From positions 62,001 to 126,000 of the forward strand of contig JAUCBJ010007945.1 in NCBI GenBank assembly GCA_032718475.1: 64,000 bases of DNA, given 5' to 3'. This DNA comes from Nemertoderma westbladi (Eukaryota > Animalia > Xenacoelomorpha). Each line of letters begins with the position of its first letter. Within the stretch, counting starts at the first letter, position 1. The notes beneath the pieces were generated by a model. The model was not told the DNA's origin. It saw only the letters and a program-made list of their open reading frames with translations, and made no database searches. Positions 1-64,000 of the stretch are shown here, one piece after another. The position numbers were made by a program, and so were the translations under genes.

Positions 1-1211
1 TTAGTAATGGCACCCTCTCCCTCTCTCCTTCGGGTTGTTCATTTAGTAATGGCACCCTCTCCCTCTCTCCTTTGGGTAGTTCATTTAGTAGTGGCACCCT
101 CTCCCTCTCTCCTACGGATTGTTCATTTAGTAATGGCACCCTCTCCCTCTCTCCTTCGGATTGTTCATTTAGTAATGGCACCCTCTCCCTCTCTCCTTCG
201 GGTTGTTCATTTAGTAATGCACCCTCTCCCTCTCTCCTACGGATTGTTCATTTAGTAATGGCACCCTCTCCCTCTCTCCTTCGGATTGTTCATTTAGTAA
301 TGGCACCCTCTCCCTCTCTCCTTCGGGTAGTTCATTTAGTAATGGCACCCTCTCCCTCTCTCCTTCGGGTTGTTCATTTAGTAATGGCACCCTCTCCCTC
401 TCTCCTTCGGGTTGTTCATTTAGTAATGGCACCCTCTCCCTCTCTCCTTCGGGTAGTTCATTTAGTAATGGCACCCTCTCCCTCTCTCCTTCGGGTAGTT
501 CATTTCGTAATGGCACCCTCTCCCTCTCTCCTTCGGGTTGTTCATTTAGTAATGGCACCCTCTCCCTCTCTCCTTCGGATTGTTCATTTAGTAATGGCAC
601 CCTCTCCCTCTCTCCTTCGGGTTGTTCATTTAGTAATGGCACCCTCTCCCTCTCTCCTTCGGGTAGTTCATTTAGTAATGGCACCCTCTCCCTCTCTCCT
701 TCGGGTTGTTCATTTAGTAATGGCACCCCCTCCCTCTCTCCTTCGGGTTGTTCATTTAGTAATGGCACCCCCTCCCTCTCTCCTTCGGGTAGTTCATTTA
801 GTAATGGCACCCTCTCCCTCTCTCCTTCGGGTAGTTCATTTAGTAATGGCACCCTCTCCCTCTCTCCTTCGGGTTGTTCATTTAGTAATGGCACCCTCTC
901 CCTCTCTCCTTCGGGTTGTTCATTTAGTAATGGCACCCTCTCCCTCTCTCCTACGGATTGTTCATTTAGTAATGGCACCCTCTCCCTCTCTCCTTCGGGT
1001 AGTTCATTTAGTAATGGCACCCTCTCCCTCTCTCCTTCGGGTAGTTCATTTAGTAATGGCACCCTCTCCCTCTCTCCTTCGGGTAGTTCATTTAGTAATG
1101 GCACCCTCTCCCCCTCTCCTTCGGGTTGTTCATTTAGTAATGGCACCCTCTCCCTCTCTCCTACGGATTGTTCATTTAGTAATGGCACCCTCTCCCTCTC
1201 TCCTTCGGGTT
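1..1211. repeat. 42-bp intronic minisatellite (TTAGTAATGGCACCCTCTCCCTCTCTCCTTCGGGTTGTTCAT), about 29 copies, running off the left edge
   Basis: Direct tandem repetition; translates as a 14-aa period (MAPSPSLLRVVHLV); ends about 28 bp before the dynein acceptor at 1238-1239. Confidence 0.97.
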
Positions 1212-1239
1212 GACCTTATTAATTAAATTTCCATTTTAG

Positions 1240-1452
1240 ATTAAAGATAGACTAAAGAAGATGGGCGCTCTGCAACCAATGAATATATTTCTACGCCAGG
1301 AGTTAGACCGGATGCAAAGGATCATAACAGTTGTTAGAAACGATCTTAAAGATCTCAAATTAGCTATTGAGGGAACTATTATAATGAATGATGATCTCAG
1401 AGATGCGTTGGACAACATGTATGATGCTAGAGTTCCAAACACATGGAAGAAG
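1240..1452 (+). CDS. DNAH5: Axonemal outer-arm dynein heavy chain (DNAH5/DNAH8-like), C-terminal domain exon
   Basis: ccattttag|ATT acceptor; [29 protein letters not shown]...[31 protein letters not shown] matches the DNAH5/8 C-terminal domain as recalled; the donor appears to be GC (AAG|GCTAGT). Confidence 0.88.
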
Positions 1453-1495
1453 GCTAGTCCTAATAATTCTATATTATAGTTTCGGTTTAATAAAA

Positions 1496-2944
1496 TTGTC
1501 AACCTCTTCATTCATTGTCAACCTCCTTATTTATTGTCAACCTCCTTATTCATTGTCAACCTCCTTATTCATTGTCAACCTCCTTATTCATTGTCAACCT
1601 CCTTATTTATTGTCAACCTCCTTATTCATTGTCAACCTCCTTATTCATTGTCAACCTCCTTATTCATTGTCAACCTCCTTATTCATTGTCAACCTCCTCA
1701 TTCATTGTCAACCTCCTCATTCATTGTCAACCTCCTTATTCATTGTCAACCTCCTTATTCATTGTCAACCTCCTTATTCATTGTCAACCTCCTCATTCAT
1801 TGTCAACCTCCTCATTCATTGTCAACCTCCTTATTCATTGTCAACCTCCTTATTCATTGTCAACCTCCTTATTCATTGTCAACCTCCTTATTCATTGTCA
1901 ACCTCCTTATTCATTGTCAACCTCCTTATTCATTGTCAACCTCCTTATTCATTGTCAACCTCCTTATTCATTGTCAACCTCCTTATTCATTGTCAACCTC
2001 CTTATTCATTGTCAACCTCCTTATTCATTGTCAACCTCCTCATTCATTGTCAACCTCCTCATTCATTGTCAACCTCCTCATTCATTGTCAACCTCCTTAT
2101 TTATTGTCAACCTCCTTATTTATTGTCAACCTCCTTATTCATTGTCAACCTCCTTATTCATTGTCAACCTCCTTATTCATTGTCAACCTCCTTATTTATT
2201 GTCAACCTCCTTATTCATTGTCAACCTCCTTATTCATTGTCAACCTCCTTATTCATTGTCAACCTCCTTATTCATTGTCAACCTCCTTATTCATTGTCAA
2301 CCTCCTCATTCATTGTCAACCTCCTTATTCATTGTCAACCTCCTTATTCATTGTCAACCTCCTTATTCATTGTCAACCTCCTCATTCATTGTCAACCTCC
2401 TTATTCATTGTCAACCTCCTTATTCATTGTCAACCATATCATTCATTGTCAACCTCCTTATTCATTGTCAACCTCCTTATTCATTGTCAACCTCCTCATT
2501 CATTGTCAACCTCCTCATTCATTGTCAACCTCCTCATTCATTGTCAACCTCCTTATTTATTGTCAACCTCCTTATTCATTGTCAACCTCCTTATTAATTG
2601 TCAACCTCCTTATTCATTGTCAACCTCCTTATTCATTGTCAACCTCCTTATTCATTGTCAACCTCCTTATTCATTGTCAACCTCCTTATTCATTGTCAAC
2701 CTCCTTATTCATTGTCAACCTCCTTATTCATTGTCAACCTCCTTATTCATTGTCAACCTCCTCATTCATTGTCAACCTCCTTATTCATTGTCAACCTCCT
2801 TATTCATTGTCAACCTCCTTATTCATTGTCAACCTCCTTATTCATTGTCAACCTCCTTATTCATTGTCAACCTCCTTATTCATTGTCAACCTCCTTATTC
2901 ATTGTCAACCTCCTTATTCATTGTCAACCTCCTTATTCATTGTC
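1496..2944. repeat. 19-bp minisatellite (ATTGTCAACCTCCTTATTC), left part, about 76 copies
   Basis: Direct tandem repetition; same unit as 11693-23359, interrupted by the BEL/Pao insertion. Confidence 0.98.
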
Positions 2945-4725
2945 GTAAAGTCCATAGAAGCAACGCAGTGGAAATTTATAGTTGTCTGACTGAGCCTGCA
3001 AAGGACTCGGGCAGGCACTATAACGTCGCGACGATCACTCAACCAGCGGTGTCATTACATCTGTTGATCGAGCGAACTTCATCAATGAGACGGCTCATCC
3101 ACCACATTATAACCCTCCGCAACTTCCTACGGTGGAAAGACAACAAACCGATAGTTCAACGGAGTATACAAGAACTCATTATCGCGGAGAAGTGTATCGT
3201 TGGATATGTCCAGAGAGAAAGTTTCCCCGATGAGTGGGAACAACTTAGTGCGGGCAAAACCTTGAAACCGGACAGCCCAGTCTACCAGCTGAGACCAATG
3301 ATGGGAGAGGACGGACTGATCCGACTAAATACCCGGATGGCAAACGCCCCGGTCGAATATGAGGTTAAATACCCGGCGCTTCTGCCCGGAACGTCAACAC
3401 TAGCCAAGCTATTAATTCAACAATGTCACGAGGAAAACCATCATGCAGGACAGAACTGGATTATAGTTAATATAAGACAAAGATATTGGATCACCCACAT
3501 CCAGCCACTGATCCGGAAAGTGTTGAAACGTTGCTTTACCTGCAGAAGATATCTAGCGCCACCACTCACTCAAAAGATGGCCGACTTACCAGCCACCCGT
3601 CTACAAGCAGATTCCCCACCGTTCTACGTCACCGGAGTGGACTGCTTCGGACCGTTTACGGTCATCGAACGGCGATCCAACATCAAATGCTGGGGAGCCA
3701 TCTTCACCTGCCTTAGGTCTAGGGCAATCTACCTAGACATTGTGGTAAACCTGACGCAACACGCATTCATCAACGCTCTGCGTCGGTTCGTGGCGAACAA
3801 CGGGACATGTCGCCACATGTATTCCGATAATGGTACAAACTTTGTGGGAGGAGAACGAGAACTTAGAGAGGCGATCGAGGGATGGTTTACCGACAACACC
3901 GCATCCCAAGTCTGGAAGGAACACCAGATACAGTGGCACTTCCAGACCCCCTTAGCACCCCATACAAGCGGGGTATGGGAGAAACTGATCGACTTAGTGA
4001 AACGGTCCATGCGCGTCGCTCTAGGAGACACCCGGGTAACCCATGACACCCTCCGCACAACATTCTGCGAGATCACGGCTACACTGAACAACCGACCCAT
4101 TGTCCCTATCCGCAACGACCCCACAGACCTGGAGCCCCTCACTCCTAACCACCTACTGGGGAGACCCAAAACCCATGTTCTCCCAGAGACCATGTTTCCG
4201 GATCCCAGCGATATCGCGAGACATACAAATTGGAAGAAGGCCCAAGCGTTGGCAGCGCATTGGTGGAGAATCTGGGCCCAGGAGTACCTCATAACCCTCC
4301 GGACCAGGAGGAAGTGGAACAACACCTACAGGAATGTTGCAGTTGGCGACATGGTATTAGTAAAAGAAGATCTCAAAGACCGCGTCCACTGGCCTGTGGC
4401 GCGAGTCGTGACCATACACCCAAGCAAAGACGGACTTGCGAGGACTGTGACGATACGAACGGCAAAGGGCCACTACCAACGCCCTATCCAGAAGCTGTGC
4501 CTTCTCGAAGGCAATGACAGTGGTGACTCTACGAGAGGTGACAAGTTCCCTACTCAAGATCCTGCTGCGGACATTGGTGACAATTATAAAAAGGGCCACT
4601 ACCAACGCCCTATCCAGAGGCTGTGCCTTCTCGAAGGCAATGACAGTGGTGATTCTACGAGAGGTGATAAGTTCCCTACTACGGATCCTGCTGCAGACAT
4701 TGGTGACAATTACAAATGCGTTTAA
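2945..4725 (+). pseudogene. BEL/Pao pol 3' fragment: HHCC zinc-binding domain, DDE integrase core and DUF5641-like C-terminus
   Basis: HEENHHAG...RYWI...CFTCRR; GVDCFGPF; SDNGTNFVG; GVWEKLI; LNNRPI; LTPNHLL; EYLITLRTRRKW; RPIQKLCLLE. No start codon of its own; fused to the satellite frame. Confidence 0.92.
4464..4715 (+). repeat. 126-bp tandem duplication of the integrase C-terminus
   Basis: KGHYQRPIQ(K/R)LCLLEGNDSGDSTRGDKFPT.DPAADIGDNYK occurs twice (4464-4589, 4590-4715). Confidence 0.92.
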
Positions 4726-4999
4726 ACCCTTCTCATCCTGTTGACAAACTTTTAAAATGTGATTTATCGACAATGAAAATGGACCCCCCTTAAACCAACT
4801 GTAACCACGCAATGGTATTTGTGTTTCCTCGTGTGTTATGTGGAGTCCAGCGTCACCCTGCAGATGTTTCGACTGACGCAGGGTCGTTTATGTATTGTTT
4901 ACCCTGATTTTGGTCATCGGGACCAACGGTATTGGATTATTGGAAATGGTAAAGATTTGAAGTGGAATTCATTGTATCCATTGTAATATGTTATGTTGT

Positions 5000-5391
5000 C
5001 CGTTGCGTGCGCAGTTCGGGGCGTAGGCGGTGTAACGAGTCCAGCTGTAGATCCCGGATTGCCGCGCAACACCCCCTCTATCCCGTTATTCTGGTGGGTC
5101 CATGGTGCATCCACATGACTTCGAAGATAGGGGGTTTTATGTTCTCAGTCGCGTTATTCTGGTGGGACCGTTGCGTGGATTTTGGGGCGTAGGCGGTGTA
5201 ACGAGTCCAGCTGTAGATCCCAGAATGTTGCGTAACACCATCCCACATGACTTCGTCAGCTGAGCTTTATGTTGTTGGGAGTGTTATTCTGGTGGGTCCC
5301 TGGTGCATTCCACGTGACTTCACTCCCAGCGTCTTCATTGTCCGTTACGTGCGCAGTTTGGGGCGTAGGCGGTGTAACGAGTCCAGCTGTA
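5000..5391. repeat. Degenerate direct repeats of about 170 bp in the post-pol spacer of BEL family A
   Basis: GGGGCGTAGGCGGTGTAACGAGTCCAGCTGTA at about 5019, 5184 and 5360; the third copy is the RTE target site. Confidence 0.8.
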
Positions 5392-6832
5392 CTACTACTA
5401 CTACTAGGATCGGCATGCTGCATTGCAGCTGCATTTTTAAGAATGCTGTGCCGGCTTGTCAACAAAATTGCACCGCCACGACTCCCTATCACCCATGACA
5501 TTTGCTAGATCATCCGCATCTTTAAGGCCAGTGTCCTTTAAGATGCGTCTCAAGAAAGTCATGGGCTGTCCACCATGCTTATTCACTCCATGAGGCTGCC
5601 AAAGTACAAGATTATGCACTGGCTGGTCCTCACGGCGAAAGCAATGTCCTGCAAAGCGGAGGCGATTTTGTTCTAGTGTCAAGCTTGGGGGAACCAATGA
5701 GACACCTCCAATGTTATATAGTGTCTGGTTGGAGATGTGTGCATTGTACTTGACACAATGAACCCGGCGTAGCATTCTTGTGAATGTGCCATCCAGAGAT
5801 TTGGTGTCCTCAGCAGTTAGAGCCCAGCATGGACTCCCGTAGAGGAGTACTGGAACTACTGCTGCTCTAAATAATCGGACCTTAAGTTTCCGATTAATTC
5901 TAGGTGACTTCCAAATCCTGGAAAGCCTATTCAAGGCTGCCCATGCCTTTCCCTTACGTATTCGAAGGTCCTCACCTGACTTCCGGATCCATGATCCCAG
6001 GTAACAGAAGTCGTCCACATGCTCAAGCATACCATCCTTTGAGCTTATGCTCATCCGATCAGAGACTTGCTGAGGACTTTCAAAGTTAACTGTCAGAATT
6101 TTGGTCTTTCTGGAGTTAATAAAAAGACCAACACTAGAAGCAGCATGTTCTAATGAGCTGAGGAGCCGCTGGGCTCCATCTAATGATTCTGAGAGTACAC
6201 CTAAGTCATCAGCAAAGTCTAGATCAGTTAGGTACTTGGCAGGATTTCCTCGACTTCTGGAGCCAGTAGGTGGAGTTATCATCACCCCATCATCATTATG
6301 ATGATCTAAGGACATGCGTAGAACATAGTCAACCACAATAATGAACAAGAATGGTGCAAGTGTGTCTCCTTGGAGGACGCCCCATAACACTTCAAATGGT
6401 TCTGTGTCACCGTCAACAGTAGACACAAATGTTGTCGAACCATCGTATACTGATCTGATTGCTGCAATAATTTCATCAGGAATCCCATATAATGAAAGTA
6501 TGCTGAACATACGTGAGCGAGAGACTGAATCAAAGGCCTTGAAGAAGTCAACAAAGATAACAGCCAGATGCCTGTCTTTCTTTTTTGATAACTCTTCAAT
6601 TATCCTTCTAAGTGCCAAAATGGGCTCCATGGTCCCACGACCTTTACGGAACCCATTCTGATTTCCACGTAGCAGTCTCTCAATGGGATCCCTGATGCGA
6701 TTTAATAGAATTCTATTGTATAGTTTTGCAGCAATCGAGATCAATGAGATTCCCCGAAACGAACCATAGAGTGTTAGGTTGCCCTTCTTGGGAACTGGCA
6801 CCAACTTATTTGTTTTCATTTCTTGTGGGACT
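5392..6832 (-). mobile_element. 5'-truncated RTE-clade LINE (RT domain) with (TAG)n tail and 13-bp TSD, nested in BEL family A
   Basis: RT motifs RGISLISIAAKLYNRIL, QNGFRKGR, DFFKAFDSV, GVLQGDTLAPFLF, DFADD, YLGS; (CTA)n tail on + at about 5392-5406; TSD GAGTCCAGCTGTA at 5379-5391 and 6833-6845. Confidence 0.93.
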
Positions 6833-7421
6833 GAGTCCAGCTGTAGATCCCAGATTGCCGCGTAACACCCCTTCCACAACGAAAATTTACCAAAGAAGAT
6901 GATTGAATGTAGTTGGTAATGATGAAAAGAAACAGACAACTCTACTATAAACCGAATGATGACGCGTATGATGATGAAAATGTAATGATGCGCACCCTGG
7001 TGCTGCGCTTATAACAAATGATGATAGCCGGGGGGCTATAACCCCAATGATGATGTGGAAATAAACAAAAATAAAGAATAAATGGTGGAACTAAATGATG
7101 AAATATATGTATTGAAATAATGAAATGTGAAATGAAATAATGAGAAATGGAAAAAAGACAAAAAAAATGTATAAAATGTATTAATAAAGAATTGGAAAAA
7201 AGAAGAGGACATAAAAAGTCATAAAACTGGTTGGATATTAATGTATAGCTATAGTAACTGTAAATGCTGAATGTTAGCAATAAGATGGTAGATGCCTATA
7301 TAGCAATGTTATTTAATAAACTGAATTAAAAATAAACTGAATTATTCTGCAATCACTATAGTTTCAGACTTTCTGGACTTATAATTAACTGATCTAATTT
7401 GTAACGGACATAATCGTAAAT

Positions 7422-10022
7422 ATGGACCCAAATCGCCAAATTATCGGCGAATTACGTAATACGATAGATCTACTGGAATATCCGCAACCTGGATCCCCTA
7501 ACTTTGATACGAATTGGAACGCCCTGATAAATGAGAATGTGCGAGTCGTTAAATTCACCGGGCGAGAGGGACCGGACTCCAAGAATCTACGAGCCCTCCG
7601 GTTGGCCGATGCTAGTATGAGACTGAAAAGAACTCGGAACGCAAAGGCCACCGGAGAGGACGAGATGTCGTACTGGGATACGTTCCGGCAAAGCGTCTAC
7701 AAATCCCGATGTCTGATATACGACAACGAAGGAAACGCGACGCCCACCTCGAAAGCGATTACGTTGGCGCGATGTCAAAGTTTCGTCGACGACAAGAATA
7801 CGTACCTCGCCCACTGGGGAAACCTGTCGGAGTGTACGGCGACGCTACGAGAGGAACGTATATCGATCATCCAGAATCGCGACGACTACCAGGAAAAGTA
7901 CGGGGCGAAAGAATACGGTCGATCCTTGGTCATCGTCCTCGGAACCCTGGACGGTTTGGTATTGGTGTGTCGAATATTCCCGACACCCAGACAGGAAGTG
8001 CAGGCAGCCGGAGCGATCTGGTTACTACCTCCGGAAATCCAAAAGATCCTCTTCGACTTCGACGTCATTAAAATTGGGTCGGATATAAAGGCGGACGTCC
8101 GGAACGACTACGCGAACGCTCCTTCAGGAAGAGACCGTCGAGACGACCTCAACGCCCTTAGTCATTGCGTCGACACCCAAACGCTATTAGCCTGGTTACG
8201 ATTCGCCGAGTTCATGCGAGGTTTCCGCGAGGTGAGACCGACGAAATCCGGGATTGGCTATCTCGCCGTGCTAAATGGCGGCATCGACTTCAAACCCCAG
8301 AAATTCCGGGATTATAATAAAATATATGGTGGATACCCGGGATTAGAAATAAAGAGCGAGCGAGAGGGTCTATGGAAGGACGTTGAGAGAAAGTGGACGA
8401 TACACCAAAGGTGGGAGAATCCGGATCGACGGAACTACATCTACGTCGTTATGGAATCATACACCGTCGCTAAGTTTATCTGTAAAACTCTCGATAACCT
8501 CATTACGGCGGTTCCTCTTTCCTTCGTCGACTACGACTGGAACGAGGTTATAAACCACGCGTTTAAAGCGGTCGAGAAAATTACACCGGGAGAGACGAAA
8601 ACGCTCACTGTTATCGATTCCTGGGACGAGAACGGACCTTACGACATCCCTATGATTACCGATCTTCTCGGCGCAGAGGAGCCTCTGATTTCTTCGGAAG
8701 GGGAAGAACTATGGCTACAGGAGGGTGTTCTATTATCCACCCCAAAGCGACAACTCGAGCCGGAAGCCACGTACGGACCGGCCGCCAAACGGGTTGCCTC
8801 GGCCGAACCGACGACGAGAGCAGGCGCTTACGCCCCACTCGGCTCCGGTAGCCCTGCGAGGGAGGTAGCCACTACCTCTGCATTGAGCGACTTCGGCGAC
8901 ATATGCCAAAGGTTATCCCCATATCCTTTCCCGGGTGGCGAAGACTGGTCTTCGGAGATTCCGAGTACCAGCAATCAACGGTCCCGCTCAGCGATACTGG
9001 TTGAAAAGGGTCCCAGCGCTGCGCCGACTCCCGACGATCTCCTCGGAATCCCTCCGTCGAAAACCCCGGCACCTCTTCGCCGACCAGCGGTGGCTACTAC
9101 ACCTTCCGTCCCTCAGGATCCTATGCGATTAACCCGTTGGTACGCTGAGCAAACCGAATGGATCCACCGCCAGAAACGGTCGTCCGAGTTGAGACCGGCA
9201 GGACACAAAGAAGTTTATCGGAGCGAGAACCTACTACGCCAAAGCCCAGCCTTCCGCGGGCTACCGACCACCGCGAATATTCAAAAGAGCGACCGACGAC
9301 TCGAGTATTACGTCGGCGTCCCGATTCCGATATTCCCCGGTCGAGAGATGCAGCTGGAGGTGTGCGGTAACTGCGGTTCGGAGCAGTGCCCACGCGGTAG
9401 AAGAAATCGGGTTACCGATTCGTGCCTCCAGCTCCTCGGGATACCTTACTGCCCATACTGCGCGACATCGGGCCACGATGTTTCAGTCTGTCCGGTCCTC
9501 TATAACCTCTGCACTACGTGCGGTTTCCGTGGACATTCCGCTAGCCCCCGCTGCTATATAAAATGTTATAGTAAAGACGTTACCGCTATGGGGAATATGG
9601 TCATGTTTGAAACATACGCAAACAGCCACATAAGGACCAAAGTGCGGAGAAACGCTCGGAATATCGCGCAGGAGATGGCGTGCGGGTATTTCTCCTTCCC
9701 GGAACGCCTCCACACGTCGGCCACGCTACCTTTCCATTACGTGGATCTGTTGCTGAGCGCCGGATTATTCGGCCCATTCGAAGTCATTAGACGCTTATAC
9801 TCGTATAAAGAGGAGTTCGGTGACGGAAAGTGGTTCCTAGAGGCGCGCAACGCCGAGTTGGAAAGAAGAACCGATATGATCCCGATACCATCGAAAGGAA
9901 GAGCCGCCAGGAGACAAGCCGAAGCGTTGCTCACGATGGATGTTGACGCTGCCCTTCCAGCTCTAGCGATCGATGAGAGTCGACGGGCGAAGAGGAGAAA
10001 GGCGTATCAAAGAAAGAAATAG
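7422..10022 (+). CDS. BEL/Pao accessory ORF (866 aa): DnaQ/WRN-like 3'-5' exonuclease domain, Pro/Ser-rich linker, CCHC zinc knuckles and basic tail
   Basis: Intact ORF between pol and the PPT; IYDNEG (Exo I), LPPEIQKILFDFDVIKIGSDIKAD (Exo II), CVDTQTL, YVVME (Exo III variant); CPYCATSGHDVSVC, CTTCGFRGHSASPRC; ends RRAKRRKAYQRKK. Confidence 0.8.
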   Translation: MDPNRQIIGELRNTIDLLEYPQPGSPNFDTNWNALINENVRVVKFTGREGPDSKNLRALRLADASMRLKRTRNAKATGEDEMSYWDTFRQSVYKSRCLIYDNEGNATPTSKAITLARCQSFVDDKNTYLAHWGNLSECTATLREERISIIQNRDDYQEKYGAKEYGRSLVIVLGTLDGLVLVCRIFPTPRQEVQAAGAIWLLPPEIQKILFDFDVIKIGSDIKADVRNDYANAPSGRDRRDDLNALSHCVDTQTLLAWLRFAEFMRGFREVRPTKSGIGYLAVLNGGIDFKPQKFRDYNKIYGGYPGLEIKSEREGLWKDVERKWTIHQRWENPDRRNYIYVVMESYTVAKFICKTLDNLITAVPLSFVDYDWNEVINHAFKAVEKITPGETKTLTVIDSWDENGPYDIPMITDLLGAEEPLISSEGEELWLQEGVLLSTPKRQLEPEATYGPAAKRVASAEPTTRAGAYAPLGSGSPAREVATTSALSDFGDICQRLSPYPFPGGEDWSSEIPSTSNQRSRSAILVEKGPSAAPTPDDLLGIPPSKTPAPLRRPAVATTPSVPQDPMRLTRWYAEQTEWIHRQKRSSELRPAGHKEVYRSENLLRQSPAFRGLPTTANIQKSDRRLEYYVGVPIPIFPGREMQLEVCGNCGSEQCPRGRRNRVTDSCLQLLGIPYCPYCATSGHDVSVCPVLYNLCTTCGFRGHSASPRCYIKCYSKDVTAMGNMVMFETYANSHIRTKVRRNARNIAQEMACGYFSFPERLHTSATLPFHYVDLLLSAGLFGPFEVIRRLYSYKEEFGDGKWFLEARNAELERRTDMIPIPSKGRAARRQAEALLTMDVDAALPALAIDESRRAKRRKAYQRKK

Positions 10023-10200
10023 TGGACCGGGATATTCCAGGAACATTTATTGAACATTTATTTTTATACACATATATATCTATAAACTCTAGGCCAAATT
10101 AATTAAGACTATGCAATATTAAATTTGGGTTTTTTATATTGGGAATGACCTACGCAAACTCAATCTACCGATAGACCTCACGAAGGTCATTGGGGGGGAC

Positions 10201-11692
10201 TGTTCGCGGTATTTCAACTTTTCATAACGCGAGTTGAATATTTTTTGTATTTATTTAAAATGATTATTCCGATATCACTACTGGGTGCGGGACCATGGGT
10301 TTTGGGCACATTCTATGGACTGGGGGCGATTTATGGGCGAACATTGGGGCAACTTACAGGGTACGGGAATAATTTCATAGTTATAAGGCCAGGGGTGGGA
10401 GGCAAAGTTAAGCAGTATTCAGGTTAGCCTGAGTACTATTAGGCCCTGGCCAACTTCCTGCTGCCTGTAGAGGTGGATTTGGTAACGCGCCAGGCCTAAA
10501 GGACAAGGACTGCCCTTAGCGGCCCCTGGCCAACAGCAGTTACTACGAGCCTGAAAAGGACATCGGAACGCCGGCTGCTTGCGCCAGGGATTCGTGATGG
10601 GAAACGACAGCCCCCTTAGCTAAGCCGTACTGGTTCTCGATGACCGATCCCTCCGGGGTTCGCGAGGGGTGGGACGGACATGCGAAAGGGTTGGCCGACT
10701 AACAGAGGACGGGTTTGACGAGGACTGCCCTTAGCGGTCTCTGGTCAACAGCAGTTATTACGAGCCTGAAAAGGACATCGGAACGCCGGCTGCTTGTACC
10801 AGGGATTTGCGATGGGAACCGACGACAGACCCCTTAGCTAAGCCGTACTGGTTCTCGATGATCGATCCCTTCGGGGTTCGTGAGGGGTGGGATGGACATG
10901 CGACGGGGTCGAAAGACAAAGGACTGGACGCTACTGGCCTACCGACTGTTCGGAGCAGTTTCTCGGCTGCCGAAGCGACTACGAGCCTGAATAAGGACTC
11001 GGAAAGCCTAGGTGGTTGGGTCTCTGCGATGAACCGACGGACCCCTAGCCAAGCCGTACTGGTTCTCGATGATCGAACCCTTCGGGGTTCGGGAGGGGTG
11101 GGACGGATACGCGAACGGGTCCACCGACATGACAGACTCCTAGCCAAGCCGTACTGGTTCTCGATGATCGATCCCTTCGGGGATCGGGAGGGGTGGGACG
11201 GATAAGCGACAGAGTCTACCGACTGGACTGACCCTTAGCCAAGCCGTGCTGGTTCTCGATGATCGATCCCTTCGGGGTTCGGGAGGGGTGGAACGGACAC
11301 GCGACTGGGTCGACCGACACCGACACTACGGCACTAAGACTAGGACCAAGGGAAAATCTGGGGAACATTAGGTAGGCTAAAATCTGAGCGAACAGTGGGT
11401 AATTAAATAATATACTGTAGGGATTTATATTGTCGTGTATAATTATTGTGAATATTTGGTGTATATTGATTTGGGGAATCCCAATTAATTATCAATCAGG
11501 GTTCAACTGATTGATAATTACATTAAAGAGTATATCCAACCAATGCAACTTTTCCTCAACCGCAATCCTGCATTCAAGATATCATTCCTTCTCCACAATC
11601 AATATCCGGTGACTGGCCGGGACTCTGTGGTCTGTAAAGTCACGTCTCCAGCATCGGCGTTTTCCCCCCTGGTGTTTGGGATAACGGCAACA
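10201..11692 (+). repeat. 3' LTR of BEL family A (about 1.5 kb) with internal repeats
   Basis: Starts TGTT right after the TGGGGGGGAC PPT and ends AACA; contains five copies of a motif of about 72 nt between 10613 and 11304. Confidence 0.82.
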
Positions 11693-14600
11693 GTCAACCT
11701 CCTTATTCATTGTCAACCTCCTTATTCATTGTCAACCTCCTTATTCATTGTCAACCTCCTTATTCATTGTCAACCTCCTTATTCATTGTCAACCTCCTTA
11801 TTCATTGTCAACCTCCTTATTTATTGTCAACCTCCTCATTCATTGTCAACCTCCTTATTCATTGTCAACCTCCTTATTCATTGTCAACCTCCTCATTCAT
11901 TGTCAACCTCCTTATTCATTGTCAACCTCCTTATTCATTGTCAACCTCCTTATTCATTGTCAACCTCCTTATTCATTGTCAACCTCCTTATTCATTGTCA
12001 ACCTCCTTATTCATTGTCAACCTCCTTATTCATTGTCAACCTCCTCATTCATTGTCAACCTCCTTATTCATTGTCAACCTCTTCATTCATTGTCAACCTC
12101 CTTATTCATTGTCAACCTCCTTATTCATTGTCAACCTCCTCATTCATTGTCAACCTCCTTATTCATTGTCAACCTCCTTATTCATTGTCAACCTCCTTAT
12201 TCATTGTCAACCTCCTCATTCATTGTCAACCTCCTTATTCATTGTCAACCTCCTTATTCATTGTCAACCTCCTCATTCATTGTCAACCTCCTTATTCATT
12301 GTCAACCTCCTTATTCATTGTCAACCTCCTTATTCATTGTCAACCTCCTCATTCATTGTCAACCTCCTTATTCATTGTCAACCTCCTTATTCATTGTCAA
12401 CCTCCTTATTCATTGTCAACCCTATCATTCATTGTCAACCTCCTTATTCATTGTCAACCTCCTCATTCATTGTCAACCTCCTTATTCATTGTCAACCTCC
12501 TTATTCATTGTCAACCTCCTTATTCATTGTCAACCCTATCATTCATTGTCAACCTCCTTATTCATTGTCAACCTCCTCATTCATTGTCAACCTCCTTATT
12601 CATTGTCAACCTCCTTATTCATTGTCAACCTCCTCATTCATTGTCAACCTCCTTATTCATTGTCAACCTCCTTATTCATTGTCAACCTCCTTATTCATTG
12701 TCAACCCTATCATTCATTGTCAACCTCCTTATTCATTGTCAACCTCCTCATTCATTGTCAACCTCCTTATTCATTGTCAACCTCCTTATTCATTGTCAAC
12801 CTCCTTCATTCATTGTCAACCTCCTTATTCATTGTCAACCTCCTTATTCATTGTCAACCTCCTCATTCATTGTCAACCTCCTTATTCATTGTCAACCTCC
12901 TTATTCATTGTCAACCTCCTTATTCATTGTCAACCTCCTTATTCATTGTCAACCTCCTTATTCATTGTCAACCTCCTTATTCATTGTCAACCTCCTTCAT
13001 TCATTGTCAACCTCCTTATTCATTGTCAACCTCCTCATTCATTGTCAACCTCCTTATTCATTGTCAACCTCCTTATTCATTGTCAACCTCCTCATTCATT
13101 GTCAACCTCCTTATTCATTGTCAACCTCCTTATTCATTGTCAACCTCCTTATTCATTGTCAACCCCTATCATTCATTGTCAACCTCCTTATTCATTGTCA
13201 ACCTCCTCATTCATTGTCAACCTCCTTATTCATTGTCAACCTCCTTATTCATTGTCAACCTCCTTCATTCATTGTCAACCTCCTTATTCATTGTCAACCT
13301 CCTTATTCATTGTCAACCTCCTCATTCATTGTCAACCTCCTTATTCATTGTCAACCTCCTTATTCATTGTCAACCTCCTTATTCATTGTCAACCTCCTTA
13401 TTCATTGTCAACCCTATCATTCATTGTCAACCTCCTTATTCATTGTCAACCTCCTTATTCATTGTCAACCTCCTCATTCATTGTCAACCTCCTTATTCAT
13501 TGTCAACCTCCTTATTCATTGTCAACCTCCTTATTCATTGTCAACCTCCTTATTCATTGTCAACCTCCTTATTCATTGTCAACCTCCTCATTCATTGTCA
13601 ACCTCCTTATTCATTGTCAACCTCCTTATTCATTGTCAACCTCCTCATTCATTGTCAACCTCCTTATTCATTGTCAACCTCCTTATTCATTGTCAACCTC
13701 CTTCATTCATTGTCAACCTCCTTATTCATTGTCAACCTCCTCATTCATTGTCAACCTCCTTATTCATTGTCAACCTCCTTATTCATTGTCAACCTCCTTA
13801 TTCATTGTCAACCTCCTTATTCATTGTCAACCTCCTCATTCATTGTCAACCTCCTTATTCATTGTCAACCTCCTCATTCATTGTCAACCTCCTCATTCAT
13901 TGTCAACCTCCTTATTCATTGTCAACCTCCTCATTCATTGTCAACCTCCTTATTCATTGTCAACCTCCTTATTCATTGTCAACCTCCTTCATTCATTGTC
14001 AACCTCCTTATTCATTGTCAACCTCCTCATTCATTGTCAACCTCCTTATTCATTGTCAACCTCCTCATTCATTGTCAACCTCCTTATTCATTGTCAACCT
14101 CCTTATTCATTGTCAACCTCCTTCATTCATTGTCAACCTCCTTATTCATTGTCAACCCTATCATTCATTGTCAACCTCCTTATTCATTGTCAACCTCCTC
14201 ATTCATTGTCAACCTCCTTATTCATTGTCAACCTCCTCATTCATTGTCAACCTCCTTATTCATTGTCAACCTCCTTATTCATTGTCAACCTCCTTCATTC
14301 ATTGTCAACCTCCTTATTCATTGTCAACCTCTATCATTCATTGTCAACCTCCTTATTCATTGTCAACCTCCTTATTCATTGTCAACCTCCTTATTCATTG
14401 TCAACCTCCTCATTCATTGTCAACCTCCTTATTCATTGTCAACCTCCTTATTCATTGTCAACCTCCTTATTCATTGTCAACCTCCTCATTCATTGTCAAC
14501 CTCCTTATTCATTGTCAACCTCCTTATTCATTGTCAACCTCCTTCATTCATTGTCAACCTCCTTATTCATTGTCAACCTCCTCATTCATTGTCAACCTCC

Positions 14601-17600
14601 TTATTCATTGTCAACCTCCTTATTCATTGTCAACCTCCTTATTCATTGTCAACCTCCTTATTCATTGTCAACCTCCTTATTCATTGTCAACCTCCTTATT
14701 CATTGTCAACCTCCTTATTCATTGTCAACCTCCTTATTCATTGTCAACCTCCTTATTCATTGTCAACCTCCTTATTCATTGTCAACCTCCTTATTCATTG
14801 TCAACCTCCTTCATTCATTGTCAACCTCCTTATTCATTGTCAACCTCCTTATTCATTGTCAACCTCCTTATTCATTGTCAACCTCCTTCATTCATTGTCA
14901 ACCTCCTTATTCATTGTCAACCTCCTTATTCATTGTCAACCTCCTTATTCATTGTCAACCTCCTTATTCATTGTCAACCTCCTTATTCATTGTCAACCTC
15001 CTTATTCATTGTCAACCCTATCATTCATTGTCAACCTCCTTATTCATTGTCAACCCTTCATTCATTGTCAACCTCCTTATTCATTGTCAACCTCCTCATT
15101 CATTGTCAACCTCCTTATTCATTGTCAACCCTATCATTCATTGTCAACCTCCTTATTCATTGTCAACCTCCTCATTCATTGTCAACCTCCTTATTCATTG
15201 TCAACCTCCTTATTCATTGTCAACCTCCTTATTCATTGTCAACCTCCTTATTCATTGTCAACCTCCTTATTCATTGTCAACCTCCTTATTCATTGTCAAC
15301 CTCCTTATTCATTGTCAACCTCCTTCATTCATTGTCAACCTCCTTATTCATTGTCAACCTCCTTATTCATTGTCAACCTCCTTATTCATTGTCAACCTCC
15401 TTCATTCATTGTCAACCTCCTTATTCATTGTCAACCTCCTTATTCATTGTCAACCTCCTTATTCATTGTCAACCTCCTTATTCATTGTCAACCTCCTTAT
15501 TCATTGTCAACCTCCTTATTCATTGTCAACCTCCTTATTCATTGTCAACCTCCTCATTCATTGTCAACCTCCTTATTCATTGTCAACCTCCTTATTCATT
15601 GTCAACCTCCTTATTCATTGTCAACCTCCTTATTCATTGTCAACCTCCTTATTCATTGTCAACCTCCTTATTCATTGTCAACCTCCTTATTCATTGTCAA
15701 CCTCCTTATTCATTGTCAACCTCCTCATTCATTGTCAACCTCCTTATTCATTGTCAACCTCCTCATTCATTGTCAACCTCCTTATTCATTGTCAACCTCC
15801 TCATTCATTGTCAACCTCCTTATTCATTGTCAACCTCCTTATTCATTGTCAACCTCCTTCATTCATTGTCAACCTCCTTATTCATTGTCAACCTCCTTAT
15901 TCATTGTCAACCTCCTTATTCATTGTCAACCTCCTTATTCATTGTCAACCTCCTTATTCATTGTCAACCTCCTTCATTCATTGTCAACCTCCTTATTCAT
16001 TGTCAACCTCCTCATTCATTGTCAACCTCCTTATTCATTGTCAACCTCCTTATTCATTGTCAACCTCTTCATTCATTGTCAACCTCCTTATTCATTGTCA
16101 ACCTCCTCATTCATTGTCAACCTCCTTATTCATTGTCAACCTCCTCATTCATTGTCAACCTCCTTATTCATTGTCAACCTCCTTATTCATTGTCAACCTC
16201 CTTCATTCATTGTCAACCTCCTTATTCATTGTCAACCTCCTTATTCATTGTCAACCTCCTTATTCATTGTCAACCTCCTTATTCATTGTCAACCCTATCA
16301 TTCATTGTCAACCTCCTTATTCATTGTCAACCTCCTCATTCATTGTCAACCTCCTTATTCATTGTCAACCTCCTCATTCATTGTCAACCTCCTTATTCAT
16401 TGTCAACCTCCTTATTCATTGTCAACCTCCTTCATTCATTGTCAACCTCCTTATTCATTGTCAACCTCTATCATTCATTGTCAACCTCCTTATTCATTGT
16501 CAACCTCCTTATTCATTGTCAACCTCCTTATTCATTGTCAACCTCCTCATTCATTGTCAACCTCCTTATTCATTGTCAACCTCCTTATTCATTGTCAACC
16601 TCCTTATTCATTGTCAACCTCCTTCATTCATTGTCAACCTCCTTATTCATTGTCAACCTCCTTATTCATTGTCAACCTCCTTATTCATTGTCAACCTCCT
16701 TATTCATTGTCAACCTCCTTATTCATTGTCAACCTCCTTATTCATTGTCAACCTCCTTATTCATTGTCAACCTCCTTATTCATTGTCAACCTCCTTCATT
16801 CATTGTCAACCTCCTTATTCATTGTCAACCTCCTTATTCATTGTCAACCTCCTTATTCATTGTCAACCTCCTTCATTCATTGTCAACCTCCTTATTCATT
16901 GTCAACCTCCTTATTCATTGTCAACCTCCTTATTCATTGTCAACCTCCTTATTCATTGTCAACCTCCTTATTCATTGTCAACCTCCTTATTCATTGTCAA
17001 CCTCCTCATTCATTGTCAACCTCCTTATTCATTGTCAACCTCCTTATTCATTGTCAACCTCCTTATTCATTGTCAACCTCCTTATTCATTGTCAACCTCC
17101 TTATTCATTGTCAACCTCCTTATTCATTGTCAACCTCCTTATTCATTGTCAACCTCCTCATTCATTGTCAACCTCCTTATTCATTGTCAACCTCCTTATT
17201 CATTGTCAACCTCCTTATTCATTGTCAACCTCCTTATTCATTGTCAACCTCCTTCATTCATTGTCAACCTCCTTATTCATTGTCAACCTCCTTATTCATT
17301 GTCAACCTCCTTATTCATTGTCAACCTCCTCATTCATTGTCAACCTCCTTATTCATTGTCAACCTCCTTATTCATTGTCAACCTCCTTATTCATTGTCAA
17401 CCTCCTTATTCATTGTCAACCTCCTTATTCATTGTCAACCTCCTTATTCATTGTCAACCTCCTTATTCATTGTCAACCTCCTTCATTCATTGTCAACCTC
17501 CTTATTCATTGTCAACCTCCTTATTCATTGTCAACCTCCTTATTCATTGTCAACCTCCTCATTCATTGTCAACCTCCTTATTCATTGTCAACCTCCTTAT

Positions 17601-20600
17601 TCATTGTCAACCTCCTTATTCATTGTCAACCTCCTTATTCATTGTCAACCTCCTTATTCATTGTCAACCTCCTTATTCATTGTCAACCTCCTCATTCATT
17701 GTCAACCTCCTTATTCATTGTCAACCTCCTTATTCATTGTCAACCTCCTTATTCATTGTCAACCTCCTTATTCATTGTCAACCTCCTTATTCATTGTCAA
17801 CCTCCTTATTCATTGTCAACCTCCTTATTCATTGTCAACCCTATCATTCATTGTCAACCTCTTCATTCATTGTCAACCTCCTTATTCATTGTCAACCTCC
17901 TTATTCATTGTCAACCTCCTCATTCATTGTCAACCTCCTTATTCATTGTCAACCTCCTTATTCATTGTCAACCTCCTTATTCATTGTCAACCTCCTTATT
18001 CATTGTCAACCTCCTTATTCATTGTCAACCTCCTTCATTCATTGTCAACCTCCTTATTCATTGTCAACCTCCTTATTCATTGTCAACCTCCTTATTCATT
18101 GTCAACCTCCTTATTCATTGTCAACCTCCTTATTCATTGTCAACCCTATCATTCATTGTCAACCTCTTCATTCATTGTCAACCTCCTTATTCATTGTCAA
18201 CCTCCTTATTCATTGTCAACCTCCTCATTCATTGTCAACCTCCTTATTCATTGTCAACCTCCTTATTCATTGTCAACCTCCTTATTCATTGTCAACCTCC
18301 TTATTCATTGTCAACCTCCTTATTCATTGTCAACCTCTTCATTCATTGTCAACCTCCTTATTCATTGTCAACCTCCTTATTCATTGTCAACCTCCTTATT
18401 CATTGTCAACCTCCTTATTCATTGTCAACCTCCTTATTCATTGTCAACCCTATCATTCATTGTCAACCTCTTCATTCATTGTCAACCTCCTTATTCATTG
18501 TCAACCTCCTTATTCATTGTCAACCTCCTCATTCATTGTCAACCTCCTTATTCATTGTCAACCTCCTTATTCATTGTCAACCTCCTTATTCATTGTCAAC
18601 CTCCTTATTCATTGTCAACCTCCTCATTCATTGTCAACCTCCTTATTCATTGTCAACCTCCTTATTCATTGTCAACCTCCTTATTCATTGTCAACCTCCT
18701 TATTCATTGTCAACCTCCTTATTCATTGTCAACCTCCTTATTCATTGTCAACCTCCTTATTCATTGTCAACCTCCTTATTCATTGTCAACCTCCTTATTC
18801 ATTGTCAACCTCCTTATTCATTGTCAACCCTATCATTCATTGTCAACCTCTTCATTCATTGTCAACCTCCTTATTCATTGTCAACCTCCTTATTCATTGT
18901 CAACCTCCTTATTCATTGTCAACCTCCTTATTCATTGTCAACCTCCTTATTCATTGTCAACCTCCTTATTCATTGTCAACCTCCTTATTCATTGTCAACC
19001 TCCTTATTCATTGTCAACCTCCTTATTCATTGTCAACCTCCTTATTCATTGTCAACCTCCTTCATTCATTGTCAACCTCCTTATTCATTGTCAACCTCCT
19101 TATTCATTGTCAACCTCCTTATTCATTGTCAACCCTATCATTCATTGTCAACCCTATCATTCATTGTCAACCTCCTTATTCATTGTCAACCTCCTTATTC
19201 ATTGTCAACCTCCTTCATTCATTGTCAACCTCCTTATTCATTGTCAACCTCCTTATTCATTGTCAACCTCCTTATTCATTGTCAACCTCCTTCATTCATT
19301 GTCAACCTCCTTATTCATTGTCAACCTCCTTATTCATTGTCAACCTCCTTATTCATTGTCAACCTCTTCATTCATTGTCAACCTCCTTATTCATTGTCAA
19401 CCTCCTTATTCATTGTCAACCTCCTTATTCATTGTCAACCTCCTTATTCATTGTCAACCCTATCATTCATTGTCAACCTCCTTATTCATTGTCAACCTCC
19501 TCATTCATTGTCAACCTCCTTATTCATTGTCAACCTCCTTATTCATTGTCAACCTCTTCATTCATTGTCAACCTCCTTATTCATTGTCAACCTCCTTATT
19601 CATTGTCAACCTCCTTATTCATTGTCAACCCTATCATTCATTGTCAACCTCCTTATTCATTGTCAACCTCCTTATTCATTGTCAACCTCCTTATTCATTG
19701 TCAACCTCCTTATTCATTGTCAACCTCCTTATTCATTGTCAACCTCCTTATTCATTGTCAACCCTATCATTCATTGTCAACCTCCTTATTCATTGTCAAC
19801 CTCCTCATTCATTGTCAACCTCCTTATTCATTGTCAACCTCCTTATTCATTGTCAACCTCTTCATTCATTGTCAACCTCCTTATTCATTGTCAACCTCCT
19901 TATTCATTGTCAACCTCCTTATTCATTGTCAACCCTTCATTCATTGTCAACCTCCTTATTCATTGTCAACCTCTTCATTCATTGTCAACCTCCTTATTCA
20001 TTGTCAACCTCCTTATTCATTGTCAACCTCCTTATTCATTGTCAACCTCCTTATTCATTGTCAACCTCCTTCATTCATTGTCAACCTCCTTATTCATTGT
20101 CAACCTCCTCATTCATTGTCAACCTCCTTATTCATTGTCAACCTCCTTATTCATTGTCAACCTCCTTCATTCATTGTCAACCTCCTTATTCATTGTCAAC
20201 CTCCTTATTCATTGTCAACCTCCTTATTCATTGTCAACCTCCTTATTCATTGTCAACCTCCTTATTCATTGTCAACCCTATCATTCATTGTCAACCTCCT
20301 TATTCATTGTCAACCTCCTTATTCATTGTCAACCTCCTTATTCATTGTCAACCTCCTTATTCATTGTCAACCTCCTCATTCATTGTCAACCTCCTTATTC
20401 ATTGTCAACCTCCTTATTCATTGTCAACCTCCTTATTCATTGTCAACCTCCTCATTCATTGTCAACCTCCTTATTCATTGTCAACCTCCTTATTCATTGT
20501 CAACCTCCTTCATTCATTGTCAACCTCCTTATTCATTGTCAACCTCCTTATTCATTGTCAACCTCCTTATTCATTGTCAACCTCCTTATTCATTGTCAAC

Positions 20601-23359
20601 CTCCTTATTCATTGTCAACCTCCTTATTCATTGTCAACCTCCTTATTCATTGTCAACCTCCTTATTCATTGTCAACCCTATCATTCATTGTCAACCTCCT
20701 TATTCATTGTCAACCTCCTCATTCATTGTCAACCTCCTTATTCATTGTCAACCTCCTTATTCATTGTCAACCTCCTTCATTCATTGTCAACCTCCTTATT
20801 CATTGTCAACCTCCTTATTCATTGTCAACCTCCTTATTCATTGTCAACCTCCTTATTCATTGTCAACCTCCTTATTCATTGTCAACCTCCTTCATTCATT
20901 GTCAACCTCCTTATTCATTGTCAACCTCCTTATTCATTGTCAACCTCCTTATTCATTGTCAACCTCCTTATTCATTGTCAACCTCCTCATTCATTGTCAA
21001 CCTCCTTATTCATTGTCAACCTCCTTATTCATTGTCAACCTCCTTATTCATTGTCAACCTCCTTATTCATTGTCAACCTCCTTATTCATTGTCAACCTCC
21101 TTATTCATTGTCAACCCTATCATTCATTGTCAACCTCCTTATTCATTGTCAACCTCCTCATTCATTGTCAACCTCCTTATTCATTGTCAACCTCCTCATT
21201 CATTGTCAACCTCCTTATTCATTGTCAACCTCCTTATTCATTGTCAACCTCCTTATTCATTGTCAACCTCCTTATTCATTGTCAACCTCCTTATTCATTG
21301 TCAACCTCCTTATTCATTGTCAACCTCCTTATTCATTGTCAACCTCCTTATTCATTGTCAACCTCCTCATTCATTGTCAACCTCCTTATTCATTGTCAAC
21401 CTCCTTATTCATTGTCAACCTCCTTATTCATTGTCAACCTCCTTATTCATTGTCAACCTCCTTATTCATTGTCAACCTCCTTATTCATTGTCAACCTCCT
21501 TATTCATTGTCAACCTCCTTATTCATTGTCAACCTCCTTATTCATTGTCAACCTCCTTATTCATTGTCAACCTCCTTATTCATTGTCAACCTCCTTATTC
21601 ATTGTCAACCTCCTTATTCATTGTCAACCTCCTTATTCATTGTCAACCTCCTTATTCATTGTCAACCTCCTTATTCATTGTCAACCTCCTTATTCATTGT
21701 CAACCTCCTTATTCATTGTCAACCTCCTTATTCATTGTCAACCTCCTTATTCATTGTCAACCTCCTTATTCATTGTCAACCTCCTTATTCATTGTCAACC
21801 TCCTTATTCATTGTCAACCCTATCATTCATTGTCAACCCTATCATTCATTGTCAACCTCCTTATTCATTGTCAACCTCCTTATTCATTGTCAACCTCCTT
21901 ATTCATTGTCAACCTCTTCATTCATTGTCAACCTCCTTATTCATTGTCAACCTCCTTATTCATTGTCAACCTCCTTATTCATTGTCAACCTCCTTATTCA
22001 TTGTCAACCTCCTTATTCATTGTCAACCTCCTTATTCATTGTCAACCTCCTTATTCATTGTCAACCTCCTTATTCATTGTCAACCTCCTTATTCATTGTC
22101 AACCTCCTTATTCATTGTCAACCTCCTTATTCATTGTCAACCTCCTTATTCATTGTCAACCTCCTTATTCATTGTCAACCTCCTTATTCATTGTCAACCT
22201 CCTTATTCATTGTCAACCTCCTTATTCATTGTCAACCTCCTTATTCATTGTCAACCTCCTTATTCATTGTCAACCTCCTTATTCATTGTCAACCTCCTTA
22301 TTCATTGTCAACCTCCTTATTCATTGTCAACCTCCTTATTCATTGTCAACCTCCTTATTCATTGTCAACCTCCTTATTCATTGTCAACCTCCTCATTCAT
22401 TGTCAACCTCCTTATTCATTGTCAACCTCCTTATTCATTGTCAACCTCCTTATTCATTGTCAACCTCCTTATTCATTGTCAACCTCCTTATTCATTGTCA
22501 ACCTCCTTATTCATTGTCAACCTCCTTATTCATTGTCAACCTCCTTATTCATTGTCAACCTCCTCATTCATTGTCAACCTCCTTATTCATTGTCAACCTC
22601 CTTATTCATTGTCAACCTCCTTATTCATTGTCAACCTCCTTATTCATTGTCAACCTCCTTATTCATTGTCAACCTCCTTATTCATTGTCAACCTCCTTAT
22701 TCATTGTCAACCTCCTTATTCATTGTCAACCTCCTTATTCATTGTCAACCTCCTCATTCATTGTCAACCTCCTTATTCATTGTCAACCTCCTTATTCATT
22801 GTCAACCTCCTTATTCATTGTCAACCTCCTTATTCATTGTCAACCTCCTTATTCATTGTCAACCTCCTTATTCATTGTCAACCTCCTTATTCATTGTCAA
22901 CCTCCTCATTCATTGTCAACCTCCTTATTCATTGTCAACCTCCTTATTCATTGTCAACCTCCTTATTCATTGTCAACCTCCTTATTCATTGTCAACCTCC
23001 TTATTCATTGTCAACCTCCTTATTCATTGTCAACCTCCTTATTCATTGTCAACCTCCTTATTCATTGTCAACCTCCTTATTCATTGTCAACCTCCTTATT
23101 CATTGTCAACCTCCTTATTCATTGTCAACCTCCTTATTCATTGTCAACCTCCTTATTCATTGTCAACCTCCTTATTCATTGTCAACCTCCTTATTCATTG
23201 TCAACCTCCTTATTCATTGTCAACCTCCTTATTCATTGTCAACCTCCTTATTCATTGTCAACCTCCTTATTCATTGTCAACCTCCTCATTCATTGTCAAC
23301 CTCCTTATTCATTGTCAACCTCCTTATTCATTGTCAACCTCCTTATTCATTGTCAACCC
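11693..23359. repeat. 19-bp minisatellite, right part, about 11.7 kb (roughly 610 copies) with 18-20 bp variant units
   Basis: Direct tandem repetition of ATTGTCAACCTCCTTATTC with variants (CTCCTCA, CCCTATCA, CTCCTTCA, CTCTTCA); ends about 45 bp before the acceptor at 23403-23404. Confidence 0.98.
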
Positions 23360-23404
23360 TTTCACATACTGTTAACCTGTTCATTTTCTTCAATTTATTT
23401 TCAG

Positions 23405-23533
23405 GTGTCGTGGCAATCTGCAACACTTGGATTCTGGTTTACTGAACTTATTGAACGTCACGCTCAGTTCCACGCTTGGTTATTTGAGGGACGACCGAAT
23501 GTATTCTGGCTAACTGGGTTTTTCAACCCTCAG
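23405..23533 (+). CDS. DNAH5: Dynein heavy chain exon
   Basis: ttttcag|GTG...CAG|gtaaaa; [43 protein letters not shown], including the conserved FWxxGFFNPQ motif; phase 0/0. Confidence 0.93.
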
Positions 23534-23714
23534 GTAAAATCAGTGAAAAATATATTTTGTCTGCAAATTTATTTAATTTTATTAAATATACATTATATAC
23601 ATCATATATGGCTACAGCGCCATATATCGTAACATCATTTTTTATCATACAATAATATAATATTATAAAATAATAGAAAAACAATATGAACAAGAAATTT
23701 AAAATAATGGCGAT

Positions 23715-25712
23715 GGAGAAAACGGCCCAGGCTCGAAGACACTCAGAGGTGCATAAGGATGTAAGGGAACTCCTCCAGTAAAGGTCACGGAGAAAACGGC
23801 CCAGGCTCGAAGACACTCAGAGGTGCATAAGGATGTAAGGGAACTCCTCCAGTAAAGGTCACGGAGAAAATGGCCCAGGCTCGAAGACACTCAGAGGTGC
23901 ATAAGGATGTAAGGGAACTCCTCCAGTAAAGGTCACGGAGAAAACGGCCCAGGCTCGAAGACACTCAGAGGTGCATAAGGATGTAAGGGAACTCCTCCAG
24001 TAAAGGTCACGGAGAAAACGGCCCAGGCTCGAAGACACTCAGAGGTGCATAAGGATGTAAGGGAACTCCTCAAGTAAAGGTCACGGAGAAAACGGCCCAG
24101 GCTCGAAGACACTCAGAGGTGCATAAGGATGTAAGGGAACTCCTCCAGTAAAGGTCACGGAGAAAACGGCCCAGGCTCGAAGACACTCAGAGGTGCATAA
24201 GGATGTAAGGGAACTCCTCCAGTAAAGGTCACGGAGAAAACGGCCCAGGCTCGAAGACACTCAGAGGTGCATAAGGATGTAAGGGAACTCCTCCAGTAAA
24301 GGTCACGGAGAAAACGGCCCAGGCTCGAAGACACTCAGAGGTGCATAAGGATGTAAGGAAACTCCTCCAGTAAAGGTCACGGAGAAAACGGCCCAGGCTC
24401 GAAGACACTCAGAGGTGCATAAGGATGTAAGGGAACTCCTCCAGTAAAGGTCACGGAGAAAACGGCCCAGGCTCGAAGACACTCAGAGGTGCATAAGGAT
24501 GTAAGGGAACTCCTCAAGTAAAGGTCACGGAGAAAACGGCCCAGGCTCGAAGACACTCAGAGGTGCATAAGGATGTAAGGGAACTCCTCCAGTAAAGGTC
24601 ACGGAGAAAACGGCCCAGGCTCGAAGACACTCAGAGGTGCATAAGGATGTAAGGGAACTCCTCCAGTAAAGGTCACGGAGAAAACGGCCCAGGCTCGAAG
24701 ACACTCAGAGGTGCATAAGGATGTAAGGGAACTCCTCCAGTAAAGGTCACGGAGAAAACGGCCCAGGCTCGAAGACACTCAGAGGTGCATAAGGATGTAA
24801 GGAAACTCCTCCAGTAAAGGTCACGGAGAAAACGGCCCAGGCTCGAAGACACTCAGAGGTGCATAAGGATGTAAGGGAACTCCTCCAGTAAAGGTCACGG
24901 AGAAAACGGCCCAGGCTCGAAGACACTCAGAGGTGCATAAGGATGTAAGGGAACTCCTCCAGTAAAGGTCACGGAGAAAACGGCCCAGGCTCGAAGACAC
25001 TCAGAGGTGCATAAGGATGTAAGGGAACTCCTCCAGTAAAGGTCACGGAGAAAACGGCCCAGGCTCGAAGACACTCAGAGGTGCATAAGGATGTAAGGGA
25101 ACTCCTCCAGTAAAGGTCACGGAGAAAACGGCCCAGGCTCGAAGACACTCAGAGGTGCATAAGGATGTAAGGGAACTCCTCCAGTAAAGGTCACGGAGAA
25201 AACGGCCCAGGCTCGAAGACACTCAGAGGTGCATAAGGATGTAAGGGAACTCCTCCAGTAAAGGTCACGGAGAAAACGGCCCAGGCTCGAAGACACTCAG
25301 AGGTGCATAAGGATGTAAGGGAACTCCTCCAGTAAAGGTCACGGAGAAAACGGCCCAGGCTCGAAGACACTCAGAGGTGCATAAGGATGTAAGGGAACTC
25401 CTCCAGTAAAGGTCACGGAGAAAACGGCCCAGGCTCGAAGACACTCAGAGGTGCATAAGGATGTAAGGAAACTCCTCCAGTAAAGGTCACGGAGAAAACG
25501 GCCCAGGCTCGAAGACACTCAGAGGTGCATAAGGATGTAAGGGAACTCCTCCAGTAAAGGTCACGGAGAAAACGGCCCAGGCTCGAAGACACTCAGAGGT
25601 GCATAAGGATGTAAGGGAACTCCTCAAGTAAAGGTCACGGAGAAAACGGCCCAGGCTCGAAGACACTCAGAGGTGCATAAGGATGTAAGGGAACTCCTCC
25701 AGTAAAGGTCAC
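23715..25712. repeat. 74-bp minisatellite, 27 near-identical copies
   Basis: Unit GGAGAAAACGGCCCAGGCTCGAAGACACTCAGAGGTGCATAAGGATGTAAGGGAACTCCTCCAGTAAAGGTCAC; 1998 bp = 27 x 74. Confidence 0.97.
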
Positions 25713-26246
25713 TAGAGTTATATCTTTCGTCAGGTGGGTGTGAGATACTAGAAAGACCCTTATCCGATTCTTAGGTGATTCCCTAGTAGAATGCTTACTG
25801 TACCTCCCTTCCCACTTGACTACCGGTTTCGCTGAGGGAACCTGTTGTCAGTCAACCAGTGGCCTGTCGATGATATGCGTTAGACCCTGGAATCAGTGTA
25901 TTAAATAAGAGGGTTCAGTGCATTTACTAGAATAATAGCAAATATATCTCACCAATAAAGCTATTGCACGTATGGTGCGAATAAGCGTAATACCAATAAC
26001 ACAATAATATCTAAAAAAGTAATACAGGGAAAGAGTAATAGGGTAGGGGACATTAATGTAAGAAATGCACCTAGGAATGAAGTTCTATACCGAAATCATA
26101 ACATTATATACACCGCAATATAATCAATTGCTTCAACTTCATAAGGTAATAATCAATCAATCAACTTGATAGGTAATAAAGAAACCGCCGAAAAAAGGTT
26201 GTTGTGGCTGTACGTACTACTGTACTATACTGCTATACTCAGTTAT

Positions 26247-27830
26247 ATGGATACCGGTAGGCATTGTTCTGACTGCCAGAAGGCAGAATGTGCATTAGAT
26301 CCTGGAGGTAGGATAGTAACTACTAGGCCAATTCCTAAAAACTCTCATTCTAATCTCGATACTTTTGAGGGCAGATTGCTCTGTCAAAGTTGTAAACTGA
26401 AACGCGGAGAACGGCTAACTCCTACAGCTGAAGCTATGTGTGTGGGCAACCGTGACCCACCTAACGCCAACAGCGTTCTGGAAGACGATTCCTCAGACGA
26501 GGATGAGTTGACTCAACTTGAACCTGCCACTTCCAGGCTGGAGTCAGTTGGTCTATCGACCGACAATACGGAAAATCCCAAAGTTATCTGCGAGCTGCTA
26601 TGTTTTGTGCAGTTTCAAATTTCCTCAATGGACAAAACATCACTCGTTTCGGTTGTTTCAAATTTTTACTCCCTCTCTGAGGTAGTGGCTGCCAAAAGAC
26701 TCCTCTTTGATGAAGCGGGTAAATGCGCATCCGCCGATCGTCCTCTGCCTGCGTGGGTGGGTCGGATGGGTAATAAAAAGAAAAAGGCCCACATTAACGA
26801 TATATTTAATCTGTTCAATGAGAGCGCTTTTATCGATATCCCCACGAGACCTATATTTGTTGCGCTAAACACTTCTCGTCTACCCCCTTCCGATAATTTG
26901 TCGGCTAAGGCAGCGGTTAGGGACGAAGAAGTACGTGACCTACGGGATCTGGTTATTTTGCTAAAAGAGAAGGTTTTGATCCACGACTCCCTATTGACCT
27001 CTTCTGTCTGTAGTCGGGAGGATTACTTGAAGCTAAAGCACTATGTTTTAAGTAACAACTCAGTCAACGTTGTGTCTGCTGGGGGAACTCCTGGGTCAGC
27101 TACCGCGTGGAAACACCAAGTCGCCCCTCCTCCTCCGCCAGTGATCCTCGTTGATGGGGATACGGCGGACGGTCTGGATAATGCCCCGCTCCGGGCATAT
27201 AGGGATACTCTGGGACCGGCTCCCGGCAATTACCCCCGTTCCAGTACCGGCCGGCCTCCGCAAGGCTATCGCTCTAGTGAAGTTGGCGCCAACGTCTCGC
27301 TCCGCTCTCGGTCAACTGTACTCAACCATGATCTAGCATTACATTCCGGTTCTACTGGCGGTAATGCTGCAGCCGATTCTAATATTGATGAGGATGGATT
27401 TCGTGTCGTCCGTAATAAAAAGAAATGTGCGGCTCCGCGATTTGGGACAGGCGATTTCTCGTCTGGGGATTTTGCTGATCTCTCGCTGGGCTCACCCTCT
27501 CGGCTAAAGAGGTTCCAGAAAGGAAGGGATCAAATATTTGTATCGCGATTTAAGCCGTATGTATCTGCTGACTTGGTTAAAAACTTCTTATCTGATAAAC
27601 TTAACGTAGAAGTGGATGTTGTTGAGAATCCTAATAAAATCATCAATTCGTATAACTCCTTTATTGTAAGTCCACCTGATGAGTCTTCCTTCTCTACACT
27701 CCTACAGTTGGACTCATGGCCAAAGGGTATAATTGTTAAGCGCTTTTGGCCTGCGCCGCGATCCGGCATCGCCAAACCGACATCCTCACCGCCTTCGACC
27801 CGCAGGGTGGGTGAGTCACCAGTAGCCTGA
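26247..27830 (+). CDS. LINE ORF1 protein
   Basis: First ATG at 26247; CSDC...CQSC cysteine pairs; ELLCFVQ...NFYSLSEVVAAKRLLF and IFVSRF...YNSFIV...WPKGIIVKRF motifs typical of CR1/L2-group ORF1. Confidence 0.78.
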   Translation: MDTGRHCSDCQKAECALDPGGRIVTTRPIPKNSHSNLDTFEGRLLCQSCKLKRGERLTPTAEAMCVGNRDPPNANSVLEDDSSDEDELTQLEPATSRLESVGLSTDNTENPKVICELLCFVQFQISSMDKTSLVSVVSNFYSLSEVVAAKRLLFDEAGKCASADRPLPAWVGRMGNKKKKAHINDIFNLFNESAFIDIPTRPIFVALNTSRLPPSDNLSAKAAVRDEEVRDLRDLVILLKEKVLIHDSLLTSSVCSREDYLKLKHYVLSNNSVNVVSAGGTPGSATAWKHQVAPPPPPVILVDGDTADGLDNAPLRAYRDTLGPAPGNYPRSSTGRPPQGYRSSEVGANVSLRSRSTVLNHDLALHSGSTGGNAAADSNIDEDGFRVVRNKKKCAAPRFGTGDFSSGDFADLSLGSPSRLKRFQKGRDQIFVSRFKPYVSADLVKNFLSDKLNVEVDVVENPNKIINSYNSFIVSPPDESSFSTLLQLDSWPKGIIVKRFWPAPRSGIAKPTSSPPSTRRVGESPVA

Positions 27831-27930
27831 TAGGTTGCTGATATGGTTCTGTATTATATACACAGTATAACTTTTGCTCTCATATACTCTAGAGTGAAAC
27901 TCATCATTGATCATAAACTTAACATTATCA

Positions 27931-30753
27931 ATGGCTATCCTAAACTCACTTAGAATATGTACTTATAACTGCAGTGGCCTGAATAATAACCCGGATGTCA
28001 TTAAGGCTTTATGTGACTCGCATGACGTCGTTTTTTTTACAGGAAACCTGGCTGGTAAAGCAAAAATTGCCCAAATTAAATTCGCTCCATAATGACTTTT
28101 TTAGTTCGGGTGTATCTTCCATCGATTTGGCTGATGGTCCATTGGTCGGCCGTCCTTTTGGCGGGTTGGCTGTTTTATGGCGCAAACATTTATCCAGTTC
28201 AATAAATATAGTCAATATTAATGAAAGAATTATTGGTTGTAATATTAAAAGTACTGACGGTTCTAGCACTCTGTTACTGAATGTATATATGCCTTGTGAA
28301 TCCGTTGATAATTTAGATTTGTATCTAGAGTTATTAGGTGAATGTTCTGCGTACATTGCTGAGCACCCTGGTTCTAAATGTGCTATTTTGGGAGACTTTA
28401 ATACTGCTCTCGATCGACCGTTTGGTAATGAACTGAAATTATTTTGTGATTGTTTTTCATTGATATGGTCAGATTTACATATTCTACCCGATGACACTTT
28501 TTCATTTACCAGCCATGTACATGGCACAGTGTCGTGCTTAGACCACATCGTTTCCACCGCCGACTTTCACTCCTCTATTAGTAATATTACTGTCCTACGT
28601 GATCTTGTTTATGATGAACATTTACCCGTCTCAGTGACTGTATCTTTGCTGCTTAGTGCGTCTACACCAGGCAGTAGTAATAAGGTCACTTTTACCAATA
28701 ACGCAAATTGGGATAAAGCCAGCGGTGAAAATATTTCAAAATATTCTCAAACTGTTGATGAACAACTACGTTTATTACAGTTACCCCTTTCTGCTTTAAC
28801 TTGTTGTGATATTCATTGTAAGAATATTAACCATAAAATGTCACTAACGCATGTCACATGTGTTATACTGATACTATTAATATTCTACATAGCTGTACAT
28901 CAAAATTTATTCCTCAAAAAAAGGGTAATTCAATCTCCAATTGCATTCCTGGCTGGAATGAGTTTGTAAAAGAAAAGCGGGCTGCGGGGCAGGAGGCTTT
29001 TGATATTTGGTGCGAACAAGGGCGGCCTAGGTTTGGGCTTGTATGGGAGGTAAAGAAAAAAACGGCCGCGCAATTTAAATTGGCTCTCTGAAATTGCAAA
29101 CGGGAGGAAGGTGCTTTGCGAGCAGATCGCCTAGCGGCTTCTTTTATTAACTCCAGAAAAGATTTTTGGAGTTCAATAAAGAAAGCAACAACTATTAAAA
29201 TGGGTTTAGCAACCTCTGTCGGCTCCGCCCACACTGAGGAAGAAATAGCCGATTTATTCAAATCTAATTATTATGATATTTTTAATTCAGTCCCTGTATC
29301 TGAAATTGACTCTACTTTTGTGCATTGTAAGTTTTCTGAATGGGACGGCTCCAATAATGTCCATATTTCTGCTGATAAGGTGAAAGATGCCATCAACGGT
29401 CTGCAGTGTGGAAAGGCTGCCGGGCCTGATGGCATCTTCCCTGAAAGTTATATTTTTGGCGGTAACCTTTTGCCAGTAATTTTGTGTTTATTGTTCAATT
29501 AATTTATAACTCATGGGTTTTTGCCTCAATCGTTAATTAATTCTAGTTTTTTGCCTATTATCAAAGATAAAAACGCTAGTATGAGTGAACGTTCGAATTA
29601 CCGACCCATAGCCAAAGCTACAGCTGGCTCTAAGGTTTTGGAAACGTGTTTGCTTCGGCTCGTTGCCATGCATTCCAATATATCTGACAACCAGTTTGGT
29701 TTTGCAGAGGGCCTAGGTACAGAAATGTGTATTTTTGCCTTAAAACAAACAATTCACTTATATATTAGTAAAGACTCACCTGTGTATACTGCCTTCTTAG
29801 ACGCCTCGAAAGCGTTTGACCGCGTCAATCATAGTAAACTTTTTCGAAAGCTAATTGAACTTGGTGTATCTATTGGTATTGTAAGACTCTTGGCCTTTTG
29901 GTAATCCCATCAACTAATTTATATTAGCTGGGGTTCTGCTTCTTCCGGTGCATTTTTGGTTTCAAATGGTGTCCGTCAAGGAAGTTTGCTCAGCCCCCTC
30001 TTATTTAACATTTATATGAATGACTTAAGTGTAGAACTAAACAAATCTAATGTTGGTTGTAAAGTTGGAAAGAGTCTTTTAAATCACTTATTTTACGCAG
30101 ATGACCTGTGTTTACTGTCGCCGAGTATTTTTGGGTTACGTGCACCAGTCAAGATATGTGAGCGTTACGGCGCTAAATTTGATATTTTGTTCAATCCACT
30201 CAAATCACACTGTTTGTATTTTATGCCCTATCGTTTTCACCGTGCAGGCGACATCTATCTCAATGGAAAAGCGTTAGACTGTGTTAAGCAGGTTTCTTAC
30301 TTGGGACACATTATAAGCTGTGACCTTTCTGATGAAGCAGACATAAATAAAATTAAATATTCTTTATTTTGTCGAGGTAATTTGTTAGTTAGAAATTTCT
30401 CTCGGTGTTCTCTTGGTGTTAAACTATGTTTGTTCAAAACTTATTGCTACAGTTTATATTGCAGCTCTTTGTGGTCTATTTTCCGTGTTCAAACTTTGCG
30501 ACAAGTGAAAGTAGCCTATAACATGTGTTTTCGTCTGTTGTTTAAATACTCCCGTAGTGACGATGCAGACACAATTTTTGTTAATAATAGAGTAACTACC
30601 TTTAAGGCCATTATGCGCAAATCTATATTTTCCTTGTTAAATAGAGTAAATAACTCAGGTAATACGCTAATTGGTGTTATTATAACTAATTTTTCAGTGA
30701 ACTCTGTTCTGATTGATCGGTGGCACAAGGTGCTTGATCCAAGTTTAACGTAA
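27931..30753 (+). pseudogene. LINE ORF2 (APE endonuclease and reverse transcriptase) with frameshifts and stops
   Basis: TYNCSGL, LQETWL, NVYMP, GDFN, LDHI; NYRPIA, QFGF, FLDASKAFDRV, GVRQGSLLSPLLFNIY, YADD, YLG; split over several ORFs. Confidence 0.9.
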
Positions 30754-31703
30754 TTATCGTATTCGGAATACATTGTTAAATTTCCTTTATTTTCGTATTT
30801 GGTGTAATTCTACTTTAATGGTGCTGTATTTCTCAAATTTAGTTTAGTTAGTTCTGCCTTGTATGTACAATGGATCGTTTGTGTTCGAGATTATAAATGA
30901 ATAAATAAATCAATAATCGTTACTAAACAGCTGACTAATCTCACTATTAACACCTTCACCTGTTATACACCCAAAATGTTATCTATCTCTTAGCCGTGAG
31001 TAGTTACTGGTAAAATCGTCCCTTTCATTTTCAAACAACCTAAATGACAAAATTGACTTTTCCTGTAAAACAGCATTATTGATTCTAATTTTGTTTGCAA
31101 GTAATTCTCCAGTATTTTGGTCTTATTACTTTTAAATACATTAAATGTAACGATTTTAAACAAAACAGTTTTGGTATTGGAATTATGTAACATATTAGGT
31201 AGGAAACAATGTATAGGGATATAGGTTGTTTAAAAAAATATTAAATTTTTTACAATGATTACTCAAAAGCATTAAAACCCTTAAGACAAATTCGATTATT
31301 AAGTTTTAAAAATATATAACAAATATCCCCCTATCATAATAAACAACAATTATAGCTCCTGACTCGTTGTTTCCTATTTTATATCAACGTTTCCGGGGCT
31401 TACCTTATTTATAATAGTAAAATGTATTATATAGCTTGTTTTAAAAAAAGTTTCGTTATCATGCGGTCTATACAAAACTGGCATATAGGTGGTTTTGAAA
31501 CGTTAAATATCTCAGTTATACGTGGGACTTAGGGATTTTGGAGGTTGGATTTAGTGTATACTTGACTGGGACTGCTGTACTTGATACTTCATCTGTTTCA
31601 GCAGTTGCTTAGTAGCCTACTGCCCTAACTGTCTGACAGTTGTTATAACTGCCACAAAACCACTATAATTTTGAAGGATTCTTAGAAGTTCTAAAAGCTA
31701 AAC

Positions 31704-34646
31704 ATGAGAATGCAGCGCACCCCACCGCGCCGCTTAACACGCAGTCGGGGCCCTGCGCCAACACCCAATGACGCCCCAACCAGGAAACCCCGACCACTGA
31801 AAGCTAGTCGCGGTTCAAGAATCTCCCCTGGCAATGGACACGCTGCATCTATCTGCGCCAAGGTCCGTCACAGTCCACCAACCTCTACCAATATCGGACG
31901 CGGTTCACCGATCCATACAGAGGCCGGACGCGTTTCACCGACCCCTATAGAGGCCGGACGCGTTTCACTGATCCCTACAGAGGTCGGACGCGTTTCACTG
32001 ATCCCTACAGAAGTAGGAAGCGGTTCACCGATCCCTACAGAGGCCGGACGCGTTTCACTGATCCCTACCGAGGTTGGACGCGGTTCACCGATCCCTACAG
32101 AGGCCGGACGCGTTTCATCGATCCCTACAGAGGTCGGACGCGTCTAACCGATCCCTACAGAGGTCGGACGCGTTCCAACGATCCCTACAGACGCCAGACA
32201 TGGTTCACCGATCCCTACCGAGGTCGGACGCGGTTCACCGACCCCTACAGATGCCGGACGCGGTTCACCGATCCCCACAGAGTTTGGACGCGGTCCACTG
32301 ATCCCCACAGAGGTCGGACGCGGTTCAGCGATCCCTACCAAGGTCAGACCCGGTTCACCAATCCCTACAGAGGTCGGACTCGTTACACCGATCCCTACAG
32401 AGGTCGGACGCATTTCACCGATCCCTACTGATGATGGATGCGGTTCACCGATCCCTACAGAGGCCGGGCGCGCACCTCTGATCCCTACCGAGGTCGGACA
32501 CGGTTCACTGATCCCTACAGAGGCCGGACATGTTTCATTGATCCCTACAGAGGTCGGACACGTTTCAACGATCCCTATGGATGCCGGACGCAGTTCACCC
32601 ATCCCTACAGATGCCGGACATGGCTCACCGATCCCTACAGATGCCGGACATGGCTCACCGATCCCTACCGAGATCGGACGCGGTTCACCGACCCCTACTG
32701 ATGCAGGAAGTGGTCCACCGATCCCTGCAGAGGTCGGATGAGGTCCACTGATCCCCACAGAGGTTGGGCGCGGTTCAGCGATCCCTACAGAGGTCGGATG
32801 TGCTTCACCGATCCCTACAGATGTCAGACGTGGTTCACCGATCCCTTCTGAGGTCAGGCACGGTTCACCTATTCACCTATCCCTACAGAGGTCGGACTCG
32901 TTTCACCGATCCCTACAGAGGTCGGATGCGGTTCACCAATCCCTACAGAGGTCGGACGCGGTTCACCGATCCCTACCGAGGCTGGACGCGGTTCACCGAT
33001 CCCTACAGAGGCCGGATGCGTTTCATCGATCCCTACAGAGGTCGGACGCGTTTCACCGATCCCTACAGAGGTTGGACGCATTTCAACAATCCCTGCAGAG
33101 GCCGGACGTGGCTCACCAATCCCTACAGAGGCCGGACGCGGTTCACCGATCCCTACAGACGCCGGACGTGGTTTACCAATCCCTACAGAGGCCGGACGCG
33201 TTTCACCGATCCCTACAGAGGCTGGGCGCGGTTCACCGATCCCTACAGATGCCGGATGTGGTTCACATATCCCTACTGAGGTCGGACATGGTTCACCGAT
33301 CCCTACCAAGGTCGGACGTGGTTCACATATCCCCACTGAGGTCGGACGTGGCTCAGCCATCCCTACCGAGGTCGAATGCAGTTCACCGATCCCTACAGAT
33401 GCCGGACGTGGTTCACCGATCCATACAGAGCTTGGACACGGTTCCTACAGACATTGGATGCGGTTTACCGATCCCTACAGAGGCTGGACGCGGTTCACCG
33501 ATCCCAACAGAGGCCAGACACGGTTCACCGATCCCGACAGAGGCCGGACGCGGTTCATCATTACCCCCCGAGGTCCATCGCGGCTCAAGAATCAGAACAA
33601 AGCCAGGTCATGGTGCTAGTATCAGAACCAAGATTGGACAAGTTCCAGACTCTGTACCAATGGTGGATGCTAATCCCACCAACAATGTGGCCCACGCCCA
33701 CACAATTTCCAAAACTAAAACTCCTATTGTACTTGATATAACAATTAATAACCCCCCGGACCAATCACACACCCCCATAACGATAGCCATATGCACACCT
33801 GCCAATATAGACATTGTGAATCAACCTGACTGGGACAGCTGTGAGCGGCAAGGTAATCCGACAGTGGGTGACTGTTCATATCTTCCACATTCTCCTACAC
33901 TAGCTGCACACAACACAGTTGTTGTTGAGGAGATCAGCGAAGAAGACAACAATGTCACATTCATTAGGATGGTAAGCAGTAACGTTGGCCCAGCTACCAA
34001 CTTCTATCCAGACATTATTGAGGAAATCAATGATGAGGCAGTGATACTTGCAGCAACAACGCGACCAATTGCCAAAGGACTGGTTCTTCTACGAGACAAC
34101 GACCCTGACTGGCGTTATTTAAACCTACGAGAGGAGCTCTCCACAGTTATTGTAGACTCTTTTCTGTCAATATTAGAAAGAAAACTTCCCCATATAGCAT
34201 GCATAGACTCGTCACTCTGCAGTGAAATTCTGATACAAGAAAATTTTGACTTGGCTAGTGCCATCAGGTATATCATGTCCATCTGCTGTATTGAATCAAA
34301 GAAGCTTCTGTTCTTCCCAGACTGTGGCAAGCAACACTTTTTTCTGCATGTAGCCAATGTCCTGCTTCGAAAAGCCTATACAATGTGCAGTATCACCAAA
34401 GTGAAAGCAACAACAGATAAAACTCACATTATATGTAATATACTAAACTTAATCAGCAGTACAAATGATACATCAGGATGCAACCAGCAGTGGCCGGTTG
34501 ACATCAACCGCAGACGACAATTCCCAGGACAGAGGAACAGCTATGACTGTGGGGTCTATCTTTGTCTATATGCCCTTGCCAAGACTACCGATTCTACACG
34601 ATTACAATCTGAAAAGTCCAGTAGTATACCGCTTATCGGATCCTAG
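31704..34646 (+). pseudogene. Ulp1/SENP (C48)-like cysteine protease with long N-terminal decapeptide repeat, disrupted by stops and frameshifts
   Basis: C-terminal LSTVIVDSFL...LFFPDCGKQHFFLHV...FPGQRNSYDCGVYLCLYA (His and QxNxxDCG); stops at 32145-32147 and 32739-32741 inside the repeat; no introns seen. Confidence 0.7.
31890..33560 (+). repeat. 30-bp degenerate tandem repeat encoding PIPTE(A/V)GR(G/V)S, about 55 copies
   Basis: Unit CCGATCCCTACAGAGGTCGGACGCGGTTCA with many substitutions. Confidence 0.93.
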
Positions 34647-36132
34647 TAACGATGTATCTTACCGTAAGATCCAGTAGTGTATACGGGCTCGTACAGTATC
34701 TGACAATAAATCCCAGTCCAGGGTGTCTAAATAAACAGATACTAAATACGCGAACTACTACTGGCGAGGAACAGAGCCTGGTGTCTATTCTAATACATGG
34801 GCGAGTCAAATGCCCGGCGAACTAGACAAAACAGGATACCCGTCCTCTAACCGGTGAGGCAGATGTACAGTCTACGGTGACAGACCGGTAGCAGAAATAC
34901 TCCTTGCCTGATCAAATATCGCGGGCTCAGGCAGGGTTGTGGGTACTAATGTATAAGCTACAAAGTGAACCGGTACAGAACTGTCAGTACTACAAATCAC
35001 TAAATTATGGAACATATTCTGTCTGTACCTAAAGTGTATTTGCGTACTGACGAACAGCAATAGGACACACCTGTAGGAAATACAGGTTAATCCGGGGATT
35101 TTTAGTACGGGTTCTGCCTGAATCTGAGCTATTTGATCCTAAATTTTGCGGCGTCCCAGGACAGCTTCACGCTTACCCTGATCTATAGGTCTTACGGCGG
35201 GCAAGGGCGTCAAACAAAGTCTTACCTTCCTCTGAAACGGGCGCTGCATGGCAAAGGTGGCGTATTTGGAAGGGGGGGGGGGGGGGTGCGTGGGCTATTC
35301 TAATGTGGGCGCTTAGCATGTTGTGGACATCTTCTCCCTGCGTTGCTGATGGCCTAACAGTTTAAGCAGCCATCTCCCAAATGTTTGGCTGTCCCAATGG
35401 TGGACAAGACAAAATATACATGTTCAAAGTTTACAGTATATTTATGTAATTTACAAAAGATTTATCAAAGTTCAAGTTAATGTAACTAGAAAGGGTATAC
35501 AAGATTAACAAGATAAGTTAAGGAAAATAGTGTAGGGTAATAAGATAACTTAATGGTGTTAGTAAGTGATAACCGAAGGCAAACCGGCCCTTATATAGCA
35601 AATCTGGGACATAGAATTCACTAGAACCTTCCAGAGCATTCCATGGCCTCACATTGGAGCAATAAGATGTTCTATGCCCTATGATTGGCCCAACTCGTCA
35701 TTCCACATGTTGTACGCACCTCAATGGCTTATCTAATCAATCAGATTGAAAATAAATAGCCCAAAAATGCAAGCGTCTTCCTCGGAAGGTTCTCCTCTAT
35801 TTCTATGAGTTGCCGCAATGGCTCGTCTATTATCGCGGACTCGCTCGGATCCTCATCATCATGATGAGTGGTAGGCTTGCGAGCCTTCCAGGATCCTTCC
35901 GGGCCTTTGAACTCCGCGTGGAGTTCCCCGTCGTAGGGTACTAACGTCAACATCAACGGTCTGTCGACCTTGCTTCTTGCGTGATTTAGATAAATGTCCC
36001 TAAAAACGCTAAGTCCCGCTTGCGTGAAAACTTCGCAGTGCGCATCGGTGTTATAAAAGGGTTGGAGAAATCAGCAGAATACATCAGTATGCGTCCTAGA
36101 CACTTCGAGTCCTGGACTTAGAGTCCTAGACA

Positions 36133-36740
36133 CTACATCACAATGAAGCACACGTTCACTGAAGATTCAATCGCCAAATAGTATTGCAAGATTATTCGTG
36201 GAGGTGAGGTAATTGCCCAATACACGCAACCTCGCCAGTTCAACTGTGACTCAAACTCGGTTACGCCAGGGGTATCTCCCTCACCATATATGTCCATGTA
36301 TTTGCTCCTCTTACTCTCTTTATAGTCCCAACTGAACATTAGATATGAGATATAACCCATTCCAGTTTTTAGCGTGTTATACTCCCTGAAATATCCTTGC
36401 TCGATAGCCCAAAGCAACAATGGTCTAGTATCCACGTAAGGCGTAGGCAATCGATCCTCCTCCTCGGGCATTCCTGCGAAATCGCTAATAAGGTCCTCCC
36501 GTACACCGGATCCGATCTTGACGATACTCTTATTATGTACAATGTCATGCACGGCCTTTGGCAACATCCTAGCTTCTATGCTACAAGCCAGGTCCATGGA
36601 TTTAATTATCCGTTTTATCATCGCGTGTCTTTGCATCGTTACTTCCGGCATAGGCATCTTTCTATCGCTCCTCTGTCGGCTGAAGATGTGTAGCACTCTG
36701 TCAGGTGCTCGAATCTGTATGGTCTTCGTTACGTTCTACT
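36133..36740 (-). pseudogene. Remnant of the accessory 3'-5' exonuclease ORF (homologue of 7422-10022 and 59549-62095)
   Basis: Shares LP..V..(L/I)V..KS..K(I/V)GS..RED, VDT..LL, K(S/T)G.GY and YxxxE with the two intact ORFs. Confidence 0.75.
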
Positions 36741-38247
36741 AGATGAAGCACAAATAGAGGTTAGATGTGAGGAGACTTAGAGTTTTGTCGGCTTTTGGCT
36801 CAACTTTGCTCTAAAACCCCTACCCATTTGCCTAATGACTTCGGGTTTTGCGTGATTTCGCACTGGCTCCTAATTCAAAAAAATGGGCCGATAAAAAACG
36901 AATTCCGGGTAAACTAGCCGCGAGTCTAAAATACTCACCTTTTAATTTCCCAAACTACTTTCCCAAAGAAAAATAGTGCAGTCGAGAATTAATTTGGTCT
37001 AAAATAATAGTAGACACGACTACGTATAACAAGGCCGATTTTCTTTTCCAAAAAAAAAATTTATCGGTAGGCTCGCAAGCCTTCCATCCGCTCTTGTCCT
37101 TCCCAATTTTAATTTTTATCTAGCTGTATCCTAGAATTCGCATCCACTGGAGAATCGTTTTTTTTAATTTAAATCCAACCAAATGGATTTGTCTAATAAT
37201 TTTTGAAAAATTGTCTCACTTGTGGGTTCCAAGTGGAATTCCATTCCCACTGTACACACAATCCCGCTCCTATGTGATACATAAGGGTACTACCCTCCAT
37301 GTTCACATATAAAGACAATGGAATTCCACCGCTGCCTTTATCTACAGTGAAGAGGAATACAAATGTACATACAGTAATACAAAATACCAAATCGCTAAAA
37401 TACAGTAAGGCTATGTGGCGACCATCAAGGGTCCCACATCTTTATTTACTAAGATTGGGTGGAGATTTGTAGTCTCCTGTCTCATTTCTAGTCTCCTCAA
37501 GGAGCACGAGACGTTGTACAGGCCTATCTACGGTACGTCCGTCAATAGTCCGTACAGTAACTGTCCTTACTACACCAGATGTAGGGTGCGTGGTCAAAAT
37601 GACTCCAGTCAGCCAAAACCGTCTTTTCAGATTGGTTTCAGCCAATAAAACGTGGTCACCTCGTCTCAAACATCGGGTATTAAGATACCAAGAGGTTCTG
37701 GCCGAAATAGAGGGCTAATAGTGCTTCTGCCATATTTCCCAGAATTTGTTAGCTAACAACTGAGTGATTTTCCAAGCTTTGTTGCCGTATCCATCGCTAT
37801 CGACAGGTACCAAAGTGGGCAACAATGTCGTCGGCGCCTGCATAAGCAGGTGCGCTGGTGTCAAGGCAAACTGTGAGTCATTGTTGTCTGGGATCAAAGC
37901 GATTGGTCTAGTATTCAAAACCGCTTCGATTTCTAATAACATCATCAGTTGGTCGTCTGTCAAGATGCGTTGCATCGGTATTACTTTCGCCATAGCCATC
38001 TTAATTGACCCAATCAGTCTTTCCCAAACGCCACCTCTCCACAGACTGTCAGAAGTGTTAAAGCTCCAGACAATATGGTGAGGACGTAGTTCTTCGGAAA
38101 TCTGGTTTTGGTCCAACTTCTTTAAGGCTCTGGTGATTTCATCCGTGCATCCACAAAGTTAGTCCCTTGGTCGCAACAAATGGATTTGACCAATCCACAT
38201 CTAGCGATAAATCGTCGTAAGGCTAGGATAGAGGCGTTGGTGGTTAA
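36133..38247 (-). mobile_element. Decayed BEL/Pao element (family C): integrase remnant followed by an exonuclease-ORF remnant
   Basis: Minus strand: LALRRFIARCG, GGVWERLIGSIK, LNTRPI, LTPAHLL, GDHVLL, RPVQRLVLLE (37442-38247); downstream LPKAVHDIVHNKSIVKIGSGVREDL...YVDTRPLL...YLAIE (36133-36740). Confidence 0.8.
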
Positions 38248-38774
38248 AAAGCCACATAGAAAGGTTAGAGGTCAAACCACCTCAGAGGGAATACAGCTAG
38301 TAAAGGCTAGCAGTGGGGGGAAACACTCCCAGAGAGTACCAGGGTGACAAGTAGTATATTAGCCAATAGAGGGGAGGGAAGCACGTGATAGGGAACAGGA
38401 AAGCATCCATTGGGTAGAAGGCCAAAGTAGAGTAAGAAAGTAGAGTAAGAGGTAAAAGCAATATTCAATCTGTTAATCATACTGTATATTATCAGTCTAT
38501 ACCGGTTTACCAATCAGTTGTGCTATTCAGTCTATTTAGGGCAGACCGGCAATAGTTTTAGACCGTCATCGGCACCACCATACCGGTAAATATTTTATCT
38601 GTATCTTCTGCATCTATTAATCTGTGCTATCATCGCGTACCTTAATTAATATCAAAGACAACAGCAACTCATACTGTTTTCCTAGTCGGCTTCGGCCAAA
38701 GTCAGTAACACAATCCCTAGCAGAACAGTGACGCGTACTTCAACAACCCGGTCGGGATCTTTGATCCCGTCACA
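38248..38774 (+). repeat. Solo or partial LTR related to the family B LTR
   Basis: Ends GATCCCGTCACA like 50762 and 63332; shares CCAAT-AGAGGGG and GACGCGT...AACAAC segments; left boundary uncertain. Confidence 0.6.
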
Positions 38775-39022
38775 ATTTTGCGATTATGGTTTCTGTTGTT
38801 GTATATTAAAGCATATTTTTGTCATAAATAATATATAAAATCACCTATTCCAAGGTGTAATCATCAACTTGATTACATTGCAATTATCGTACCTACTATA
38901 GTCCACGCCTGCTGCTCTCGGTTTTTAAAACCTCTTGGACTGCATCTTATCTAGCTCTCTCTATCTTTGCTCTCTAGGGTTTTCTCACTGTTTCTAACTG
39001 ATATCTATCCTTCATTCTCTAG

Positions 39023-39149
39023 GGTTTTCTCACTGCGATGAGACAAGAAATTACCAGAGCTCACAAGGGATGGGCCTTGGATTCAGTGGTGCTTGCTAAT
39101 GATGTTACCAAGATGATGAAAGAAGATGTGAATAATCCCCCTGGAGAAG
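39023..39149 (+). CDS. DNAH5: Dynein heavy chain exon
   Basis: ttctctag|GGT...GAAG|gtattg; [42 protein letters not shown](G); CTAAC branch point at 38994-38998; phase 0/1. Confidence 0.93.
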
Positions 39150-39523
39150 GTATTGTTATACCCTGTATTTCCCCGGAACACTTTAAACATAAACAGCCCC
39201 GTTTGCATAGATTGTCTATATACCTTGATCCACTTAAATAGTGTAGCTCGTCCCTTGGCTTTTTGTTTTAAGGAGCCCGCCCCTTGTGATATGTTGACTT
39301 TGTCGGTGCAAATGGCAGGCTGCGGCTGCAAGTATCGGGGGCCGTTTTAACTTTGAATTATTTCTGCTTATTATTCCAGTTGCGTCAAGTACAAAGGGTG
39401 TACAGTGAGTGCTTAAGGAGTCCAAGATTATGTAAACCTTAACTCACAAAAATTTTTGTTTGAAATTTTTTTGATAAAGATTTATAATTATTTATTGATT
39501 CTTTTTTTAATGTAGTTTTTTCT

Positions 39524-42500
39524 ATGTGTTTACTTAAGGACTTATGTTTTATATTTGTTTACCAAGGTGTTTACATAAGAACTTATTTTCTATATTTGTT
39601 TACCTAGGTGTTTACATAAGTACTTATGTTTTATATTTGTTTAACCAGGTGTTTACATAATAACTTATGTTTTATTACATAGGTGTTTACATAAGTGCTT
39701 ATGTTCTATATTTGTTTAACTAGGTGTTTACATAGGTCTTTATGTTCATTATTTGTTTAACTAGGTGTTTACATAAGTACTTATGTTTTATATTTGTTTA
39801 ACTAGGTGTTTACATAGGTCTTTATGTTCATTATTTGTTTAACTAGGTGTTTACATAAGTACTTATGTTCTATATTTGTTTAACTAGGTGTTTACATAGG
39901 TCTTTATGTTCATTATTTGTTTATCTAGGTGTTTACATAAGTACTTATGTTCTATATTTTTTTAACTAGGTGTTTACATAAGTACTTATGTTCTATATTT
40001 GTTTAACTAGGTGTTTACATAGGTCTTTATGTTCATTATTTGTTTAACTAGGTGTTTACATAATAACTTATGTTTTATTACATAGGTGTTTACATAAGTG
40101 CTTATGTTCTATATTTGTTTAACTAGGTGTTTACATAGGTCTTTATGTTCATTATTTGTTTAACTAGGTGTTTACATAATAACTTATGTTTTATTACATA
40201 GGTGTTTACATAAGTGCTTATGTTCTGTATTTGTTTAACTAGGTGTTTACATAGGTCTTTATGTTCATTATTTGTTTAACTAGGTGTTTACATAATAACT
40301 TATGTTTTATTACATAGGTGTTTACATAAGTGCTTATGTTCTATATTTGTTTAACTAGGTGTTTACATAGGTCTTTATGTTCATTATTTGTTTAACTAGG
40401 TGTTTACATAAGTACTTATGTTCTATATTTGTTTAACTAGGTGTTTACATAAGTACTTATGTTCTATATTTGTTTAACCAGGTGTTTACATAGGTCTTTA
40501 TGTTCATTATTTGTTTAACTAGGTGTTTACATAATAACTTATGTTTTATTACATAGGTGTTTACATAAGTGCTTATGTTCTATATTTGTTTAACTAGGTG
40601 TTTACATAGGTCTTTATGTTCATTATTTGTTTAACTAGGTGTTTACATAAGTGCTTATGTTCTATATTTGTTTAACTAGGTGTTTACATAGGTCTTTATG
40701 TTCATTATTTGTTTAACTAGGTGTTTACATAAGTACTTATGTTCTATATTTGTTTTACTAGGTGTTTACATAGGTCTTTATGTTCATTATTTGTTTAACT
40801 AGGTGTTTACATAAGTACTTATGTTCTATATTTGTTTAACTAGGTTTTTACATAGGTCTTTATGTTCATTATTTGTTTAACTAGGTGTTTACATAAGTAC
40901 TTATGTTCTATATTTGTTTAACCAGGTGTTTACATAGTTCTTTATGTTCATTATTTGTTTAACTAGGTGTTTACATAAGTACTTATGTTCTATATTTGTT
41001 TAACTAGGTGTTTACATAAGTACTTATGTTCTATATTTGTTTAACTAGGTGTTTACATAGGTCTTTATGTTCATTATTTGTTTAACTAGGTGTTTACATA
41101 AGTACTTATGTTCTATATTTGTTTAACTAGGTGTTTACATAAGTACTTATGTTCTATATTTGTTTAACCAGGTGTTTACATAGGTCTTTATGTTCATTAT
41201 TTGTTTAACTAGGTGTTTACATAGGTCTTTATGTTCATTATTTGTTTAACTAGGTGTTTACATAAGTACTTATGTTCTATATTTGTTTAACCAGGTGTTT
41301 ACATAGGTCTTTATGTTCATTATTTGTTTAACTAGGTGTTTACATAGGTCTTTATGTTCATTATTTGTTTAACTAGGTGTTTACATAAGTACTTATGTTC
41401 TATATTTGTTTAACCAGGTGTTTACATAGGTCTTTATGTTCATTATTTGTTTTACTAGGTGTTTACATAGGTCTTTATGTTCATTATTTGTTTAACTAGG
41501 TGTTTACATAAGTACTTATGTTCTATATTTGTTTAACTAGGTGTTTACATAGGTCTTTATGTTCATTATTTGTTTAACTAGGTGTTTACATAAGTACTTA
41601 TGTTCTATATTTGTTTAACTAGGTGTTTACATATGTCTTTATGTTCATTATTTGTTTAACTAGGTCTTTACATAAGTACTTATGTTCTATATTTGTTTAA
41701 CTAGGTGTGTTCATATGTCTTTATGTTCATTATTTGTTTAACTAGGTGTTTACATAGGTCTTTATGTTCATTATTTGTTTAACTAGGTGTTTACATAAGT
41801 GCTTATGTTCTATATTTGTTTAACCAGGTGTTTACATAAGTACTTATGTTCTATATTTGTTTAACTAGGTGTTTACATAGGTCTTTATGTTCATTATTTG
41901 TTTAACTATGTGTTTACATAAGTGCTTATGTTCTATATTTGTTTAACCAGGTGTTTACATAGGTCTTTATGTTCATTATTTGTTTAACTAGGTGTTTACA
42001 TAAGTGCTTATGTTCTATATTTGTTTAACCAGGTGTTTACATAGGTCTTTATGTTCATTATTTGTTTAACTAGGTGTTTACATAAGTGCTTATGTTCTAT
42101 ATTTGTTTAACCAGGTGTTTACATAGGTCTTTATGTTCATTATTTGTTTAACTAGGTGTTTACATAAGTACTTATGTTCTATATTTGTTTAACTAGGTGT
42201 TTACATAAGTACTTATGTTCTATATTTGTTTAACCAGGTGTTTACATAGGTCTTTATGTTCATTATTTGTTTAACTAGGTGTTTACATAGGTCTTTATGT
42301 TCATTATTTGTTTAACTAGGTGTTTACATAGGTCTTTATGTTCATTATTTGTTTAACTAGGTGTTTACATAAGTACTTATGTTCTATATTTGTTTAACTA
42401 GGTGTTTACATAGGTCTTTATGTTCTATATTTGTTTAACTAGGTGTTTACATAGGTCTTTATGTTCATTATTTGTTTAACTAGGTGTTTACATAGGTCTT

Positions 42501-43519
42501 TATGTTCATTATTTGTTTAACTAGGTGTTTACATAAGTACTTATGTTCTATATTTGTTTAACCAGGTGTTTACATAGGTCTTTATGTTCATTATTTGTTT
42601 AACTAGGTGTTTACATAGGTCTTTATGTTCATTATTTGTTTAACTAGGTGTTTACATAAGTACTTATGTTCTATATTTGTTTAACCAGGTGTTTACATAA
42701 GTACTTATGTTCTATATTTGTTTAACTAGGTGTTTACATAGGTCTTTATGTTCATTATTTGTTTAACTAGGTGTTTACATAGGTCTTTATGTTCATTATT
42801 TGTTTAACTAGGTGTTTACATAAGTACTTATGTTCTATATTTGTTTAACCAGGTGTTTACATAGGTCTTTATGTTCATTATTTGTTTAACTAGGTGTTTA
42901 CATAGGTCTTTATGTTCATTATTTGTTTATCTAGGTGTTTACATAAGTACTTATGTTCTATATTTGTTTAACCAGGTGTTTACATAGGTCTTTATGTTCA
43001 TTATTTGTTTAACCAGGTGTTTACATAGGTCTTTATGTTCATTATTTGTTTAACTAGGTGTTTACATAAGTACTTATGTTCTATATTTGTTTAACCAGGT
43101 GTTTACATAGGTCTTTATGTTCATTATTTGTTTAACCAGGTGTTTACATAGGTCTTTATGTTCATTATTTGTTTAACTAGGTGTTTACATAAGTACTTAT
43201 GTTCTATATTTGTTTAACTAGGTGTTTACATAGGTCTTTATGTTCATTATTTGTTTAACTAGGTGTTTACATAAGTACTTATGTTCTATATTTGTTTAAC
43301 CAGGTGTTTACATAGGTCTTTATGTTCATTATTTGTTTAACTAGGTGTTTACATAAGTACTTATGTTCTATATTTGTTTAACTAGGTGTTTACATAGGTC
43401 TTTATGTTCATTATTTGTTTAACTAGGTGTTTACATAAGTACTTATGTTCTATATTTGTTTAACCAGGTGTTTACATATGTCTTTATGTTCATTATTTGT
43501 TTATCTAGGTGTTTACATA
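39524..43519. repeat. 41-bp AT-rich minisatellite (two main variants, about 97 units) whose unit is the 3' splice site plus the first 11 exon bases
   Basis: Units AGGTGTTTACATAAGTACTTATGTTCTATATTTGTTTAACT and AGGTGTTTACATAGGTCTTTATGTTCATTATTTGTTTAACT; the last unit overlaps the exon start GTGTTTACATA. Confidence 0.96.
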
Positions 43520-43656
43520 CATGGATTATTTCTGGATGGCGCTGGTTGGGATCGCCGTAATACTAAACTTATTGAATCCACTCCTAAAGTCCTGTTTACT
43601 GTACTTCCAGTGGTACACGTGTACGCAGTCAATCAACCTCCAACCAAAGATGTAAA
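43509..43656 (+). CDS. DNAH5: Dynein heavy chain exon
   Basis: ttatctag|GT...AA|gtgagt; (G)[48 protein letters not shown](K); phase 1/2 fits both neighbours. Confidence 0.93.
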
Positions 43657-46600
43657 GTGAGTATACTGGTATCAGTGAGTATACTGGTATCAGTGAGTAT
43701 ACTGGTATCAGTGAGTATACTGGTATCAGTGAGTATACTGCTATCAGTGAGTATACTGGTATCAGTGAGTATACTGGTATCAGTGAGTATACTGGTATCA
43801 GTGAGTATACTGGTATCAGTGAGTATACTGGTATCAGTGAGTATACTGGTATCAGTGAGTATACTGGTATCAGTGAGTATACCGGTATCAGTGAGTATAC
43901 CGGTATCAGTGAGTATACTGGTATCAGCGAGTATACCGGTATCAGTGAGTATACTGGTATCAGTGAGTATACTGGTATCAGTGAGTATACCGGTATCAGT
44001 GAGTATACCGGTATCAGCGAGTATACCGGTATCAGTGAGTATACCGGTATCAGTGAGTATACCGGTATCAGTGAGTATACCGGTATCAGTGAGTATACTG
44101 GTATCAGTGAGTATACCGGTATCAGTGAGTATACCGGTATCAGTGAGTATACTGGTATCAGTGAGTATACTGGTATCAGTGAGTATACTGGTATTGGTGA
44201 GTATACTGGTATCAGTGAGTATACTGGTATCAGTGAGTATACTGGTATCAGTGAGTATACTGGTATCAGTGAGTATACTGGTATCAGTGAGTATACTGGT
44301 ATCAGTGAGTATACTGGTATCAGTGAGTATACTGGTATCAGTGAGTATACTGGTATCAGATCAGTGAGTATACTGGTATCAGCGAGTATACCGGTATCAG
44401 TGAGTATACCGGTATCAGTGAGTATACCGGTATCAGTGAGTATACCGGTATCAGTGAGTATACTGGTATCAGTGAGTATACTGGTATCAGTGAGTATACT
44501 GGTATCAGTGAGTATACCGGTATCAGTGAGTATACCGGTATCAGCGAGTATACCGGTATCAGTGAGTATACCGGTATCAGTGAGTATACCGGTATCAGTG
44601 AGTATACCGGTATCAGTGAGTATACTGGTATCAGTGAGTATACCGGTATCAGTGAGTATACCGGTATCAGTGAGTATACTGGTATCAGTGAGTATACTGG
44701 TATCAGTGAGTATACTGGTATTGGTGAGTATACTGGTATCAGTGAGTATACTGGTATCAGTGAGTATACTGGTATCAGTGAGTATACTGGTATCAGTGAG
44801 TATACTGGTATCAGTGAGTATACTGGTATCAGTGAGTATACTGGTATCAGTGAGTATACTGGTATCAGTGAGTATACTGGTATCAGATCAGTGAGTATAC
44901 TGGTATCAGCGAGTATACCGGTATCAGTGAGTATACCGGTATCAGTGAGTATACCGGTATCAGTGAGTATACCGGTATCAGTGAGTATACTGGTATCAGT
45001 GAGTATACTGGTATCAGTGAGTATACTGGTATCAGTGAGTATACCGGTATCAGTGAGTATACCGGTATCAGCGAGTATACCGGTATCAGTGAGTATACCG
45101 GTATCAGTGAGTATACCGGTATCAGTGAGTATACCGGTATCAGTGAGTATACTGGTATCAGTGAGTATACTGGTATCAGTGAGTATACTGGTATTGGTGA
45201 GTATACTGGTATCAGTGAGTATACTGGTATCAGTGAGTATACTGGTATCAGTGAGTATACTGGTATCAGTGAGTATACTGGTATTGGTGAGTATACTGGT
45301 ATTGGTGAGTATACTGGTATCAGTGAGTATACTGGTATCAGTGAGTATACTGGTATCAGTGAGTATACTGGTATCAGTGAGTATACTGGTATCAGTGAGT
45401 ATACTGGTATCAGTGAGTATACTGGTATCAGTGAGTATACTGGTATCAGTGAGTATACTGGTATCAGATCAGTGAGTATACTGGTATCAGCGAGTATACC
45501 GGTATCAGTGAGTATACCGGTATCAGTGAGTATACCGGTATCAGTGAGTATACCGGTATCAGTGAGTATACCGGTATCAGTGAGTATACTGGTATCAGTG
45601 AGTATACTGGTATCAGTGAGTATACTGGTATCAGTGAGTATACCGGTATCAGTGAGTATACCGGTATCAGCGAGTATACCGGTATCAGTGAGTATACCGG
45701 TATCAGTGAGTATACCGGTATCAGTGAGTATACCGGTATCAGTGAGTATACTGGTATCAGTGAGTATACCGGTATCAGTGAGTATACTGGTATCAGTGAG
45801 TATACTGGTATTGGTGAGTATACTGGTATCAGTGAGTATACTGGTATCAGTGAGTATACTGGTATCAGTGAGTATACTGGTATTGGTGAGTATACTGGTA
45901 TCAGTGAGTATACTGGTATCAGTGAGTATACCGGTATCAGTGAGTATACTGGTATCAGTGAGTATACTGGTATCAGTGAGTATACTGGTATCAGTGAGTA
46001 TACTGGTATCAGTGAGTATACTGGTATCAGTGAGTATACTGGTATTGGTGAGTATACTGGTATCAGTGAGTATACTGGTATCAGTGAGTATACCGGTATC
46101 AGTGAGTATACTGGTATCAGTGAGTATACTGGTATCAGTGAGTATACTGGTATCAGTGAGTATACTGGTATTGGTGAGTATACTGGTATCAGTGAGTATA
46201 CTGGTATCAGTGAGTATACTGGTATCAGTGAGTATACTGGTATCAGTGAGTATACTGGTATCAGTGAGTATACTGGTATCAGTGAGTATACTGGTATCAG
46301 TGAGTATACTGGTATCAGTGAGTATACTGGTATCAGTGAGTATACTGGTATCAGTGAGTATACTGGTATCAGTGAGTATACTGGTATTGGTGAGTATACT
46401 GGTATCAGTGAGTATACTGGTATCAGTGAGTATACCGGTATCAGTGAGTATACTGGTATCAGTGAGTATACTGGTATCAGTGAGTATACTGGTATCAGTG
46501 AGTATACTGGTATCAGTGAGTATACTGGTATCAGTGAGTATACTGGTATTGGTGAGTATACTGGTATCAGTGAGTATACTGGTATCAGTGAGTATACCGG

Positions 46601-47468
46601 TATCAGTGAGTATACTGGTATCAGTGAGTATACTGGTATCAGTGAGTATACTGGTATCAGTGAGTATACCGGTATCAGTGAGTATACTGGTATCAGTGAG
46701 TATACTGGTATCAGTGAGTATACCGGTATCAGTGAGTATACTGGTATCAGTGAGTATACTGGTATCAGTGAGTATACTGGTATCAGTGAGTATACTGGTA
46801 TCAGTGAGTATACTGGTATCAGTGAGTATACTGGTATCAGTGAGTATACCGGTATCAGTGAGTATACCGGTATCAGTGATTATACTGCTATCAGTGAGTA
46901 TACTGGTATCAGTGAGTATACTGGTATCAGTGAGTATACTGGTATCAGTGAGTATACTGGTATCAGTGAGTATACTGGTATCAGTGAGTATACTGGTATC
47001 AGTGAGTATACCGGTATCAGTGAGTATACCGGTATCAGTGATTATACTGCTATCAGTGAGTATACTGGTATCAGTGAGTATACTGGTATCAGCGAGTATA
47101 CCGGTATCAGTGAGTATACTGGTATTGGTGAGTATACTGGTATCAGTGAGTATACTGGTATCAGTGAGTATACTGGTATCAGTGAGTATACTGGTATTAG
47201 TGAGTATACTGGTATCAGATCAGTGAGTATACTGGTATCAGTGAGTATACTGGTATCAGTGAGTATACTGGTATCAGTGAGTATACTGGTATCAGATCAG
47301 TGAGTATACTGGTATCAGTGAGTATACTGGTATCAGTGAGTATACTGGTATCAGATCAGTGATTATACTGGTATCAGTGAGTATACTGGTATCAGTGAGT
47401 ATACTGGTATCAGTGAGTATACTGGTATCAGTGAGTATACTGGTATCAGTGAGTATACTGGTATCAGT
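43657..47468. repeat. 18-bp minisatellite (GTGAGTATACTGGTATCA), about 210 copies, starting at the first intron base
   Basis: Direct tandem repetition; the unit begins with the GTGAGT donor consensus. Confidence 0.97.
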
Positions 47469-47551
47469 ATTTTCATCCCAATATAGTTGTTTAAGATATA
47501 TATTTAGTAGTTAAATATTTACAATAGGCCTATATATATATATTTGTTTAG

Positions 47552-47687
47552 GTTTTACGAAGGCCCCGTCTATAAGAAACCAAACAGGACGGACTTGACC
47601 TATATATTCCCGCTCATGCTGAAAACGGCTCAACATCCAGACCATTGGATACTAAGGGGCGTGGCTCTACTCTGCGATACGAAGTAA
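47552..47687 (+). CDS. DNAH5: Dynein heavy chain terminal coding exon
   Basis: tttgtttag|G TTT...; [44 protein letters not shown] then TAA; canonical dynein C-terminal W(I/V)LRGVALLC; AATAAA at about 47959. Confidence 0.93.
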
Positions 47688-48094
47688 TGGTTTCCAATAC
47701 TTTGTCTATAATTTATTGTAACTGTAAATATTTTCGTTACATAATATAAATACCATAAACCTTGAACAGCATATAGGCTCCGTTCAGTTCTTACACTATT
47801 TGTTTAATCTTTTTATCATTAGGAAGCCTGTGACTCTGTGACTCTGCTCTGTGACCTCTTACTGCACAATTATATTACAATTACAATTATAGTATCTTTA
47901 ATAATTTGTTTTATTAGCTAGTATAATCTGGAAAATATAAATAATCACTAATTTAATTAATAAATGAACAAATACAATTACCGGTACCGGTATCATTAAT
48001 AATAATTTTTTTAATCATTAGATAATGTAACACTCAAAAAGTGGCAATGCCACACACGTATTGCCTGGCCATTGTCTGTTGTGAGTCGTATTGC

Positions 48095-49062
48095 CTACTA
48101 CTACTACTAGGATCGGCATGCTGCATTGCAGCTGCATTTTTAAGAATGCTGTGCCGGCTTGTCAACAAAATTGCACCGCCACAACTCCCTATCACCCATG
48201 ACATTTGCTAGATCATCCGCATCTTCAAGGCCAGTGTCCTTTAAGATGCGTCTCAAGAAAGTCATGGGATGTCCACCATGCTTATTCACTCCATGAGGCT
48301 GCCAAAGTACAAGATTATGCACTGGCTGGTCCTCACGGCGAAAGCAATGTCCTGCAAAGCGGAGGCGATTTTGTTCTAGTGTCAAGCTTGGGGGAACCAA
48401 TGAGACAACTCCAATGTTATATAGTGTCTGGTTGGAGATGTGTGCATTGTACTTGACACAATGAACCCGGCGTAACATTCTTGTGAATGTACCATCCAGA
48501 GATTCGGTATCCTCTGCAGTTAGAGCCCACCATGGACTCCCATAGAGGAGTACTGGAACTACTGCTGCTCTAAATTATCGGACCTTAAGTTTCCGATTAA
48601 TTCTCGGTGACTTCCAAATCCTGGAAAGCCTATTCAAGGCTGCCCATGCCTTTCCCTAACTTATTCGAAGGTCCTCACCTGACTTCCGGATCCATGATCC
48701 CAGGTAACATAAGTCATCCACATGCTCAAGCATACCATATTTTGATCTTATGCTCATCCGATCAGAGACTTGCTGAGGACTTTCAAAGTTACATGTCAAA
48801 ATTTTGGTCTTTCTGGAGTTAATAAAAAGACCAACACTAGAAGCAGCATGTTCTAATGAGCTGAGGAGCCGTTGGGCTCCCTCTAGTGATTCTGAGAGTA
48901 CTCCTAAGTCATCAGCAAAGTCTAGATCAGTTAGGTACTTGGCAGGATTTCCTCTACTTCTGGAGCCAGTAGGTGGAGTTATCTTCACCCCATCATCATT
49001 ATGATGATCTAAGGACATGCGTATAACATAGTCAACAACAATTATGAACAAGAATGGTGCAA
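48095..49062 (-). mobile_element. Second 5'-truncated copy of the same RTE family as 5392-6832
   Basis: Near-identical sequence and (TAG)n tail; small indels and stops. Confidence 0.92.
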
Positions 49063-49079
49063 CGAGAATGGTGGGAGTC

Positions 49080-49365
49080 GACCTTCCATTATTATCAATG
49101 GTTGTCAAGTTTCCATCAACATTAAAGGTCATGAATTCGGTCTTTGTAGCATTTATATGCAATCCAACCTTCTTAGCAGCCCTCTCCACTTTATTTAGTA
49201 GAAGCTGTGCATCTGCTAGCGTATTAGAGAGCAGGGCGATGTCATCAGCAAAGTCTGTGTCTGTGACTGTAGTTGCCGGATATCTACTAATTCTGCGTTC
49301 TTGAAGTGTGAATCCCAGATCTTCACCCTTTGTGGCCGTCCTCATTGCGTAATCCAGCACAATTA
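49080..49365 (-). mobile_element. RT fragment of a different RTE-clade family
   Basis: LDYAMRTAT...TDTDFADDIALLS...GLHINATKTEFM, divergent from the adjacent copy. Confidence 0.75.
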
Positions 49366-49491
49366 CAAATAGTAATGGTGCTAATGTGTCACCTTGCAGT
49401 ACGCCAGCCAGGATTGAGAAAAACTCAGTTTCATAAATATGTCAGTGGGTGTTTAGGGTTACGGGATATATCGTACATTAGATTACACGAA

Positions 49492-49993
49492 GTGGGGACT
49501 TCGCGCAGCACGAAGTTGGCAGAGCCTTAGCGAATTGACACTGTTAGGGGGTAGGTCAATTTATGCAAATAGTCACGTTGGCCCTCTAGCGGCAGACTGG
49601 AGAACTGCAGATGGATTCGCCTCCTTTGAAAGTCACAGCTAATGGTCTAATACATATCTGCCAAGTTTCAGCTTAAACGGATTAAAAGCAAAGAAATGGG
49701 AGGGCATTTAATGTTTAGACATGTGGCCCTCTAGCGGGAGACCATTGCACTGATGGTGTCTGAAAGTCTCTCAAAAATCTCAACTTTTGCTCATATTGAT
49801 ACCTACAAATTTTCAACTTGGCAGCTTTAAATCCGACAAAGTTATTAGCATATCAAAATCGTAACGACGACGACAACGACGACGACGACGACGACAACGA
49901 CGACGACGACGACGACAACTATTTGCATAAATTGACCCACCCCCTAACAGTGTCAATTCGCTAAGGCTCCGCCAACTTCGTGGCTCGCCCCAC
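49492..49993. mobile_element. MITE-like non-autonomous element with 65-bp inverted repeats and an internal (GAC)n microsatellite
   Basis: 49509-49573 is the reverse complement of 49918-49982 (2 mismatches seen); outer GTGGGG/CCCCAC; (GAC/AAC)n at about 49863-49917. Confidence 0.75.
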
Positions 49994-50004
49994 AGATCTG
50001 GTGC

Positions 50005-50237
50005 TTATATAAAGCTTCGGTAGATAGGAATTGAAGATGATCGCCGGTGGCTGAAAGATAAGCACCTAACTATTTTATTAATTTTAATTCGTAAAGGTAT
50101 TAAGATCGAAGAGTATGTACCTCCCCATACAACTAACCCGTAGTTTATGTAAGCGTAAGGATAGATAAGAGAAAAGAATAGGGTACGCATTATTTGGAGG
50201 GGGAGTAAATGTCTTAGTCTGAAAAAAATGCAACCGG
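50005..50237 (-). mobile_element. CR1/L2-group LINE RT C-terminal fragment, distal half (split by BEL family B)
   Basis: FRLRHLLPSK...RTLFFSLIYPY...YGLVVWGGTY; continues from 63333-63560 across the TSD. Confidence 0.75.
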
Positions 50238-50762
50238 TGTTAGCTTATTCACTCCCGCTAACACCCCATAAAGTTAAGCCGATAAGCAATATTGGGAGCC
50301 ATGAGATTGGGTAATCAATCACTCGTGCCACCCCAATAAGAATGGGAAGGAGAAGCACACAATGAGGGTCAGGGGCCAAACCCCTAACCCAGAGAGAACA
50401 GGTGGAGTGAACGGGAACACTCCAAAGGGCGCCAACAAGGGTATCAACCAATCAGAGGGGGGAAAGGCATCGATTAGGTAGAGTAACAAGGCCAACCGTG
50501 CAATATAGCCACTTGGCAGTAATCATATCAGTTCAGTTATCTCAGTGCAATACTGGTGCTAGTTTAGGTTAGATAGTTTAGCTAGGGAAGGACCGGGACT
50601 TTAGTTACCGTATCCCGCCTTCCGTGTACAACAATCTATATCTATATCTCTATACCGATCATTACATACAACGAACGACACGAACCCATTTACTCTTCAC
50701 ACACGGCTGGGACGCGTGAACTAACAACGGATAAACCGGGATCCCTCCTGGATCCCGTCACA
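50238..50762 (+). repeat. 5' LTR of BEL family B
   Basis: TGTTAG...GTCACA; about 5 substitutions versus the 3' LTR by eye. Confidence 0.96.
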
Positions 50763-50862
50763 GTAACTAAATCGAGCTGCCGCCCTAGTTAAACTGTAAA
50801 ACTAACTAAACCAACTGCTGGCCTAACTAGCTAAACCACCAGCCACCAATCTGCAGAAGGAG

Positions 50863-53800
50863 ATGAGTCAGTCGGGAGAGATAACACCGACGCGGACCCC
50901 GGACGAAGAACAAACGATCCGCGAGGCCGCGACCAGGCGGTATAGGCCCACGACGCCGGAGCCATCGGTAACGGGCGACCCGGAAGTTCAAGATGAGGGG
51001 GACCATCTGGAGTCAGAAGCCGAGTCGAGAGGAGGGGGAATCGAGTCGGAGGATAGAGAGAACGAGCTCGAGGGAGAAGGAGACGAGTCGACACGGGACG
51101 GGGGTCGACGCACCGGTGTCGCCGGCCTGCCACAGGCTGAGGGCGACGAGCGGCCCACCGAAACGGCGACGGTGGGGCCGACGGTGCGGCGCCGGACGCG
51201 GAGAAACGGAGGAGAAATCGGTACCGATGTCGCCGGCCAGCCACAGGCCAAGGGCGACGGACGGCCCGCACCGGCGACGGTGGGGCCGCCGGTACGACGT
51301 CGAACCCAGAGAGACGGACGAGAGGTCGGCGACGAGGACGTCGGGGTTTCTGAGCGACTTCGACGGGCCTACAACGCGACCCGGAGACTACTAGAGGAGG
51401 CCAGAAAGGGGAAAACGATAGACGAGGTAAAACTAAAATCAGGACTAGGTAAGTCGGACAGACATTTATATTATCTAATGCGCTTCGGGCAGAGAGAATT
51501 GGCCGAGGAGAGAGCAAAAGGGATTGCCAGCGAACTGTTTGGACTGTGGGAATGTGGGAGTATGGAACCTAGCGTAGCGTCAGTGTACATAGGGCCATAC
51601 TTGGTCGATGCCCGGGGAGTAAAATTAGTGGGTTGGAGGGGACCTGAAGGGGGCGAATCCGAGGTTAACCCCGAGGATTCGGCCTCGTCGGTCGGAGGAA
51701 GTTCCGGGAAGCGGGGGAAAGTTAGTAGATCGGGAAGGCGGAGGGAGTCCGTCACAACCGATAAGTCTGCTACATCCTCCGCAAAAGAAAGACTGGTGAG
51801 AGAGATAGGTGCCGCGTACCGTCTCGACCTGGTAGAGCAAGGTCAGAGGGAAATGGATAAACAGTTAGAGGAGGGGAGAATGCGGCTAGAAAGGGAAACG
51901 GTATTGATTAGAGAAACCGGAGAGAGGGCCGAAAGGGCTTTGAGAAGCCTTAGGGAGTATGAGGAAATAGAGAGGAAGGAACGAGAGGAGCGTGTGGCGG
52001 AACGCAAGGAGCGTGAGGCGAGAGTGTCCCACAGCCGTCAGCGGATAATGCGCGGGCCGAGATAGGTAAACCGCAACACCCGGCGACGGAAAGTAATAGG
52101 GGGATTGCGAGTATCCCCAGCGGCGTGCGACCGAGCAGAGAGAGATAGGTTGACGTCGTAAGAGGACGGACGAAGCGTCGAGCCCGATCAGAAGAGGGAA
52201 GAAGAATAGTGGGGTTTAACCGGGAGGTCGACGAGAGATCTCACGAGCGGGAATACTCCACTGAAAGGAGAAGAAGAGAAGACAGTAGTAGAGGTATCGC
52301 CGCGAACGATAGAAGAGCGAGGACGGATAGCGAGCCGTCGGTAGTTGAGATGAGAACGGAGAGTCAGTGGGGTCGGACTCCGGGAGATTGCCGTCGCCCC
52401 GGAGAGATGCGACCCGGCGAGGCGCACTACGCGCCGATGGAGGGGTACGCGATGTACCGGTACGAAGACGAGAACAGTAGAGGGGGGGGGTCGAAGAGAA
52501 ACTTTCCGACGGAATACACCTATCGATCGAGAATACGGTAGCCGCGGGGAGGACTATTCGAGAAGAATAAACTTCGATCCCGAGCGACACATGCAGACTG
52601 TAGGACATACTGTAGGCCTTACTGCACATACCATAGGCCATACTGAGAGAGGCAATATAGGGGATAGGATAGCGCGGGCAACGGGATTAAACCCAGAAGT
52701 CGCGGAATACATACCGACGAGTAGGCCAGAAGTTGATAGGCCTATACCGGTACCAGTACAGCAGTATGACTACAGCATGCAGGGACATAACATATACCCA
52801 GGGGAGGGGGGAATTATTGCGGATAGGTGTATGGGCCCCAACATATTAACATCAACCCCAGTACCAAACATACCGGCGGGGGGGGGGGGGACAGGGTGAC
52901 ATTCCCCCATCACAACATCAACAATATACCCCGATAGGAGCAAGAACAACGAGACCCTTGGATGAGAACAGATCGTGTGATACAGACATATGAAGGGGGC
53001 CGCTACCCCCGATGACATACCCAAGTCAGAGAAAGTCAAGAAATAGGACGGACGAACCGTACCAGACAGGAGAAACTACACAACATCCGTCGAACCCATT
53101 GGAAGCACAGGCGATGGGGATGGCCACGTTGATCGATGCGTTGAAAACGAGGATCGAGCTACCACCCGTGGAACCATTCAAATTCGATGGGAGCAGGCCG
53201 GAAGAATATCTACAGTTTCGGCGCATGTATAGTAACGAAATACTAACGAAAAACTTGACGCAGGCGGAGTGCCTAAAGTATCTGCAAGTATACACGGGAG
53301 GCCCAGCATACGATATCGTGAGGCAATATCAAGGAATAGAGGGAGGCTTCACGACAGCATGGCGGGCACTGGATAGGGAATACGGGCACCCGGCCAAGAT
53401 CATCAGGCAGACGCTGAGAGGCATAACATCGGGTGGCCTACAGGATAATCCCGTTAGCATTAAGACGATCGCTAACAAAGTCAAAAAGGCGCTAATCATG
53501 CTGAAAACGTTAGACGCGCCATACGAGCTCAACGCGTCCAATAACATCACCACGATAGCGCAGGCACTACCAAACTGGCTGCGCAACAAGTGGAGGAAGA
53601 TCGCTTTCTCCACTCGAGATAAGAAGGGTGCGGAACCGGGTTTAGAAGAAATGTCTAACTTCTTAAACTATGAGGCTGAACTAATAACTGACCGAGTCTA
53701 TAGCGAAGATAGCCTGGGAAAGGGACCAAAGACGGATTACCATAGACCGAAGCCAGAGCACTATATATCTAACGCATTACCGAGACTCAGGCAATCATTG

Positions 53801-56800
53801 CCATATGCAGCGACGCAGGGGACTGCAAGTCCATAGCTAGCCGAAGATAAGACAACACCATGGAATGGACAGGGAAACAATAACAACACGAACAAACATA
53901 ACCCCAGTACGTCCACTAGGCCGAATCCGAACAATAAGAATAGTAGGGACTTTGGTACGAACGCAACTGCGATACGCAATGCGCTGTATAAAGAGGGCTA
54001 TGATCCAAAGAGCAAATGCCAGCTACACGCAAATGCGCTTCATCAAACCATGAACTGCAGGTACTGGCAGGCGCTACCTAGGCAAGATCAGATAGATTAT
54101 GCGTCGAGCAATAAAATCTGCTCGCGATGTGTAATGAGTGGACATAGAGCAAGGGAGTGCAAGGAGAAGCCGATAAAATTTGGTCAGAGGAGAGGCCAAA
54201 CGATGGCGACGAGCACAGTAGGGGCGAAGAAGAGAGGAACGGTGTTACTTGGAGTAGTACCCGTGCGAGTGATTGGGGAAGGCAATCGATCAGTAACAAC
54301 ACTAATGCTGGTTGATAGTGGAGCTGCCTTCACATTAGTCGAGGAATGGGTGGCCGAAGAGATAGGATTGAGAACGTGGCCAAGCAGAATGGCGGTAACA
54401 ACCATCTCTAGCAAAGATGAGATCCTGGAGATGAGAACAGGACGGTGCGCAATTGCAGCAGTGGCACCAGGATGCGACTATGGGGCAACCATCGACCCCA
54501 TCCAAGTGATAGAGTCAATTAATATCAATGCCAGGCGGCCAACCAACATCGAGGTCGAGCAGTATAAATTCCTGGACGACATTGACTTCTCAATCCCAGA
54601 CGTGGACGTTAGGAAGGTATCCATCATAGTAGGGATGGACTGCCCAACGGCCCACGAAAGAATGCAAACAGTCTTCGGCGAAGACAAGCAGTGTGACCCG
54701 GTGGCGATATTAACACCATTCGGGTGGACGCTGAGTGGCCCAATCAAGAGCAAGATACCATTTAGGATGTCGGAGACATCAGGATGCATGTTCGCGGGAA
54801 CAATGCAGGAAATGGGTGACGAGGGAGCAGAGGAGCAGCTTAAAAGACTGCTCAGACAGGATTTCGAGGGACTGAAAGAAACCGGGGTCGGGACCTCGGT
54901 AGAAGACAAGCAGGCTTTACAAAGCGTGGAGGAATCGATGACATGCAATGAGGGGCGGTATACTATAGGAATGGTATGGAAGCTACCGAAGATACCGCTG
55001 CCCGACAATAGAGGGATGGTACTCACGAGACTCCGCAAGCTGAAACAAACACTAAAACGGAGCCCCGAGAAGAATGAGTACATCCACAGAACAATTAAGA
55101 AGTACGTCGAGAAAGGATGGGCCGTGGAGTTACCGGTCGACGAGCCGAACACGGACAGGACATATTACCTGCCACTACACGTGGCTTTAGACCCAAAGAA
55201 AGGTAAACTACGGATGGTAGTCGACGCATCGGCAAAGACCGACCGGAAAATGCTTAAACGACTACCTGTTAGAAGGCCCAAACATATACAATTCGGGCAT
55301 AGAGGTGTTACTTAGATTTAGAAATGGGAAACACGCCTTCACGTGTGACATAGAAGGCATGTTCAACCAAGTCCGTGTAACGGAAGAAGATAGCGACAGT
55401 CAACGCTTCTTATGGTATAACGGCGAGGAAGAACCATCGATAATACCGGCATATAAGATGGTAGTACAGAACATGGGGGCCAAGTCGTCTTCATTTACGA
55501 CGACTATGGCAGTGAGAGACACAGTGAAAGGGAAGGAAGATAGATACAGCAGTAGGGCCGTCGATATGATTCGACGCGGCTTCTACGTAGACGACGGAAT
55601 GGAGTCTGGAAATACGGTTAAGGAGATACTGGACACAGGGCGCGAGGTTCGCGACATCCTAAAAGGATCCGGCTTTAACCTGACCAAATTCCAATCCAGT
55701 TCGGAAGAATTTATCAAGGCGATAGAGGACAAGAGACCAGAATCGACCATGGATAATCCCACAACAGCCAAAGGGCAGGACATGGCGATTAAGAGAACAG
55801 AATCTCAACAGAAGGCACTAGGAATCGTGTGGAACAGAAAGACAGACGAACTGAAGTATCAGCTGAGCCAGGGGGCGCAGACATCCACACGAAGAGGGGC
55901 TATGTATCGTATATAGCAAGGATATACGATCCCCTAGGCCTAGCATCCCCATTATTAGTCACGGGGAAACAGATACTCAAAAGAGTATACAAATTGAAGG
56001 ATGAGTGGGACGTAGAGGTACCAGAGGAAATCAAAAAACAGTGGATCAAGTGGACAGGAGACTTGGAGGAGATGGGAACATACAACATGCCACGAGTGTA
56101 TTTCCCGGATGGGGACATGAGGAATCTGGACCTACACATGTTCTCCGACGCGTCGTTGGAAGCGTACGGAGCGGCACTCTACTTAGTACAACGAGAGGGG
56201 GCTCATAAGCCCAGATTAGCCTTTAGCAAAGCAAAGTCAACGCCGCCAGATTCAGCATCAGTTCCCAAGTTAGAATTGACAGCTGCGAGACTAGGAGTTA
56301 GAGCCACAGCCTACCTAGTGGATACTATTCCCAACATAGTAGAGACACACTACTGGACGGACTCTATGGTAGTGCTTGGTTGGCTACACAACGAAAGGAC
56401 GAGATACCCGATATTCGTCGCGAATAGAGTGGACGAAATAAGGGCGAGCACAGAACTGGAAAGGTGGCACTACTGCCCAACGGACGAGAACCCAGCGGAC
56501 TTGTTGTCGAGGGGCGTGGTACGCCACACTTTCTTGAAGAAGGAAGTATTGTGGCAACATGGGCCACAATTTCTGAGCGATAAGGAGGCCTGGCCGCCGA
56601 TGAGAAAGGTGGATCCGGGCTCAGAAGTAGTGTCAGAGGGAGAAGAGGGAGATTCAGAGGGGGAAGAGATATACTCCCAGATGGTGAGGGAGATTAGGGA
56701 CGTGCAACCAGGACGAGAACTGTGCGATAACCCGACGGATAAACTCCTCAGCTACAGTTCTAGTTGGTATAAGACCAAGAAACTAGTGGCGTACTGGAGA

Positions 56801-58202
56801 GCCTTCGGGAATTTCCTTGCGGGAGTTGGCAAGGACAAGAAGATCAGGACAACCATAGATCTGGAAGGAGCGGCCAAGGCAGTGATCCGCTATGAACAAC
56901 GGAAGAACTATAGCGACGAGGTGGAACGCGTCGGTAACCAACAGCACCTCCGACGGGACAGCGAGCTGATTACGCTGTCGCCACAACTCAGTGACGACGG
57001 GATTCTAGTAATGAATTCTAGGGTGGGATACAACAACAGTCGTACCACCGAAACCCATCATCATTCCCACAGGATCGCCAATAGTCCACCAGATTATCTG
57101 GGACTCCCACAAATCGATATTACATGGGGGCACCAACCGAACCCTCACAGAGATAAGGAGGACCTATTGGGTCAAACAGCTGAGGAAGAAGGTAAAAGCG
57201 GTAGTGGGGCAGTGCCAGACCTGCCGACGAGCGAAGAAGGAGCGAGCCATACAGGAGATGGCGCCACTACCGGCGAGTAGGGTAAGACAGCACGACCCGC
57301 CATTTACGCATTGCGGTGTGGACATGTTCGGGCCGATAAAGATCAAAGTGATGCGACACACGGAGAAACGCTATGGCATTATCTTCGTATGCAACAACAC
57401 ACGGGCGGTAGGGATAGAACTCGCCCAAGATGCAACCGCATCAGCATTCATTAATGCCTTAGAAAGGTTTAGAGACCACAAAGGTGGGACGATCGCAGTG
57501 ATATACAGCGACAACGGCACCAACTTTGTGGGCGCAGAGAGTGAGATGGCAGAGGCCTTGGACATCTTGGAGGGAGAAGAAGTCAGGGCAGCCATGAGAC
57601 GACGACAAGTAAAGTGGGAGAGAAGGACGCCGTATGCACCACATACACTAGGATGCGTCGAGAGACTGGTGGGCAGTTCAAAGCGTCTAATGACGAAGCT
57701 AATGAACACCCACATGGTCACTGAGGACGTCTTACGGACAGTACTTGCGAAGTGCGAGGGGATCATTAATAGCAGACCGCTATATCCGGAGAATGATGAC
57801 CCTGAGTCATTAGACGTGCTGACGCCTAGCCATTTCCTGATGGAAAGGCCAGCGACCATCGATATGCGGGGTGTAGACCCAGATGAAAGTTGGAAAGTCG
57901 CTAAAGCAATAAGCGCAGAGTATTGGAGGAGGTGGGTCGAGGAATACCTACCCACACTCCATAAAAGGAGTAAGTGGAGGAAGCCAAATAGGGAGTTAAG
58001 AGAGGGAGATCTCGTAATCGTTACGGATGATACTATCATCAACAACCAATGGCGGTTGGCGAGAGTTGTAGGCACTTACTCCGACGAGGATGGAAGAGTC
58101 CGATCGGTAGAAGTGCGGATAGGTGGTAAGATAGGTGCGAAGGACAGAAAAACCTACAGGAGAGCTGTAGGGAAATTCTGTCTGCTAGAAGGAGCACCTT
58201 AG
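50863..58202 (+). pseudogene. BEL/Pao gag-pol, fragmented by frameshifts and stops
   Basis: DUF1759-like gag (ELPPVEPFKFDG...AWRALDREYG), knuckle CSRCVMSGHRAREC, protease LVDSGA, RT DIEGMFNQV...FYVDD, RNase H FSDAS...PKLEL...WTDS...NPADLLSRG, integrase GVDMFGP...SDNGTNFVG...GKFCLLE. Confidence 0.93.
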
Positions 58203-58354
58203 TGGAATTAGAGAAGAGTTTAGTCGTCCAAGATTTGGACTGAGGGGGGTGGGATTGAGGGCGAGACGCCCTTCCCACGCAAGAAAAAATGGAAAATAAT
58301 AATAAAATAAATAAGTACATAGTAGGTACGCAGTTAGTAGGCAGAAGTTAGTTA

Positions 58355-59060
58355 AGAGGTACGTAGTACCTAGTTAGTTAGTTAGAGTTAGAGGGTACGT
58401 AAGTACCGCTAGTTAGTTAGAGTTAGAGGGTACGTAGTACCGCTAGTTAGTTAGAGAGTTAGAGGGTACGTAAGTACCGCTAGTTAGTTAGAGTTAGAGG
58501 GTACGTAGTACCGCTAGTTAGTTAGAGAGTTAGAGGGTATGTAAGTACCGCTAGTTAGTTAGAGTTAGAGGGTACATAGTACCGCTAGTTAGTTAGAGAG
58601 TTAGAGGGTACGTAAGTACCGCTAGTTAGTTAGAGTTAGAGGGTACGTAAGTACCACTAGTTAGTTAGAGTTAGAGGGTACGTAGTACCGCTAGTTAGTT
58701 AGAGAGTTAGAGGGTACGTAAGTACCGCTAGTTAGTTAGAGAGTTAGAGGGTACGTAAGTACCGCTAGTTAGTTAGAGTTAGAGGGTACGTAAGTACCGC
58801 TAGTTAGTTAGAGTTAGAGGGTACGTAGTACCGCTAGTTAGTTAGAGAGTTAGAGGGTACGTAAGTACCGTTAGTTAGTTAGAGAGTTAGAGGGTACGTA
58901 AGTACCGCTGTTAGTTAGAGTTAGAGGGTACGTAGTACCGCTAGTTAGTTAGAGAGTTAGGGGGTACGTAGTACCGTTAGTTAGAGGAGAGTTAGAGGGT
59001 ACGTAGTACCGTTAGTTAATTGGAATTAGAGTTAGAGGGTACGTAGTACCGTTAGTTAGA
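58355..59060. repeat. 34-37 bp tandem repeat in the pol-to-accessory-ORF spacer of family B, about 20 copies
   Basis: Unit TAGTTAGTTAGAGTTAGAGGGTACGTAAGTACCGC with indel variants. Confidence 0.93.
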
Positions 59061-59548
59061 AGAGAGAGAGTAAGAGGTAAAAGGGGTATATAAGATATAG
59101 ATATTAGTTAGCAGTTAGTAGCGAGAGGGGGGCATGTGAGTACAGCTGGGTAAATCGTGTGGCCACACGACGCATACTGCTGTACTACATAGGCCCACAG
59201 AGTAGGCCAGAATGTGGATTAGAGAATAGAATAATCCATAGGCAGTAGTAAGTAGTAGGACAGTAGAATCAAAATTAAATAGATAAATAAATAGAATAGG
59301 GCTGAAAGTTACAAATAATGGCAACACAAGGAAAGTTATTCTAGAACATAATAAAAGTAACGGACAGAAATCGTAAATTACGCTCATTTACTAGCTTCAA
59401 AATTAATTAGTAATAATTTAGGCTAAAAGGCGCAGTTAAGTAAGAAATAGGCCATTATCGGACCGTACAGAACATCCTAGATTCATCACTCATCTGTATT
59501 GCGCCTTGGTAAGGCACCACCTTGCAGGTGAGCGAGTGAGTGTTCGGA

Positions 59549-62095
59549 ATGGCGAGCAAGTTGATCAGAAAGAGAAAGGCGGAGTCAGGAGGAAAGGAGA
59601 TACTGGTGGATTTCACCGAGAGGCATCCGGAAGAGAAGACGAGAGGATATTACGAGAGGTTGGAAAGGGGTCACGCGGCACGAGCGCTGCAGGATCACTT
59701 CCGGGAGATGAACGAACAGTGGCTGGTCGGGACCTATGGGACGCCGTCGCTGGACAACGCGATCTTCCAACACTTCCACTACGTGGTGAAAGGGGACGAG
59801 GCGAAGTTCGGGATTCCGAAGTACCCAAGGGAATCACCGAGGAAGGACTGGAAGAGATTCATAGAATCCGTCAACAGAGGAGGATATATGATCCTAGACG
59901 ATGAGGGAACCGTGGAAGACGAGGCGGGTTCGAGACGAGGAACGGCGGGGTCGGCCAGGACCATACTCCTACATTTGGCCGCGCCAAATGGGGACATCTT
60001 CTTATTCGATCTAGGAATGTATGGGAAGAAGGACGGGCCGAAATTAAACCGGTTACCGAAAGCGGTACAAGTCTTGGTAAGAGAGAAGTCGACGACGAAA
60101 GTGGGATCGGCGATTCGCGAGGATGCGGAGAGAATCGTCGGTCCGGACGCCACCAACCTCCTGGATATGCTGAAGGTCTTTATGGCTATGACGGCACCGG
60201 ATGGGTTGGGGGTAGTCGAAAACACAGGCCAATGCGGGGCGGTGGCAATGGGCCAATTATTGGGGCTCGTGTGCCACAAACCGATGGATTGGGGGAAGTT
60301 TAGGGAAGAATACGGAGCAGAACTAGCGAACTCGCTAAAGTGGGGAGCGAGACCGGGAAAGCAGGAGGTATATCAATTCCGCAGGGGAGCGATAAAGGTA
60401 TATCAGAAGCGATATATCCTGCAGGAGGACTGGATGATGACAAGTTTGCTTAACTTATTCATGACCGTGGTTATCGAGAGGGAACCAGGGGCATTTCTGT
60501 TATCGGGATCACCCCTAAGCTACAGGAGAGCCTTTAAAGTGGCCTTCGACGGTCTGGTAGACCACCCGGGGCTGAAGGGCGAGTCGGTGTACTACAACAG
60601 CCGGCATCTGGTAGACGGGGAGACAGATACACCGTATCAGAGATGGGAGCAGCTAGAAACGGATAGACGAGAAGCAAAGCGACTAGAGGAAGTCGCCAGA
60701 CGGGAGAGGATAGAAGCAGAGGAGAGGGAAGAGGAGGCCAGGACACAGAGTTACGGCTTCGAGGAACAGGCAGGCCTAGACGAACTTCATTGGACTTCAT
60801 CAGGGAGTTCGGGGGAGCTTCTAGGGCGAGAACTGGGATGGACGGTGGGATCACCGAAACAGTCGATGTCGGGGTTGCAAACGATGCCCATACCAGCGGG
60901 CGCCGAAGGCGACCAACCGCCAAGGAAGTTAAGGGAGTTAGAGGGATGGAGAGCTACGGGCGAGAGCCAAGGCGGGAAGGGACATAGTGGATCCATCGGG
61001 ATACCGGGGTTGGAGTCACTGCCAGAGGAGGAGGACGACGACGACGAGTTTGGAGAGATGCCGCCCATCGAGAGGATAGGCCACTCGGACACGGACTGGG
61101 TTGGCGGGAGGGTGGTGACGACCAGTGGGGCGAGAGCCTTCTGGGACAAACCCGGCAAGCGGGCCTGGGTGCACAAGGAGCCGGCGATGGATTTCGCGGG
61201 GAGCACTATCAGGTTGGGCAGGCAACCGGGGACGGCACCACGGGTAGTATTCGGGGAGACGATGCCCAAGAGGGGCGGAGAGATCGACGTAGACAGAGAT
61301 GCTAACGTGGAGAAATTCGCCTATCAGCGACTCCACAGACCGCGGAGATTGCTTGGGATGAAAGACGACGTGGGGCGGGAGACATTGGTACTCGGTTGCG
61401 GCTACTGTGGGAGACAGACCCACCAGGAAAGGAGCTGCTTGTACCGGTTCCAGAAGGGAACCTTTTGTCTCTACTGCCGAGAGCCAAGCCACAGGATGGG
61501 GGCGTGTCCACGGTTGCATAACCGATGTCCAAAGTGCCACTTTCGGGGACACTACGGACGCGAGTGCGACTGGATGAACGACGAGGAGAAGTTCACAAGA
61601 TTCGAGGAGTGGGCCGACGTCGGGGCCATGACGCGTCAGCACATGAAGGCCCAGGAGTTCAAGTGGGGTTTCTTCCTTATCAATCAGGAGACTCACATGG
61701 AAATCATAAAGCGGAGGCTACTGTTTACCTACCAAGAGGTAGCAACGGCGGCGTCGTACGCCGGAGTGATGAACACGCAAAGATATTTGGACAGGTGGAC
61801 GCCACAGAACCGAAGGGAGTTTAGGGATTTCTTGGCGGAGCATGTACCGCAAGCAATGAAAATGATCCTATGGGACGCCACCAGAGGGAGACAACCGGGC
61901 CACTCTGAGGGGCCACCGGCGAAGCGATATCGGGCACTAATAACACCAGCGCCCAAGGAGCCAACGACCGGGATCAGCAGGGAGGTGGCGGCGAAGGTCC
62001 GAAAGCAGAAAGCGGATCCCAGAGGAACGGTGGTAACCAAGAAACGACCCAGGGAAGAGGACGCCAGGGGGAACTATCCCCAGAGGAACAGATAG
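59549..62095 (+). CDS. BEL/Pao accessory ORF (about 848 aa): DnaQ/WRN-like 3'-5' exonuclease, acidic/Gly linker, three Cys/His zinc knuckles and basic tail
   Basis: First ATG at 59549; ILDDEG (Exo I), LPKAVQVLVREKSTTKVGSAIRED (Exo II), LLDMLKV, YILQE (Exo III variant); CGYCGRQTHQERSC, CLYCREPSHRMGAC, CPKCHFRGHYGREC. Confidence 0.82.
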   Translation: MASKLIRKRKAESGGKEILVDFTERHPEEKTRGYYERLERGHAARALQDHFREMNEQWLVGTYGTPSLDNAIFQHFHYVVKGDEAKFGIPKYPRESPRKDWKRFIESVNRGGYMILDDEGTVEDEAGSRRGTAGSARTILLHLAAPNGDIFLFDLGMYGKKDGPKLNRLPKAVQVLVREKSTTKVGSAIREDAERIVGPDATNLLDMLKVFMAMTAPDGLGVVENTGQCGAVAMGQLLGLVCHKPMDWGKFREEYGAELANSLKWGARPGKQEVYQFRRGAIKVYQKRYILQEDWMMTSLLNLFMTVVIEREPGAFLLSGSPLSYRRAFKVAFDGLVDHPGLKGESVYYNSRHLVDGETDTPYQRWEQLETDRREAKRLEEVARRERIEAEEREEEARTQSYGFEEQAGLDELHWTSSGSSGELLGRELGWTVGSPKQSMSGLQTMPIPAGAEGDQPPRKLRELEGWRATGESQGGKGHSGSIGIPGLESLPEEEDDDDEFGEMPPIERIGHSDTDWVGGRVVTTSGARAFWDKPGKRAWVHKEPAMDFAGSTIRLGRQPGTAPRVVFGETMPKRGGEIDVDRDANVEKFAYQRLHRPRRLLGMKDDVGRETLVLGCGYCGRQTHQERSCLYRFQKGTFCLYCREPSHRMGACPRLHNRCPKCHFRGHYGRECDWMNDEEKFTRFEEWADVGAMTRQHMKAQEFKWGFFLINQETHMEIIKRRLLFTYQEVATAASYAGVMNTQRYLDRWTPQNRREFRDFLAEHVPQAMKMILWDATRGRQPGHSEGPPAKRYRALITPAPKEPTTGISREVAAKVRKQKADPRGTVVTKKRPREEDARGNYPQRNR

Positions 62096-62807
62096 GTTCC
62101 CAGAGTCGAGGGAGAGAGACTGGGACTTGGACGTGGTACGCCTGGAAGGCGCCGCGTGAGACGTACGAACTATTAAGTACAAATCTAATTAATGCAAATA
62201 ATCATATAAGTGCAATTTGTATGTACGTACGTAGTAATTAGTAATCTACAAATATACGTTCGGAGTAAGTACTATAGTCATACAACCTTTCTCAATTAGC
62301 TACTGGGACTGGGGGATAACTGACTATGGCACTATGGACGAGACACCAGACAATTTCACACTTCTTGAGTGCGACGGCACAAGAGGGGGGGGGAGATTCG
62401 TCAGGAGGAATGAGGTAGTCAAAGTGGGGTTGAGGGACGGAGTAATAGAGCGAAGTGCAGAGAGAGTGCGGACGCAATTCTAGTGTGGGGGGGGGGGGAG
62501 AATAAGAGGCTGAGTGAGGGACGAGGAGGTCCGAGTGTATGAGAGAGTTAGGATGAGAGTGAAGAAGAGATAGGGCGGAAGTGTTGGGGAAACAAAAGTT
62601 GCGTGAGAGGTGAACGCGATCGGCCCGACATGAGACGCCAGGCACACAGGGTAGCGTTATCATACCCATAGGGAGCGGCCTGGAAAGCCGGCTCCGAGAG
62701 AAAAGAATTCCACCCCACACCCGATACTAGATCGGGATCCAGCGGGATTGTAGCGCACTTTTTTGGTTGATGCTATCTTCTTACCGGGAAGATAGCATGG
62801 GGGGGAG

Positions 62808-63332
62808 TGTTAGCTTATTCAATCCCGCTAACACCCCATAAAGTTAAGCCGATAAGCAATATTGGGAGCCATGAGATTGGGTAATCATTCACTCGTGCCA
62901 CCCCAATAAGAATGGGAAGGAGAAGCACACAATGAGGGTCAGGGGCCAAACCCCTAACCCAGAGAGAACAGGTGGAGTGAACGGGAACACTCCAAAGGGC
63001 GCCAACAAGGGTATCAACCAATCAGAGGGGGGAAAGGCATCAATTAGGTAGAGTAACAAGGCCAACCGTGCAATATAGCCACTTGGCAGTAATCATATCA
63101 GTTCAGTTATCTCAGTGCAATACTGGTGCTAGTTTAGGTTAGATAGTTTAGCTAGGGAAGGACCGGGACTTTAGTTACCGTATCCCGCCTTCCGTGTACA
63201 ACAATCTATATCTATATCTCTATACCGATCATTATATACAACGAACGACACGAACCCATTTACTCTTCACACACGGCGGGGACGCGTGAACTAACAACGG
63301 ATAAACCGGGATCCCTCCTGGATCCCGTCACA
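62808..63332 (+). repeat. 3' LTR of BEL family B
   Basis: Copy of 50238-50762, preceded by the GGGGGGGAG PPT and followed by TSD ACCGG. Confidence 0.96.
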
Positions 63333-63560
63333 ACCGGATTTAGATATTTTATTGAGAACATACTGGACATGTTGGCGAAATGTTAGTTTACTGTCTATGT
63401 GTAGGCCTAAGTACTTGGAAACTGAAACTTGTTTAATTTGTTTGCCATCAATATGAATTGGGTTTAACTGTCTGAAGTTGCCGTGGAGATTGGAAAAAAT
63501 TGTATATTCTGTTTTTTTGAGGTTGATTGTTAATTTATTTATTTAAATTTATTTAAATGA
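63333..63560 (-). mobile_element. CR1/L2-group LINE RT fragment, proximal half
   Basis: Minus strand NKLTINLKKTEY...IKQVSVSKYLGLHIDSKLTFRQHVQYVLNKISKSG, joining 50005-50237 once the LTR element is removed. Confidence 0.75.
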
Positions 63561-64000
63561 CTCAGGCGACCCTAACACAGAACACAGTATATCCTACCCA
63601 AGGACACTGGAAGAAGTAACAAACCCAAGAAATTACCACGTATGGCAACATGTTAGGACAGGCAACCCCCTGAACCAATCGTACCAGAACAGAAAAAACA
63701 ACCGAATAGCGCCAACTGAAACCTCAAATACCTACAACGAACTAGACATGGACAGCAAGATGGCCACCCTTCTAGAGAAACAAAATGACTTAATAGACGC
63801 AATCAGTACCAACAACAACTACAAAAGTACAAACCATCAGGCCATGATAAACACCAAACCCCTCAAGGTTGCCAACACCGACGTCAACAACACCAAACCC
63901 AAACCAAATAACACCAGATCACCCGCAATTCACACGCATGGGAACAAAGAAAGACGAAAAAACACTAGCGAAGCAATAAAGACGATTGTAGTACTAGGCC

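Follow-up and report, generated by a model that had tools for sequence, protein, structure and literature searches.

Some BEL/Pao retrotransposons almost certainly carry a third gene, ORF3, in which a predicted DEDDy exonuclease domain and a predicted three-site zinc domain are joined by a variable linker. The window, by which we mean the whole 64,000-nt stretch analysed, is satellite-rich animal DNA containing three BEL/Pao elements, A, B and C (Table 1). In all three, as the preliminary description had claimed, the ORF lies 3' of a BEL-type integrase on the same strand (Pfam DUF5641; E 7e-31 in A, 4e-25 in C and 4e-11 in B). The three integrases share 30-38% identity and group in a single clade with support 0.99. 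At the DNA level no similarity is evident (blastn among the three ORFs gave no match at E<=0.01), and the protein motifs said to be shared are all present.

Table 1. Positions of the features of elements A, B and C in the window.
Feature	Position	Strand	Evidence or remark
19-nt satellite, 5' border where element A is truncated	1495-2944		
Element A, RNase H end and integrase of BEL/Pao pol	2945..4725	+	Pfam Integrase_H2C2, DUF5641
LINE fragment within pol-ORF3 spacer of element A	5392..6832	-	RVT_1 E 1e-28; short target duplication flanking
ORF3 of element A (ORF3-A), 866 aa	7422..10022	+	open frame, family profile
DEDDy domain of ORF3-A (predicted)	7605..8600	+	ExoI 7719, ExoII 8073, ExoIII 8442; D-E-D-Y-E
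Cys/His zinc domain of ORF3-A (predicted)	9357..9713	+	motif and profile
Polypurine tract (PPT) of element A	10192..10199	+	
3' LTR of element A	10201..11692	+	ends inferred from PPT, TG..CA and satellite at 11693; 5' LTR absent for comparison
Element B, ORF3 remnant	36034..36735	-	ExoII and ExoIII; without ExoI or zinc domain
Element B, 3' part of BEL integrase	37445..38158	-	DUF5641; one internal stop
Element C, 5' LTR, 525 nt	50238..50762	+	preceded by 5-nt target duplication
Element C, gag-pol	50827..58202	+	several frames, broken; DUF1759, Asp protease, RVT_1, Peptidase_A17 E 1e-40, Integrase_H2C2, DUF5641
Tandem repeat, pol-ORF3 spacer of element C	58350..59066	+	
ORF3 of element C (ORF3-C), 848 aa	59549..62095	+	open frame
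DEDDy domain of ORF3-C (predicted)	59771..60559	+	ExoI 59894, ExoII 60101, ExoIII 60413; D-E-D-Y-E
Cys/His zinc domain of ORF3-C (predicted)	61376..61711	+	
Polypurine tract of element C	62799..62807	+	
Element C, 3' LTR	62808..63332	+	followed by 5-nt target duplication; 5 differences from 5' LTR

The elements differ in how much of them is left. Element C is complete in outline, with the order gag-PR-RT-RH-IN and with the Pao peptidase (PF05380), DUF1759 and DUF5641 all present; its empty site is seen in runs X1 and X5, which indicates that the insertion is polymorphic. Element A retains a PPT and a single LTR, everything 5' of the RNase H/integrase region is missing, and the LINE fragment in its spacer has a read depth about 100-fold above that of the element. 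The upstream parts of element B are missing, and no LTR, PPT or target duplication was assigned to it. Thus A and C, earlier called intact, are intact in the sense that ORF3 is open, but A is 5'-truncated and holds the LINE, and the gag-pol of C is broken. Nor do these ORFs end directly before the PPT: gaps of about 170 nt (A) and 700 nt (C) follow them, although no other ORF intervenes. Between pol and ORF3 the window elements have spacers of 0.7-1.3 kb, suggesting that ORF3 would be expressed from a spliced or internal message.

The ORF3s of A and C are covered by contigs of runs X1, X3 and X5 in many variants, and so is pol. Since these variant contigs span ORF3 as well as pol, A and C represent repeat families that include ORF3, read depth being no measure of copy number here. 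Among the differences listed for ORF3-C, 13 of 15 fall at third codon positions, in a selected subset with ten from one short stretch. For ORF3-A the figure is 13 of 30 (p 0.17); these differences look private to the copy and carry no signal of selection.

The N-terminal domain of ORF3 is predicted to have a DEDDy (DnaQ-like) exonuclease fold, as the preliminary description had proposed from motifs; profile searches against PDB and structure matches of an AlphaFold model back the proposal. Pfam, one of the checks suggested earlier, found no domain in either long window protein, while PF01612 was matched by one of 37 and one of 31 relatives. A phmmer search with ORF3-C against 1.84 billion representatives gave 64 matches through the C-terminal Cys/His domain; aligned with the window proteins, the 27 long ones have an N-terminal domain in common with them as well, bearing ExoI, ExoII and ExoIII motifs. 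A profile of these sequences (A2) matched EXD2 in PDB at E 2.5e-13, followed by Egalitarian at 1e-5, WRN and mut-7. With a nuclease-only profile of 31 sequences (A6), EXD2 was matched at E 1.9e-12 with ExoI-III in register, and Egalitarian was absent from the matches. The family profile matches ORF3 of all three elements (E 4e-46, 3e-40 and 9e-24), which speaks for consistency and is not independent evidence, because rows from A, C and B were among its training sequences.

The AlphaFold model of the ORF3-C nuclease domain has a pLDDT of 84. In VIA comparisons it aligned with NrnC (Z 14.8, rmsd 3.7, 170 aligned residues), WRN (Z 14.3, 3.2, 179) and Nibbler (Z 14.1, 3.2, 189), and PolA-type exonuclease domains reached Z 12-14.5. 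Of 999 chains, 335 had Z>=8, and among the matches listed these were DEDDy proteins only. Egalitarian was the top Foldseek match (E 7e-6) and had Z 12.7 in VIA. ESM Atlas features of the nuclease region matched unnamed and PF01612 clusters at 0.91-0.93, which we take as a lead only.

Hydropathy of ORF3-A and ORF3-C is consistent with the earlier statement that the protein is not env, as no signal peptide or transmembrane segment is evident outside the nuclease core. The sole hydrophobic stretch of ORF3-A (residues 168-186, KD 2.09) falls on beta strands of the nuclease fold in the alignment. Among 39 long ORF3 frames of relatives, one has a TM-like stretch, located upstream of the conserved start.

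The catalytic residues vary. The individual motifs noted earlier are present in the window copies, but the last catalytic position is Glu and not Asp in A, B and C, so that the signature of ORF3-A and ORF3-C is D-E-D-Y-E. Among 47 scorable relatives from the loci listed, 20 have D-E-D-Y-D, three more have four acidic residues, seven have one site that varies or is unaligned, and in 17 the acidic residues of ExoI are missing. All but one of the catalytically dead forms in the tree fall into a single clade (support 1.0), which is still under constraint. A profile of this clade alone matched no DEDDy structure; the catalytic and dead groups are nevertheless homologous over 239 columns (hhalign 99.8%). 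An active nuclease, as assumed in the preliminary description, is therefore not supported as a general account of ORF3.

In the C-terminal domain, three Cys/His sites precede a helical part in which Gly and Thr are conserved. The CX2CX4HX4C-type knuckles reported earlier are there, but as part of this set of three motifs and not alone. The spacing is canonical in the window ORF3s and often CX4C in relatives, and Pfam zf-CCHC was matched in two of 86 zinc-domain sequences (E 0.003). The model of this domain (pLDDT 84) had no fold match at Foldseek E<=0.001, and its best Z among 48,161 chains was 2.4, with none at Z>=5; this is not proof that the predicted fold is new. The likeness to knuckles weakly suggests that the domain binds RNA.

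To quantify linkage between ORF3 and BEL/Pao pol, we scanned metagenomes with a degenerate 63-nt motif from the zinc domain, which in the window matches ORF3-A and ORF3-C only (chance expectation 0.00). The scan returned at least 120 loci, of which 80 had flanks; the 40 without flanks were used for the zinc domain only. Among the flanked loci listed, 58 of 80 have the nuclease domain 5' of the motif, and 40 of these 58 have a BEL integrase further upstream on the same strand. Counted by available sequence among the matches listed, the integrase is present in 27 of the 29 loci that have 3 kb or more upstream and in 35 of the 44 that have 1 kb or more, whereas no listed nuclease locus with 1 kb or more upstream has one on the opposite strand. 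Nine loci with at least 1 kb lack it. Five of them are short contigs with linked close relatives and one is a decayed copy; the remaining three (L009, L033 and L075) are one sequence, unexplained, with no integrase in up to 2.2 kb. Outside the nuclease-bearing set, L074 matches the motif by chance inside a bacterial gene, and L004 and L052 have neither nuclease nor integrase. In two loci, L048 and L061, the zinc domain is kept with BEL pol while the nuclease is undetectable.

The nuclease domains of the loci listed fall into 34 groups at 50% identity, and the linkage proposed earlier is found in many independent families. The RNase H region was matched by tblastn in 26 loci, and PF05380 was found in the four relatives scanned whole. 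The integrase profile includes one out-of-frame row from element A; tblastn with in-frame queries gave the same picture. Of the 35 linked loci with at least 1 kb upstream, 33 belong to a single series of eight assembly accessions. Their hosts are presumably animals, as BEL/Pao is described as a metazoan group in the available text of PMC3118150. The motif scan of viral contigs and the tblastn search of phages gave zero matches each. Protein searches seeded with words from P0001, from alignment A2 and from the RNase H region found no match, the cut-off in the last of these being too strict.

The claim that ORF3 is an old, maintained module is borne out by its co-divergence with the integrase and by purifying selection. 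Across 28 elements, the nuclease and integrase trees are correlated with rho 0.80 (0 of 2000 permutations), share 9 of 11 and 9 of 14 well-supported splits and show no conflict at support >=0.9. This agreement fits vertical inheritance of ORF3 with pol; the trees hold ORF3 carriers only, with no ORF3-less outgroup and with unresolved deep nodes, and do not imply a single gain. The dN/dS of the nuclease is 0.03-0.55 in 19 of 20 overlapping pairs, the other being saturated, and 0.03-0.40 in seven pairs without catalytic residues. For the zinc domain it is 0.02-0.33 where unsaturated among 20 overlapping pairs. Mean distance is about twice as large for the nuclease (4.2) as for the integrase (2.2), as might be expected of a host-facing accessory.

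Across relatives it is not catalysis that stays constant but the zinc domain together with the nuclease fold, and on this ground we read ORF3 as an RNA-end-binding accessory. Our preferred account, held tentatively and at somewhat less than even confidence, is that it would most likely shield the element against silencing or decay of RNA by the host. As in trypanosome RNase D, the zinc domain would grip single-stranded RNA and pass its 3' ends on to the nuclease. Where catalytic residues are kept, ORF3 would trim this RNA; where they are lost, it would do no more than bind it, like Egalitarian, EXD1 and Maelstrom derivatives. The target might be host small RNAs or the element's own RNA. Several observations weigh against this account: the zinc domain has no structural match, dN/dS indicates constraint and not the positive selection predicted by an arms race, and DEDDy folds act on DNA too, with the exonuclease domains of WRN and PolA tying for the top Z.

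Alternatively, ORF3 could be a particle component that aids reverse transcription or integration, being packaged, chaperoning genomic RNA and trimming the 3' ends of primer or cDNA. We consider this somewhat unlikely but close behind the preferred account, and part of its evidence comes from the junction with pol. In 11 of the 40 linked loci listed, ORF3 is in frame behind the stop of pol, with an open spacer of 140-266 codons to the nuclease; shuffled spacers were open in 0-36 of 2000 cases, a chance level that is understated because about 40-60 codons of the span belong to ORF3. The stop is always UGA, followed in 9 of 11 loci by C. For each of the 15 UGA loci, the 150 nt 3' of the stop have a better predicted fold than their mononucleotide shuffles (z -0.5 to -4.8). 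In RNA viruses, UGA-C followed by a 3' structure serves as a readthrough signal. The in-frame arrangement therefore suggests readthrough in some families and points to a Pol fusion that may be packaged in the particle, which would favour a particle role over a shield.

The resemblance of the knuckles to nucleocapsid would suit a particle component as well, and so would a PBS-complementary motif in the 3' UTR, found in 10 of 12 members of the dead clade against 0 of 21 others. On the other hand, four relatives with the same UGA context lose the frame farther on, there is no in-frame run in 29 of 40 linked loci or in A, B and C, the protein sequence of the spacer is poorly conserved, and most BEL/Pao elements replicate without ORF3, according to the available text of PMC3118150. 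Nor does the PBS type track catalytic state. A nuclease maturing a self-primer was considered separately and rejected as a general explanation, since relatives of both kinds carry a tRNA-type PBS.

Returning to a protective role against silencing, a bolder version can be drawn up, in which an ancient BEL/Pao lineage swapped env for a nuclease-zinc protein directed against small-RNA silencing. It would be the first enzyme known from an animal LTR retrotransposon to be dedicated to acting against piRNAs; in one branch it would have become a dead RNA-binding decoy, many families would deliver it as a Pol fusion by UGA readthrough, and its zinc domain would have a fold without a solved structure. 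Taken as a whole, we judge this version rather unlikely.

We regard it as improbable that ORF3 is an Egalitarian-like adaptor routing element RNA or particles to the germ line, that is, a functional substitute for env without a membrane. Egalitarian is the top Foldseek match and the second DEDDy match by profile, and the domain is retained without catalysis. Nevertheless, NrnC, WRN and Nibbler all score above Egalitarian in VIA, it is absent from the matches of the larger profile A6, and four acidic residues are kept in 23 of 47 relatives. Proofreading for the reverse transcriptase appears quite improbable: PolA-type domains do match the model and some families may fuse ORF3 to Pol, but the loss of catalytic residues in conserved relatives makes proofreading unlikely as a shared function, 9 of the 11 possible Pol fusions are themselves forms without ExoI acids, and L048 and L061 keep the zinc domain where the nuclease is undetected. 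It is hardly credible, and already contradicted, that ORF3 was captured as a passenger or is an env-like protein whose motifs match by chance, for despite the scarcity of Pfam matches the fold and profile agree, purifying selection acts, and the one TM-like stretch lies 5' of the conserved start.

Exonuclease ORF3s of LTR elements are already known. The rotifer precedent mentioned in the preliminary description is real: DEDDy ORF3s occur in the Juno and Vesta LTR elements and Athena Terminons of bdelloid rotifers (PMC5408684) and are cited in reviews (PMC5718144, PMC6431247, PMC6338049). As in our elements, the rotifer ORF3s are DEDDy exonuclease-like, lie 3' of pol in the env position, and have one catalytic Asp changed to Glu (PMC5408684). 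In contrast, as far as the available text of PMC5408684 goes, their carriers are the Juno and Vesta clades, with dUTPase and a GPY/F integrase, and not BEL/Pao; their gain is called recent and repeated, whereas ORF3 here co-diverges with the integrase; and neither a C-terminal triple zinc domain nor a conserved catalytically dead clade is described. Their residues are given as DEED, against DEDD or DEDE here, a distinction made by description and not by sequence.

For BEL/Pao, we found no DEDDy ORF3 in the open full-text literature, a scope apart from supplements, subscription papers, Repbase, GyDB and Dfam. The available text of the BEL/Pao and crustacean surveys PMC3118150, PMC8556966 and PMC12241861 makes no mention of an exonuclease, and that of PMC2996953, which does not mention ORF3, and PMC11599104 contains no BEL/Pao exonuclease case. 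Within the literature searched, BEL/Pao carriers thus appear to be new. BEL/Pao elements with env likewise have a third ORF between the integrase and the 3' LTR, but the TM and glycoprotein features described for it (PMC3118150, PMC11599104, available text) are absent here, where a soluble nuclease fold is predicted instead. Dada DNA transposons of Laccaria and Ectocarpus also have a DEDDy domain, but inside the DDE transposase (PMC3706591, available text).

Among host proteins, EXD2, WRN-exo, Nibbler/Mut-7, EXD1 and Egalitarian share the fold and ExoI-III, with EXD2 the best sequence match; identities in structural alignments are 10-15%, and no donor can be named. Trypanosoma brucei RNase D (TbRND) resembles ORF3 in combining a DEDDy domain with a C-terminal CCHC zinc domain, and both halves of ORF3 match it. 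TbRND acts on small RNA, and it requires the zinc-finger domain both to bind RNA and to cleave it efficiently (PMC7797062, available text). It differs in being a host mitochondrial enzyme; ORF3 for its part has a long low-complexity linker. Because the match between the zinc domains is weak (Foldseek E 0.42), a parallel architecture is likely.

The role of non-env third ORFs in LTR retrotransposons is a standing question, and the rotifer DEDDy ORF3s are unassayed in the available text of PMC5408684. Old, conserved and present in dozens of families, ORF3 amounts to a natural experiment, in which variants with canonical residues, with Glu at ExoIII, without catalysis and without the nuclease can be compared directly. 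Almost none of them is recognised by Pfam, so that in repeat libraries these ORFs probably go unannotated or are labelled env.

In the clade of metagenome relatives whose nuclease domain has lost the ExoI Asp/Glu, a 13-nt motif just upstream of the polypurine tract is complementary to the primer binding site (PBS) of the element itself. Among the matches listed, the motif occurred in 10 of 12 in this clade versus 0 of 21, with a null of 4/360; since all carriers belong to one clade, this counts as a single event. The complementarity would possibly allow RNA pairing between the 5' and 3' ends.

Element C lacks a TGG tRNA-type PBS. The 9 nt directly 3' of its 5' LTR (50763-50771) are complementary to a 9-mer within the LTR (50600-50608), which was seen in 23 of 20,000 shuffles. 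This arrangement fits a self-priming signature. Metagenome relatives among the matches listed have a tRNA-type PBS. Downstream of remnant B, at 35300-35700 (-), TGG follows what may be the end of an LTR, which is unassigned to any element.

In 11 relatives, the pol stop is a UGA in frame with ORF3, the third gene, which lies behind pol. Among the matches listed, most of these stops read UGA-C and the RNA 3' of them is structured, and the peptide behind them is weakly conserved. These stops are candidate readthrough sites.

Two BEL elements have an ORF3 that carries the zinc domain with no detectable nuclease domain. In L009, L033, L075 and L017 a nuclease of the N-E-E-H-N variant is joined with the zinc domain. 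Within the at most 2.2 kb available upstream of these four, no integrase was found; they may represent a non-autonomous copy, another element type or a host-adopted gene.

Features with their loci or coordinates
Feature	Location	Strand
PBS-complementary motif in 3' UTR	L008, L028, L034, L035, L039, L040, L062, L067, L071, L072	
Pol stop UGA in frame with ORF3	L008, L022, L030, L032, L035, L040, L067, L068, L071, L072, L080	
BEL element, ORF3 with zinc domain and no detectable nuclease domain	L048:3341-6529	
BEL element, ORF3 with zinc domain and no detectable nuclease domain	L061:6880-9648	
LINE fragment	5392-6832	-
LINE fragment	48095-49062	
Separate LINE, two ORFs	26145-30753	
19-nt satellite	1495-2944 and 11693-23358	
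Internal repeats, LTR of element A	10502-11319	
634-aa frame	31894-34646	+

Element A is embedded in the 19-nt satellite, and the repeats inside its 1.5-kb LTR are roughly 95 and 215 nt long. Other satellites, with units of 42, 74, 41 and 18 nt, occupy much of the window. The two LINE fragments are 97% identical to each other, and their parent LINE is very abundant. In the 634-aa frame, a 30-nt tandem repeat continues into an Ulp1-like protease (Peptidase_C48, E = 4e-4).
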